A stretch of 64,000 nt of DNA from positions 68,324,001-68,388,000 of the forward strand of contig OX638150.1 of NCBI GenBank assembly GCA_951804945.1. The letters are read 5' to 3'. Below are positions 1 to 64,000 of this stretch, piece by piece; positions within the stretch are counted from its first letter, which is position 1; the number at the start of each line of letters is the position of its first letter. A program made the position numbers and the translations under genes. This DNA comes from Podarcis cretensis. Taxonomy: Eukaryota. The notes below the pieces were generated by a model. The model did not search any database. It saw only the letters and a list, made by a program, of their open reading frames with translations, and was not told the origin of the DNA.

Positions 1-444
1 CTATCTAGTTTAGTATTGTCTGCACTGACAGGCAGTGTCTCTCCAGGGTTTTAGGATTAAACCTGAAACCTTTCGCATGCAACGCATGTGCTCTGGCACT
101 GAGCAAAAGCATTCCCACTGGACTGCTTAACTCTATTTACTCCCTGATCCTCCCGGAACAGACAAAAGGCACATTTAGTTCTGTGTGTGTGTGTACATAC
201 ATACATACATGCATAAATATATATGTAACCCACTCTACTCTTCTGATTTTAAATTGTTTTAACTGACTTTAAGAATGTATTTTTAAAGGCTGTTATAACC
301 TACCCTGGGATCTTATGGCAAAAAGTGGGTAAGAAATCTTAATAATGATAAAGAAAATAATATAGCAACCACCCTTTTCATAGCTGCTGCACACTGGGTC
401 AACATCTTCATTGAGCGTGAAGTCAAAAAAAAAATTATACTCAC

Positions 445-508
445 CTGAGGCAAAGAAGCAGCAATAGAGTCCTAGGAGGAGAAACAGCACAGCTGCAGCC
501 TTCATCAT
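445..508 (-). CDS. Gene A exon 1 (signal peptide) of a probable Kazal/SPINK gene; the rest lies beyond the left edge
   Basis: Encodes MMKAAAVLFLLLGLYCCFFAS, then a phase-1 donor G|GTGAGT. Same architecture as exon 1 of the other cluster genes, with a TATA-like TATATAAATA at ~585-597 on minus. No Kazal exon is visible in the window, so the family call comes from context. Confidence 0.7.
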
Positions 509-2322
509 GCAGACAGTGTGATTTGATGCTGATGCTTTTGGTGGTGTCCAGTCTCCCAATGCTCCCCAGCGATGGAATCCCTGTATTTATATATATCCAA
601 AAAGTCTCATTCTGTGCACACTTGCAATGATGACATCTTCTCCCCCTGCCTTAATGATTTGTAGTAAATAGTAGAACTCCAAAGGTCCTGGCCTTTTTAG
701 ATATTTCTAAAGAGGTTTGGCTGCAGACCAATTTGTAGGAACAAGTGGGGCAATTATGTGCTGCTTTGTAAACATCTGAAACTTATAACTGAGATAACTT
801 GGCCATTTCCCATGTTGCGCAGCAGGGAGACCAGAAAGAAACAACTGCTTGACAGTAGTTACAGCCACGTAGGCTGCGGCCTGTCAAAACAGCATTTGAC
901 TGCAGGAACCATAAACACACACACTGATTAAGACTGAAAGCTATACAGATGCATTCCTCGCAGCTGCATGCGTCAGAGTTACCTCCCCAGTGCTCTGTCC
1001 ATAAATGAAAAGTAACGACCTAATAACCCGCCTAGGAAGCCTGTTGCAGAGCAAGCTGAGCATTAGTTCTAAAGGCTGGTGCTGTGTCCACTCTTGGAAC
1101 AGTGGCCTAATGCTGACACTTGACTTTGTGTTACACACACACACACACACACACACCCCACTGCACCAATACAGTGGCTCTGCTTTTCATAGAAATGCTG
1201 CAAAGAAAGTGTGTTGGTTTGCTCCACATTCGCTTGCACGTCATTCTTTTGCAATCACCTGTCAGATGCAATGAGCTCACCATAGGTGTTTTTGAGGGCT
1301 TCAGCCATATATGGAGATGGATAACCAATCTGCTAAGTGAGGAAAAAACATGAACTCTCACCTCACCTAGTCTGAGAGTGAAGCACATGCCTGTCCTTCC
1401 AAGTTGGGGTGGGAAGGCCTGCCACTTTCTTTTGTCCTGCTTGTGGGAGTACTGTTCCCACAGGGCAAACAAACCATCTGACTTGTTGCCCCCATGGAGA
1501 AGGTACGTGTGGACGTCAGAACACAGTAACATGAAGTGGCTGGATGGAAGGGCCACTGCAAAACATTAGGTGAATTCAGTCTTTTTTCCCAGGAGGTACT
1601 CAATGGTATGCAGTACCGACACCTCTTTTTTGTTGTTAAAAAGTGTGGCACTTACTATAACAACTTTATGGTGAGTAACCAGCACCTATTTTTCTAGGGA
1701 AAAAAAGCACTGATTGTAATTACTTGCATATTTTAAATGTATTGTAGATAGTTTTAATTGTATTAATGTTTAATTGTTTTGTAATGAATTTATAGTCTAT
1801 GTTTTTAGCTATGCTTCTTTTCCGTCAGAGGAAAGGTGAAGCATAAATAAACATATCATCATCATAATCTAGTGCAGTGGTTTTCAACCAGTGAGCTGTG
1901 GCACCTTGGGGGTGCCTTGAATGATGGTCAGGGGTGCCATGGGCAACACTGGCATCCATCCCTCTTTCCTTCCTTCCCTTCCTCCTCTGATGCCCTCTTG
2001 TGTCTCTGCTTCCCAAAGGCTTGTACAGCTGTTCATTGAAGCATCCCTGGCTACAAGCTCCTCAGGCAAATGGTGCCCTGAGGCAGTGGGATGCTGGTTG
2101 TCAGGAGCTGAGGCGGCCTTGGAGTAAGCAAGCCAGCCAGCCAGTCCACCAGACCAAAGGGGAGCCTTTCCCCATGCAGGCCTGGTGGTGCACGCTGCTG
2201 CCACTGCTGCCTCCCAAGGTAAGTTGCTGGCCTCACGTTCATCTCTGCCAGTCTCCGTTGGGCCACTAAGGCTGGGGGGATCCTCTTCCCAGGCCCCCTG
2301 TTGGGCAGTGTGAGGAAGACCA

Positions 2323-3150
2323 TTTCTTTGTTTTGTTTTTTTATAAATATTTATTGAGATTTTTTTTAAATACAAAATGCAAAAATAATAAACAATATAA
2401 CATGTATCATAACACATTTTTCAGAACTTCTTTGGACTCCCTCACGTCTCCCACTCCCACTTACATCATTGTAAATTTTTTCCAACAATTTATCATCTTA
2501 TTTATATTCTTAAATCTTGTTCAGTTAATTTAATCTAATCTCCAAAAATTTTATGTTTCCCTCAATCTCACTTATCGTCAGATTCAAATCTAATTCAATG
2601 GTAGGCAATTATTTATGATCTAGCATCCTTCTTAGCATTCGACCAAATTACAATACTTTTGTAGATAAATCTTGAATTTCTTCCAGTCTTCTTCAACCCT
2701 CTCTTCTCCCAGGTCTCGAATTCTACCAGTCATCTCAGCCAGTTGCATATAGTCCATCAGCTGCATCTGCCACTCTTCCAGTGTGGGTAGATCTTGAGTT
2801 TTCCAGCTCCTAGCGATAAGTATCCTTGCTGCCGTTGTTGCATACATAAAAAATGTTTGGTCCTTCTTTAACACCTTCTGGCCGACAATGCCCAGAAGGA
2901 AGGCCTCTGGTTTCTTAGTGAAGGTATACTTAAATACCTTTTTCAACTCATTATATATCATTTCCCAGAAGGCCTTCACTCTAGGGCAAGTCCACCAGAG
3001 GTGAAAGAATGTTCCTTCATGTTCTTTACATTTCCAACATTTATTATCAGACAAATGGTATATTTTGGCAAGTTTAACTGGGGTCATGTACCATCTATAT
3101 ATCATTTTCATTACATTTTCCTTCAAAGCATTACATGCAGTGAAGTTCAG
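2323..3150 (-). mobile_element. L1/Tx1-clade LINE 3' end (ORF2 C-terminal Cys-rich region plus poly-A tail)
   Basis: ORF 2632-3255 contains KMIYRWYMTP...CWKCKEHEGTFFHLWWTCP; T-rich tail at ~2323-2345. Confidence 0.85.
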
Positions 3151-4084
3151 CCCGGAAGACCATCTCTTTGGGGGGGGGAGCTCAGAGACCAGAAGCGGCA
3201 GCAGTGGCTGGCCAGAGGACTCCCAAGAAGAGAGGAGAGGAGGCTGAGGGAACACTCCACAAGGGAGGGTATTTGAAACCGGTTAAGAGGCTGCCAGCTC
3301 AGCAGGCAAGGGGTGACATAACTGGGCTCCTGAGCCCCACAGTGGTGCTGCAGAAAGAAGGTAGTTGGTCATGGGAGCCGTGGACTCGAAAAGGTTGAAA
3401 ACTTCTGATCTAGTGGATCAAAAGTTCCCCATACATTTTCTAATCTGTTTAGGTAAAGAACATGCATGGTGTACCTTGCTAGAAAACAGGTTACATACTT
3501 CTTAAGAAATATGTAGTGTTTTGAACATGTGTGCAAACTAGCAGTAACAAGAAAGCATGTGGTTCGTGAAAAGAAGAAGGCACAGCTTTCTCTAATCAGC
3601 TGAGAGTGCAGGAGGGGAATTAAAAAATCGAGTGCTTCATCACAAATGCTCCCTTGCCTGTGGGCTTGGAATGTAGGAGAAAAAGCACCAAGCAAAAGTC
3701 TTTTTTGTGTAAGTGCTCTAAAACATGAGATTGTGTAAGTGCTCTAAAACATGAGATCATACCTACATGGGCAGTACCATATGGTTTCCCCCCCTTAAAT
3801 ATTTACAGCCCAGTCAATACATGCTAACTCAAAATTTACTCTTATTCTGTTCAATGGGGCATCATCCCAGTAAGCATATTTAGCACAGGAAGTTTCCTTA
3901 TCAGACCATTGATTCATCTAGCAGCAGCTTTCCAGGGGGTTCAGAGGGGGTTCTCTCCCAGCCCTCCCTGGAGATGCTGGGGTTGAAGCTGGGACATTCT
4001 GATGCAAAGCAGATGCTCTGCAACTGAGCTATAGCTCTTCCCTTCAGTGACATTTGGGTGTGTTTCAGTCCAGTGTCTGACTCT

Positions 4085-4412
4085 TTACTGAAGGAGCGTC
4101 TCCATCCCCATCGTTCAGCCCAGGCACTGAGGTCCAGCTCTGAGGGCCTTCTGGCGATACCCCCATTGTGAGAAGTGAGGTTACAGGGGACCAGGCAGAG
4201 GGCCTTCTCGGTAGTGGTGCCTGCCCTGTGGAACGCTCTCCCGTCGGATGCCAAGGAAATAAACAACTGTCTGACTTTTAGAAGATATCTGAAGGAAGCC
4301 CTTTTTAGGGAAGTTTTTAATGTTTGATGTTTTATCGCTTTAAAAAAAATATTATTAATATTCTGGTGGAAGCCGCCCAGAGTGGCTGGGGGAACCCAGC
4401 CAGATGAGTGGG
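4085..4412 (+). mobile_element. L2-clade LINE 3' fragment
   Basis: Typical L2 terminal motif GGCCTTCTCGGTAGTGG...CTGTGGAACGCTCTCCC followed by 3'UTR. Confidence 0.65.
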
Positions 4413-6069
4413 GCAGTGGCAGAGCTTCATGCTTCAAGTGTTCAGATTTGGGATGAAACCATACATTCAGCTGCACATGGTGTGGTCCCCATTTTAGAGA
4501 GAGAAAAAATATTACTAATATTCTTTAAAATGTTACTGCTGTCTGAAGTCTTTTCTGCTCCTTTTTTTATTAGAAGGGAATGGAAGCAGAGCTCATGGCT
4601 TCAGATCAGTGGCACCAGGATGTCTTCTAAATGCCCTTGTAATTACAATAATCTAACCAGTGTTGCCTGAAGCTGGGAGATGAAAATGATAAATAAGGCA
4701 CCTCTCTGGCAGAGTGATGCAGTGGAAAGTCACAAAAAGATTTTTGAACTTCAAGCCATCTGCTTCTTCTTCTTTTCTTTTTTCCCTTGATGTAGCTAAT
4801 ATCAGTGGGACCTGAACTGCAGAACCCTGTGGCAAAAATTGTCCTTAACAAGTGCTTTGCATACATTGATTCTTCCTGTAACCCAAACAATGCATTGTTT
4901 TCAGTGCGTCTGGCAACTAAAACAACCCAACCTCCAGTCTTCCAACTGAAAACCTTGTTTAAATGGTTTTATTCTCTTTGCCTTCAAGTTATGAGCTGGA
5001 TTAGATGAAGTTTGTCTCCTAGTCTAGCCCAAAAGGCTTGGAAGTGTGCAAGAGAGTGCTTTCTCTGCTTGCCAACCCAACAGATCTACAATTGTCCTTA
5101 CACATCCTTGAGTGTGTGTTTGTGTATATATAAAATTCAGAGCAAACATGCCAAATATCCAATGACTGGGATTTGTTTTATGGAGACCAACTTTTTTTTT
5201 TTGGCGTGTGTGTTGGATTTTACATGCACAAGGTATAGTTCAACCCCACATGGTCATGGAGAGACATCTAGAGTAGGGCAGATATGCAAGAGAAGAGGGG
5301 AGCTGGAGTCAGCTCTCTCTCTTTCCATGGAGTGGTCTGGATTCAATGGGAGCTATCCAATCTAGCCCAAAGTCAGTTTAAAAAAAAAAAAAAAAATAGG
5401 GCTATCTGAGAAACATGCATATGTACAATCATATGCATAGAATCATAGAATTGCAGAGTTGAAAGGGACCCTGAGGATCATCATCCAACCCACTGCAATG
5501 CAGGAATGTGAAGCTGTCTCATATGGGGATCAAACCTGCAACCTTGGTATTATCAGCATAGCTGAGCTATGCATGACATGAGATATGTATTAATGCAAAA
5601 TCTGGTGCTGTATATATATATATATATATATATAAGCTTACAAGGGGTTTTATTGTGTTTTTATATGTGCTGGAAGCACATAAAATTCCATATAATTTCA
5701 GCTGAACCATCTTGAGCAGCTGTGGAAAGGGTGTGTGTGAATCTTTTAAATGAATAGATAATAAATCTGTCTCTGACATTTGCTGAGAAAGACTTGTCGA
5801 TCTGCTTTTCAGATCTGAATATCAGGATTGTGTTCAATGGTGCTGGGTCATCTTGCCTGCAGGATTCATAGGGCAATTTCTTTGCTCAATGGGTCACCAA
5901 AGAGGGTTTAATGCCACGGATATGAAACACACCTACAGGGCGAGATTGCAAAATTGAGGACTTTGGAATTTTCAGTTGATGTTGAAAATCTGAAAAGGAA
6001 CTTTTGTGCTAGAGAAAAGCTATTTAGAAATAGTTTTGTTTTGGCTGTGAGCACACTTTGAATCCAGAA

Positions 6070-6107
<38 letters not shown>

Positions 6108-6127
6108 TATAGTGAAAACTCAAAGCT

Positions 6128-6236
6128 ATGAACATGAGTTTGACCAAACTGCGGGAGGCAGTGGAAGACAGGAGAGTCTGGCGTGCTCTGGTCCATGGGG
6201 TCACGAAGAGTCGGAAACCACTAAACAACAACAAGA
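6128..6236 (+). mobile_element. RTE-BovB LINE 3' end
   Basis: ...GTCCATGGGGTCACGAAGAGTCGGA...(CAA)n tail, the same as copies at 41200, 48570 and 50490. Confidence 0.8.
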
Positions 6237-6343
6237 AGAAGTGGAAAAGGAGCTTCAAACTAGTTTAGACTGGCAGATTTGGATCTTCAGATCTGCTCAA
6301 AAAGCAAGCTCTGATATTAAGATGGCCCCTGGCTCCAACAACT

Positions 6344-6395
<52 letters not shown>

Positions 6396-6975
6396 CTTTT
6401 GGGTCTTAACTATGTTGCCGCCACTATCATCATTCTGGCTGTGTATCAGGAAAAGGAAAAGAGGCAACACAGACGCTGAATTATGTGCAGACCTGTGTAG
6501 AGCCATGGTCTCCTGAACAACATGCCCTACTCCCAATTAACCCCATGCTCCTGAATTTCCAAATCACAGAAACTATTCATAGTTTTATCTTGCACCCAAC
6601 ATAATACTCTCTGAAACTTCTTGCATGGAGAGTGTTTGCTCCTTTCCAACAGACATTTTATGAGAGTGAGAGGGATTGGAAACAGGGAAGAATGTGGACT
6701 CACCAGTCAATGGAGCCCCCTAGTGAATATTAAGTGGAACGTATCCTTTGCATCATTTTGAGGCTTCTCATTGTACAAAGAAGAGCCAAAACATTCTGCT
6801 GAGTTTTGCTTTATTGAAGATGTGTGCTGGAGACAGTAGCATCACCAGGAGCCCAAAGTGGGGAGGGGAGCACAGCAGCAATGACAGCTCACACCCCTAC
6901 ATAGTGCTTCTCTAAGCGTTCACCAGTACAGCGTAGAATATGACATCTTAGTGTTCAGCTGCAACAGTGAAACCT

Positions 6976-9900
6976 TCAAGAGCATCTTCCCATGTGCAGG
7001 AGACCGAGACTCCCGTTACTTTTCCTAGAAAAATAGGATTTACAAATGTAAATTAAAGCCATTGGTCTGTGAAGACACAGGATTATATATGGCAGGAACT
7101 GATGAATAATGATATACCAGTCTACTTATGGAAGGCCAAGTTCAGAACTTTTAAGGAAGAGAAAATTCCTGACTTAATTTTCCTTCACTTCTCATTTTTT
7201 ATTTGTAGGGATCCTGGTTCTGAGATGCTGAAATAGTCTTACTTTGTCATTTTGTATCTATATCATACCCTCCAACATGTTTAGGCCAAAAACCGGGACA
7301 GGCGTCTTCCCAGGTGCGCTCCCGCACGGTCCATGTGACATCACAATAACGTGCGTTTTTGGGCGCCCTACTGAGAGCAGGGTACCCAAAAATGGAATGT
7401 CCTGATTTAATTGCTATATGTTTATTGGGAGGAATAGCAGTGAGTAAAAACAGACCAGTCCATTTAACAGCAGGAGACCCCCTTGACTGCCAATAAGGGC
7501 CAGTGCAGGCCCAACACCACAGGCAACTCAAGCAACTGTTAAGGGCAGTGACATTTTTAGGGACACCAGTCAAACAGTGCACAATCTGAAAGATGCATCT
7601 TTCACATATCTATTTTTTCTCTACATCAAAGCAACACATTTTGTGTGCCAAAGCTAAACTCTGACTCGTGCAAAAAGGATACCAATAATAGAAATGGACA
7701 TTATTTGCATGCAGAATTATTTTTTTATCATTTATTTCTTGTCTGCCAGTTTTGGTGAGGGGCAAAGAACTCTGCAAGGCACTGAGCCTCACTTTCTCGT
7801 GATTGGAAAGCCTTCTTAACTCCCATTTTACCCCATCTTGACTGTGTATTCAAGGGCCAGAAAGCTGTATCACATCATACACTGACTGTCTCTCCATCCT
7901 GCTACGATAGGGAGAGTTGTCACCAACAGCTTGGAGGAGCCAAACAATTCCCTCTTTTAATCCTCTTGTAGCTGATGCATCATGCTGGGAAAACTCCCCT
8001 ACCTTGTTTGCATAGTTATACATCCTTGTAAAGTCTTAACTCATAGAACAGCAATCTCTTGTAAACCCAGGTTGGTAGGTTGGTTGGTTGTTTTTTTTTT
8101 AATACCAGTGGGAATCTCTCTGATTTGGCTCTAATATAGTCTCAGAAGATCACAAGTACATTCACTTGTTGAATGCTTAAATGTGCGAACCTTATTCCAA
8201 CATCGTATAGAGGCAAATTTCTTCCTGACTTCAACAAGAAACTAATTCCTAGCAAGGCTGGATTCATTGGGGGTCTCTGGGCAGAAACATAAAGTTGGTG
8301 GAAACATAATTTCCATAAAAGGAGAGGACATGCAAATCCTGAAAATAAGTTTCACTAACTGTAGCATAGAGGTAGCCAACACAACAGAGAGTGCACATCA
8401 GTCAGTAGACATTTTTTCAGTCCTGAAGCCTGGAATTGACCATGAAAGCAACATAATAATTATATTTTCATCTGCTGTGCATATAGAGCTCTCTTCAATA
8501 TACTTACTCAACTGCCTTGCAAAAAGCACACTTGTTTCCGTAGGTCTGGCCATCTGTGCCGCAGTGAGGGTTAGATTCCCTGGTGCAGTATGGTTCATTG
8601 TTATCAAACTCACTGCAGTCAATAGCCTAAAGGGATAAGAAACAGCCTTTAAGTGATAGTTTTCTTTATAGTTCAGAGGATCCAGATTCTCAAGATGACT
8701 GAGGGGGCCCGACAGGATATCACACGATGTCCTGATGCCACGTATGTAATGTGAGGAGCTAGGGGCAGAGCCAAATCCCATCTGAACACTGAGGGGGCCA
8801 GCTTCCTAAAAAAACATAGCCCCCCTGAAACTGCCTTGATCCCTAGGAATCTGTGCCCATGGTCCTATTAGTCCTGCCAGTTTGCACTCATGACTGAAAC
8901 AAGGGCCATTCCGCATACCAGCTTAAACAGTTTTATAACAGCCAATTCTGAATCAGGATAGCCTAACCAATGTTGTCCATGCCCCTTAAAATTGCTTGCC
9001 TTGATCAGAAAACTTGGAAGAGCCATATTCTATTTGCCCCTTCCCCAGATGCCAACACAAAGGGAGAGGACAGGTGTGTAGGACCACGGGATTGGAGAAC
9101 TAATCCCTTTCAGGGTCAAGATAGGAACTCGTCTCTTCATAGCAACCTAATAGTAAGTCTAGATGTGAAATGGGGCCATATACAAGCAACATCCCAGAAG
9201 GAAATAAAAACAGCTGCACTGACCTCTCCCTCACGTTGGCTGGTAACATCTGTAACAGAAAGGAACAGCAAGGCTTACTAACATATTATAGACCTAATAC
9301 CGAAGGAGTTATAGAATCAGAATATTGTATGTATTTATAAACTGAACTTTATAAACTTCACTTTCATGAAAATATGACAGGGCAGTGTACACCATACAAA
9401 ATTGCAAGGGGAGAAAGAAAAGAATTCTGCAATTGCTGCTCAAAGTTTCCCTCAAGTTAGAAAGACCGTCATTGTTAGGTACACATAATATTATACAAAA
9501 ATCATGCAGTCCTGATGTGTGTAGGTAGCACCATTGCACTAGCTTAGCATTTTCTTCTTAGTGTATTTATTTGCTTTGTTAAGATTTTATCCTCTCCTTA
9601 CTTCCAAAGGAGCCCAGGGTGGAATACACATTTTTTTAAAAAAAATACAATCCATTTAAAACAGCCATATAAAAGTACAATCAGTAAAACTGTTTAATCA
9701 TGTTGTCATACGTGACCACTAAACATACTTGGCTTGGTGTGTGCCAAGTTGTACAGATCTGCATAAATCTTACTTGTATTCCCAAGAGTGCGTGAAAGAA
9801 AACAATGAGGAACAGCAGTTATGTCAGATATGGACACCAGAATCTGGATAGCTGAGGTTGACACAGGTTATAGTCTTATATAGGTGAAATGCTCAGGTGA

Positions 9901-10157
9901 TGATGCTTTCAAGCAAGAATTGTCTTATCTTTTAATATCCCTACTGGTGTTGTCAACAGAAGCACAATTCATTTTACAACAAACGGTAGGAAAATATTCT
10001 GGTACATTCTGGGATAGCACCTCTCCCTCTTGGGAGCAGTCTTTTATGGAGACTGAGGCTGTTTTTTAAACAGTGGAGTCCTCCTTTTTTCTCACTTACC
10101 TGAGAAGAAGCAGAATACAGCCAGGCTCAGCAGCACAAAGACACCTGCAGTTTTCAT
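6976..10157 (-). CDS. SPINK6: Gene B: SPINK6-like single Kazal-domain serine protease inhibitor (4 exons, P1 Arg)
   Basis: Exons 10157-10100, 9249-9224, 8626-8508 and 7024-6976, all GT-AG, phases 1/0/2. Spliced protein [83 protein letters not shown]. The core matches mammalian SPINK6 as I recall it ([26 protein letters not shown]). AATAAA at 6815-6810; TATA-like near 10245-10255. Confidence 0.88.
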
Positions 10158-12644
10158 TTTGCTCCTATAAGTTGGGTTCAAGTCAAGCGGATGGGTTGTC
10201 AGTGCTGAAACTCAGGGGAAGCTCTGACCCATCAAACTCTCCATTTATTTATATGCCCAGCACAGTAGGCCCCACCTGGTGAGAAAACATCTTCACCTTC
10301 TTTTAAGAGCAACCATTGGCCCAAGACACCAGCAGATGTTTATGGGGTTGTCGCATCCTTTAGGCATGCTGCTATATCCACAACAAGCCCAGACTACGAC
10401 AATAATGATGCGAGGCACTCCTTGGAGCTTGTAATTTATCCATCAATTGCTACTTTCCATTTCCTCCCTAATCATAGCCTTCTCACAGCTTGGAACTTCC
10501 CAGCCAGTCACCCAGCAGGGCAACAGCACTGGTGACATGGGATTCTTACCAAGTCCTTGCAGTGTAGATTCAACGTGTTATGAGCTGTTTCTTAATGGGC
10601 ACAGGAAAGATAATAATAGAAGGATTGAGATTTGGAGAACATAATGGCTCCAACACAGCTTTCTATTTTGGAAGCAGAGTCTAAATTTGTTCACGAGAAG
10701 TGTTGGGAGAAGGCAATATAAAAGAGCACGACTTCATTGCTGCTTGTGGAGTCTCATAGGTTACATGTGCTGCTGCTGCTGCTGCTGACACTCCTTTGGA
10801 CTATTTAGACTATGAATGTCAGTTTTGTTTTTTCAATTCTACAAAGAGATGAAAGGACGTTATAGGTTTGTTCCTAAACAGGGAGTCCCTGTGGTCCAGC
10901 AGGGAACCTCAGAATGAACCACAAATGGTAAGTTGTAGACCCAGATTTGCTACTCATGCTTTGGATGGTCAAAATGTAGGGTTGCTTAAAATAAAATAAA
11001 ATTCTGAAGCTCAGCATCCTCACTGGCTAGAATGGCACAGCAACCTTCATCGGCCTGGTGCTCTCCAAATGTTCTAAACTACAACTTTCATCAGCAGTAG
11101 GCAGCATGGCTGATGGGAGGGAAGTCCAGAACATCTGGAGGACTCCAGGCTGGGGAAGAATGGTACTTAAGGAATACCTCTCCCCTTACTCCCCTTACAC
11201 ATTTTGGTTGTCTTGATGTGTGACTTATGTCAAGTGTAGGGTGGCCTATTTTACAGACGACTGCCCTGCACTTGGAAGGCTGATTCATCTTCAGTCCTGG
11301 GAAGATGGTTTCAGCAGATATTTGGGGGAGATTACTATATTTGAAGGTGACTTCTATTTTTGAAGGGTTGTTTAAAATAGAACCTTTGAATAAATATTGG
11401 CAGGGTGAATTTTAACATGGATCCTTCCTGTTCAACAAAGAATATCCATTGTAATGCTTGTGGCAGATCAGAAGACTCATGCTGTGACTCAGATGTCGAG
11501 CAGTGCACACTTTGCATATAACATACATTATACTGACACTGAAATGAATGAAGCTGGATTACAGCAAGGACACTGAAAGTGTTTTATGTGGTTCTTAGAG
11601 GGCAAGATGAGTCCGCAAAGTAAGGCTCACCTTACCTAGCTCAAAAGCAAATGTACAAACAATTTAGGTTGCAAAACATATACATAAGCAGGACCATCAG
11701 TGCAGGATTAAACCCTGTGGCGGCCCCTAGGCAGTTGAAATCTTGGGGAGCCCTTTGCAAATTATCTCCTAATATGTGTTTGTAATTTTCTTTTGAGATC
11801 AAATCAATGTTATTTTTATCCATAGTCGTAGGACCCCTAAAAGGTGTGGGAGCCATAGGTAACTCTGCTTATTTGGTAATCCGGCACTGAGGACAATCCA
11901 CTGGGAGTTTCTCTTGCTTGAGTTCCACTGCAATGAATGGGAACTGTGCTAGAACATTACTGCCTCCTTCCTCATCTCCCATTCATTTCAGCTGGAACTG
12001 TGCAGGGAAACCATCGCTGTGTCCACCATTACCTCATACCTTCCAACATTTCTTCAATGAAAATAGGGACATCCTAAGGAAAAGTGGGACATTCTGGGAT
12101 CAAATCAGAATGAATTTTGGATGAAACTCTAACCCTTCTGTTGTTAGGTGTGGGAAGGGTGTGGCTTTGATACTACTTTTTAAGTACTTTGAAGGAAAAC
12201 AATTATCTTAGAAGAGAACAATAGACATCCAGTCATTCAGTTTGATGTACAACAAGCACTTCATGAGTGACATGTTCCTAAACTGGAAAAAATGAAAGAA
12301 AGGTGCTACAGGCTGATTTAAATGTCATCATGTGTATGTATGTACAGCTCGTGTATATATAACACACCCACACCCACACCCACACACCCAGCTGGTTTCA
12401 AGGGATGAGAGGGGGGAAATGTCCTCCCCTGTCCTCTCTGAAATGTAATTATTACTGCTGGGCCAAATGCCTCTTAAAACATTTGGTGAGATGCTGTGAT
12501 GCTCAGAAGAAACTTAAGACCAAGCCTTTTATGATAAAAATCCCATCAAATCTGAGACAATCAGGGTAGATTGTAAAACTCAAAATAATTTTGCTGTGTG
12601 TCTTTAGGAAGCCCTCAGGAGAGGAGACGAGATGATGAAGCAAC

Positions 12645-12870
12645 CTAAGGCCCGGGGGCCAGATGCGGCTCAATTGCCTTCTTAATCTGGCCTGCGGACA
12701 GTCCAGGAATCAGCGTGTTTTTACATGAGTAGAATGTGTCCTTTTATTCAAAATGCATCTCTGGGTTATTTGTGGGGCATAACAATTCGTTCACCCCCCC
12801 CCCCCCAAATATAGTCTGGCCCAAGGGACGGTGGACTGGCCCATGGCTGAAAAAGCTTGTTGACCCCTGA
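12645..12870. mobile_element. hAT-derived MITE-like fragment (MER20-like)
   Basis: GGCCCGGGGGCCAGATGCGG...GAAAAAGCTTGTTGACCCCTG resembles hAT MITE ends; family assigned from memory only. Confidence 0.5.
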
Positions 12871-15184
12871 TAGAAGCACAATGCAAGAGAAATGGAATGC
12901 TGTGCAGGACCAGGATGCTTGACTGTGTAGGTGCAGACCCATGCAGAATTTGTCTGAGTCCCGAGGTGGGAGTCCCCAGTCGGTTTGGAGACACAAGGCA
13001 TTCTTGGCATGACAGTCTAAGTCCAGAAGGCCCCTGCCTTTGACCCCAAGGTGCCCCTCGGAGGTCTGGGGCGAGTGTACCCAGCTGACCCCTACACCCA
13101 ACTGTGTAGATGTCTGTTCCAATATCATTCTCCCAGTGCCTGCCGAAAGCAATTGTGATGAGGAAAGTAATCAAAACCTGAAATAGTGGCCAGGATGATA
13201 TACTATATATTGATCTGGTATAGATATATTCCTAAATGATATACTATATATTCCTAAATGTAAAATGATTAATCCATGCCTGATTAGTTCTATGCTGCCA
13301 CAAAAAGCAGTGCTGATGCATAGTTTCCATATCTTCTCTTCCCAGCCATCGAAGAACAAGCCATCTATTTTTGCTGACCTGTAATTTCTGTAAAATAACC
13401 TCCATGCCTCCTCGTTATGAGGACAGGGACGCCTTGGTCAGAGGTGCTTCAGAGACACACCTGAGCCCAGAAGAATAAAGGTATTATATTAGAAAGCTGC
13501 CCTGGATTTTTTATTTTTTTTTAATGACACGCTTTGCATTGTAATACATGGGATATAGGCTCCATCCATTTCACAAAGTGCCTTCCATTTCTGGGGATAT
13601 TTCATAGAATAAATGTGAAACATGACGGCAGCACAAATGCTACAAATGTGAACAAGGCCCACAAAACAAACTGCTTTTGGTTTTTATGAAATCTCTTTCA
13701 TATTTTCAAAGCTTTTCAACATTGAAAGCGGAAATAGTGCATGAGAATACTGCTGCTGCTGCTGACAACAACATTTTTGTTACTGTTTTTATTTTGTGTT
13801 AGCAAAAGTTATGTACCTGTCACATTGACCTAAGCAAGATTTTTGGAGGGAACTGGACTATCCAAAATCTGAATATACCAACTGGCACTGTTCCACCATA
13901 AATTAATTGCCATGTGCATATTTTAAGGTTCCGTGCTTTCACCTCCAGTTTCCACATGGGACACCCCTGTCACTCAAGCTGAAATGTGATATAGGCATGA
14001 GACAACATTCTTCCCATTGACTCCTGTCCCTCCTTCACCCTTGCCCCCAGGACTGCCCAGTCAGACTGAGGGAGGGAACTTATATTGTTACAGCTGCAAT
14101 AAATCATGAATTCACCTACTGTTTTGCGGTGTCCCTTCCATCCAGCCATGGCCTGGCTATATCTCCCCCCCGCCCAAGGTATCCCTTTCCTTCAGGGGAC
14201 CTCAAAAATGGGACTTTCTGCAATAAGGAAAATGACAGGGAAATGCACTGGGAAGAGTGAGATAACAACTGAGCAACACAATGCTGTATAATCTCACCTC
14301 AGCAAATAGGGACAACTGCTTAGAAGCCAGGCTCTGTTATGGGAAGGGAACATGAATTTGCTAGTAGGTCACCGAGTCCTACACCAAAATAGGGACACTC
14401 TGAAAGCATCCATGGGGAACACAATTGCTCAGCTGATCCCTGCAGAAAGCAGGTATGAACTCATCCTCCATGATCTGATAATCATGATGTCAGGTGATTG
14501 CCAGGTGGGTTGTCCCATCTACCTGTCAAAGATGACCCATGGAAATGGGAACAGATAACTATCCAGCCTACCAGGCCAAAAACAGACATTGTAAAACTTT
14601 GTGTTAAAGGTTTAGTTGCAAAGCCATGAGGTCCTTCAAAGGAGATGTTAAGAACAAGCTATGTGGCCAGCAGAATTAAATGGTGTGGCTCTTGCTAGAC
14701 TGCACCACTTCAAGTTGCTGGTGCATGAATCACATCACTGAATGCTTCCCCGCGGGGTGGAGAAATTAGAAATGTAGAACATCAGACAGAAGGATTGAAA
14801 TTTAGACTTGCTTCTGCCTGATATGCTGGTTTCCTATGTATAGGCAGGTGTATTTTGTGGCAACCCACCATCCACAGTGTCAAGCATAAACTGTAACTCA
14901 TGATATTACTGTTTGTGTAGCTCCACTCTTAGTGGGTATGACAACATCTACTTTTTCTCTCTTCACAGATCCCAAATATATACGAGGTGTAAGAATGGGA
15001 AAGAAGACTCTGATATAGATAATGCTGCTTAGCTTATTTATTGATAAATCCAATCAAGATGATGCAATGTTTTCTTCAGCTACTAAAGCAGAAAATGCAA
15101 GGAGGAAACAGTGGGTGGCTTTGTGGTGATGCTAAAAGGTGAGCAAGGCATGAACTGAAGGTGACATTCTTTAGTGGATGTTCT

Positions 15185-18100
15185 TTAGACATTCCTAGCT
15201 CCATAGCATGGTCCATATCTAATCAGGGAGAGCCTTCCACGACTTTTGCTGGTGAAAGAAAGACAAAGAAGAGTGTGAGGATCCACAAGATGCAAAATTA
15301 TTAAACAGAAGAAATGTACCAGTGAGTAGGATCAACTGAAAAAAAGAGGTCACTTGAAATTGGCAACCATAGGGTGGCCTCCAACTGGACAGGTCTACTA
15401 GTATAAGGACTTTGGAGCTGTGCAATGAAACTTCACCTTATCCTCTCCCCCTACACCATGCGCAACTCCTAAATATGTTCAGGTGGGAGAAGGGAATGAG
15501 AAATTCCACTGTGCAGCCCTAAGTGTTTGTGCTAGCCCAACTGCTTACTTCCCTAAGTTACATTTCCTGTTGGTGACAACACTGGATGAAATTGCTTCAT
15601 TCTCCAAGTTTCATGTTACAAAATTATTTGGATTGCATCTGGCAGTTGTTTTGTTCAGGCAAGGACTTCCACGTGTGCCATGGAACTTCCCTTTCCTCTC
15701 CTTGTGCCCTCCCACCCACTCCAAATTTGGTTTAGAGGATTGAAAGAACACCTACAACAGGTGTGGGGTTCCTCATGCCAGAGTGGGGGTGAGAGGAGAG
15801 AGGGGAAGATCCACTACACAAGCAGAAAACTTGCACAAACATTGGATCCAGCCCTTTGTAAGGGAGCGTTTCTCTTAAATAGGCTACAAATCCTGCACAT
15901 CCTTTTCAGATTGTTCATCATGGGAAAACTGTACTCACACAAAGGCATTGCAGAAGAAGCACTTATTGCTGTATGTCTGGCCATCAGAACCACACATTTG
16001 TTGCAACTCCAGGGTGCAGAAGTTTCTCGGATAGCCTTGGCAATCAACCTGCAGATAGCGAGAGAGCAATAGCACCTTTTCAAGCTTCCTTGCCCACTTA
16101 GCATTAAGCTACACAATGACTTCTTTGAGTGTTATAAATATAAGCACATACATAAATACAGAGTGAGTGAATACCTATGATCATTCACCAAGCATTGTTA
16201 TGCTGTGCCTTACCATTCTGCCAAGAGAGAAGGAGAATTTCAGGGGCAGACGTACGATAAACATATAGTAAGATAGTCCTCCGTGTTTTCAGAAAGCAAG
16301 GGATGTTCTCAGGCTTACGTGCAAAGCCAACTCAATGTAATTTTTAATGTTGAAACCAAAGAAATAAATGTGACCATACCTACACACCCACACAGATGTA
16401 CACCCTGACTAGTTTAAAACCATCAAGCCAAATACTTACCTTTTATTTCCCACCAGAGGACATGCATATTATATGACTGTGCTCTGTTGCAGCTTAAGCT
16501 AGTGTTTGGTTTTATTATAATTTTTAAATTCTTTCATTGTTCCATGATTTTTTTTGCCTTGTTTTATAAGCACTGCTCAGAGATGCAAACAATTAGGAGC
16601 TGTATAAATGCCTTAAGTAAATGAAATAAATGAATAAACTTTACACTGCTCATTTTATTTATCTGTATCTATTTTTTGTTTATGTGTTTCCAGGAATTGA
16701 GGGGGTCTGTTCATTTCAGTTCTCTCTGTTTCTGCTTTCCAATCTTAAAACCAGTTCTTCAGATATTTCTGCTACAATTCATAAGTTTTCTCTCTTTATG
16801 TTCTCCTGGAAGTTTATTACCATTTTGAGGCAGGTTTATTCCAATCATTTTTTATTTTTTTTACAATTGCGTGTCGAGGTCCCCAGGTCCACCCCAATAA
16901 CTCACACATCACACAGAAATTTTTGTTTAAGATTTTTGGCATAATTTTGGCCACAACTTTATTAAAATACAAATTTGTGAGTGGTTGCGTAGGCATTGGT
17001 TGCGACTATCTGCCCCCACCATGGGGGACAGACTGACATTCCGCACGATGCGAAAGTCAGAATAGGGGAATACACTTGGGGGTTACGCGGAGCAGGGAAC
17101 CTGCCCTCACCCCAAAAGCAACCAGGAGCTCATTGCTATGGTCCGAGCCCCCTTGACAGAGTGGACAAGCAATAGTTAGCCCCCAATTCCTTTAATGGAA
17201 TCTCTTGCAGCAGCAGCATTAGAGGGGCAGGCACAGCCAATCCATGCCCCTCAACCAACCAAACCATAAACCAATCCCTAACCGCGAACCTTACAAGTTG
17301 TGACGATTTGCTACGCAGTAGGCAAAAACCAAATGGCCCCAGCCAATCAGCCAGATGGACAAAATTCCTACCAGGCCCCCGCTCCAAAGCAGATGACCCC
17401 ATGACAGGCATAGCAAGGTCAAAGCAAACAACCCTATTCTAGGGAGGGGGGGACGGGCAATCTGATGCACGGGCGAAAAGAGGAAGCCCTAGCCCCGTGC
17501 GAGGAGTTTTAGCATTTCTGACTGTCAATCAATAAATGGCAACATTAACTTCTTCCCAACAACAAGGGAAGCACATCAGTGGCCAACAATCAATTAGCCC
17601 GCTGCCCAACTTTAGAGTGTCCTGGCGGCCCCCACCGCAACACGTGCTCTCCATGAAGGAGAACACGCTTTGTACACGTTTTTGCAAGCACTTTCCCTCG
17701 GTATAATTTGTTTTTTGTATGTTATTTCATTATTTGTTCATTACATTTAGACCCCACCTTTTTGCCCCAAAGAGCTCAAGTTCTTCCCCCCTCATTTTAG
17801 CCTCACAACAACCAGGGTCACCCTGTAAGCTTCATGGCTGAGCACAGAATTGAATTCTGGTCTCCCAGATAGTAGTCCAACACTCAAAAGACTACACCAC
17901 ACTGGCTCTAATATATTATTTTTTATGCACACTTTCCTTTTAATATATGCATTTTTGTAAACGTCTGTTGGCTGGAGGAATGCAGTGCAAAATTTGGATA
18001 TTGTATTTTTACGTTTATAACATGCTCCCGTGTATAAGACAACCCCTATTTTGGGGGACTCAAAATTAAGAAAGTGGGGGGGAGATTGCCCAAAATTGTT

Positions 18101-20860
18101 GACATTTTTTGGGGAAGGATTGCCCATAGTTGTTGAGCTTTTTTTTAGGTGGTATTGCCGAAAATAGCTCACCCGCATGACCTACACTGCCACTCACACG
18201 TGTCGCAAAAGCCACCTTTTGTCTGTCACCTTGCTGGCAGAAGCCGCCAATTGCCCACCCAATTGCCACAGCGACAGCCAATCAACACCAGCCCTTGCCG
18301 CAACCACCAATAACATGCCGTTGACAATCTCCGGCTCGTGGCAGCAACCAATCCTATGCCCCCCCCATGCACTATCCATGTATAAGACAACCCACAATTC
18401 CTAACATACTTTTTACATGGAAAAATACGATATTTGTGAATTTTGAATAATAGCTTTGCTTCAGTTCCACATTGCATCAGAAAGTGCAATGTGACAGTTT
18501 TGCCTTTAAATGCAAACTGAATAGAATTTCTCCCCATCTCTGCTCCCGCGTGATACCAACATTGCCACAGCTTAGCTGGATGGGGCAGGGTGATAAAGAC
18601 CAGCTCACCCATAAGTCAAGGTAAGGTGACCACCTCAGGGGGCAGGTTCCATAGGGGCTGCAGATCCAGCCTCCAAGGAACCTGCAAGGAACAAACCACC
18701 CACCGCTGCTGTGGCAACAACAGCTGTGTGCAGGTAGTTGAAGCCGTTTCCAGGGTGTGTCTGCTGTCATGAAGAGCTGGGTGCAGGGTAGGGATCCCAA
18801 AGGTGGACAAACTGCCCCAGAAGCAGCACAATGTGTCCCAGCTCTTTCCCCCAAAAAGCTCAACAACTTTGGGAAGCTCAGCCAGTTCCCCCAACTTTTT
18901 GCCCGGGCTTTTACTTCTTGAAATATGGCAACCCACTTACACCCCATACTATGCAGTAGTGCATCATGGACACAGCCAGGATTTATGTTAGTGGCCGCAG
19001 GCTTTATGAGCCTCTTGAGCTTGCCGATCAGAAGGTCAGTGTTTCAAATCCCTGCGACGGGGTGAGCTCCCATTTCTCTGTCCCAGCTCCTGCCAACCTA
19101 GCAGTTTGAAAGCACACCAGTGCTCTCTGGTTTCTGTCACAGTGTTTCATTGTGCCAGAAGTGGTTTAGTCATGCTGGCCACATGACTTGGAAAGCTGTC
19201 TGTGGACAAACACCAGCTCCCTCAGCCTGAAAGCGAGATGAGCGCCGCAACCCTATAGTTGCCTTTGACGGGACCTAACCGTCCAGGGGTCCTTTACCCT
19301 TTACCTTTTTACCTATGTTAGTGAGGGGAGAACAAGCTATCTGCGATGTGGTTGGTTGGTTAGTTAGATATTTTTATTTATTTACTTGATTTAGGGGGTG
19401 GATAGCTGCCCTCTCCTGTCCCGTCTTGGCTACACCCATGGAGTGCATAGCTATTATAGCTAGTAGCCATTGGGAGCTTTATCCTTCATGAATTTTATTT
19501 AATGCTCTTGTAAAAGCACCTATGCTGGTGGCTATAACTATCATTTGTTGGATTCAGTCCCATAGTTCAACCACTGAAGAAGCCCTTTCTTTTGTCTCTC
19601 CTGAATCTTCAAAAATTCAGCTTCACTGTATGCCCCAAATTCTAGTGTTATAGCGGGAAAACATTTATCTATTCACTTCTCCCATGCCCTGCGTTATTTG
19701 ATACACCTCTGTCATGTGCCCTCTTTCTCACCATTTTTCCAAACTAAAAAGTTCCATACTGTATATTGTATCCTTTGCTCATAGTAGAGTTGTTCCGACT
19801 GCCTTTGAGCCACAATTCTTACTTAATGCATTTCATTCCCATTTCTAAGCGAATTATTTATCCCTGTTCCGTTCAGGAGCACATTTCCTTCATGGAAATG
19901 AATATGATGATGAGACAGGACCAGATATTTACATTTGCCCCCTGTAAACCTCTCGGATTCAACAGCACACCAGTGCAAGAATTAGTTTAATCCTAAACTT
20001 TGTTTTCATTGTTCTTTACTTACTATTATGTGCTTTAATTCTCCTCTACAGCTACACGATATTGATTGTGTAATCAGAAGAAATAGCTGGCTCTTACCTG
20101 CAGTTGGGGTCTTCTTGCTTCAGCAACAGTATCTACTGTAGAACCAAAACAACAATTTTAAAAGCTTCAAAGCCAAGCCACCTGTTGAACAGCAGTCCAT
20201 TGGGGGACATTTTATTCACCTCTGAAAAATGAGGTGCATTTTCTCTTACCTTTCCTTTACTACTTTGACATGGAATATGCCAAATAACATAACTGATTAA
20301 TAGTTGAAGTGAAAATGAGCAAATAAATTAAGATTCATTATCTGGTTGACAACACAAATGAAAGCTTTCCCCCCATAAATTTGTTCAAATCCCATCGGTT
20401 TGCAACACAATCCTGTCAAACTTCCTCTTGTTGATGCTTAGAACTCCACATAAGTTCTGTTTTTGTGTGTTATGGCAACCTTGTAGAGGCCACCAAAAAT
20501 GTGTGTGTGGTGGCTCCTGGGGTCCTTAATGTTTGCAAGCTATTCATCATGTGGATTGGCATGGAGAGTACCAGGTAACAGTGCCAGGTACCACCAGGAA
20601 TTTGCTGTGCTGTCATTGAGCCTCTCCATGTGGCAGAGTAAATTCTACATGTTAAGCATTTGTATTCCCTGTGGCACTTACATCCAGCTCATGGAATCAT
20701 GGAATTGGTGTGTGTCCCTTTCTGAGATGTGAGTGTATAATGCAACACAAATTTCAAGAGGAAAGTCTCTCCAAAGGTACCTTGGCAGTATGATAGGTGA
20801 CTCACCTGAGTACAGGAAGAAGAGTGTCAGAACAAGAAGCAAAAAACCCAATGTCTTCAT
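15185..20860 (-). CDS. Gene C: ovomucoid-domain-3-like single Kazal inhibitor (4 exons, P1 Leu)
   Basis: Exons 20860-20806, 20132-20098, 16048-15939 and 15248-15185. Protein [87 protein letters not shown]. Six Kazal Cys; AATAAA at 15042-15037. Confidence 0.9.
16935..17680 (-). mobile_element. Probable LTR-element fragment / solo LTR
   Basis: GC-richer block containing GGCCACAACTTTATT (reverse complement of AATAAAGTTGTGGCC), shared with the LTR-like blocks at 29650 and 31620. Confidence 0.5.
17998..18432. mobile_element. Tc1/pogo (Tigger-like) non-autonomous element
   Basis: Ends TATTGTATTTTT... and ...AAAAATACGATA are inverted, with internal GTATAAGAC repeats. Confidence 0.55.
18992..19315 (+). 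mobile_element. Sauria SINE (older, diverged copy)
   Basis: Body homologous to the other copies; ends in an (ACCTTT)n-like tail. Confidence 0.75.
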
Positions 20861-21574
20861 GGTGAGTCTTGTTCTCGCACCTCCAAGCAGACTTTTCTCA
20901 GATTCCACTGGCAGAGGAAAGATCGAATATGAGGTCTCTCTATATCCCCTTTCCAAACACTATCTACATGTGGAAATTTGATACTGCTGTGGGCAGGTGG
21001 AGCAAATTCAAAGGTTTCTTATCTGTGAAGGGGCAACTAGCATCTTATCAGAGAGCAAGTAAATTGATCTCGTTGCCTTGGCCGTATGCCACAGCAAAGA
21101 ACAGCATATACGGTACATAACAGGGCTTGCTGACAAATTACATATGAGGATTGCATGCACCAAAGAAGCACTCAATAAAAAGAATGCTCAATAAAATTCT
21201 CACTTGTATTTCTGGCAACTCTCCCTATAAAGGCCCAGATAAGAGATAAGACCAATGCCAATTCGCTCCAAAAGCAAACAGAGCCCTTCCCCACCCCACC
21301 CCTCATTATTCTCCTTTCAGTGTTGGCAAGCACAAACTGTTTTGCTGTTGCTTCAGCCTGTGGTCTCATTAAACTGAAGAGTGAGCCTAGCATTTGGATT
21401 GCGATTCCATAGAAACGTAACAATGAAACAGAAAGTTGTGGGGAGGGAGCCTCTTCAACACTTCAGCCTCAAAACCCCATCAAATTAACAGTCCTGTGCA
21501 GATGGCGAAACTTGGTAGAAATGCAGGGGCTGGAAGAGAATTGGAATCATAGAATCTTCTGGTATAGAATGGAG

Positions 21575-21752
21575 CAGTGCTTTTTTCGGGGGGGGGGGAA
21601 TGCAGGGGTACGCATACCCCTAAACATTTTGCGAATCTTTGAACTTTTGTCCATTTACTGTATTTATCTTTCCCGATTTGAACTATAAAATGGTGGTTTT
21701 CTTGAGTTAAAATGAGAGTACCCCTAAACATTTTTTTAAGAAAAAAAAGCAC
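21575..21752. mobile_element. Short TIR MITE (CAGTGCTTTTTT...AAAAAAAGCAC)
   Basis: Inverted termini; a related end occurs near 1700-1713. Confidence 0.55.
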
Positions 21753-22125
21753 CGGAATTGGGTATAGAATCCTCTGGCTTTTGGGCAGCTACATTGTTCC
21801 TCCCCCCCTCCAAATCTGGCTGCAGCCCGACCCACCCCTGGCATGCAGCACCCAGAAGGTTCCCCCATTCCTCATCTACCACTGTACTTGCATCCCTGAG
21901 TCACCTGACTTTTATGAGATGGGAGGGAAAGATCAGTTTGCTTTCTCTTCACCGTGCATAATTTTTGTTCTATCCTGTCGCTCCTAGGGTTATCCTGTCC
22001 CATGCAGCTTCAGCTAGAAAATGTGACTGTAAAATGAATAGGGCCCTCTGAACAACTCTCCACGATCTGAACAAACTACATTTCCAGGATTGTTTGGGGG
22101 AAGCCATGACTGTGGAAGTGGTATA

Positions 22126-22450
22126 GGTAAAGGTAAAGGGACCCCTGACCATTAGGTCCAGTCATGACCGACTCTGGGGTTGCGGCGTTCATCTCGCTTT
22201 ATTGGCCGAGGGAGCCGGCATACAGCTTCTGGGTCATGTGGCCAGCAGAGCAGCACACGGAAATGCCATTTACCTTCCAGCCAAAGCGGTACCTATTTAT
22301 CTACTTGCACTGGTTATGTTTTTGAACTGTTAAGTTGGCAGGAGCTGGGACCGAGCAATGGGAGCTCACCCCGTCGTGGGGATTCGAACCGCCGACCTGA
22401 TCAGCAAGCCCTAGGTTCTGTGGTTTAACCCACAGCGCCACCCGCGTCCC
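22126..22450 (-). mobile_element. Sauria SINE
   Basis: (AAAGGT)n tail at left; 5' end CCACAGCGCCACCCGCGTCCC at right. Confidence 0.85.
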
Positions 22451-22952
22451 AGGTGAAAGTGGTATAATGCTGCTTTAAATGTATTGTCCAGATGTGGCCA
22501 AAATCAGTGCCAGATCCAGTTGTTTTGTGTTCAGGGGGTTGCTTGGTCAAGATGCCATCAGTAGGCCTCAACACCCCCCCCCCCCCGTTTCCTAATTGCT
22601 GTCCCTGTTCTCCATTTCTTCCCCACTTGCTTGCCCTCTCTTCCTCTGGGCCCAATCGGTGCTGCCACCTAGAGGGAGAAGACAAGGCAAGCAGAGACTG
22701 CTGCTCCTTCTGCAGCCATTGCTTGTTTGCAAGGAGGGGACAGGTGTAGAGGCAGCAACAAGTGAAGGGGAGGAGCTCCATTTTGGTTGCCTTTTTTGCC
22801 ACCTTTCCCAACTCTGCGTCCTTGAAGTGTTGTGACGCATTTTACACAAAGCATTGCTTGGATCTAGACACGTGGTTCCCCTCAGAGGGGCATTTTGATT
22901 TTTAAGGGGGGCAATTCGAGAATGCCAGCTTAGGGTGCAGCAGCAAGGAAAT

Positions 22953-23318
22953 AAAAGGTAAAGGTAAAGGTACCCCTGCCCGTACGGGCCAGTCTTGACA
23001 GACTCTGGGGTTGTGCGCCCATCTCACTTAAGAGGCCAGGGGCCAGCGCTGTCCGGAGACACTTCCGGGTCACGTGGCCAGCGTGACATCGCTGCTCTGG
23101 CGAGCCAGAGCCGCACACGGAAACGCCGTTTACCTTCCCGCTGGTAAGCGGTCCCTATTTATCTACTTGCACCCAGAGGTGCTTTCGAACTGCTAGGTTG
23201 GCAGGCGCTGGGACCGAGCAGCGGGAGCGCAACCCGCCGCAGGGATTCGAACCGCCGACCTTTCGATCGGCAAGCCCTAGGCGCTGAGGCTTTAACCCAC
23301 AGCGCCACCTGCGTCCCT
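22953..23318 (-). mobile_element. Sauria SINE (young subfamily) with TSD AGCAAGGAAATA
   Basis: Nearly identical to the copies at 42876 and 53838; direct repeat on both flanks. Confidence 0.9.
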
Positions 23319-25233
23319 TAGCAAGGAAATAGGCACTTGCAATTCTAGGGTTTATTAGGAAAGGGGCTGAAAATAAAATAGCCAGCATCAAATTGCCTTT
23401 GACTAGATTTATGGTCCCCTGAAACCAATGAAAACAGTGAGCAGTGACTTAAGTTCTATTCACGTAAATGGGAACTAAATCCAGCCAACTTAGTCTAGGT
23501 CAGTGGTTCCCAACCTTTTTTTGGCCATGCCCCACCTAAGCATCTCTAAAATCCTGACCCCCCCCCCCCCGTGACATATAATTCTTATTATTCAAAAAGT
23601 GAACTATTCACATAGCCCAAAAGGCCATTAACTGTTAATAACTCATTATCATCAAGCTAAGTACTGAAACCTTTTTGCTAATATTAACGATGGCATCGCA
23701 CCCATTTGAGCATATAATGACAATGGAATGTGAATTTATCTCTTCCCTTCTTTGGTATCATCAAATGCTTACCCCATGGGGAGGAAAAATTGTTATGGGA
23801 CATGTTATGCTTGAGATGCACTTACTCATGCATTGTTTGGGGAAGTTACTGTTAGTAACTGAATTACAGGAAGCTAATGTTTTACATGGCAAACATTTCA
23901 CATGGCAAACATTAATGTTTCACATGGCAAACATTAACGTAATGAAACCCAGCACAGAATGCCACAGATGATTATAAGAATATCAATAGTACAGCAGGGG
24001 GAGCAGTTCAAGTTACCATTTATAGTTGTATTTCCCCCCTTCTTCAAAGGAGCACCAGAAAAGGTACAAGGTTTTATATTAACGTCGCTTGACAATAGCC
24101 CTTAGATGTCACTTAGGCTTCGACAGGATGACCTCTTCAAAGTACTTCCTGCTGAGCAGGGCTCTGAAGCTGCACCTCGATTTAAGTACTGAAGAGGTTA
24201 TGTGCAATAATTCTGGAAGCAGTCTCTGGTGGAAACTAGGGCAAGACAGGGGCAAGACGCACACTGAAGCCGTTGTCATGTATATTGAACTGCACTGGAA
24301 GGTGTGCACAGAAACTGAGGCTACACATGCATTTCCTGAGCCAGATCGAGAAGCTGGGAAACTGGCCAAGTTGCCCCTTGCTTCCCTTTACAACACGTGC
24401 AGGAACTTCTTTCTTGAGACTTGGACCCACTATGGGTCCCATCTGCTCAATCTGCCAGAGCCTGTCTTCAAATGCAGGGGAAGTGTCAAACACACTGAGG
24501 ATTTGAGACCCACTGGCTACTCTCAGCTGGTTTAGCCGGTCAGTCAAAGTGTGTGGCCACTGTCATATGCTGACAGCTTCTAGGAGCCACAAGTGAGAGC
24601 TGAGTGCAAGACGGGGACCAAAGGTGGACAAACAGAAGGAGCATGGCGTGTTCCCCACCAGAGGTACTACTCCTCCTCTGACACCGCATAGACTGCCACA
24701 GATATACTACCTTATGCTACCAGTAATAGCCACTAGATGGCCCCCTTGTAATATTTATCGTATAATCAGTCTAGGCAGAGCAAACCTCTGTAAACTGTTA
24801 CAGCTTTCACTTCTCTCCACTGACTTTGTAAAGCTGGCACACGTGCTATAATGGGTGAGCAAGGCACTGTTTATCTTGCTAGACTATTGCATGTGGGATA
24901 TAGAGAGAAAGGGGGCAGGAGTGGAATGGTAGCACTGTGCTCCCGCTGAAGGGTATTGAAAAAACTACTGCATATATAAGGATCTCATTAGATCAGATAT
25001 GTAGCTGTTTCTAAGGAGAATTCCCCAGTGTGTAATAAAGAAAGAGCTGGTGGGGCAGAAAAGCCATCAGAGGTGTGGCTTCTAAAGGTGAAAAGCCTGC
25101 TCAGGCTCTGAATAAATGAATAAGCCACATCCTTAGGGCTTATTCTCTGCTGCTAACCAAATCTCCTTTACCTTGTACATTTTAAACAGTTGTCTTCCTT
25201 AGAAGCTTTTAAAAAGGGGAAGTTTAGGTTCTT

Positions 25234-25640
25234 AGAATCATAGAATAGAATCATAGAGTTGGAAGAGACCACAAGGGCCATCGAGTCCAACCCCCTGCCA
25301 AGCAGGAAACACCATCAGAGCACTCCTGACATATGGTTGTCAAGCCTCTGCTTAAAGACCTCCAAAGAAGGAGACTCCACCACACTCCTTGGCAGCAAAT
25401 TCCACTGTCGAACAGCTCTTACTGTCAGGAAGTTCTTCCTAATGTTTAGGTGGAATCTTTTTTCTTGTAGTTTGGAACCATTGCTCCGTGTCCGCTTCTC
25501 TGGAGCAGCAGAAAACAACCTTTCTCCCTCCTCTATGTGACATCCTTTTATATATTTGAACATGGCTATCATATCACCCCTTAACCTCCTCTTCTCCAGG
25601 CTAAACATGCCCAGCTCCCTTAGCCGTTCCTCATAAGACA
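25234..25640 (-). mobile_element. CR1 LINE 3' end
   Basis: ORF 25315-25764 contains [29 protein letters not shown]...; (ATTCTATG)n-type tail. Confidence 0.9.
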
Positions 25641-27233
25641 CGTCTTGTAGAGAGGAGCCTGATGAATCAAGCCAATGGCCCAGGTAAGTCCCGCATTGTG
25701 TTTTCACAGTGGCCAACCAGGTGCGTGTGAGAATCCCCAAGGGAGGACCTGAGTGCAGCCGCAAGCACTCTCCCCTCTTGTGGTTTCCAGCAACTGGTAT
25801 TCAGAAGCATTGCTGCCTCTTACTTTGGGGGTAGAACATAGACACATCACATTGATAGTCTCCTCCATGAATTTGTCTAACCTCCTTTTAAAGCCATCGA
25901 GGGTGATAGCCATCACTGCCTCCTGTGGGAGCAAACAGCCACATGGTGGGATACAGAGGCTTGGGACCAAATCTCTCTACAGCTTATCTCCCAGTTTATG
26001 CTTGTGCCTTGCTCGATGGAAGCATTGCTTATGAGAGAGAAAGATAACAGCACAAAGGGAGTAGCATCTTCACTGCCACCCTCTCCTTCCATAGCCCTTT
26101 CTATGTACAATAATTGCTTGGGCCTCTTTTCAACTGTTCCTTCTCCTTGGAGACAGAGGTGAGAATCTACAGAGGTGGCAATATACTGGTATTATTGTGG
26201 GTGACAGGAGAAAGACTGGACCTTGCGTTTTGAGAGTTTGGAGGCTTCCAAGTCTTGGCAGGGCTCCACTCTGCCCTTCAGCGCAGCTTCCCCTGACCGT
26301 ATGCATGTTTACTAAGCAGTAAGTCCTGTGAAGTAAGGAGTCACTCACAAGCAACTCTGCATAGGATCGCAGCCTGACACTTTATCTGAAGTTGGTGCAG
26401 GATGGGGAGAGTTCCAGCCTTTCCCTGCAATAAGCAGATATTCTGTTGAGAAACTGGGGCGCTTCTTATATTTGTATGTTCTTATTTTCTCCTTGTGCAG
26501 CATGCAAAACGGCCTCCCCCTCGCCTCCTCTTCTGCACAGCCTAACCTGTCCTGAGGATTTCTCCAATCCTCCAGAGGAAATTAGGGGACAGAGTGGGAT
26601 GCACAGGTAGGGAAAGCAGAGAGGAAGGGAATCCCATTGCAATAATATTTATTCTTGCACTAGTGCACGACTGTGGCTGAATACACAGATATATATTGTT
26701 ATATATCAATTTAAATGATTTTTTTTTGTATTTTCCTCTCATTTCTGTCTGTTTCTTTTTCTCCTTTTCTTCTATTGGAAATCAATAAAAAAGTTTTTAA
26801 AAAGTAACATGGCAGGGTGATGGGTTCTAGCTTCAATGTCTAACTAAATCATCTGGCTACAGGTGGGGTTTTTTTTTGGGTTTTTTAATCTACATAAATC
26901 AATTGCCTGAAGTCAGAAGTGTTACAGTCCAAAGGGAGTAGATTCTGCTGATTGTTTGACTTGGTTCTTTCATTGTGCGTTATTAGTAACAAAATTCCAG
27001 ATCTCTCTTTCACCCAAATCGCATAATAAATTAAAAAGTAGATAATACAGAAATAAATGTATGGAGAGGTTTATAATGCTGAGCTTATTTATTGATAAAT
27101 CAAATGAAGATGTTGCAAGATATTCACTGGCTAGCAGAACAGAGCATAAGCAGAGGGAATAATAATGAATTTCTTCCTGGAGATGGCATGAACAGGGTAT
27201 GATGAGAAATCGACCTTCTTTTGTAGATGTTCT

Positions 27234-30200
27234 TTAGTCGTCAAATTTTCTGCAGTCTCCAAGGTTCCTCAGTCTAAGACGTCTTCCAGTTCGGCTGATG
27301 CGGGAAAGACAATGCGAAGAACTCAGGATGAGAATTCAGAAGATGCAAGCTTCATTATTACTCATTCAACAGAAATAGTATTGGTGAGAAAGGTAAGTTC
27401 ATCATTGCTCTATTTGTTGGGGAAGGGAAATGGATGAGAAAGAATCCTGTCCAATAACCTGAAGAGATAGGGTTAAGTATAATTGCTTGATTCTACATTG
27501 ACATTTAAAATAACTGCATGTGTATCACTCAAGACATGGCATTGGAAGCTAAGAAAGAGCAACAGAATGTCTAACATTTAAATGATTAACTGAGAATGTA
27601 TCTCTGCTACTCATCATGATCACATGGGGTATTCAATTGCAGTTCTCCATTTTAGGTGTGTGAGTTGGTCTTTGTTTTTCTGAAGAAGGGCTGAAGAGAT
27701 AGGAGGTCCAGGAGAAAATAGCCTCCAGGCTAATGGAGTCTGTGTGGAGAGAAAGAGCTTTGTTTTCAGCTCTAGGAAAAGTTATTTCATATTTCTAAGA
27801 TGTTAGGCCTGTGTTGAAACAAGCGCATGATATTATGAGACTATTGGGTGTGTCATTATTGTTTTGTGTCTGGTTTTGGAACAAGTTCTTTTAGCTTCTA
27901 AAGAGCTATATTAATAACCACAATAGCCGCTACCCATCAATCTAGACAATACTGAGCTGGATGAAGTGGCCTGACTCTGTATAAGGCAGCTTCTTATGTT
28001 CATATGTTCTTTCCAGGACCACTGCTTGGTAAAACACCCCCATTTTCCAGCTTACACTGTTCATCCATGTCAGAAGTTTCTGTAAGAGTATATGTTAAGA
28101 CTTCTCACCAGAGCAATTCTGAGATCCACATTAGGGAAGCGCCTAGTGTAAGCCTTTCCTACCTTCACAATAACTTTCTTATTACCCCCTAATTTCCTGA
28201 TGGACCTTTGAGTGATTTTTCTTCTGGGCCAACCTTACTACCTTTTGTGTCATGATAGGCATGGTGGGGCACTTCAACACGATTGCCCTCCTGACAGGGG
28301 CATCTCTGCTCCTTGGGGGTGGGGAAAGCGTGAAAGAGTATTGGGAAATGATCCATAATGAATTGAAAAAAATATATTTAAAAATACTCCCCCCCCAAAA
28401 GCCCAGAGTCCTTTCTGTTGGGGATAATTCAGACTTATATTCCCAGGTGTTAAAAAAGGTTATTTATGTATGATACTATTGCGGCCTGTGTTTTGTTAGC
28501 CCAAAAATGGAAAACAAGCAACGTCTCAACCAAAGACGAATGGCAACTTAAGTTGACAGAATATGCATGGCTTGCAGACTTAACATTTCCACCTCATAAG
28601 CAAAACCTGTACTCACATATACGCATTGCAGAAGTCACACTTGTTGCCATATGACACACCATCAGAGCCACAGTGGGGATTGAGTTCCAGGGTGCACTGT
28701 GGTTTTGGATATCCTCGACAATATCTCTACAGAGAGAGTAAATTTTACAGTATTACCCATTTTCTGGCAAATCTCATGTGGTTGCTTTTACCAGTCAGGT
28801 CTTAGTTGCACATCAGGTTTTTCTTGTTTTAAGAAATCACAAACACACCCGCCCCCAAAATGAATAGTAATGATCAAATGGGACAGGGCCGCAGTCTTAT
28901 TTTTGCACAAAGCAAATCTGCTGAACTCAAAGGCGACCTGCAAACATTACAACCAACTATGCTATAACTATGTGGAAGGACTGGCAAGGAGAGAGGCAGT
29001 GCAAAAAGCCATCTGTGTAAACTCCAATAAAGTAGAAGCAGAAGAAGAAGAGTTTGGATTTGATATCCCGCCTTTCACTCCCCTTAAGGAGTCTCAAAGC
29101 GGCTAACATTCTCCTTTCCCTTCCTCCCCCACAACAAACACTCTGTGAGGTGCGTGGGGTTGAGAGACTTCAGAGAAGTGTGACTAGCCCAAGGTCACCC
29201 AGCAGCTGCATGTGGGGAGCAGGGACGTGAACTCGGTTCACCAGATTACGAGTCTACTGCTCTTAACCACTACACCACACTGGCTTTCATGAAGTAGCCC
29301 TCTACTCCATGAATTTGTCTAATCCCTTTCAATGCCATCAAGGGGGGTAGCCATCACTGCCTCCTGTGGGAGCGAGTTCTATAGTTTAACCATGAGCTGC
29401 AGGAAAAAGCAATATTACACATCTTGACAGCAAGTTATTTTGATGTTCTGTAATAAGAATAAATGACTGCCACTCACCCGTTCAAAACTTGCTTCAGTGA
29501 CAATGGCTAGAATGAAAACATAAAAAATGTAAAAATTCCAAAGCAAATCTACATGTTGAATAATAGTCCATTTGAGAACATTCATTTCTGGGAATGTAAG
29601 AGTGAGATGCATTTTATCTTACACTTCCTTTTTGCGTGCCAAGGCCCTGTGACCCACAATTCCCTAGTGGATAAATAAACACACGGAAAGTGGATTTTGG
29701 TTTATGGGTTTGAATACGCCACAACTTTATTGGTTACAGATGTGAGTGGTTTGTCTTAGGCATTGGATGAAGACAGACTATATCTCGACTTCTGCCCGTC
29801 TGCAGGGAGTAACCAAACCACCAAAAGGGGGAGCCCTATGACTTACATAAAATAGGGGCACCCTCCGGGTTTCCTGTTGGGATTGTGGCATGGCCCTAGC
29901 TCACGTTCAGGCATTGGACAGAACCACACCCCTGGATTCCTTTAACAAGATACCCTTAATGAGGAGGGGAAGATGGAGGCTACAACCTCCCCTCCAACCA
30001 AACAAAGGCTTACCCAATGCCTGACTTATTTCTCCATTTGAAAACATTTATTTCTAGGAAGAGAAAAATGAGATACATTTTATCTTACATTTCCTTTGTT
30101 CTCTTAAAAGTTCATTTATAGGAGCTGAATTTAAATGTCCCTGATCAGTTGATGGGAAGAGAATCAAATCAAACTAGCTAATCAGTTGACGATACTAATA

Positions 30201-30388
30201 AAGAAAACATGTATATACCCATTCAACTCCTAGCTGAACTGAAGCCCATTCTGTTGCTTTCAGTAGGGTGACAGAGCAAATCTCACATGACAAGATATTC
30301 TTTCTCATTCCTACTGACTAATTTCATATAGAAGCTTCCTTGAGAATAGCTACCTCTGAACATTCAAAAGAATATGTGAGGGTTCAAC

Positions 30389-30429
<41 letters not shown>

Positions 30430-30743
30430 TGTGTGCGTGTGTGTGTGTGTGTTTGAGAGATGTGCTTCTCTGTTCCCATGTCCCTGTGTGGGACAACAAT
30501 GCCTCCTTCTTCCACAAGCTTTCACAAATGAAGCACTGAGGTTTGCAGGGAGATTTTATCAGATTCAGTTGACAACCTAATAAGAGCCTTCATACAGTCT
30601 TTGGAACACCTGGACAATTCATGGATTTTGGGTTCCTTTCTGAGATGGAGTATCTAATGGAACATTTGTAATGTGAAATATGACTCACCTGAGCACAAAA
30701 AGAAGAGCATCAGAGTAAGGAGGATAAAGCTGCTTGGCTTCAT
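27234..30743 (-). CDS. Gene D: single Kazal inhibitor (4 exons, P1 Leu)
   Basis: Exons 30743-30689, 29506-29478, 28726-28617 and 27294-27234. Protein [88 protein letters not shown] ~30841-30850; AATAAA 27093-27088. Confidence 0.9.
28320..28585 (+). mobile_element. L1/Tx1 ORF2 C-terminal fragment in intron 3 of gene D
   Basis: [11 protein letters not shown] and AQKWK...EWQLKLTEY resemble the L1 ORF at 2632-3150. Confidence 0.7.
29035..29286 (-). mobile_element. tRNA-derived squamate SINE in intron 2 of gene D
   Basis: Reverse complement begins AGCCAGTGTGGTGTAGTGGTTAAGAGC (A-box) and ends in a (TTC)n tail; a related decayed copy lies at ~17730-17910. Confidence 0.7.
29648..30030 (-). mobile_element. 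LTR-like insertion in intron 1 of gene D
   Basis: Begins TGTGAC; contains GCCACAACTTTATT; intron sequence (GCATTTTATCTTACA) is duplicated on either side. Confidence 0.5.
30390..30452. repeat. (TG)n microsatellite
   Basis: Read directly; other microsatellites at 1133-1155, 6072-6101, 6346-6390 and 58385-58448. Confidence 0.95.
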
Positions 30744-31610
30744 GATGGGTTTAATTATGTCTTCCTCTTAGTGCTTTTCAAAGCAGTAGATCCTTCTCAG
30801 AGTTCACTGGCTGCAGTGAGGTCTGGACTCTCTGCCCTGAATATATATAAGTCTCTGTGGCCCTGATGATGAAAACTCCCAGTCTCAAGAAATATTTACA
30901 TGTGGAAATAGGATATTACAAAGGGCTGCAATGTGATGTACCAAGCATAATGGTTCCTTTCCTGTGCAGAACCCAGGCACCTGCAAGAGATATGGTAACC
31001 AGTACCTTAGGAAGTAGCATACGAAGTAGCTTGTTTTGACCATAAGCCAAACCCATGATGAAAAAGGACTATAACAACAAATTGCATATCACATAGTATT
31101 GGTCCAATTTATTTGTGTCTTCAAAGGGTGACCGTTTGACCATAGCTTGTCTTGACCATAAGCCAAAGCAAGGCTGAAAAAGACTCCAGTGATAAATTGC
31201 ATGTCATATAGTATTTGTCAAAAAATAACAATATATTACATGCACCTAGCCAACACTGATTTCATATATATTGGCGTGGGGGTGGGGGAGTTTAGATGTG
31301 GCTAGCATGAAAACCTACGGAAGCAGCTGTCTCCAGATTTCAGACTCCAAATTCCGACAGTCTCAAAACGAGAATCATATACAGGCCAATTTGTGATACA
31401 ATGCAAGTCAATGGTCTCGAATCAGATTAGGGAGGGGCTATTGAGGCTATTAATATTACATTTATGAGAGCAACAGCGTGGATAAAAATGGACTCTTCTT
31501 GAAAAAAATTGTCCAGTCCTCTTCTGCACAGCCTAACCTGCCTCCCTCGGGGATTTCCGAAATGCACCAGAGAAATCAAGGATACACAGTGGGACACCCA
31601 AGTGGGGAAA

Positions 31611-31965
31611 AGCCTCTCCTCCTTACAGAGGGGAGGAGTTGTGGGCAGGAGCCGTTTCCCGCGTTGGCAGGGGGCGTTCCAGCCCCCTGCCCAGCTGACC
31701 TGGCTGCTGCGCCACGCCCCCAGGCAGCCAACCAACCAGCTGGAGGCTTGGGGGTGGACTTTTGCTGCTCAAACGTGGCTGCGGCAGCACTTCCCTTTCA
31801 TTCCGCTGCTGGTTTTCGTCAGATCCAATTTTATCCAATGCCTAAGCCAATACCTCTCCCATGCTGTAATCAATAAAGTTGTGGCCATTTTTAGTCCATT
31901 AACCTAATATACCGTGTCCATGTCTCTTTCTTATCCCCAAGTGAGTGGTTGGTCCTTGAATCACA
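31611..31965 (+). mobile_element. LTR-like insertion interrupting an orphan SPINK 3'-flank copy
   Basis: Absent from the homologous flank at 47300-47320; contains AATAAAGTTGTGGCC; ends ...TCACA. Confidence 0.55.
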
Positions 31966-32033
31966 AACAAGGAGGAGAGAAATTCCATTGCAATAACATT
32001 AATTAATAACATGAATAACATTAATTTTTGATT

Positions 32034-32167
32034 CAGGTAGGTAGGCGTGTTGGTCTGACGCAGTTGAAAAAAATATAAAAAATTAAAAAATTGTCCAGTA
32101 GCACCTTATAGACCAACTAAGTTTGTTCTGGTATAAACTTTCATGTGCATGCACACTTCTTCAGATA
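32034..32167 (-). mobile_element. Penelope-like element terminal fragment with a minimal hammerhead-ribozyme motif
   Basis: GTAGCACCTTATAGACCAAC...CACACTTCTTCAGATA; the reverse complement contains CTGAAGA-AGTGTGCATGCACAT-GAAA. Confidence 0.7.
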
Positions 32168-33249
32168 ATTTTATTAAGTCTTGAGCTAATTCTAGGGTGT
32201 AGTTGAATACCAACCTGGGGGGCATATATCAATTTATATTGCGGTAATTGAATTTTCTATGAATATGACAAAGGTGTTGATGGGCCAACTTGGAATCCAT
32301 GATGTGGACGTTACCAAGGTGATGGGGTGTATGTTTGGGGTGACAGGAAAAGGTTGTCTGAAAGCAAAGGGTGCTGGGAAGAAGAAGCAGGAAGAAGAGT
32401 TGGGATCCATCTTGGGAAGGTTGTCTGAAGGCTGCCTTCACTGCTGTGGGGTACAAGTCCCTCTTGAAATGGCCATAATTGTAATATCTAGACTCCCGTC
32501 ATGCAAATCAAAGGTGTACATAGCTTAATAAACCATATTTCTTAAAGCCACGACAGTCTCTGCTGCATCCTCAATTCTCCAAAGAAACACAGACCCTGTG
32601 TGGGTGCCTGGGACCCCATGGGCTTTTGCCACCGCTTGGCAGAGAGAGGGGCAGGCATTCGACTTTTGTAGCAATATTCATTCTATTGAGATCACAGTGG
32701 TTTGGAAAGATCTTGATACTTTTAAAAAGAAGGATAATGCAGCACATATGCAGAACAGGATGATGGACCTGGTAGGCCATTGGCCTGATCCAGCAGCTGC
32801 TTCTTACATTCCCCTTGTGCAGCAGAACGGTCTCCCCTTCTCTCTCTCCTCCTCTGCATAGCCTAACCTGCCCTAGGGATTTCCCAAATCCACCAGAGCA
32901 ACATAGGCAACACAGTGGGACACCCAGGTAGGGAAAGCAAGCAGGAGAGAAATCCCATTGCATTAACATTAGGTCTTCTGCTGGCACAATGATGTAGCTG
33001 GGTACCCAATTGTATGGCATACATCAATTTATATTATGGCAATTGATTTACTATGTGTATTTTTCTCTTATAACTCTGTCTGGTTTCTTTTTTAATATTC
33101 TTTGATTAAAAATCAATAGAAAAGCAAAGAAATGTATCATGGCAAGTCCCGAGAATAGCTGTGGATCACTCTTTGGGGGGGCCGCCTTGTGGCTACTTCC
33201 TTCCGAATCAGAGTGACTGTACCTGCAAAAAACTTTGCAAAAGCTTTGG

Positions 33250-33650
33250 GACACTGTTTTGGGGGGGGGCATCTTGTGGCCACATTATGGAGTGCTTATT
33301 TCCAATGCTATTTAATATCTACATGATTCCATTGGGAGAGGTCAATAGGAGTTTCGGAGTGAGGTGCCATCAGTATGCTGACGACACTCAGTTCTACTTT
33401 GCCATAACATCTGAATCCAGAGAGGCTGTACAGTACCTGGGCCATTGCCTGGAAGCAGTGGTGAAATGGATGAATAAAATCAAGCTGAGCTTGAAACCTG
33501 GCAAGATGGATGCACTGTGGGTAAGTAGTCCCTGTGTCCAAGAAATTGGTCCATTGCCTATCCTGGATGGGGTACCAGGCAGAGTTCAAGGTATTAGCGT
33601 ACAAAGCCCTTAACAACTTGGGACCAGTTTACCTACAAGATCGCCTAACC
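33250..33650 (+). mobile_element. L2-clade reverse transcriptase fragment
   Basis: LFNIYMIPLGEV...HQYADDTQFY (YADD motif). Confidence 0.8.
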
Positions 33651-35340
33651 CCCAGAGTCAGCTCACCCAGATTGGAGAAATGAAACAGACAGCATCCCCT
33701 ACTGGCACCTCGCTTGCCCGACCACAGCCAGAGAAGCAAACCCAGGCAACTTCATGATTGTAATGGTGGATTTGTCAGCCTCTTAGTGCTTAGAAATGGA
33801 AATGGAATATTACAGAGAACTGCAGTGTCCTGTACCAATTTCAACAGTTTCCTTTTAGTGCACAGTTCAAGAAACATTTGGCAACCAGCCAGTTAGCAAA
33901 TAGTACGTGGAACAGCTTACTGTCTCAAGCATAAGTCATAGCAAATATAACAGATATTTTCAAAGTAAATCAATAAAAATGAATTAAAAGACAGTAACAT
34001 TCTCAGTTAACTTTATTGCAATGTATCACGTGGGTTTCTAGAGAAGGGTGATATCATTTCATTGCTGCTGAAGTAAATACAGCTCCATATCTGCTGCACC
34101 CACTGCCAGCCAACATGTACCGTTTTCCACTTCTGCCCATGGGCTAAATGCACACACCATAACATATACATGCTCTGGACATGCCAGTTCTATTTTTCAA
34201 AACTGGAGAAGGTTTTGAGAAGAAAAGCCCTGTTGGATCTGGCTGAGGGTCCAAGTCAAAGTTCAGCATCCAGAAGTGGCACATTGGGTGGGCCAGAGCT
34301 GTGGGGCTGCCCTCCTGCCACTGCAGCCACTGGAGCTTACCTGAAGTAAGAAGGCAATGCAACCAGCACTCTCCAAAATTACCGAACCGTTGAGTCCCAT
34401 TTACAATTGTAAGACTTCTGTCCTTAGAAGTATCAAGGATTTGCCTTACCACTGCGATCTCAATAGAATGAATATGCCACTTCAAGGAGAATCGCCAAGG
34501 AAAAATGGGAAAGATATTGTTAGGGCAATACTCTGAGCATCGGAAGTGTGGTTTAATCAGAACATAAGAATACCCCTGCTGGATTGTGCCCATGTCTCTT
34601 CTGTCCCAAGATCCTGTTCTCACAGCTGACAACCAGATACCTATGGGATGCCTGCAAACAGGACCTGAGGGCAAAAACACTGGACCCACCTCCTGTTTTC
34701 CCAGTAACTTGTATTCAGAAGAAAATGGCCTCAAACAATGGAAATCCAAGATGCTCACGCCATACATTCATGGCTTGTTTTCTCCTATCACCAAATCTTG
34801 TTTTCTCCATGCTTGTTTTCCACTTTGTGGTTTCCAAACAATTAAAGATAATAAGTGTGTTTGATGTATATAACGTGTTTGTATTACTTTCTGGGACAAC
34901 AATACCTCTTTTATTTTGTGGCTTACATGCTGAATGAGTAAGGCTCCTTTGTTTTTCTTTATACTAAAACAATTGCCTATGATCAAAAGAATCCCAACAT
35001 TTCTAAAACTGTTTTGTTTGTACCTCATTTCTTGTGACCTGCAACAGCAATGTCATCATCACACCAGAAGGCCATATTTCTTAAGGAACCGGTTGCCAAA
35101 TGTTTATTGCATGCACGTGGAATGTGCATTGAAAGGGAAACCATTAAAATTGGTACAAGACATTGCAGTCCTCTGTAATCACATTTTCATGTGTAAATAT
35201 TTCATCATCAAGGCTGCAGAAACTTCCATAAATACATGGAAGAGATACGAGACCTCATCCGTAACCAGTGGAATCTGAAAAGCGTCTACTGCTTGGAAAA
35301 GCACTAAGAGGCCAACAGATCCAAACCCACCAGCAAAATC

Positions 35341-38300
35341 ATGAAGCCAAGCAGCTTTCTCTTCCTCACTCTGATGGTCTTCTTTTTGTACTCAGGTGAG
35401 TCATATTTCATATTGAAAAAGTTCTCTTTCTCGGAGAGGTGTAGGGACCAAAGAATCCATGGACTATTCATGTCTTCAGATGAGTGTAGGAAGGCTCCAC
35501 CTGTGTTGACTAAATCCAGTTAAAATCTCCTTGCAAACCATTGTGTTTGCTGCTTTAAACCTTACGGAAGGAGGGGACATTGTTTTTAAGGATAGGGACC
35601 CTGGGGGCAGGGGCACACATCCCCCCAAAACACATACACACTTGAGCCTTCCCACATTCTTTTGGGCACTGAAACATGTCTGTTCTCAAGGTTCCTCATA
35701 TATGAAATGATATGTGCCAGGAAGAACCAGAATGAATGTCTTGCTATGTTAAATTTACTCTATCAAATAAAGATGCTGTACATCAGGGCTCTACATTGCA
35801 CACAGCGCCCACCACTTTTCACACAATAGGAGCCTTTTTGAAAGCTGAAGCTCAAAACACAAATGCCCCCTGAAGCTACCCTGTACCCTCTTTTCTTCAT
35901 GGTCTCCTTGTGGCACTTGTGACATCAAAAGTGGACCCAGCCATGATTCTAAACATGCAAAGCACCACAGCCAGGCATTCAAGGGAAATCAACAGAACTG
36001 GGTCCCAGTTAGATATGGACTAGACCAGTATATACAGTTATTTGTAATTATTATAGTTAACAGACTGAACCATTTCCCATTGATTTGATTGTCTTCCTAT
36101 CCATGCTCAGTGACATTTGAAGGAAATTGCATATTGCCAAGGCACTTTTTAGGATAACATAGGATGTACAAGATACAATGCACCCCACTTTTCAGTTCCT
36201 AGAAATGAATGTTATCAAATGGACTATTATGCACCATATGGATTTGCGAAATAATTTCCACATTTTCTGTGTTTTGCATCTAGATGTTGTTGTGAAAGCA
36301 ACATGGGAAGCGGTAAGTGGGAAATCATTTATTCTTATGATAGAACATGGAAGTAGCATGGAGTTAAGATAAGTGAATTTATACTTCTTTTGGAATTTTA
36401 AAATATTCTCTCTCTGTGTGTGTGATTATGTGTGTGTCAATTTTTAAAATAGAATTTAAAATACAGGGAACAAAAACACATCGACACAAATATAGCATAC
36501 AAGAGCTGGGTTTTTCCCAGGATTTCACATCTCTAATCCCACCCCTTTAAAAAATAAAATAAAAAAGTTGGTGGTATTATTAGTTCCAGTTGCTACCCAC
36601 AATTTATAAGAGAGTCTCAGCTTGTCTTCAGTAGTAGCCTTGTGGGGTTATTCAGTTATTACTAGGCAGACCGCCCAACCTTGCAGGCATATTATTTGGC
36701 CACTGTCTTAAGAATCCAGGCACTCACTGTGTGTTTTTTTAAAGTATTTTTTTGCAAAAACAACCGTTAAATGTGTCTAGCATGAAACCCCTAGAGCTGC
36801 TCACTCCCAATTTGGCAAGATTAATCTTCTCTGAGGGGACTACCATGTCTGCAAATTTTGTTTCACAGCATGAAAAAATTTGTACCTGTTCTAACCCTGC
36901 AATATTTTAAACTTTAAGGTGTCTTGCATGTAATCCCTGGCACTGAGGATCTATAATTTGACAGGTGTAAGCACCCACAATGGGTAGTCCAAAGATTAAG
37001 CGGGGAGGACCTTTAAAACTGTTGTGTCCTTCGTCTTCAGAAATATTGCAAAGGGTATCCAAAGTCAATATGCACCATGGAGTACCAGGCCCACTGCGGT
37101 TCTGATGGCGAGACCTATGGCAACAAGTGTTTCTTCTGCAATGCATATATGTGAGTATATCATGGAATCATAGAGTTGGAAGGGACCCTGAGAGTCATGT
37201 AGTTTAACCTCATGCAGTGCAGGAATCCTTTTTCCCCCTCTGACATCTTTGTTGGAAGTTAAAAAGTACGTGGTTATATTTGCAATAAGCATGGTGAGAT
37301 GTAAATAAAAAAATGGAAAAGAAAAAGAGAATCAGCACCCATGTAGAAGGGAAAGTCAAGCAGGGGGACACCCCTCCCCTGGGAAGTGCAGGAATCACTT
37401 TGCAGAATGTCAGGTTCTAAGCCATGGCCCTGAGTTTTGTGTTGCTTATGAGGCCCAAAGGAACATGGTGAGTAGAGCTAATCTTTAGGTAGCCCAGAAT
37501 TTGAAAATGGAGTGGATTGGGAGGGCTATTCACATGCACAACCCTCCCGCTAAGAGTGATGGGGGGGAGGGGAAATATGCCCAGAAGGGCTCTATCACCA
37601 TCCCACCAGGCCAGACACAACGCAAAAGGTAGTAGGGATGGCCCAGAAGAAAAATAACCAAAAAAGCCATCAGGGAATTAGGGGATAAAGGTAAAGGGAC
37701 CCCTGATCATTAGGTCCAGTTGTGACCGACTCTGGGGTTGCAGCGTTCATTTTGCTTTATTGGCCGAGGGAGCCGGCGTACAGCTTCTGGGTCATGTGGC
37801 CAGCATGACTAAGCCGCTTCTGGTGAACCAGAGCAGTGCACGGAAACGCTGTTTACTTTCCTGCCGGAGCGGTACCTATTTATCTACTTGCACTGTGACG
37901 TGCTTTTGAACTGCTAGGTTGGCAGGAGCTGGGACCGAGCAACGGGAGCTCACCCCGTCGTGCGGATTTGAACCGCCGACCTTCTGATCGGCAAGTCCTA
38001 GGCTCTGTGGTTTAACCCTCAGCGCCACCCACGTCCCACAATTAGGGGATAGTAAGAACATTATTATGAAGGCCTACATTACAAAGGCCTACACTAGGTG
38101 TTTCCTTAATGTGGATCTTGGAACAGCTCTAGGTAAAAGTCTGAACATTTCCTCCTAGAGAAGTTTGACACAGATGTACGATGAAGGCGGGAGAAGGGGG
38201 ATCTTCTACAAATGGTAGACCTGAAAAGAATATTGTTCTCTCTTGCTCTATATTGGCTAGGCTGACAGGAAGCTGTTTTCCAGGGTCTCAGACAGGATTC

Positions 38301-38499
38301 CTCCTCAGCCCTTTCCCATCCCAAAGACAAAGAGCAATGATGGCATAAGCTTTCCCACCTATATAGTATTTCTCTTTAAGGAGCTATAATGAAAGCTTCA
38401 TCTTATGAATTCTCATATTTATTTACTTCTTTTTTTCTCATTAGCAAAAGTGGAAGAAAGCTGGAACTGAAATACTATGGAGAATGCAAAAAAGCTTAA
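35341..38499 (+). CDS. Gene E: single Kazal inhibitor (4 exons, P1 Met), inverted relative to the rest of the cluster
   Basis: Exons 35341-35395, 36284-36312, 37041-37150 and 38445-38499. Protein [90 protein letters not shown] ~35227; AATAAA 38647-38652. Confidence 0.92.
37688..38037 (-). mobile_element. Sauria SINE in intron 3 of gene E, TSD AATTAGGGGATA
   Basis: TSD on both sides; the empty site is visible in paralogs G (~55750) and H (~61470). Confidence 0.9.
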
Positions 38500-40506
38500 G
38501 ATGCACAAGACTATGAAACATCTACAAAAGAAGTCCCATTTCTCTTTAAGCTTCACTCATTGCATCACCACCAAAAAATCCATTCTTCTCCTTGCTTATC
38601 CTCTGTGAGCCAGTGAATATCTCGCAACATCTTAATTCGGTTTATCAATAAATAAGCTCAGCAACATTATCAAACTCTCCATACATTTATTTGTGTATTA
38701 TCTATTCTTAAAAATATTATATGATTTGGGCAAGAGATTGGTCTTGAAGTTTGTTACTAATAACGCACAATCAGGGAACTAAGTCAAACAATCAGGAGAA
38801 TCTTCTCCCTTTCGAGTATGACATTTCTGAGTCCTGGCAATTGAGTTCTGCAGAGTAAAAAAACAAACAAACAAAAAACCTGTAGAACACCAGGTGATTA
38901 GTTAGACACTGAGGCTAGAACCCACCCCTTGTTGGGATTCGCAGGATACTGAATAAGTCTGCAGGCTTCAACAGGATGATGCAATACTCTGTGAAGTGCT
39001 GGGTCAGAGTGACTCAGCAGGAGTGTGTGATTAATGTGATTGGCTAGCACCTGTTTTAAAAAGGAAAGCCTGTTTAACAGTGGGTGTGGTTGCTGTGGTG
39101 GTTGTGCTGTGGTGTGGTGATGCTGGGTGGAGAGTATTTGTTCGCCTTAAGGAGCAGGTACTCTGTATGGACTGTTTTTGTAAATACCTGTATATAGCTC
39201 ACATTTAAAAGACTGCACTGGGAAAAACCTGAGACTCTGAGCGTTTCTGCTGAAAGCGCCGCGAGGAATTTCGCGACACCCCCCTGCCATGATACATTTC
39301 TTTTCTTTTCTATTGATTTTTAATAGAAGAAAATAAAAAAGAGACAGAGAAATAAGAGAAAAGTACACATTGAAAATTCAGTTGCCATCATATGATTGAT
39401 ATAGGCCATTCAAGTGGGTACCCAGGTATATCATTGCACCAGCACAAGAATTAATGTTAATGCAATGGGATTTCTCTCCTCCTTGCTTTCCTCACCTGGG
39501 TGTCCCACTGTGTTGCCTATGTTACTCTGCTGGATTTGAGGAATCCCCAGGGCAGGTTAGTTTATGCAGAGGAGGAGAAAGCGAGAAGGGGAGACCGTTC
39601 TGCTACACAAGGAGAACGTAAGAAGCAGCTGCTGGATCAGACCCATCACCCACCAGGTCCATCATCCTGTTCTGCATATGCCCATCTCTGAGAGGCAGCA
39701 GCCACCTTGTTTTAGTAAGGGAGAAAAGCAGAAGAGCTCCTCAATTTCACAGGTATTGTTCCACAAGGAAATCTCAACAGAGCAGAGAAAATAGAGAGAA
39801 AAGGTCTTTCAGCCTTTTCTACTGGAGGACTAGGAGAAGAATGGAGAGAAAGCATTGGAAGGCAACTCAACTGCTCATCAGAACATCCGCTTTTGTTAGG
39901 AAAGGCTGGAAGTACCCCCATGCTGTGCAAACTTCAAAAAAGGTGTCAGGTTTCAATCCTATTCACTTTTCCTTGAAAGCGAGTTCTTACTTCTGCCCCT
40001 TACCTCTGAGGGGCAAAGTGGGGCATGGCTCAGGCAAGATTTGGAACCCTCCAAACTCTCCAAGCCCAAGGTCCAGTCTTCGCCTGTCAACCACAATAAT
40101 GCCAATGCATTTTTAACAACTGAGGGCTTCTGCGCATCTCCTTTGCTTAGTCAGCCATAAAAAGCACTGGCAGCAGATTCCTGCCCTGTTTCCAAGGAGA
40201 GGAGACAGTTGAAAAAAGGCCCAATCAACGATCTCACATAGAAAGGGCTATGGAGGGTGAGAGGGAAGATTCTAATCCTTTTGTGCTGCTGTTTTTTCTC
40301 TCAGGCGCCATGTCTCCATCGAGCAAGACACAAACATAAACTGGGAGATAAGCTGGCAGTGGTTTGGTTACCAGCCTCTCTGCTTCACTGTGTGGCTGTT
40401 TGATCTTTTCCACCGCACACATCTTCTCTTCCTGCCGTGCATGTGATTGTGTGTTTGTGTAAGAGATGGAGAGAAGGGAGATAGAGAAGATAGCCAGGTC
40501 CAGGAG

Positions 40507-40647
40507 CTCAGACCCTCCAAGTGTCCCTATTTTCCAGGGATGTCCCTGATTTAGAGAAGCCATTCCGGTTTCTGATTTTATCCCAGAATGTCCCACTTTC
40601 CCTTAGGATGTCCCTATTTTCATGGGAGAAATGTTGGAGGGTATGAG
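40507..40647. mobile_element. ~140-bp MITE with TIR CTCA(G/T)ACCCTCCAA
   Basis: 13/14-bp inverted termini; related fragments at ~7263 and ~12035. Confidence 0.65.
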
Positions 40648-40892
40648 ACCTACCAGCTGCCCTTGGAGAGAATTGAGGGTGGGTGGAAGGGAGCTAATTT
40701 TGACGGTATGTATAGAATTGGCAAGCTATCCCATTCAATTTTTTCTAACCAAATTGAATTTATGAACCTAAGTTAATTAGGTCTATTAGCTTCAGTGGAT
40801 TCACTCTGAGTGCAACGAACATTGAACCCCACCCAGTTGAGCCGGAATACATTGTGTGGATAATGATAAGGGGTGTGGGGTGCAGAGCTAAT

Positions 40893-41625
40893 TAGAATCA
40901 CAGAATTGTAGAATTGGAATGGACCCCAAGGGTCATCTAGTCCAACCCCCTGCAATGCAGGAATCTCAGCTACAGCATCCACGACAGATACCCATCTAAC
41001 TTTTGCTTTAAAACCTCCAAGGATGGAGAGTCTGTCACCTTCCATTGGAGTTATTTCTACTGTCGAACAGCTCTTACTGTCAGAAAGTTCTTCCTGATGT
41101 TTAGTCAGAATCTCCTTTCTTGTAACTTGAAACCATTGGTTCAAGTCCTACCCTCCGGAGCAGGAGAAAAAAGCTTGATCCCTCCTCCATGTGACAGCCC
41201 TTGAGACATTGGGAAAGATGGAGGGCACAAGGAGAAGGGGGCGACAGAGGACGAGATGGTTGGATAGTGTTTTCGAGGTTACCAGCATGAGTCTGACCAA
41301 GCTGCGGGGGGCAGTGGAGGACAGGAGTGCCTGGCGTTCTCTGGTCCATGGGGTCACAAAGAGTCGGACACGACTGAACGACTAAACAACAACAACAAAA
41401 TCATATCGCTTCTCAGTCTCCTCTTTTCCAGGCTAAACAGGCCCAGCTCCTTCATCCGTTCCTCATAAGGCTTAGTTCCCAGACTCTTGGTCATCATGGT
41501 TGCCCTCCTCTGCACACATTCCAGTTCGTCAATATCCTTTTTAAATTGTGGGTGCCCAGAATCGGAAACAGTATACCAGGTGTGGTCTGTCCAAGGCATA
41601 AAAGAGTAGTACTATTACTTCCCTT
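40893..41625 (-). mobile_element. CR1 3' fragment interrupted by a BovB 3' end (41200-41400, plus strand)
   Basis: [10 protein letters not shown]...[19 protein letters not shown]; the BovB insert encodes [18 protein letters not shown] and has a (CAA)n tail. Confidence 0.85.
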
Positions 41626-42289
41626 ATCTGTACTGGCTTAAGATCTATGTTTTCAAACTGGGCACAGGACTACTCCAACCTCTAGCTCAGAACCATTATG
41701 TTAGTTGCTGGTCCAAGCACAACACCCAAAAAGTTTCCTCAATGGGCTGTCCCCATCTCATCTTCAATACTTGGGCTTCAACATAGCCTTTAAATCACTA
41801 AAGTCACTATGGTGATCTGCGGGCCCTACCCATCCTGCTCACCAAGGGATGTGAATTTACAGATTGTTGGGACATTTCACATAGCTGAATATCTAAAGAG
41901 GTTGGCAGTGGTCAGCTACCACAGACTTTTTACTAAGGCCAGACTGAACGTGTTTCCTTCCGAAATGCTCCATGGCACAAGCAACTTCGGTGCAGCTCCA
42001 GTACAAATCAGAAATGGGCACTGTTATCAGGTGCAGATTGCCCAAAAGCAGCAGCATCATTGATATAACTTTGATACCATTTATCTTGATACCATCAACC
42101 ATGGTATCCTCCAGATACCATTGGCCAGAGAACTGCTAGTGGAGAGGCAATGTTGGTGTGGACTATACATGGGTGGCTAATAAGTAATGGCATAAGGGCT
42201 GGAGAGAGTTGCTGGGGTGGTTAGGAAGGAGATGAGGCAGAATTCACACTTCATGATTGTAGGTGTGATCCCTGAGTTCTGATGTTGGA

Positions 42290-45110
42290 ATCTATGCTCC
42301 TAATGATAAAAAATTGATCTTTTACTCAACATTGGGAGACAAGTTGTTAGAATTGATGGACCAACACCTGATACTGATGGGAGATTTCAAGGGCATGACT
42401 ATACCGGACTTGGACAGATCAACAAGGAAAAAAGAAACAAACGAAGGCAAACTACCTAAAACTTTTTTCGAATTGGTGGATAATATGGGACTAATTGACA
42501 TATGGAGATTCAAAATTCCTACAACAAAACAGTTCACCTTTTTCTCAAACCCAAACCAAAGTTGGGGAAGAACAGATCACATCTGGATCTCGAAAGAATT
42601 AATTATGAGAGCTAATAAAGCGGAAATTCTTCCACAAACACTATCTGATCACAATTCGGTGTACATGGAGTTAAGAGGAAAAGACCCCGCAACCTTCAGA
42701 TGGAGAATGAATGAAAACTTGTTCAATGACCAGAAGATAATAAACAGGGCGAAATAAACAATTGAGGAATACTTTAAATACAACTTGAATAAAGGAAACC
42801 CATAGAAATAGTCTGGGACGCAAGTAAAGCGGTTATGAGGGGGTTTTTAATTCAGAAAAACAGTCACTTAAGAAAGGGACGCAGGTGGCGCTGTGGGTTA
42901 AAGCCTCAGCGCCTAGGACTTGCCGATCGAAAGGTCGGCGGTTCAAATCCCTGCGGCGGGGTGCGCTCCCGCTGCTCGGTCCCAGCGCCTGCCAACCTAG
43001 CAGTTCGAAAGCACCTCCGGGTGCAAGTAGATAAATAGGGACCGCTTACCAGCGGGAAGGTAAACGGTGTTTCCGTGTGCGGCTCTGGCTCACCAGAGCA
43101 GCGATATCATGCTGGCCACGTGACCCGGAAGTGTCTCCGGACAGTGCTGGCCCCTGGCCTCTTAAGTGAGATGGGCGCACAACCCCAGAGTCTGTCAAGA
43201 CTGGCCCGTACGGGCAGGGGTACCTTTACCTTTGCCTTTAAGAAAGGGAAGAGAGAAAAAGAAAGAAGAAATCTTGATACATCTCATGGAGAGCGAGAGA
43301 CAGTTAACATCTAAACCAGAAGATGAAACAATAAAACAAAAATAAAGATGCTACAGGCCCAGTTTTCCATGGTGGTGAATCAAGAAGTAGAATGGAGAAT
43401 TAAAATGCTGAGGCAAAAATTTTTTGAATCAGCTAACAAAATTGGGAAGTATTTGGCTTGGCAGTTAAAGGAAAGGAAAAAACAAAATATAATAGGTAGA
43501 ATAAGGGATGGAGAAAAGATAGTGGAAGACCCCAAAGAAATAAGAAAGATGTTTCAGAAATACTATAAAGAATTATATAAAAAAGGACAAGAGACAGATA
43601 ATAGAATAGAAGAATATTTGGAAAAATATCAACTGCAACATATTAAGGAAGATGAAAGAGAACAATTAAACCAGACAATTGCAGAACAAGAAATCCGGAA
43701 AACAATAAAAAAAATGAAAATGGGAATGGCTCCGGGGCCAGAAGGCATTTTATCTAAATATTATAAAACACTATGTGATCAAATAGTTCCAGTGTTATGC
43801 GAGGTCATGAATAACATCTTAAAAGAAGGAAAAATCCCAGCCACATGGAAGGAAGCCTACATTGCCCTGATCCCAAAAAAAGATGCAGATGGCTTAGAAG
43901 TTAAAAACTACAGACCCATCTCTTTATTAAATAACGACTACAAAATATTTGCTGATGTATTGGCGGAAAGATTAAAAAGACTTTTAAATGGGAAAATTTA
44001 CAAAGATCAAGCAGGCTTTCTTCCGGGAAGACAATTGAAAGACAATGTAAGAAGTGTCATAGACATTATTGAATATTTAGAGAATAGGATAGACAAGCAA
44101 GCGGCATTGATATTTATTGATGCCGAAAAAGCATTTGATAACATCTCCTGGAGATTTATGAAAGAAAATCTAAAAGCAATGGGAGTTGGAGAAGGGTTTG
44201 GAAAAGGAATTGAAGCCATATATCAAGATCAAAAAGCCAAACTTATAATAAATAGCACTAAATTGACTAGATAGGGATGCCCCCTGTCTCCCCTGTTATT
44301 CATAACAGTATTAGAGGTATCACTAATTAGTGATATCACTAAATGGACTAGACAGGGATGCCCCCTGTCTCCCCTGTTATTCATAACAGTATTAGAGGTT
44401 TTTAATAAGAGGCTAAGAGAAGCATCAGAAGTTAAAGGGATCAAGGTAGGAAGTAAAGAGTACAAAATTAAAGCATTTGCGGACAATCTAGTGTTAACAC
44501 TAGAAGAGCCAAAGTAGAGTCTACAAGAAGCCTTACAGAGACTAGAAGAATTCGGCAAGGTGGCAGGCCTCAAACTTAACAATAATAAGACTAAAATGTT
44601 GACAAAGAATATGACCAAGGAAGAGATAGAGGAACTACAACAAAGATCTGGAATTACAGTAGTTAAGAAAGTTAAATACTTAGGAGTATGGATTACAGCA
44701 AAAAATATAAACTTATACAAAGACAATTATGAGGCAACATGGAGGGGTATTAAAAAGGACTTAGAAATACGGGATAAATTAAAGCTGTCATTCTTGGGGA
44801 GAATATCCGTGATTAAAATGAATGTTTTGCCCAGAATGTTATTTCTATTCCAAACTATTCCAGTAATTAAAGGGCTAAAACAACTTAAAGAATGGCAAAA
44901 AACATTAGTAAGATTCGTCTGGCAGGGAAAAAAACCGAGAATAAAAATGAAAATCTTGGTGGATAAAAAAGAAAGAGGAGGCTTTTCCCTGCCAGAACTG
45001 AGTCTATTCTACGAAGCGGCATGTTTAACATGGGTGAAAGACTGGATAAAATTAGAAAACACAGATCTCTTAGACTTAGAAGGTTTTGATAATAGGTACA
45101 GGTGGTTTAC
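42290..45110 (+). mobile_element. Degenerate L1/Tx1-clade LINE ORF2 (APE endonuclease plus RT), truncated
   Basis: ILMGDF...LIDIWR...SDH (endonuclease); NYRPISLLNNDYKIFA, IDAEKAFD, RQGCPLSP and mutated FADN (RT). Contains stops and frameshifts. Confidence 0.92.
42876..43238 (+). mobile_element. Sauria SINE nested in the L1, TSD TTAAGAAAGGGA
   Basis: GGGACGCAGGTGGCGCTGTGG start, (ACCTTT)n tail, direct repeats on both sides. Confidence 0.9.
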
Positions 45111-46339
45111 TGAAAATCAATAAAAATTTAATTTGCAAAAAAATATATAAAAGGATCAAGATCTTTCCAAACCACTGTGATCTCAATAGAATGAATATTG
45201 TTACCAAAGTCAAGTGCCTGTCCCTCTGTCTGCCAGGTGGTGGCAAAAGCCTATGGGGCCCCAGGGTCTGTGTTTCTTTGGAGAATTCAGGATGCGGTGG
45301 AGACTGTCATGGCTTTAATAAGCTTTATTAAGCTATATGCACATTCAATCTGTATGGAGGGAGTCCAGATCTTACAGTTATGGTCCTTCCAAAAGGGGCT
45401 TGTACCCCACAGCAGAGAAGGCAGCCTTCAGCCAGTCTTCCCAAGATGGATCCTAGTTCTTTTCCCTCCTACTTCTTCCTAGCACACTTTGCTTCCAGAC
45501 TTCCTTTTCCTGTCACTTCAAACATACACTCCATCACCTTGTTAACACATTGTGGTTTCCTCCATGATGGCCCATCAAAGCCTTATGTCATGTTAACAGG
45601 TTTGCTCTTCACTAAGCCAGTCAGGCTGGTTTGGATAATCCAGTCCAGGAATTCTCTGTCTGGCACAGCCCTGCAGCTTGTATTTTAATCCATATCCCAA
45701 TTAATCAAAATCCTAGCATATATTCATTTCTAGGGTTTAGGGGGGTCCCCCCCTTAAATCTATGGCAATATACTGCTTCAAAGAGAATCAGAAAATGATG
45801 AAGATGGCCTTCAGGTAATACTCTGAGCATCAGAAGAACACAAGAATACCCCTGCTGGATCGTGCCCATGTCTCTTCTGTCCCAGCCTCCTGTTCTCACA
45901 GCTGACAACCAGATACCTATGGGATGCCTGCAAGCAGGACCTGAGGGCAAAAACACTGGACCCACCTGCTGTTTTCCCAGTAACTTGTATTCAGAAGAAA
46001 ATGGCCTCAAACAATGGAAATCCAAGATGCTCACGCCAAACATTCATGGCTTGTTTTCTCCTATCACCAAATCTTGTTTTCTCTGTGCTTGTTTTCCACT
46101 TCTGGGGTTTTCAAATAATTAAAGATAATAAGTGTGTTTGATGTATATAACATGTTTGTATTGCTTCCTAAGACAACCTTTACAACACCTCTTTTATTTT
46201 ATAGCTTACATGTTGAATGAGAAAGGCTCGTTCCATGGGTTTTCATGATAGCCACATCTAAACTCCCCACCCCCGGAAAATATATATATATCTGAAATCA
46301 GTGTTGGCTAGGAGTACATGTAATAAATTGTTATTTTTT

Positions 46340-46600
46340 GGTGAATACTATATGACATGCAATTTATCACTGGAGTCTTTTTTCAGCTTGCTTTGGCTTA
46401 TGGTCTAGACAAGTTACTTTGCATGCAACTTCCTAAGCTACTGGTTACCCCATATCTCTTGTATGTCCCTAGTTATTGCACAGGAAGGGAACTATTATGC
46501 ATGGTACATTACATTGCTGCCCTCTGTAATGTCCTATTTCCACATGTAAATATTTATTATATGGACTTCTAGCCAACAGAGATTTCTCATATATATATGA
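46340..46600 (+). promoter_or_regulatory. Orphan SPINK promoter copy (inverted homolog of the gene D proximal promoter) ending at the TATA-like box
   Basis: Aligns to the reverse complement of ~30841-31050 (GGTTACC...ATATCTCTTG...TTTCCACATGTAAATA...ACAGAGA..ATATATAT); no exon 1 follows. Confidence 0.7.
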
Positions 46601-47967
46601 GGAGTTTAGATGTGGCTGGCATGAAAACCTATGGAAGCAGATGTCTGCAATTTTGTAATGCAATTTCTTTTGAAGGGGCCACAGTGTCTCCTGATTTCAG
46701 ACTCCCAATTCCCACATTCTGAAAACGAGAATCATATACAGGCCAATTTTTGATACAATGCAAGTCACTGATCTCGAATCGGATTAGGGAGGGGCGTCCT
46801 ATTGGGAAGACCCAGTTTTCTGAGTGCATGTTCTGGAAGTTGGGCAATAGGGGCAGTACAGGATTCCTTTTGGTGTACCGACTTCCCCGCTGCACTAAGG
46901 ATTCCCTGGCCAAGCTGCTTCAGGTCGTGGCAGATGTCTTCCTGGAGACACCTAGTTTGGTTGTCCTAGGCAGAGGCAGAGCTAGCTGCTCTGGCATCCG
47001 TAGCGGCGCACATGCTGTGCACCCAGGGGCGGGGCCAGCACCCAGGGGGCGGGGCGAGCATCCCAGGCCAATTTATATACAGGCCAATTTGTGATACAAT
47101 GCACGTCTCTGGTTTTGAATCAGATGGGGGGGCTACTGAGGTTATTAATATTACATTTATGGGAGCAATAGGATGAATAAAAACGGACTCTTCTTGGAAA
47201 AAAATTGTCCAGTCCTCTTCTGCACAGCCTAACCTGCCTCCCTCGGGGATTTCCCAAATCCACCAGAGAAATCAAGGATACACAGTGGGACCCCCAAGTG
47301 GGGAAAACAAGGAGGAGGGAAATCCCATTGCAATGACATTAATTCTTGAGCTAGTGCAAGGATGTAGCTGAATACCAACTTGGGTGGCATATATCAATTC
47401 ATATGGTGGTAATTGGATTTTCTATGTGTACTTTTATTTCTCTGCTTCTCTTTCTCATTTTCTTCCATTAAAAATCAATAGAAAAGAAAAGTATCATGGC
47501 AGGGTAATGGGTTCTAGCCTCAATGTCTAACTAATCACCTGGCTGTCAACAGGTGGTTTGGGGTTTTCTTAATCTGCAGAAATCCATTGTCTGCAGTCAG
47601 AAGTGTTACAGTCCAGAGGGAGTAGATTAGGCTGATTGTTTAAAACTCAGTTCCTTGATTGTGTGTTATGTACTAATTCTTGCACTAGTGCAAGGATGTA
47701 GCTGAATACTAACTTGGATGACATATATAAATTCTATTCTTAATATGTTTAAGAATAGATAACACACAAGTAAATGTATGGGGAGTTTGATAATGTTGCT
47801 GAGCTTATTTATTGATGAACTGAATTAAGATGTTGCGAAGTATTCACTGGCTCACAGAGCATAACCAAAGAGAATAATGGAATTTTTTTTGGGGGGTGTG
47901 TGATGCAATGAGTGAAGCTTGAAGAGGAATGGGACTTCTCTGCAGATGTTCCATAGTCTTGTGCATC

Positions 47968-50900
47968 TTAAACTCTTCTGCATTCTCCAAAGTGCATTAG
48001 TATCAGCTGTCTATTCTTTATTCTGATGAGAAAAAAATAAATACGAGAATTCATAACATGTAAGTTTCCTTATAACTCATTAAAGATAAATACTATATAG
48101 GTGGGAAAACTAAGTTCATTATTGCCCTAAGTCCTGGGGAGGGAAGGGGCTATGGAAGAATAATGTCTGAGTCCCTGGAGAGCTTCTGCCATTTGCCTAG
48201 ACAATATCGAACAAGATGGACCAGTGTTCCTTTCAGCTCCACCGCTTGGTGGAAGATCCGTCTTCTCCACCCTTCATTGTTGATCTGTGTCACAGAACAT
48301 AGAACTGATTTGGGCATCTTTCCCCTGCCCTCTCCTCCCACAGGAGCCCACTTAGCAGCAGCAACAACAGTACTGTCAGGAGGGTGGTGCATGTGAATCC
48401 ATTTGAGTTTAAAATTCAAGGCGGTCTACAGATTAGCTCTGCTCACCATGTTCATTTAGGCCTCATATGCAACACATAACCCACATTGTGCAAAAAAAAT
48501 AAAAATTCCTGCATTGCAGGGGTTTGAACTAGATGATCCTTGTGGTCCCTTCCGACTCTACAATTCTATGGTTCTCTCCATTCTGAAGGAAATCAGCCCT
48601 GAGTGCTCACTGGAAGGACAGATCGTGAAGCTGAGGCTCCAATACTTTGGCCACCTCATGAGAAGAGAAGACTCCCTGGAAAAGACCCAGAGGTTGGGAA
48701 AGATGGAGGGCACAAGGAGAAGGGGATGACAGAGGACGAGATGGTTGGACAGTGTTCTCGAAGCTACAAACATGAGTTTGACCAAACTGTGGGAGGCAGT
48801 GGAAGACGGGAGTGCCTGGTGTGCTTGGTCTATGGGGTCACAAAGAGTTGGACACGACTAAACGACAACAAAATGATATACTCACATATATTCATTGCAG
48901 AAGTGACACCGGTTGCTATAGGTCTTGCCATCAGAACCACAGTGGGCATGATACTCCTCAGTGCATATGACTTTTGGGTACCCTTGGCAATATTTCTGAA
49001 GAAAAAGGACACAGCACTTATTAAGGGCTCCTCCCCCCTTAACCTCTGGACTGCAAGGCCTTTCTGACTATGACTTGCCTAATAATGAAGCACAGATAAC
49101 AAATACACCAAGTGTTAATTTAAGATATGCATTCAAGCACAGGAAAAGCTGGTTTATCATCCTGCCAAGCAGTGAATTGCATGATAATGTTGTTCCATAT
49201 TCAACCCAAGTTACCACTTCTTCCAAAGACAGGTTGATGCTCCCAGACATGACGTATGTGTGTGTGTGATTCCTGTATTCAGTTCGTAGGAAGAGAATTT
49301 CAGCTCTGTTTTGCTTTAGTGAGCATTGCTCTTCCCAACTATTAACAGGCTGGAAAGGGGCAGAAAGGTACTCCCATCTGAGGCTCTTCCAGCTCTTGGC
49401 AGTCAGAAGGAAAGCTGGGAACGTGGATTATTTTTTGCCATTTAGACTGTGCCAGCTCCACACAGCAGAGAAGTCCAGTGTTTAGGAGCCTTGGGGATTT
49501 ACTTCCAACCTTGTTATCAGCATGTGTACTGACTGTGTGATGGCCTGGGATTCAGATTTGAATGCTGAACCTGAGGAATCCCAGCCTGCACAGGATTCCC
49601 CGCTTCCAGAACCAGCTGAGCTGGGGCTGGGGCATGAGCCTGAAGGGTCCTCACTTGTGTTGGATCCTCAGGTGCAGGCACCAGCTGAGTCTGCTCTGGC
49701 TCCTGAGGGGATGGAGGACCCATTGCCTGCAGGTGCTCCACCCTCAGCCCCATCAGAGGAAGCTGAGGTTGCCTCTGGGTCCGGTAACCCTCCAGCCTCT
49801 CCTGAGCTGCAGAGGCTCAGGGCAGAGAGGCGGAGGGAACTAAGTTCCCTCAGGAGGAGTGCTCGCCTTCAGGCCAGGAGAGGCAATTCACCTGTGGATT
49901 GGGGCCACCCTATGCCTCGGGGGAGATAAAAGCCAGCCAGCCCCAAGTTGCAGGAGCAACATCGTTGGTTGTCAGTAGCAGCCTGATCCCTGCCCTGCTT
50001 CCATGCCGGAGCTTCTGACCTCACCCGACACCCTGCCCTGCAACCAGCTTCGACTTTTATGGACTGCCTTCATTTTGCACCATTAACCTCGGACTGGACT
50101 CGGACCTCACCTCTCGACTAGTCCCCAGGACCAGCACAGACAGTGTGTGTGCTTTCCTCATGTGGAAATTGCAACCTTCAACTTCCTCCCTTTATTTGTA
50201 CCTCCAGCTGGCACCAATCAAGCCTAGAGTGCCACTCGCACACACTAAACAAAATTCTGGAACCCTTTTTAAAGCTTCAAGGAACTTTTATTTGTTTCTT
50301 AAAGAATATTTTCTTAACGCTATCATAATATTTGGCACTTACCGCTTCCCATGATGCTTTAACAGCAACATCTAGAAGCAAAAGACAGAAAATGTAAAGT
50401 TATAAAGAAAATCCGTATATTGAATAACAGTTCATATTAGAACAGTTATTTCTAGGAACAAAAAATGAGCATTGTATCTTCTACATCCCTAGCCGGAATT
50501 AAGATTCCTGGAAGAAATATCAACAACCTCAGATGTGCAGATAACACAACCTTGATGGCAGAAAGTGAGGAGGAATTAAAGAACCTTTTATTGAAGGTGA
50601 AAGAGGAGAGCACAAAATATGGTCTGAAGCTCAACATCAAAAAAACGAAGATCATGGCCACTCGTCCCATCACCTCCTGGCAAATAGAAGGGGAAGAAAT
50701 GGAGGCAGTGAGAGATTTTACTTTCTTGGGCTCCATGATCACTGCAGATGGTGACAGCAGCCACAAAATTAAAAGACACCTGCTTCTTGGGAGAAAAGCA
50801 ATGACAAACCTAGACAGCATCTTAAAAAGTAGAGACATCACCTTGCCAACAAAGGTCCGTATAGTAAAAGCTATGGTTTTCCCAGTAGTGATGTATGGAA

Positions 50901-52895
50901 GTGAGAGCTGGACCATAAATAAGGCTGATCGCCAAAGAATTGATGCTTTTGAATTATGGTGCTGGAGGAGACTCTTGAGAGTCCCATGGACTGCAAGAAG
51001 ATCAAACGTATCCATTCTTAAGGAAATCAGCCCCGAGTGCTCACTGGAAGGACAGATCGTGAAGCTGAGGCTCCAATACTTTGGCCACCTCATGAGAAGA
51101 GACGACTCCCTGGAAAAGACCCTGATGCTGGGAAAGATGGAGGGCACAAGGAGAAGGGCACAAGGAGATGGTTGGATAGTGTTCTTGAAGCTACCAGCAT
51201 GAGTTTGACCAAACTGCAGGATGCAGTGGAAGACAGAAGTGCCTGGCGTGCTCTGGTCCATGGGGTCACGAAGAGTCGGACACGACTAAACAACAACAGA
51301 CTTCCGGGTTAGCGCCATCGGCAATGGCGGCGTTCCTCTGATTGAGAGGAGTGATAAAAGGAACTTGTGTCCCTCTAAAGGGAGCTTTGTCATATTGTCG
51401 TAAGGATGCAGCTGGGAAATTGCTTTTAAAGATAAAAGCTCTGAGAAACTAGTTTTTGACCTTGGACTGTTTAAGGATGGCGGTTGGGAAGGAAGTCGAG
51501 TGTGAACTGAACAGGACATTTTATCTGTTGGGAAAGCTGCAAGACCAGATAAATGTTATGGCTACCAATGTTGTAATCTTGGGAACAAAAGTGGGCATTA
51601 GTAAAGAAGCTGACAAGAACTTGGCACAGGAACATCTTCCAACTGAACAAATCGAAGAATTTGAGAAGGAGAAACTTGTTGTGATTAAAGTGATGAAAGG
51701 GGGAGCCGTAACCCTACAAAAGCAAATGGTGGATTATAATTCGAGGCCCTACATGATGGCAACCAGGAGGAGCCAGTTTTTGGAGATGGAAGCCTGGCTT
51801 GGTTTGGAAAATGAAAGGATTTGCTGAAATATCTATATGAATTAGAATACAAAGAGGGGAGATGTGAGGAGGTCAAGGAGATAAGTTAAGAAAAGGAGTT
51901 ATATTAAGGTTTAATTTGTTCTTTTGCTTTTTTGGATTTGTATTCTTTTTTCCTTTTTAGCTGTTTTTGCTTTTTTATTTTCCTATTTTTATTTTTCTCT
52001 TGGATATGTTTTGTTTTTATATATTGTGTTTTTCTTTGTAACCTTTTAAAACTTGAATAAATATTATTGAAAAACAACAACAACAACATCTTCTACATCC
52101 TTTGTTATACTGAAAGTGCACCCATAATGTGGCTTGGAAATATGCAATTTACTTTAAATGTCACAGGGCATGGATTTGAAGATAATCAAATCAATGGAAA
52201 ATGGTGTAATCAGTTAAATAGGAATAACTGAATATACTGATTCATTTACTAGCTAACTGGGTACCATTTTTTTAATTTCAGTGGAATACCCAGCTGTGGT
52301 GCCGTGTGTGTTTAGAATTGTTCCCAAGTCTACCATTTATCTTACAAGAGCCATGTAGAGATTGTGAAGGAAGCATGGTGTGTGGTGGTAGTAGCTTTAG
52401 GGGGCATTAATGTTTGAAGTCTCACCTCACAAAGAGGTTCCTATTGGGTGGAAAGTGCTGGGCACTATCAGGAATGAAGAGCCCTGATGGATTGTGAATC
52501 TCACATGGCAAGACATTCATTCTGGTTCTTCCTGACATTCATCATTTCATGTAGGAGGAACCTTGAGAATAGACATGTTTCAGTATTCAAATGAATGTGG
52601 GAAAGGCTCAAGTGTGTGTGTGTGTGTTTTGGGGGGATGTGTGTCCCTATGTTTGACCAATGTCCTCTCCTTCATTTAGCTTTCAGACATCAAATACCAA
52701 GGTATGCAGGGAGATTTTAACTGGATTTAATTAACACAGGTGGAGCCTTCCTACACTCATCTGAATACATGAATAGTCTAGGGTTTGGTCCCTACACCTC
52801 TCCAAGAAAGAGAACTTTTGCAATATGAAATATGACTCACCTGAGTACAAAAAGAAGACCATCAGAGTGAGGAGGAGAAAGCTGCTTGGCTTCAT
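47968..52895 (-). CDS. Gene F: single Kazal inhibitor (4 exons, P1 Glu)
   Basis: Exons 52895-52841, 50371-50343, 48995-48886 and 48022-47968. Protein [82 protein letters not shown]. Splice sites intact; AATAAA near 47810. Confidence 0.9.
48570..48872 (+). mobile_element. BovB 3' fragment in intron 3 of gene F
   Basis: [30 protein letters not shown]; the tail ends ~15 bp from the exon 3 donor. Confidence 0.88.
49536..50138 (+). mobile_element. Solo LTR (TG...CA, ~600 bp) in intron 2 of gene F
   Basis: TGTGATGG...CCAGCACA termini with near-perfect 5-bp TSD GACTG/GACAG; GC-rich. Orientation is tentative. Confidence 0.7.
50490..51298 (+). mobile_element. RTE-BovB LINE, 3' RT portion, in intron 1 of gene F
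   Basis: ORF 50465-51202 [15 protein letters not shown]...[26 protein letters not shown]; outer TSD ATCTTCTACATCC at 50477-50489 and 52088-52100. Confidence 0.92.
51299..52075 (+). mobile_element. Non-autonomous L1-like element inserted into the BovB (CAA)n tail
   Basis: Starts GACTTCCGG...ATGGCGGC; short coiled-coil-like ORF 51456-51827; AATAAA and A-tail; AACAACAAC on both sides. Confidence 0.55.
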
Positions 52896-53837
52896 GATTT
52901 TTCTGGTGGGTTTGGATCTGTTGGCCTCTTAGTGCTTTTCCAAGCAGTAGATGCTTTTCAGATTCCACTGGTTACGATGAGGTATGGCATCTCTTCCATG
53001 TATTTATGGAAGTTTCTGCAGCCTTGATGATGAAATCTCCCAATTTCTGAGAAATATTTACACGTGCAAATGTGATTATACAGGACTGCAATGTTTTCTG
53101 CCAGTTTTAATGGTTCCCCTTAAGTGCACATTCCCTGTGTGTGCAAGAAATATTTGGCAACCAGATCCTTAGGAAATACGGCTTCTGATGCAATGATGAC
53201 ATTGCTGTTACAGGTCACAAAAAATGAGGTACAAACAAAACAGTTTTAGAAATTCTTGGATTCTTTTGACCCAGGCAATCATTTTAGCACAAAGAAAAAC
53301 AAATGAGCCTTACTCGTTCAGCATGTATGTCATAAAATAAAAGAGGTATTGTTGTCCCAGAAAGCAATACAAACACATTATATACGTCAAACACACTTAT
53401 TATCTTTAATTGTTTAAAACCACAGAAGTGGAAAACAAGCATAGAGAAAACAAGATTTGCTTGATAGGAGAAAACAAGCCATGAATGTATGGCGTGAGCA
53501 TCTTGGATTTCCATTGTTTGAGGCCATTTTCTTCTGAATACAAGTTACTGGGAAAACAGCAGGTGGGTCCAGTGTTTTTGCCCTCAGGTCCTGCTTGCAG
53601 GCATCCCATAGGCATCTGGTTGTCAGCTGTGAGAACAGGATGCTGGGACAGAAGAGACATGGGCATGATCCCACATCTTGGCCAATTTTGGAAACAAGAA
53701 GCTGGCAGGAGAAAGTCTGGACCTTGGGTCTGGAGAGTTTGGAGGATTCCAAATCTTGGCAGAGCTATGTCCCACTTTGTCGCTCAAAGGAGCTTCCCCT
53801 GATCCTATGCATTTTTACTCAGCAGTAAGCCTTATGA

Positions 53838-54184
53838 AGGGACGCAGGTGGCGCTGTGGGTTAAAGCCTCAGCGCCTAGGACTTGCCGATCGAAAGGTCG
53901 GCGGTTCGAATCCCTGCGGTGGGGTGCCCAGCGCCTGCCAACCTAGCAGTTCGAAAGCACCTCCAGGTGCAAGTAGATAAATAGGGACCGCTTACCAGCG
54001 GGAAGGTAAATGGCGTTTCCGTGTGCGGCTCTGGCTCGCCAGAGCAGCTTCGTCATGCTGGCCACGTGACCCGGAAGTGTCTCCGGACAGCGCTGGCCCC
54101 TGGCCTCTTAAGTGAGATGGGCGCACAACCCCAGAGTCTGTCAAGACTGGCCCGTACGGGCAGGGGTACCTTTACCTTTACCTT
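53838..54184 (+). mobile_element. Sauria SINE with TSD TAAGCCTTATGAAG
   Basis: TSD on both sides; empty site in the duplicate at ~59888-59901. Confidence 0.92.
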
Positions 54185-55309
54185 AAGCCTTATGAAGTAA
54201 GGATTCTCTTTCAAGGAAGAGTGAATAGGATTGAAGCCTGACACTTTATCAGATGTTTGCACAACATGGGGGTACTTCCTGCCATTCCCTGCCATAAGCA
54301 GATATTCTGATGAGCAGTTGAGTTGCCTTCCAGTGGAAAAGGCTGATGGGCGGACACTATTTTCTCTGCTCTGTTGAGATTTCCTTGTGGAACAATACCT
54401 GTGAAAGTGAGGAGCTCTTCTGCCTTTCTCTCTCACTAAAACAAGATGGTTGCTGCCTCTAAGAGAAGTCCTAATGAACTGGGCAACTGGGCATATGCAG
54501 AACAGGATGATGGATCTGGTGGGCCATTGGCCTGATCCAGCAGCTGCTTCTTACGTTCCCCTTGGGCAGCAGAACGGTCTCCCCTTCCCACTCTCCTCCT
54601 CTGCATAGCCTAACCTGCCCTAGGGATTTCCCAAATCCACCAGAGCAACATAGGCAACACAGTATGAAACCCAGGTGGGGAAAGCAAGGAGGAGAGAAAT
54701 CCCATTGCATTAACATTAAGTCTTCTGATGGCACAATGATGTAGCTGGGTACCCAATTGAATGGCCTATATCAATTATATATTATATCAATTGATTTACT
54801 ATGTGTATTTTTCTCTTATAACTATGTCAGGTGTTTTTTTTTAATTTGCTTCGATTAAAAATCAATAGAAAAGCAAAGAAATGTATCATGGCAAGGGGAT
54901 GGGATTTAGCCTCAGTGTCTAACTAATCACCTTGCTCTCTACAGGTGGTTTTTTTTGGGTTTTTTACTCTGCAGAACTCAATTGCCAGAACTCAGAAATG
55001 TAATAGTCGAAAGGGAGAAGATTCTCCTGATTGTTTGACTCAGTTCCCTGATTGTGCGTTATTAGTAACAAACTTCAAGACCAATCTCTTGCCCAAATCA
55101 TATAATATTTTTAAGAATAGATAATACACAAATAAATATATGGAGAGTTTGATAATGTTGCTGAGCTTATTTATTGATAAACCGAATTAAGATGTTGCAA
55201 GATATTCACTGGCTCACAGAGGATAAGCAAAGAGAAGAATGGATTTATTTTTTTGTGGTGATGCGATGAGTGAATCTTAAAGAGTAATGGGACTTCTTTT
55301 GCAGGTGTT

Positions 55310-58300
55310 TCATAGTCTTGTGCATCTTCCTAAGTATTTCAGTTCCAGCTTTCTTCCACTTTTGCTAATGAGAAAAAAGAAGTAAATAAATATGAGAATT
55401 CATAAGATGCAGCTTTCATTATAACTCCTGAAAGAGAAATACTATATAGGTGGGAAAGCTTAGGCCATCATTGCTCTGTGTCTTGGGGATGGGAAAGGGC
55501 TGAGGAAGAATCCTGTCAGAGACCCTGGAAAACAGCTTCCTGTCAGCCTAGCCAATATTGAGCAAGAGGGACCAATATTCTTTTCAGGTCTACCCTTTGT
55601 GGAAGATTCCCCTTTGCCCGTCTTCATTGTAAATCTGAGTCAAACTACTCCAGGGGTAAACGTTCAGACATTTACCTAGAGCAATTCCAAGATCCACATT
55701 AAGGAAACACCTAGTGTAGGCCTTTGTTACCTTCAGAATAATGTTCTTACTATCCCCTAATTCCCTGATGGCTTTTTTGGTTATTTTTCTTCTGGGCCAA
55801 CCCTACTACTTTTTGCGTTGAGTCTGGCCTGGTGGGATGGCGATAGAGCCCATTTGGGCATATTTCCCCTCCCCGTGCCCCTGGATCACTCTTAGAAGCA
55901 GTAACAAGAGTGTCAGGAGGGTGGTGCATGTGAATAGCCCTCCCAAGCCACTCCATCTTCAAATTCAGGGCTACCAACAAATTAGCTCTGCTCACCATGT
56001 TCCTTTGGGCTCCATAAGCAACACATAACTCAGGAGAGGGGTTTCCCTCCGCTTGACTTTCCCTTCTACATGGGTGCTGATTCTCTTTTTCTTTTCAGTT
56101 CTTTTATTTACATCTCACCATGCTTAGTGAAAATATAATCATGTACTTTTTAACTTCCAACAAAGATGTCTGGGGGGGGGGGAATGATTCCTGCACTCCA
56201 GGAGGTTGGACTACATGACTCTCGGGGTTCCTTCCAACTGCATGATTCTTTGATATACTCACATATATGCATTGCAGAAGAGACACTGGTTTCCATAGGT
56301 CTTGCCATCAGAGCCACAGTGGGGATTAAGCTCCCTGGTGCATACTGGTTTTGGATACCCTTTGCAATATTTCTGAAGATGAAGGACACAACACTTTTAA
56401 ATGTCCTCCCAACTTAACTTTTGGACTGCAAGGCCTTTCTGAATGTGACATGATTAAGAATGAGGCAAAGATGAGGAATGCAAATGACAGTACGCCAAGT
56501 ATTATATTAAGGTGTACATTCAAGCACATGAAATGCTGATTTATCATTCTGGCAAGCAGTGAATTGTGTGATAAAGTTGTTCTTGGGGCATGTGATTTGG
56601 TGACATGGTAAGGCCCCATTGCGGGGGCTGAAACCTGCCAAATTATAGATCATCAGTGCCAGGGATTTCATGCAAGATACCTTAAAGTTTAAAATATTGC
56701 AGGGTTAGAACAGGTACAAAGTTTTTCACGCTGCAAAACAAAAATTGCAAACATGAGAAAATTAATCCTGTCAAATTGCGAGTGGGCAGCTCCAGGGGTT
56801 TCATGCTTGACACATTTAAGAGTGGTTTTTGCAAATAAATACTTCTTTAAGAGAAAAACACAATGAGTGCCTAGATTCATAAGACAGTGGCTAAGTAATA
56901 TGCCTGCAAGGTTGGGTGGTCTGTCTAGTAATAACAGAAAACCCCACTAGGCTACTACAGAACACAGTGGTAGTGCAACTCGTACAGCACATTGGCAACA
57001 AATATTCACACAGGTGTTCAAAAATAATTTTACACCATTTATCAAATATGTGAGACAATTACTTACAAAGTGCCATGAACACTTACAAACTACCTAAAAT
57101 AAAGTGAACTTGCAATATCAGATTTTCTACGTTCTTACAAATTCTTGACTCAGTTTTTCGTTTTTTCTTGTTTTTCAAATAAGTTCAAGGAGATTCAAGA
57201 AAAGGGCAAGTTCAACATTGTTCCCAGTAGCTGTGAGGTGCTGATGAAGCAGCGTATAAGAACGAAGACAGGGTTCCAGCGTTCTATCCCCGTTTTGCCT
57301 TAGCAGTCCATGCAATTGAGAGGCTGCTGTTTCGCCCCCAGTGGGGCCAATTTGTTGGGGTTGGCAGATAGCACACTCCCTGAGCACAGTTTTCTGGGCT
57401 TCTTCAGTTGTCTCATGCCATGTGTCTATTAGTGCTAACTGATAATAATCCAAACGGAATCTTATCAGAATCAACATAATACACTTCTAGGTGTTAAATT
57501 AGATACAAAGTAAATATAATTTCTCCCACTATATAGAAAGAATCAATTTTCATGCAAAAGTTCATAATTATGTACTTACATATCTCTGAAGAGACAATTT
57601 CTTGGCTTAAGCATACAAGACTGAATAGCTTAGCAAGGTAGCCCTGTTTGATTACAGATATATATATACATTCTCTCATTCTAGGTTTTTGAACAGGTGT
57701 TTTACATTAGTAGAGAGGTGAGGTTGTGAAGTAGAGGCTGGACATGATACTATTAATACTTACATCTCATACATTTCACATCCAGATACACATTTCAATA
57801 CCCATTGCTGTAATTAAATGAAAACTGAAAGATCTAATTCGGAATTTAATCCTACTGGCTGTAATGTTTTAATATTCAGGGAGTGTGCTATCCACCAACC
57901 CCAATGAATTGGCCCTGTCTTCTTTATTATACGCTGCTTCATCAGGACCTCACAGCTACTGGGAACAATGCTGAACTTGCCCTTTTCTTGAATCTTCTTG
58001 AACTTATTTGAAAAACAAGAAAATACAAAAAACAGAGTCAAGAATTTGTAAGAACCTAGTAAAATCTGATATTGCAAGTTCACTTTATTTTAGGTAGTTT
58101 GTAAGTTTTCATGGCACTTTATAAGTAATTGTCTCTTTCTCACATATTTGATAAATGGTGTAAAATGATTTTTGAACAACTGTGTGAATATTTGTCGCCA
58201 ACGTGCTGTATGAGTTGCACTATTTTGTTAATGACACAGGTTGCATTTTTCTAGTAGTACGACAAAACACAAGCTGAGACTTTCTTACAAATTGTGGGTA

Positions 58301-58382
58301 GCAACTGGAACTAATAATAATTCCACCGCCTTTTTTTAAAAAAAGGGATGGGACTAGAGATGTGAAACCATGGGGAAAACCC

Positions 58383-58451
<69 letters not shown>

Positions 58452-58575
58452 AATAATTAAAAATTCCACAAGAAATATAAATTCACTTATCTTAACTCCA
58501 TGCTACTTCCATGTTCTATCATAAGAATAAATGATTTCCTACTTACCTCTTCAAATGATGCTTTAACAACAACAT
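55310..58575 (-). pseudogene. Gene G: Kazal inhibitor copy with intact exons 2-4 (P1 Arg) but lacking exon 1 and promoter
   Basis: Exons 58575-58547 (DVVVKASFEE), 56372-56263 ([36 protein letters not shown]) and 55364-55310 ([18 protein letters not shown]). Intron-1 homology stops at ~58757 and no MKPSS-type exon is found before gene H. Confidence 0.8.
56967..58256 (-). mobile_element. Penelope-like element relic with long inverted repeats, in intron 2 of G
   Basis: Inverted repeat ~56971-57273 vs ~57913-58222. Minus frame ends IKTLQPVGLNSELDLSVFI*, resembling a PLE GIY-YIG C-terminus. Imperfect 14-bp TSD TACTACAGAACACA/TACGACAAAACACA; absent from gene E intron 2. Confidence 0.65.
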
Positions 58576-61027
58576 CTAGATGCAAAACACAGAAAATGTG
58601 AAAATTATTTTGCAAATCCATATGCTGCATAATAGTCCATTTGATAACATTTATTTCTAGGAACTGAAAAGTGAGGTGCATTGTATCTTGTACATCCTTT
58701 GTTATCCTAAAAGTGCATCTATAATGTGCCTTGGTAATATGCAATTTCCTTTAAATGGGACAGAAGAGACATGGGCATGATCCACCAGCGATATTTTTAT
58801 GTTCTTCTGATGCTCAGAGTATTCACACAAGGTCACCTTCCCCATTTTTCTGATTCTCTTTGAAGTAGCATTTTGCCATAGATTTAAAGGGGGAAACCCC
58901 CCAAAAAACCCTAGAAATGAATATATGCTAGGATTTTGATTAATTGGGTTATGGATTAAAATACAAGCTGCAGGGCTGTGCCAGACAGAGAATTCCTGGA
59001 CTGTCTTATCCAAACCAGCCTGGTTGGCTTAGCACAGAGCAAACCTGTTAACATGAGAAAAAGTGTTGATGGGCCATCATGGAGGAATCCACGATAGGGA
59101 TGTTAACAAGGTGATGGAGTGTATGTTTAAGGTGACAGGAAAAGGGAGTCTGGAAGCAAAGGATGCTGGGAAGAAGAAGCAGGAGGAAGAGCTGGAATCC
59201 ATCTTGGGAAGGCTGTCTAAAGGCTGACTGAAGGCTGCCTTCGCTGCTGTAGGGTGCAAGTGCCTCTTGAAATGGCCATAATTGTAAGATCTGGACTCCC
59301 TCCATGCAGATTGAAGGTGTATATAGCTTAAGAAATTTGTTTCTTAAAGCCACAACAGTCTCCGTCGCATCCTCAATTCTCCAAAGAAACACAGACCCTG
59401 TGTGGGCGCCTGGGACACCATGGCCTGTTGCCACCACTTGGCTGAGAAAGGGGCAGACACTCGACTTTGGTAACAATATTAATTCTATTGAGATCATAGT
59501 GGTTTGGAAAGATCTTGATACTTCTAAAAAGAAGGATGATGCAACCATCATTCAGCAAAAATATAGAACTAAGGAGTCGCACCTACAATTTTGAGGCGTG
59601 AATTCTGCTTCATCTCCTTCCTAATCACCACAGCATCTCTCTCCAGCCCTTATGCCTTTGCTTATTAGCCACCCATGTATAGTCCACACCAGCATCACCT
59701 CTCCATTCACCACACTAGCAGTTCTCTGCCCAATTTCCCTTATATGTTTGGGTGTGTTTTACATGATACTGAAGAAATCTGGACCTTGGGTTCGGAGAGT
59801 ATTGAGGGTTCCAAATCTTGGCAGAGCTATGTCCCACTTTGTCCCTCAGAGGCACTTCTCCTGATCCTATGCATTTTTACTCCGCAGTAAGCCTTATGAA
59901 GTAAGGATTCTCTTTCAAGGAAGAGCGAATAGGATTGAAGCCTGACACTTTATCAGACATTTGCACAACACGAGGGTACTGTCTTTCCCTGCCATAAGCA
60001 GATATTCTGATGAGCAGTTGAGTTGCCTTTCAGTGGAAAAGGCTGATGGGCGGACACTATTTTCTCTGCTCTGTTGAGATTTCCTTGTGGAACAATACCT
60101 GTGAAAGTGAGGAGCTCTTCTGCTTTTCTCTCTCACTAAAACAAGATGGCTGCTGCCTCTCAGAGATATCCTGAATGAACTTGGCAACTGGGCATATGCA
60201 GAACAGGATGATGGATCTGGTGGGCCATTGGCCTGATCCAGCAGCTGCTTCTTACGTTCCCCTTGTGCAGCAGAATGCTCTCCCCTTCTCTCTCCTCCTC
60301 CTCCTCCTCCTCCTCCTCCTCTGCATAACCTAACCTGCCCTAGGGATTTCCCAAATCCAGCAGAGCAACATAGGTGACACAGTGAGACATCCAGGTGGGG
60401 AAAACAAGGAGGAGAGAAATCCCATTGCATTAACATTAATTCTTGCGCTGGCATAATGATGTAGCTGGGTACCCACTTGAATGGCCTATATCAATTCATA
60501 TAATGGCAACTGAATTTTCAATGTGTACTTTTCTCTTATTTCTCTGTCTGTTTTTTATTTTCTTCTATTAAAAATCAATAGAAAAGAAAAGAAAGGTATT
60601 ATGACAGGGGGGTGGGTCCTAGTCTCGGTGTCTAACTAATCACCTGGCTGTGTACAGGTGTTTTTTTTGGGGGGTGGGGGTTTAATCAGCAGAACTCAAT
60701 TGCCAGAACTCAGAAATGTCATACACGAAAGGGAGAAGATTCTCCTGATTGTTTGACTCAGTTCCCTGATTGTGCGTTATTAGTAACAAACTTCAAGACC
60801 AATCTCTTGCCCAAATCATATAATAATTTTAAGAATAGATAATACACAAATAAATGTATGGAGAGTTTGATAATGTTGCTGAGCTTATTTATTGATAAAC
60901 CGAATTAAGATGTTGCAAGATATTCACTGGCTCACAGAGGATAAGCAAAGAGAAGAATGGATTTATTTTTTTGTGGTGATGCGATGAGTGAATCTTAAAG
61001 AGTAATGGGACTTCTTTTGCAGGTGTT

Positions 61028-62088
61028 TCATAGTCTTGTGCATCTTCCTAAGTATTTCAGTTTCAGCTTTCTTCCACTTTTGCTAATGAGAAAAAAGAAG
61101 TAAATAAATATGAGAATTCATAAGATGCAGCTTTCATTATAACTCCTGAAAGAGAAATACTATATAGGTGGGAAAGCTTAGGCCATCATTGCTCTGTGTC
61201 TTGGGGATGGGAAAGGGCTGAGGAAGAATCCTGTCAGAGACCCTGGAAAACAGCTTCCTGTCAGCCTAGCCAATATTGAGCAAGAGGGACCAATATTCTT
61301 TTCAGGTCTACCCTTTGTGGAAGATTCCCCTTTGCCCGTCTTCATTGTAAATCTGAGTCAAACTACTCCAGGGGTAAACGTTCAGACATTTACCTAGAGC
61401 AATTCCAAGATCCACATTAAGGAAACACCTAGTATAGGCCTTTGTTACCTTCAGAATAATGTTCTTACTATCCCCTAATTCCCTGATGGCTTTTTTGGTT
61501 ATTTTTCTTCTGGGCCAACCCTACTACTTTTTGCGTTGAGTCTGGCCTGGTGGGATGGCGATAGAGCCCATTTGGGCATATTTCCCCTCCCCGTGCCCCT
61601 GGATCACTCTTAGAAGCAGTAACAAGAGTGTCAGGAGGGTGGTGCATGTGAATAGCCCTCCCAAGCCACTCCATCTTCAAATTCAGGGCTACCAACAAAT
61701 TAGCTCTGCTCACCATGTTCCTTTGGGCTCCATAAGCAACACATAACTCAGGAGAGGGGTTTCCCTCCGCTTGACTTTCCCTTCTACATGGGTGCTGATT
61801 CTCTTTTTCTTTTCAGTTCTTTTATTTACATCTCACCATGCTTAGTGAAAATATAATCATGTACTTTTTAACTTCCAACAAAGATGTCTGGGGGGGGGAA
61901 TGATTCCTGCACTCCAGGAGGTTGGACTACATGACTCTCGGGGTTCCTTCCAACTGCATGATTCTTTGATATACTCACATATATGCATTGCAGAAGAGAC
62001 ACTGGTTTCCATAGGTCTTGCCATCAGAGCCACAGTGGGGATTAAGCTCCCTGGTGCATACTGGTTTTGGATACCCTTTGCAATATTT
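61028..62088 (-). CDS. Gene H: exons 3-4 of a Kazal inhibitor (P1 Arg), near-identical duplicate of G; 5' exons beyond the right edge
   Basis: Exons 62088-61979 and 61082-61028: [54 protein letters not shown]. Differs from G by one E>K change in exon 4. Exon 2 is expected at ~64260. Confidence 0.85.
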
Positions 62089-62682
62089 CTGAAGATGAAG
62101 GACACAACACTTTTAAATGTCCTCCCAACTTAACTTTTGGACTGCAAGGCCTTTCTGAATGTGACATGATTAAGAATGAGGCAAAGATGAGGAATGCAAA
62201 TGACAGTACACCAAGTATTATATTAAGGTGTACATTCAAGCACATGAAATGCTGATTTATCATTCTGGCAAGCAGTGAATTGTGTGATAAAGTTGTTCTT
62301 GGGGCATGTGATTTGGTGACATGGTAAGGCCCCATTGCGGGGGCTGAAACCTGCCAAATTATAGATCATCAGTGCCAGGGATTTCATGCAAGATACCTTA
62401 AAGTTTAAAATATTGCAGGGTTAGAACAGGTACAAAGTTTTTCACGCTGCAAAACAAAAATTGCAAACATGAGAAAATTAATCCTGTCAAATTGCGAGTG
62501 GGCAGCTCCAGGGGTTTCATGCTTGACACATTTAAGAGTGGTTTTTGCAAATAAATACTTCTTTAAGAGAAAAACACAATGAGTGCCTAGATTCATAAGA
62601 CAGTGGCTAAGTAATATGCCTGCAAGGTTGGGTGGTCTGTCTAGTAATAACAGAAAACCCCACTAGGCTACTACAGAACACA

Positions 62683-63972
62683 GTGGTAGTGCAACTCGTA
62701 CAGCACATTGGCAACAAATATTCACACAGGTGTTCAAAAATAATTTTACACCATTTATCAAATATGTGAGACAATTACTTACAAAGTGCCACGAACACTT
62801 ACAAACTACCTAAAATAAAGTGAACTTGCAATATCAGATTTTCTACGTTCTTACAAATTCTTGACTCAGTTTTTCGTTTTTTCTTGTTTTTCAAATAAGT
62901 TCAAGAAGATTCAAGAAAAGGGCAAGTTCAACATTGTTCCCAGTAGCTGTGAGGTGCTGATGAAGCAGCGTATAAGAACGAAGACAGGGTTCCAGCGTTC
63001 TATCCCCGTTTTGCCTTAGCAGTCCATGCAGTTGAGAGGCTGCTGTTTCGCCCCCAGTGGGGCCAATTTGTTGGGGTTGGCAGATAGCACACTCCCTGAG
63101 CACAGTTTTCTGGGCTTCTTCAGTTGTCTCATGCCATGTGTCTATTAGTGCTAACTGATAATAATCCAAACGGAATCTTATCAGAATCAACATAATACAC
63201 TTCTAGGTGTTAAATTAGATACAAAGTAAATATAATTTCTCCCACTATATAGAAAGAATCAATTTTCATGCAAAAGTTCATAATCATGTACTTACATATC
63301 TCTGAAGAGACAATTTCTTGGCTTAAGCATACAAGACTGAATAGCTTAGCAAGGTAGCCCTGTTTGATTACAGATATATATATACATTCTCTCATTCTAG
63401 GTTTTTGAACAGGTGTTTTACATTAGTAGAGAGGTGAGGTTGTGAAGTAGAGGCTGGACATGATACTATTAATACTTACATCTCATACATTTCACATCCA
63501 GATACACATTTCAATACCCATTGCTGTAATTAAATGAAAACTGAAAGATCTAATTCGGAATTTAACCCTACTGGCTGTAATGTTTTAATATTCAGGGAGT
63601 GTGCTATCCACCAACCCCAATGAATTGGCCCTGTCTTCTTTATTATACGCTGCTTCATCAGGACCTCACAGCTACTGGGAACAATGCTGAACTTGCCCTT
63701 TTCTTGAATCTTCTTGAACTTATTTGAAAAACAAGAAAATACAAAAAACAGAGTCAAGAATTTGTAAGAACCTAGTAAAATCTGATATTGCAAGTTCACT
63801 TTATTTTAGGTAGTTTGTAAGTTTTCATGGCACTTTATAAGTAATTGTCTCTTTCTCACATATTTGATAAATGGTGTAAAATGATTTTTGAACAACTGTG
63901 TGAATATTTGTCGCCAACGTGCTGTATGAGTTGCACTATTTTATTAATGACACAGGTTGCATTTTTCTAGTA
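62683..63972 (-). mobile_element. Duplicate of the Penelope-like inverted-repeat element, in intron 2 of H
   Basis: Near-identical to 56967-58256 (offset 5716). Confidence 0.65.
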
Positions 63973-64000
63973 GTACGACAAAACACAAGCTGAGACTTTC

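What the first reader, a model, noticed from the sequence alone, without database searches (positions are those of the whole stretch)
15185..62088. Expanded single-domain Kazal inhibitor array with a diversified P1 panel (Leu, Leu, Met, Glu, Arg, Arg)
Six paralogs (C-H) share one scaffold, but their reactive loops differ: NFCTL|ELQQ, PQCTL|ELNP, SICTM|EYQA, VICTE|EYHA and PVCTR|ELNP (twice). P18' is also variable (F, D, F, H, L, L). Established: the residue two after Cys II is P1 and sets specificity, and Laskowski showed that contact residues are hypervariable in ovomucoid third domains. Inference: the array is a secreted inhibitor repertoire covering elastase/chymotrypsin/subtilisin-like, Glu-specific and trypsin-like proteases. 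It may be a lizard defence system of skin, gland or oviduct that encodes as separate genes what birds encode as multidomain ovomucoid/ovoinhibitor. The ORF track shows none of these spliced proteins.
Basis: partly seen in the sequence, partly recalled or inferred. Interest (0 to 1): 0.85.

Follow-up and report, generated by a model that had tools for sequence, protein, structure and literature searches.

The report
Lizard tandem array of Kazal inhibitors
This lizard window holds a tandem row of small secreted Kazal-type protease-inhibitor genes whose specificity-setting residue differs from gene to gene. Related lizards and snakes already carry the same genes under the automatic name "ovomucoid-like", so this is a tidy example of a known kind, not a new system.

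Summary
All six reactive loops lie where stated, and a seventh Kazal gene (B, P1 Arg) lies just outside the range.

- **Gene models:** B to F are complete four-exon genes with canonical splice sites, a hydrophobic leader, six cysteines spaced as in turkey ovomucoid third domain, and a poly(A) signal.
- **G and H:** H runs off the window. G is a recent 5.1-kb partial copy of H (97% identical) without exon 1, so the two Arg genes are not two independent genes.
- **Relatives:** B is the SPINK6 ortholog. C has orthologs across squamates. D (Leu), E (Met) and F (Glu) each have orthologs in other lacertids that mostly keep the same P1. Birds also have single-domain relatives, so the contrast with ovomucoid fails.
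- **Selection:** the ten literature-defined contact positions evolve about 2.3-2.6 times faster than the scaffold (p=0.0001). Omega above 1 was not shown.
- **Expression:** one spliced contig from a public run matches two predicted F junctions. The tissue is unknown.

Targets, including any Glu-specific protease, remain inference.

The parts
10100..10157 (-). Gene B (SPINK6 ortholog, P1 Arg) exon 1: start codon and hydrophobic leader, phase-1 donor
   Evidence: ATG plus hydrophobic run and GTAAGT donor. A TATAAAT motif lies 96 nt upstream.
9224..9249 (-). Gene B exon 2 (26 nt)
   Evidence: It is the only AG..GT interval in the intron with the right phase and no stop codon.
8508..8626 (-). Gene B exon 3: Kazal core, Cys I-V, loop CTR|ES
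   Evidence: Pfam Kazal_1 E 8e-13. The protein is 73% identical to mammalian SPINK6, and the tree split has 100/99 support.
6976..7024 (-). Gene B exon 4 coding part (Cys VI, stop); AATAAA 160 nt downstream
20806..20860 (-). Gene C (P1 Leu) exon 1
20098..20132 (-). Gene C exon 2 (35 nt; the least certain exon of the set, acceptor 3 nt upstream also possible)
   Evidence: The product resembles exon 2 of the iguanian orthologs.
15939..16048 (-). Gene C exon 3: Kazal core, loop CTL|EL
   Evidence: Pfam E 3e-12.
15185..15248 (-). Gene C exon 4 coding part, stop at 15185
30689..30743 (-). Gene D (P1 Leu) exon 1
29478..29506 (-). Gene D exon 2 (29 nt)
28617..28726 (-). Gene D exon 3: Kazal core, loop CTL|EL
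   Evidence: Pfam E 6e-11. The orthogroup with Zootoca and Podarcis proteins is all P1 Leu.
27234..27294 (-). Gene D exon 4 coding part
35341..35395 (+). Gene E (P1 Met; the only gene on the + strand) exon 1
36284..36312 (+). Gene E exon 2
37041..37150 (+). Gene E exon 3: Kazal core, loop CTM|EY
   Evidence: Pfam E 5e-12. Podarcis orthologs keep P1 Met.
38445..38499 (+). Gene E exon 4 coding part
52841..52960 (-). Gene F (P1 Glu) exon 1 with 5' UTR; ATG at 52895, donor after 52841
   Evidence: Contigs of runs X6 and X4 end at 52959/52960, and the X6 contig leaves the genome exactly at 52841.
50343..50371 (-). Gene F exon 2
   Evidence: The 29 nt fit the 67 unplaced letters of the spliced contig.
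48886..48995 (-). Gene F exon 3: Kazal core, loop CTE|EY
   Evidence: Pfam E 1e-12. The X6 contig piece 48957-48886 ends exactly at the donor. Orthologs in Zootoca and P. muralis keep P1 Glu.
47968..48022 (-). Gene F exon 4 coding part
58547..58575 (-). Copy G exon 2 (no exon 1 exists for G)
56263..56372 (-). Copy G exon 3: Kazal core, loop CTR|EL, identical to H
55310..55364 (-). Copy G exon 4 coding part (one G/A difference from H, Glu vs Lys)
61979..62088 (-). Gene H exon 3: Kazal core, loop CTR|EL
61028..61082 (-). Gene H exon 4 coding part; exons 1-2 expected beyond base 64000
53672..58755 (-). 5,084-bp inserted partial copy of the H unit (from about 180 nt before exon 2 through the 3' flank), split into the upstream region of F
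   Evidence: It is 97.3% identical to 60201-64000. The unsplit target sequence survives at about 45.86 kb and 34.6 kb.
53644..53671 (.). 28-bp direct repeat, left copy, flanking the G insertion
   Evidence: It matches 58756-58783 at 100%.
58756..58783 (.). 28-bp direct repeat, right copy

Best explanation
The window covers part of the squamate SPINK6-region cluster. It holds a tandem row of small genes, each with the four-exon layout I recall for SPINK1. Each gene encodes a leader peptide plus one classical Kazal domain of the ovomucoid-third-domain type. B is the conserved SPINK6 ortholog (P1 Arg). C is an old squamate-wide gene (P1 Leu). D, E, F and H belong to a subfamily that multiplied in lacertid lizards and, separately, in snakes.

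Each protein most likely acts as a standard-mechanism, substrate-like inhibitor. The loop between Cys II and Cys III docks in the protease active site, and P1 (Leu, Leu, Met, Glu, Arg) chooses the S1 pocket. The panel would then cover elastase/chymotrypsin/subtilisin-like and trypsin-like enzymes. F could cover an acid-specific enzyme or some other unidentified target.

The P1 identities were mostly fixed before the lacertid genera split, and orthologs have kept them. The secondary contact positions (P5, P4, P3', P18') keep changing. G is a recent partial duplicate of H without its own first exon.

Shown: gene structure, family membership, orthology, faster change at contact sites, and one spliced transcript. 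Inferred: secretion, inhibition, target classes and tissue.
For: - **Domain identity:** every core exon passes Pfam Kazal_1. Cysteine spacing C-x7-C-x7-C-x10-C-x2-C-x17-C is identical to OMTKY3. The PDB search aligns the exons in register with OMTKY3. The AlphaFold model of the Zootoca F ortholog has pLDDT 87.5 and superposes on OMTKY3 at 0.5-0.7 A over 49 residues.
- **Gene models:** splice sites are canonical, intron phases are conserved, and a conserved AATAAA lies 140-160 nt after each stop. The models are collinear, without gaps, with RefSeq proteins of 82-84 aa from Zootoca, Lacerta and Podarcis.
- **Orthology:** B joins SPINK6 (100/99). The F orthogroup is all Glu (100/99). The D orthogroup is all Leu (92/95). 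The E orthogroup is mostly Met (82/83).
- **Contact sites:** they have the highest entropy. Contact codons run 2.3-2.6 times faster (LRT p=0.0001). Between E and G, coding exons are about twice as diverged as intron 3 and the 3' UTR (Fisher p=0.002). Contact nonsynonymous changes number 8 against 2.6 expected (p=0.005).
- **Transcript:** the spliced 331-nt contig in run X6 breaks exactly at the predicted exon 1 and exon 3 donors of F.
Against: - No inhibition data exist for any member.
- Expression evidence is a single low-depth contig from a run whose RNA status is only a guess. It has 5 mismatches in 119 nt of exon 1, so it comes from an ortholog or allele in a coded organism. Exon 2 and the exon 3 acceptor were not seen directly.
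- The leader peptide was judged by eye, without a signal-peptide predictor.
- Omega at contact sites is 0.5-1.2 depending on the model and never significantly above 1. Synonymous differences are also raised there, which could reflect mosaic histories from gene conversion.
- No ortholog of G/H with P1 Arg was recovered.
- G lacks exon 1 and may be dead.
Confidence: 0.78

Rival explanations
1. The array is an arms-race repertoire. Continuing diversifying selection, for example from pathogen or parasite proteases, drives rapid turnover of the reactive loops.
For: Contact positions are the most variable ones and evolve 2.3-2.6 times faster. With an equal synonymous rate, omega is 1.19 at contact sites against 0.43 in the scaffold (p=0.0002 for the difference). 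Between E and G, contact nonsynonymous change exceeds the intron-based neutral expectation (p=0.005). P1 changes 14 times on a 40-row tree. G/H carry a P1 Arg seen in no recovered ortholog.
Against: P1 is mostly conserved within the D, E and F orthogroups and fully within the Phe orthogroup across lacertid genera. Omega at contact sites is not significantly above 1, and it equals the scaffold value once a rate multiplier is allowed. Only six paralogous sequences from one genome were available at DNA level.
Confidence: 0.3
2. Some members, above all the Glu-P1 gene F, are not broad protease inhibitors. They would be specialised reproductive, epidermal or oral-gland factors whose role does not depend on matching P1 to a digestive-type protease. 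Examples are regulators of sperm or egg proteases, kallikrein-like desquamation control as for SPINK6, or venom or oral secretion components.
For: The closest mammalian relative, SPINK6, is described as a skin inhibitor of kallikrein-family proteases (abstract of PMC9976594). Chicken SPINK6 is listed among genes that differ between two keratinocyte populations of scales (PMC8742010). Single-Kazal proteins are abundant in snake pancreas (PMC4327157) and occur in Bothriechis venom (PMC3128066). Glu at P1 makes up 6% of Kazal domains in unrelated multi-domain proteins, so it need not signal a Glu-specific target.
Against: No tissue information was obtainable for these genes, because run metadata were coded. 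The canonical loop (P3 Cys, P2 Thr, P1' Glu, P15' Asn) is fully kept in all copies. That argues for a working inhibitory loop.
Confidence: 0.35
3. Part of the array is non-functional. G, and possibly other copies, would be pseudogenes or unexpressed relics, so the apparent panel is smaller than six.
For: G has no exon 1 or promoter-like region between its exon 2 and the 3' end of H. It sits inside a 5.1-kb insertion bounded by 28-bp repeats. A transcript was seen only for an F-like gene.
Against: All reading frames, splice sites and poly(A) signals are intact in B to H. G is only 2.7% diverged from H, so an intact frame says little either way. In Podarcis raffonei and P. muralis, RefSeq isoforms join different exon 1 or exon 1/2 sets to the same exons 3-4. 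A copy without exon 1 could therefore be reached from an upstream first exon.
Confidence: 0.4

Closest known systems
Squamate RefSeq 'ovomucoid-like' single-domain proteins, e.g. Zootoca vivipara XP_060126949.1, Podarcis muralis XP_077779602.1 (F type), P. muralis XP_028576864 and P. raffonei XP_053233118.1 (D type), P. raffonei XP_053233119.1 (E type)
   Same: They have the same length (82-84 aa) and the same exon-junction positions. They are 88-90% identical to the window models D, E and F. The closest D- and F-type orthologs have the same P1 throughout, and most E-type ones do.
   Different: They are automatic annotations with no published study found. The window species differs from them at about 10% of residues, mostly in contact positions and exon 4. 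The Arg-P1 G/H pair has no counterpart among them. Their Phe-P1 gene (loop CIF|EK) is not in this window.
Mammalian SPINK6 (skin kallikrein inhibitor; solved structure 2N52)
   Same: Gene B shares 73% identity, the loop [10 protein letters not shown] and the longer Cys I-Cys II spacer, and it groups with SPINK6 at 100/99 support. C to H are its nearest paralogs.
   Different: C to H have the shorter ovomucoid-type Cys I-Cys II spacing and other P1 residues.
Turkey ovomucoid third domain (OMTKY3) and its P1 variant series, including the Glu18 variant in complex with SGPB (1SGE)
   Same: The cysteine framework is identical. Identity is about 53-55%, and rmsd is 0.5-0.7 A for the modelled F ortholog. 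The same 12 contact positions apply, ten of them hypervariable (PMC1236909).
   Different: Ovomucoid is one polypeptide of three Kazal domains made in the bird oviduct. Here each domain is its own gene with its own leader, stop codon and poly(A) signal.
Bird single-domain 'ovomucoid-like' / ISK6 proteins (77-82 aa; e.g. Grus, Struthio)
   Same: They are single-domain, end in a similar exon-4 motif, and have P1 Met or Leu.
   Different: The sampled bird sequences form their own clade, and no multi-copy P1 panel was seen among them.

Membership tests
Kazal-type serine protease inhibitor domain (Pfam PF00050 Kazal_1; MEROPS I1) | Profile match above the curated threshold | tested here: met
   All seven core exons score 42.6-52.3 bits against a cut-off of 21.
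Kazal-type serine protease inhibitor domain (Pfam PF00050 Kazal_1; MEROPS I1) | Six cysteines with classical spacing | tested here: met
   C to H have C-x7-C-x7-C-x10-C-x2-C-x17-C, identical to OMTKY3. B has x9 in the first gap, as SPINK6 does.
Kazal-type serine protease inhibitor domain (Pfam PF00050 Kazal_1; MEROPS I1) | Kazal fold (one helix, small beta sheet, canonical loop) | tested here: met
   This was tested on the Zootoca ortholog of F, not on the window protein itself. The model has pLDDT 87.5, TM 0.89-0.93 and rmsd 0.5-0.7 A to OMTKY3 chains.
Kazal-type serine protease inhibitor domain (Pfam PF00050 Kazal_1; MEROPS I1) | Canonical reactive loop with P3 Cys, P1 two residues after Cys II, and P15' Asn | tested here: met
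   The in-register alignment to OMTKY3 shows this. P3 Cys, P2 Thr, P1' Glu and P15' Asn are invariant in C to H.
Kazal-type serine protease inhibitor domain (Pfam PF00050 Kazal_1; MEROPS I1) | Tight-binding inhibition of a serine protease | not testable with these tools
   This needs recombinant protein and enzyme assays.
SPINK6 orthologs (gene B only) | Closest full-length similarity and a supported clade with mammalian SPINK6 | tested here: met
   B is 73% identical over 77 columns, and the split has 100/99 support.
SPINK6 orthologs (gene B only) | Conserved position in the SPINK cluster | not tested
   The only hint is an unchecked scan note placing an IL-13-like locus 11.8 Mb away on the same piece. 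No flanking non-Kazal gene lies in the window.
Avian ovomucoid / ovoinhibitor (multi-domain Kazal proteins) | Several Kazal domains in one polypeptide | tested here: not met
   Each unit has its own leader exon, one domain, a stop codon and a poly(A) signal. The database name 'ovomucoid-like' is only a similarity label.
Squamate single-domain 'ovomucoid-like' subfamily | Precursor of about 80 aa with a leader beginning MKP or MKT, one OMTKY3-type domain, and the tree clade | tested here: met
   C falls in the MKT branch. D to H fall in the MKP branch.

The most novel reading that the evidence does not exclude
A Glu-P1 Kazal inhibitor has been kept for the whole history of lacertid lizards and arose a second time in snakes (Pituophis, Ahaetulla, Liasis). 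This would imply a real, recurring target with an acid-specific S1 pocket, for example V8-like glutamyl endopeptidases of skin or gut bacteria, or an undescribed squamate protease. In addition, units without a first exon, such as G, may be used as alternative cassettes from a neighbour's first exon. The array would then work partly as one transcription unit with interchangeable inhibitor heads.
Probability: 0.2. Interest if true: 0.6.

Novelty: new member of a known kind. Interest (0 to 1): 0.35.

Why it matters
The array is a compact natural experiment on how one scaffold is retargeted by a few contact residues. It has five distinct P1 residues in one 55-kb stretch, and each P1 type can be dated by its orthologs. 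It extends Laskowski's finding of hypervariable contact residues from bird ovomucoid domains to paralogous genes in squamates. It also offers ready-made natural variants, including a Glu-P1 form, for testing sequence-to-reactivity rules. It does not reveal a new kind of system. The genes are already annotated automatically in related species, and multi-gene SPINK clusters with differing P1 residues are, as far as I recall, already known in mammals.

Tried and rejected
- **Whole-library HMMER search:** the search with G exon 3 listed only multi-domain Kazal proteins among its 150 rows, so it was useless for orthology.
- **Joined models:** exon-sized queries are too short for the length window of the search for homologous proteins. 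I used the natural 61-aa open frame around F exon 3 by reference, then database proteins. The joined spliced models were never sent to a search, fold or look-up tool. They were built only inside local scripts for alignment, trees and codon counts.
- **The look-up of encoding contigs:** No orthologous DNA, synteny or cross-species dN/dS could be obtained.
- **Reads:** the run search returned mostly small runs that hold only intronic repeats (48388-48978 and 50358-51342, LINE-derived). Only one spliced contig and one 5' UTR contig were informative.
- **A paralog 'A':** none was found. The weak hit at 162-188 is not Kazal.
- **Literature:** five searches found no paper on lacertid or squamate single-domain Kazal arrays.
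- **Earlier scan notes:** no note on Kazal genes exists in this genome.
- **Complex prediction:** not run. I claim no specific pair, and docking would not distinguish P1 specificity.
- **Codon models:** they gave no support for omega above 1.
Full report
**Observation.** Six-frame translation finds the six quoted loops at the quoted places. A looser cysteine pattern adds a seventh Kazal core at 8508-8626 on the minus strand. A permissive tblastn scan with all seven cores finds no more, and a weak hit at the window start is not Kazal. All seven core exons pass the Pfam Kazal_1 threshold, with E 6e-11 to 6e-14. The best solved relative is turkey ovomucoid third domain. It aligns without gaps, so the residue two after Cys II sits in the Leu18 (P1) column. 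The stated P18' residues (F, D, F, H, L, L) are correct.

**Gene models.** Each core exon has an AG acceptor in phase 0 and a GTGAGT or GTAAGT donor after two bases of a codon.
- Downstream, a short last exon supplies the third base, about 17 residues with Cys VI, and a stop.
- A conserved AATAAA lies 140-160 nt after the stop.
- Upstream, B to F have a 55-58 nt first exon with ATG, a hydrophobic run and a phase-1 donor. They also have a 26-35 nt second exon that restores the frame.
- This matches the four-exon layout I recall for SPINK1 (from memory, not tested).
- The products are 82-87 aa with cysteine spacing identical to OMTKY3.
- E is the only gene on the plus strand.
- Joined models were built only in local scripts. 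Searches used single exons or open frames by reference, and the joined-model search step was left out.

**G and H.** The two units are 97.3% identical over 3.8 kb. Exon 3 is identical, and exon 4 differs by one base. H exons 1-2 would lie beyond base 64000.
- G has exons 2-4, but no exon-1-like sequence lies between its exon 2 and the 3' end of H.
- The G segment (53672-58755) is bounded by a perfect 28-bp direct repeat. It splits a sequence that is continuous upstream of E (about 34.6 kb) and in a solitary copy at about 45.86 kb.
- G is therefore a young partial duplicate of H, inserted upstream of F.

**Relatives.** The 61-aa open frame around F exon 3 found 'ovomucoid-like' proteins of Zootoca vivipara, Podarcis muralis and the snake Pituophis, all with Glu at P1. 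Searches with those database proteins and their alignment found the family in several groups:
- lacertids: Zootoca, Lacerta agilis, and Podarcis muralis, raffonei and lilfordi;
- many snakes, iguanians, geckos and a cordylid;
- the next relatives, which are bird single-domain 'ovomucoid-like/ISK6' proteins and mammalian SPINK6.

The lizard proteins are collinear with my models, which supports the splice junctions independently.

**Trees.**

| Window gene | P1 | Grouping | Support |
|---|---|---|---|
| B | Arg | mammalian SPINK6, 73% identity | 100/99 |
| C | Leu | iguanian, gecko and python genes; P1 Leu except the gecko (His) | 98/91 |
| D | Leu | Zootoca and Podarcis orthologs, all Leu | 92/95 |
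| E | Met | lacertid orthologs, Met except Lacerta (Leu) | 82/83 |
| F | Glu | Zootoca and P. muralis orthologs, all Glu | 100/99 |
| G/H | Arg | no ortholog recovered | - |

- A Phe-P1 orthogroup present in four lacertids is absent from the window.
- The snake Glu-P1 genes sit among snake sequences, so Glu at P1 probably arose twice. Support is moderate, and gene conversion could mislead the tree.
- Glu at P1 is not rare among Kazal domains in general (16 of 261). Within this vertebrate subfamily it was seen in squamates and one fish.

**Selection.** The 12 contact positions, and the ten hypervariable ones among them, are defined in the literature (PMC1236909).
- *Entropy:* in 40 squamate domains, contact positions have mean entropy 2.21 against 1.21 for the scaffold (p=0.003). 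In the lacertid E-H clade the five most variable sites are P18', P3', P1, P4 and P5 (p=0.0045).
- *Fixed-sites codon model, six window paralogs:* the ten contact codons evolve 2.3-2.6 times faster (p=0.0001). With an equal synonymous rate, omega is 1.19 against 0.43 (difference p=0.0002, not above 1, p=0.59). With a free rate multiplier the two omegas are equal, about 0.5-0.6.
- *E against G:* coding exons are about twice as diverged as intron 3, the end of intron 1 and the 3' UTR (Fisher p=0.002). Contact nonsynonymous changes number 8 against 2.6 expected from intron 3 (p=0.005). This pair was chosen after seeing the data.
- *Reading:* contact residues change fast, positive selection is plausible but unproven, and P1 itself is mostly stable within orthogroups.

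**Expression.** No run on record as RNA holds gene F, and most matching runs hold only intronic LINE-derived repeats.
- One 331-nt contig in run X6 lies on 52959-52841 and then on 48957-48886. It breaks exactly at my exon 1 and exon 3 donors.
- The 67 unplaced letters equal exon 2 plus the first 38 nt of exon 3.
- Its mismatches fit neither E nor D, so it comes from an F-type ortholog or allele.
- A second contig (X4) also ends at 52960, which suggests the transcript start.
- Tissue is unknown because run metadata were coded.

**Structure.** The Zootoca F ortholog models at pLDDT 87.5 and superposes on OMTKY3 chains at 0.5-0.7 A. The matches include the Glu18 variant bound to SGPB.

**Context from papers.**
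- SPINK6 is described as a skin inhibitor of kallikrein-family proteases (abstract of PMC9976594).
- Chicken SPINK6 is listed among genes that differ between two scale keratinocyte populations (PMC8742010).
- Single-Kazal proteins are abundant in snake pancreas (PMC4327157) and occur in Bothriechis venom (PMC3128066).
- From memory, unverified: Komiyama et al. (1991) reported that an OMTKY3 Glu18 variant strongly inhibits the Glu-specific S. griseus protease.

**Isoforms.** P. raffonei and P. muralis RefSeq isoforms share exons 3-4 but carry a different exon 1 or exon 1/2. First exons of one unit can therefore be joined to the Kazal exons of another, which leaves open that G is used.

**Verdict.** This is a real and correctly read array that belongs to a known kind already annotated in relatives.

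Noticed in passing
window 56971-57273 and 57913-58222 (again at 62687-62989 and 63629-63938): A pair of 300-bp inverted repeats, 92.6% alike and about 650 bp apart, sits in intron 2 of both G and H. The segment is absent from E at the same spot. It looks like a non-autonomous DNA transposon with terminal inverted repeats, inserted before the G/H duplication.
   Followed up: partly
window 43348-44274 (+) and 50465-51202 (+): Reverse-transcriptase (RVT_1) fragments of LINE elements. One lies between E and F in an AT-skewed stretch. The other lies in F intron 1, where public runs pile up at very high depth.
   Followed up: partly
window 53837-54184, with copies at 22955-23319, 42874-43238 and 37686-38037: A roughly 350-bp interspersed repeat, 92% alike between three copies and probably a SINE. 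One copy was inserted into the 3' flank of G after the G/H duplication, because H lacks it.
   Followed up: no
window 35200-35500 versus 52740-53035: Exon 1 plus the proximal promoter of E and F are 94.7% identical, whereas their first introns are only about 74% alike. This suggests gene conversion or strong constraint on the promoter and leader.
   Followed up: partly
window 30375-30452: A (TG)n-type microsatellite lies just downstream of D exon 1, in intron 1. It reads as a Cys-Val run in one frame and gives a false cysteine-pattern hit.
   Followed up: no
proteins P0158, P0277, P0279, P0281, P0282 (Podarcis raffonei and P. muralis): RefSeq isoforms X1-X3 of the Phe-P1 gene have identical exons 3-4 but a different exon 1 or exon 1/2. 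This implies alternative first exons taken from neighbouring units of the array.
   Followed up: partly

Follow-up and report, generated by a model that had tools for sequence, protein, structure and literature searches.

The window, a 64,000-nucleotide stretch of Podarcis cretensis DNA, includes gene F, an intact four-exon, single-domain Kazal gene within a lacertid tandem array, whose reactive loop carries glutamate at P1. By analogy with characterised inhibitors, we tentatively read gene F, at a likelihood somewhat short of probable, as a canonical inhibitor of microbial proteases of the subtilisin type and as one of a panel of P1 variants. The same Glu-P1 loop appears to have arisen more than once in squamates, within a family in which P1 is generally labile. 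The elements of gene F are as follows (window coordinates).

53002..53008, minus strand: CATAAAT, a weak candidate TATA-like element, 113 nt upstream of the ATG
52841..52895, minus strand: exon 1, coding for the start and the signal peptide in 18 codons plus one base, GTGAGT donor
50343..50371, minus strand: exon 2, 29 nt, which codes for the N-terminal linker of the mature protein and is spliced to exon 3 in contig X18
48886..48995, minus strand: exon 3, 110 nt, CAG acceptor and GTGAGT donor, Kazal core with Cys1-Cys5
48957..48959, minus strand: P1 codon GAG, Glu41 of the precursor, with no other letter in four of four DNA runs
47968..48022, minus strand: coding part of exon 4, last strand, Cys6 and stop, joined to exon 3 in the X18 and X19 contigs
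47780..47967, minus strand: 3' UTR, AATAAA at about 47813, with spliced contigs ending at 47780 and 47791

The joined frame of 249 nt encodes 82 amino acids with a hydrophobic leader and six cysteines, and AG/GT ends are present on all four exons, in agreement with the original prediction that the Cys residues and splice sites are intact. The hydrophobic leader, encoded by a signal-peptide exon that differs from its counterpart in paralog E at one position in 54 nt, suggests that the product is secreted. The promoter had also been described as intact, but this part of the description is only weakly checkable: the CATAAAT element at -113, also present in paralog E, falls opposite the TATA box of paralog D in an alignment, and it is considered putative. 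The loop encoded by exon 3 reads C-T-E-E-Y-H-A-H-C, with its first Glu aligned with residue 18 of the turkey ovomucoid third domain, which rules out a wrong P1 register; the exon reading and the alignment thus agree on C-T-E|E-Y-H-A with GAG at P1, as predicted. A pseudogene is likewise ruled out by the intact four-exon frame and by splicing seen in a relative.

Gene F belongs to the Pfam family Kazal_1 (PF00050, MEROPS I1), scoring 48.2 bits against a cut-off of 21 (E 1.1e-12), with its six Cys residues in ovomucoid spacing, and its succession of signal-peptide, short linker, core, and terminal exons fits the SPINK-type secreted single-domain layout. The best single-domain PDB match is 1SGE (E 1.1e-11), an engineered Glu18 variant whose loop, C-T-E-E-Y, is identical to that of gene F. 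The turkey ovomucoid third domain and its Glu18 variant (1SGE, 2SGE) share the classical fold and Cys spacing with gene F, which differs from them in being a natural, free-standing one-domain gene with a different C-terminal strand, with His-Ala-His in place of Arg-Pro-Leu at P3'-P5', and with Ser for Gly32, His for Asn36, and Glu for Ala40. The predicted model of the P. muralis ortholog P0003 (74 of 82 amino acids identical, pLDDT 91.5) consists of a helix and a small sheet with an exposed loop, and superimposes on the ovomucoid third domain (OMTKY3) with an rmsd of 0.5-0.7 A over 49 residues. Residues supporting the loop, namely Thr40 at P2, Glu42 at P1', Tyr at P2', and the buttress Asn56, are present in gene F and in both orthologs. 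Scaffold residues agree with the consensus of the squamate family rows, the departures being P4', usually Pro but Ala in gene F (10 of 58 rows), and a helix position that is almost always Ala but Glu in gene F (3 of 58). Because the model overlays on ovomucoid and the P2, P1', P2', and buttress Asn residues are kept in three species, the standard mechanism may be taken as the default for gene F. The acidic P1 expected of inhibitors of the V8/GluC type is also present.

Glu was found at P1 in all four DNA runs (two organisms), each covering exon 3 of gene F in one piece; these runs comprise three samples of organism A, of which X3 is perhaps the source of this DNA, and one of organism B, and the contigs used in this allele check drop rare variants. 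The sole difference between organism B and gene F in exon 3 is a synonymous Lys codon at 48972, and X1 and X2 carry one further difference, which would lie towards a contig end, more than 100 nt from P1. The C-T-E-E-Y loop is also found in proteins of Zootoca vivipara (P0001) and Podarcis muralis (P0002, P0003), and gene F forms one starred clade (100/99) with its Zootoca and P. muralis orthologs, which are already auto-annotated as 'ovomucoid-like' in RefSeq. The orthologs XP_077779602.1 (P. muralis) and XP_060126949.1 (Z. vivipara) are identical to gene F at 74 and 70 of 82 positions, respectively, both with Glu at P1; across the three species P3-P2', all Cys residues, and the buttress Asn are unchanged, and 8 and 12 other positions differ. 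The residue at P3' is His in the window allele and in P0002, and Arg in P0001 and P0003, and the Ile at P4 of gene F corresponds to Gln in Zootoca and varies (Arg, Tyr, Met) among the snake Glu members. A check of Glu in resequenced individuals and sister species, proposed in the original prediction, thus came out in its favour, with Glu in all four runs (one perhaps the source) and in the three Podarcis and Zootoca proteins; a sequencing error or a rare allele is ruled out by the runs together with the three ortholog records. The end of a repeat, presumably an RTE/BovB-like LINE by its look, lies at window 48577-48873 and halts 13 nt from the exon-3 donor, with a junction common to organisms A and B.

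Splicing is seen in contigs of a related organism, G (runs X18 and X19, from two studies), in which intron 3 is skipped exactly in both and intron 2 also in one, and which stop just past the AATAAA of gene F. Both runs are taken as RNA solely from this exact skipping, with exon 1 outside the stretch compared. The contigs differ from exon 3 of gene F in 5 of 111 and 4 of 90 letters, whereas paralog E is 85% alike, so they are assigned to the ortholog of gene F; they bear on the exon 2-3 and 3-4 joints rather than on the P1 codon. In raw reads of two RNA runs, X21 and X23 (6% and 12% of each run, no tissue label), depth on the exons of gene F was zero, and expression is therefore not broad. Against the possibility that the gene is not expressed, allowed for in the original prediction, stands the splicing in the related organism; the raw reads of these two runs showed no exon depth. 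The main text of two femoral-gland proteomes (PMC9000839, PMC8143647), whose supplements may list such proteins, does not name Kazal, ovomucoid, or SPINK, and a trace Kazal is mentioned for viper venom in PMC7460416.

The window covers part of a tandem Kazal cluster with 20 core exons in 184 kb (the window plus 40 kb on the left and 80 kb on the right). Besides gene F, the following members lie within it.

7000..10157, minus strand: SPINK6-like neighbour, loop C-T-R-E-S-N-P-H-C, nearly invariant across amniote matches, beside the fast-changing array
27234..30743, minus strand: paralog D (P1 Leu, CTG), a tandem-array member
35341..38499, plus strand: paralog E (P1 Met, ATG), the closest paralog of gene F in the window, inverted
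55311..58575, minus strand: paralog G (P1 Arg, AGG), own exon 1 not found
61029..62088, minus strand: exons 3-4 of paralog H (P1 Arg), a 97% copy of the G block, with exon 2 just beyond the window

Among the F-like paralogs, P1 is encoded as Leu (CTG), Met (ATG), Glu (GAG), Arg (AGG, twice), Phe (TTC), and Lys (AAG, twice), and most of these codons are one base apart (CTG-ATG-AAG-GAG, ATG-AGG). SPINK6 belongs to the same gene cluster as gene F, and domain 2 of the mammalian double-headed submandibular inhibitor to the same His-Cys-Gly-Ser-Asp subfamily; their P1, Arg or Met, is conserved in amniotes, in contrast to the frequent switching of P1 in the squamate array. The loop of gene I (P1 Phe), C-I-F-E-K-R, is kept in Podarcis, Lacerta, and Zootoca. 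Paralogs G and H lie inside a 97%-identical 5.7-kb tandem duplication (window 54184-64000, continuing to window-equivalent 66860), in which both consist of exons 2-4 with no exon 1 of their own found, and a third copy of exon 4 alone. Either G and H are silent or they would have to use the first exon of gene I, which lies further upstream. In exon 4 of both (window 55311-55364 and 61029-61082, minus strand), a 17-nt deletion relative to paralog E removes the Cys6 codon and the stop, but it also shifts a TGC of the 3' UTR into the reading frame where Cys6 would stand, which preserves the sixth Cys. To the right of the window, at window-equivalent 75879-74313 (minus strand), another paralog has exons 1, 2, and 4 with the Kazal core exon not found; this reactive exon seems to have been deleted, exons 2 and 4 being only about 150 nt apart. 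A remnant resembling the 5' UTR and the start of exon 1 lies between genes D and E (window 33750-33791, minus strand).

The original prediction that acidic P1 is uncommon in vertebrate Kazal inhibitors holds loosely, with 12 of 140 domains in 110 proteins being acidic (9 Glu and 3 Asp, three of the 12 belonging to gene F orthologs), but strict rarity does not, as Glu at P1 is found again in other vertebrates (snakes, a gecko, a fish, and domain 1 of turkey ovomucoid). This vertebrate set consists of 109 of the 120 listed proteins (10 unnamed and one beetle dropped) and P0003. In the 58 squamate single-domain rows P1 is Leu in 23, Glu in 8, Lys in 8, Met in 7, Arg in 5, Phe in 3, Ala in 2, and Asp and His in one each, that is, acidic in 9 of 58; the vertebrate and squamate counts both lean upward, because the queries contained Glu members. 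The set open to every taxon has 152 proteins with 817 domains, 111 of them acidic at P1. The C-T-E-E-Y loop itself occurs in the snakes Pituophis, Ahaetulla, Liasis (two genes), and Naja, a two-headed gecko inhibitor has C-T-E-E-H, Glu at P1 is also found in a fish, and domain 1 of turkey ovomucoid (1YU6 chain C, identified as turkey by its third domain) naturally has C-T-E-D-L.

The P1-Glu members do not form one clade. When the seven canonical Glu rows were forced to be monophyletic, with the P1 column dropped, the constraint was rejected (AU p 0.0005), and joining the lacertid clade to each of the snake Glu sets was rejected as well (p 0.003, 0.018, and 8e-17). A second test removed every loop column, held eight Glu rows together, and included 12 further rows; a single origin was again rejected (AU p 0.0005). 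These tests used 74-83 columns and left out long or duplicate branches (5 rows in the first test, 7 in the second), and a quick tree had been seen before they were set up. A single origin of Glu, with one squamate 'Glu-type' ortholog group, is thus rejected. On the tree, P1 undergoes 22 changes among 7 states, with 6 for Glu (at least three forced by starred branches), 6 for Lys, 6 for Met, and 10 for Leu; Glu as a specially recurrent state is not supported, since Lys and Met change equally often. Among the non-Glu rows, a Lacerta Lys paralog lies closest to the F clade, and the snake Glu rows P0181 and P0277 lie among Lys orthologs, from which the likely route to Glu would be a single transition, Lys AAG to GAG. 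The literature search, with most subscription papers outside its scope, returned no study of gene F or of repeated P1 Glu in squamates, and the repeated origin, as judged from these sequences, is the one new observation here, within the general lability of P1.

In the domain, gene F and paralog E differ with dN 0.26 and dS 0.32 (dN/dS about 0.8, p 0.76), with no nonsynonymous excess. Exon 4 of gene F matches that of E at 37 of 55 nt, a lower share than in either neighbouring stretch: the UTR matches at 129 of 142 (p 1e-4), and the intron beside the exon at 119 of 146 (p 0.04). Much of the divergence of gene F thus lies away from the reactive loop. The stem branch of gene F is 0.29 and its tips 0.05-0.09, in a tree built on only 74 columns, which would fit a burst after duplication followed by constraint. 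Of the pathogen-driven neofunctionalisation advanced in the original prediction, the long stem and short tips are as expected after duplication, but dN/dS of F to E is about 0.8 and not above 1. The array evolves rapidly: in the Kazal domain, paralog E and gene I differ by 24.5 nonsynonymous and 1.5 synonymous changes (dN/dS about 5, one-sided p 0.04), and this pair (window 37041-38499 against gene I) hints at a stronger signal of positive selection than gene F gives.

If gene F is an inhibitor of subtilisin-type enzymes, its loop would dock in a substrate-like manner with the Glu-Glu bond at the catalytic Ser, and would block, by the standard mechanism, microbial serine proteases with broad pockets (subtilisin/proteinase-K type) and perhaps Glu-specific enzymes of the Streptomyces type as well; it would do so as part of a tandem panel with Leu, Met, Lys, Arg, Phe, and Glu at P1. 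In the ovomucoid P1 series, Glu costs orders of magnitude on chymotrypsin and elastase and much less on subtilisin. Glu would accordingly be expected to fit the wide S1 pocket of subtilisin and to weaken binding to host trypsin-, chymotrypsin-, and elastase-type enzymes, which would make gene F microbe-selective. Domain 2 of CrSPI-1 (horseshoe crab, 3QTL), with Cys-Thr-Glu-Glu-Tyr at P3-P2' as in gene F (a loop tabulated in PMC3004852), inhibits subtilisin with a Ki of 2.5-2.6 nM and was crystallised with it, its P1 Glu making most of the contacts (PMC3082530). Unlike gene F, it is part of a non-classical two-domain invertebrate Kazal with Asp-Pro at P3'-P4' and resembles gene F only distantly beyond the loop (E 5.6e-6), and the likeness of the two loops is convergent, not orthologous. 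Binding through a Glu at P1 varies with pH (PMC3601434). Conkazal-M1 (Conus magus), likened here by description, shares the Kazal fold and P1 Glu with gene F but is a venom peptide whose termini are long and which has an additional disulfide. Commercial GluC is taken here to be the V8 enzyme. Conkazal-M1 inhibits subtilisin A with a Ki of 1.1 uM and leaves GluC and chymotrypsin unaffected at 0.5-2 uM (PMC13101452). V8/GluC as the target, suggested in the original prediction, is thus disfavoured by a P1-Glu inhibitor that spared GluC and inhibited subtilisin (PMC13101452) and by the nanomolar inhibition of subtilisin by CrSPI-1 with the same P3-P2' loop (PMC3082530). The precedents for subtilisin are two non-classical invertebrate Kazals, one of them only micromolar. 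Furthermore, since Leu and Met at P1, as in paralogs D and E, also suit subtilisin (PMC3004852 counts the Leu18 form of the ovomucoid third domain among the inhibitors of subtilisin), subtilisin alone does not explain the need for Glu. The comparison of F with E, which gives no nonsynonymous excess, the frequency of changes to Glu, no higher than for Lys or Met, the substitutions at P4' and in the helix, and the zero exon depth in the X21 and X23 reads also speak against the preferred reading. Keratin-degrading skin fungi may be guessed as the natural target; a snake skin fungus encodes secreted subtilisins (bioRxiv 10.1101/2025.11.04.686605), which makes a target plausible but provides no link to gene F.

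The subtilisin reading, itself tentative, is ranked ahead of three others. One of these, which may hold together with it but which we consider unlikely, is that gene F is specialised for a Glu-specific microbial endopeptidase, the chymotrypsin fold of the Streptomyces or Bacillus type being likelier than staphylococcal V8 or exfoliative toxins. Komiyama and colleagues reportedly found in 1991 that the Glu18 ovomucoid third domain strongly inhibits the Glu-specific protease of S. griseus, and this variant docks canonically in the Streptomyces protease (1SGE/2SGE). P1 usually sets specificity (PMC3082530 and PMC13101452), and the independent presence of C-T-E-E-Y in lacertids, colubrids, python, and cobra fits a shared target missed by the Leu and Met paralogs. 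However, the one P1-Glu Kazal found to have been assayed on GluC left it active (PMC13101452), the literature search turned up no Kazal inhibitor from nature that acts on V8 or exfoliative toxin, which also weighs against such a specialisation, and Glu is no more recurrent on the tree than Lys or Met. A target in the host, such as a granzyme-B-like protease cleaving after Asp or Glu, is far less probable still. Granzyme B prefers Ile-Glu-Thr-Asp, its serpin inhibitor uses Glu at P1, and the Ile at P4 and Thr at P2 of gene F resemble this preference, but P4 is not kept: Zootoca has Gln there, and the snake Glu members have Arg, Tyr, or Met. According to a 2015 survey (PMC4646688), an Asp-ase-type gene is predicted in alligator, the only one among reptiles and birds with an equivalent of the chymase locus, whereas the granzyme-like genes of anole carry a tryptase triplet. 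The granzyme-B-like target offered in the original prediction is weakened by the same survey (PMC4646688), in which Asp-ases were not found in anole.

Glu might also be a near-neutral state of a hypervariable site, one transition away from Lys, with gene F weakly inhibitory or non-inhibitory and kept for its basic, His-rich surface or in slow decay; we give this a low probability. Consistent with it, P1 toggles freely (the 22 changes among 7 states, and Lys and Glu alternating in approximately 90%-identical snake orthologs), exon 4, away from the loop, has outpaced the UTR (37/55 against 129/142 alike to E, p 1e-4), and dN/dS of the domain from F to E is about 0.8. It is opposed by the constancy of P3-P2', the Cys residues, and the buttress Asn in three species despite 8 and 12 differences elsewhere, by the intact frame and splice sites, the splicing in a relative, and the synonymous nature of the sole exon-3 difference in organism B, and by other paralog groups, such as the Phe group, which hold their own P1 across genera in the manner of a maintained panel. 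We can also speculate, with little confidence, that the same C-T-E-E-Y loop was reached at least three times (lacertids, colubrids, pythons, cobra) under selection by a protease of a shared skin or gut microbe, sparing host proteases; the selector would then be a keratin-degrading fungal subtilisin or a Glu-specific enzyme, and the loops would repeat in nature what the Leu18Glu ovomucoid experiment did, while their proteins might be the first natural inhibitors of glutamyl endopeptidases from vertebrates.

Hypervariability of the reactive site in Kazal genes has long been known, and with several precedents for acidic P1 gene F would therefore strike a specialist as neat rather than surprising. 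If the preferred reading of gene F as a subtilisin inhibitor is true, lizards and snakes keep a panel of one-domain Kazals that swap a single specificity residue, with the Glu form selective for microbes, and this would offer an inexpensive and direct way of testing how the inhibitor arrays of reptiles follow microbial proteases, for example those of skin fungi. Inhibition of V8-type enzymes, if it occurred, would make gene F a natural scaffold of practical use. The P0180 cluster (P0274-P0277, P0181) supplies paired proteins of opposite P1 charge that could go straight into assays: its snake orthologs, approximately 90% alike, have P1 Glu in Naja and Liasis and Lys in Pituophis, Ahaetulla, Crotalus, and Vipera. 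A second, multi-domain ovoinhibitor-like Kazal array lies 18 Mb away (50.31-50.35 Mb) and comprises at least 10 core exons, two of them with Asp at P1 (C-T-D-D-Y and C-D-D-E-D).
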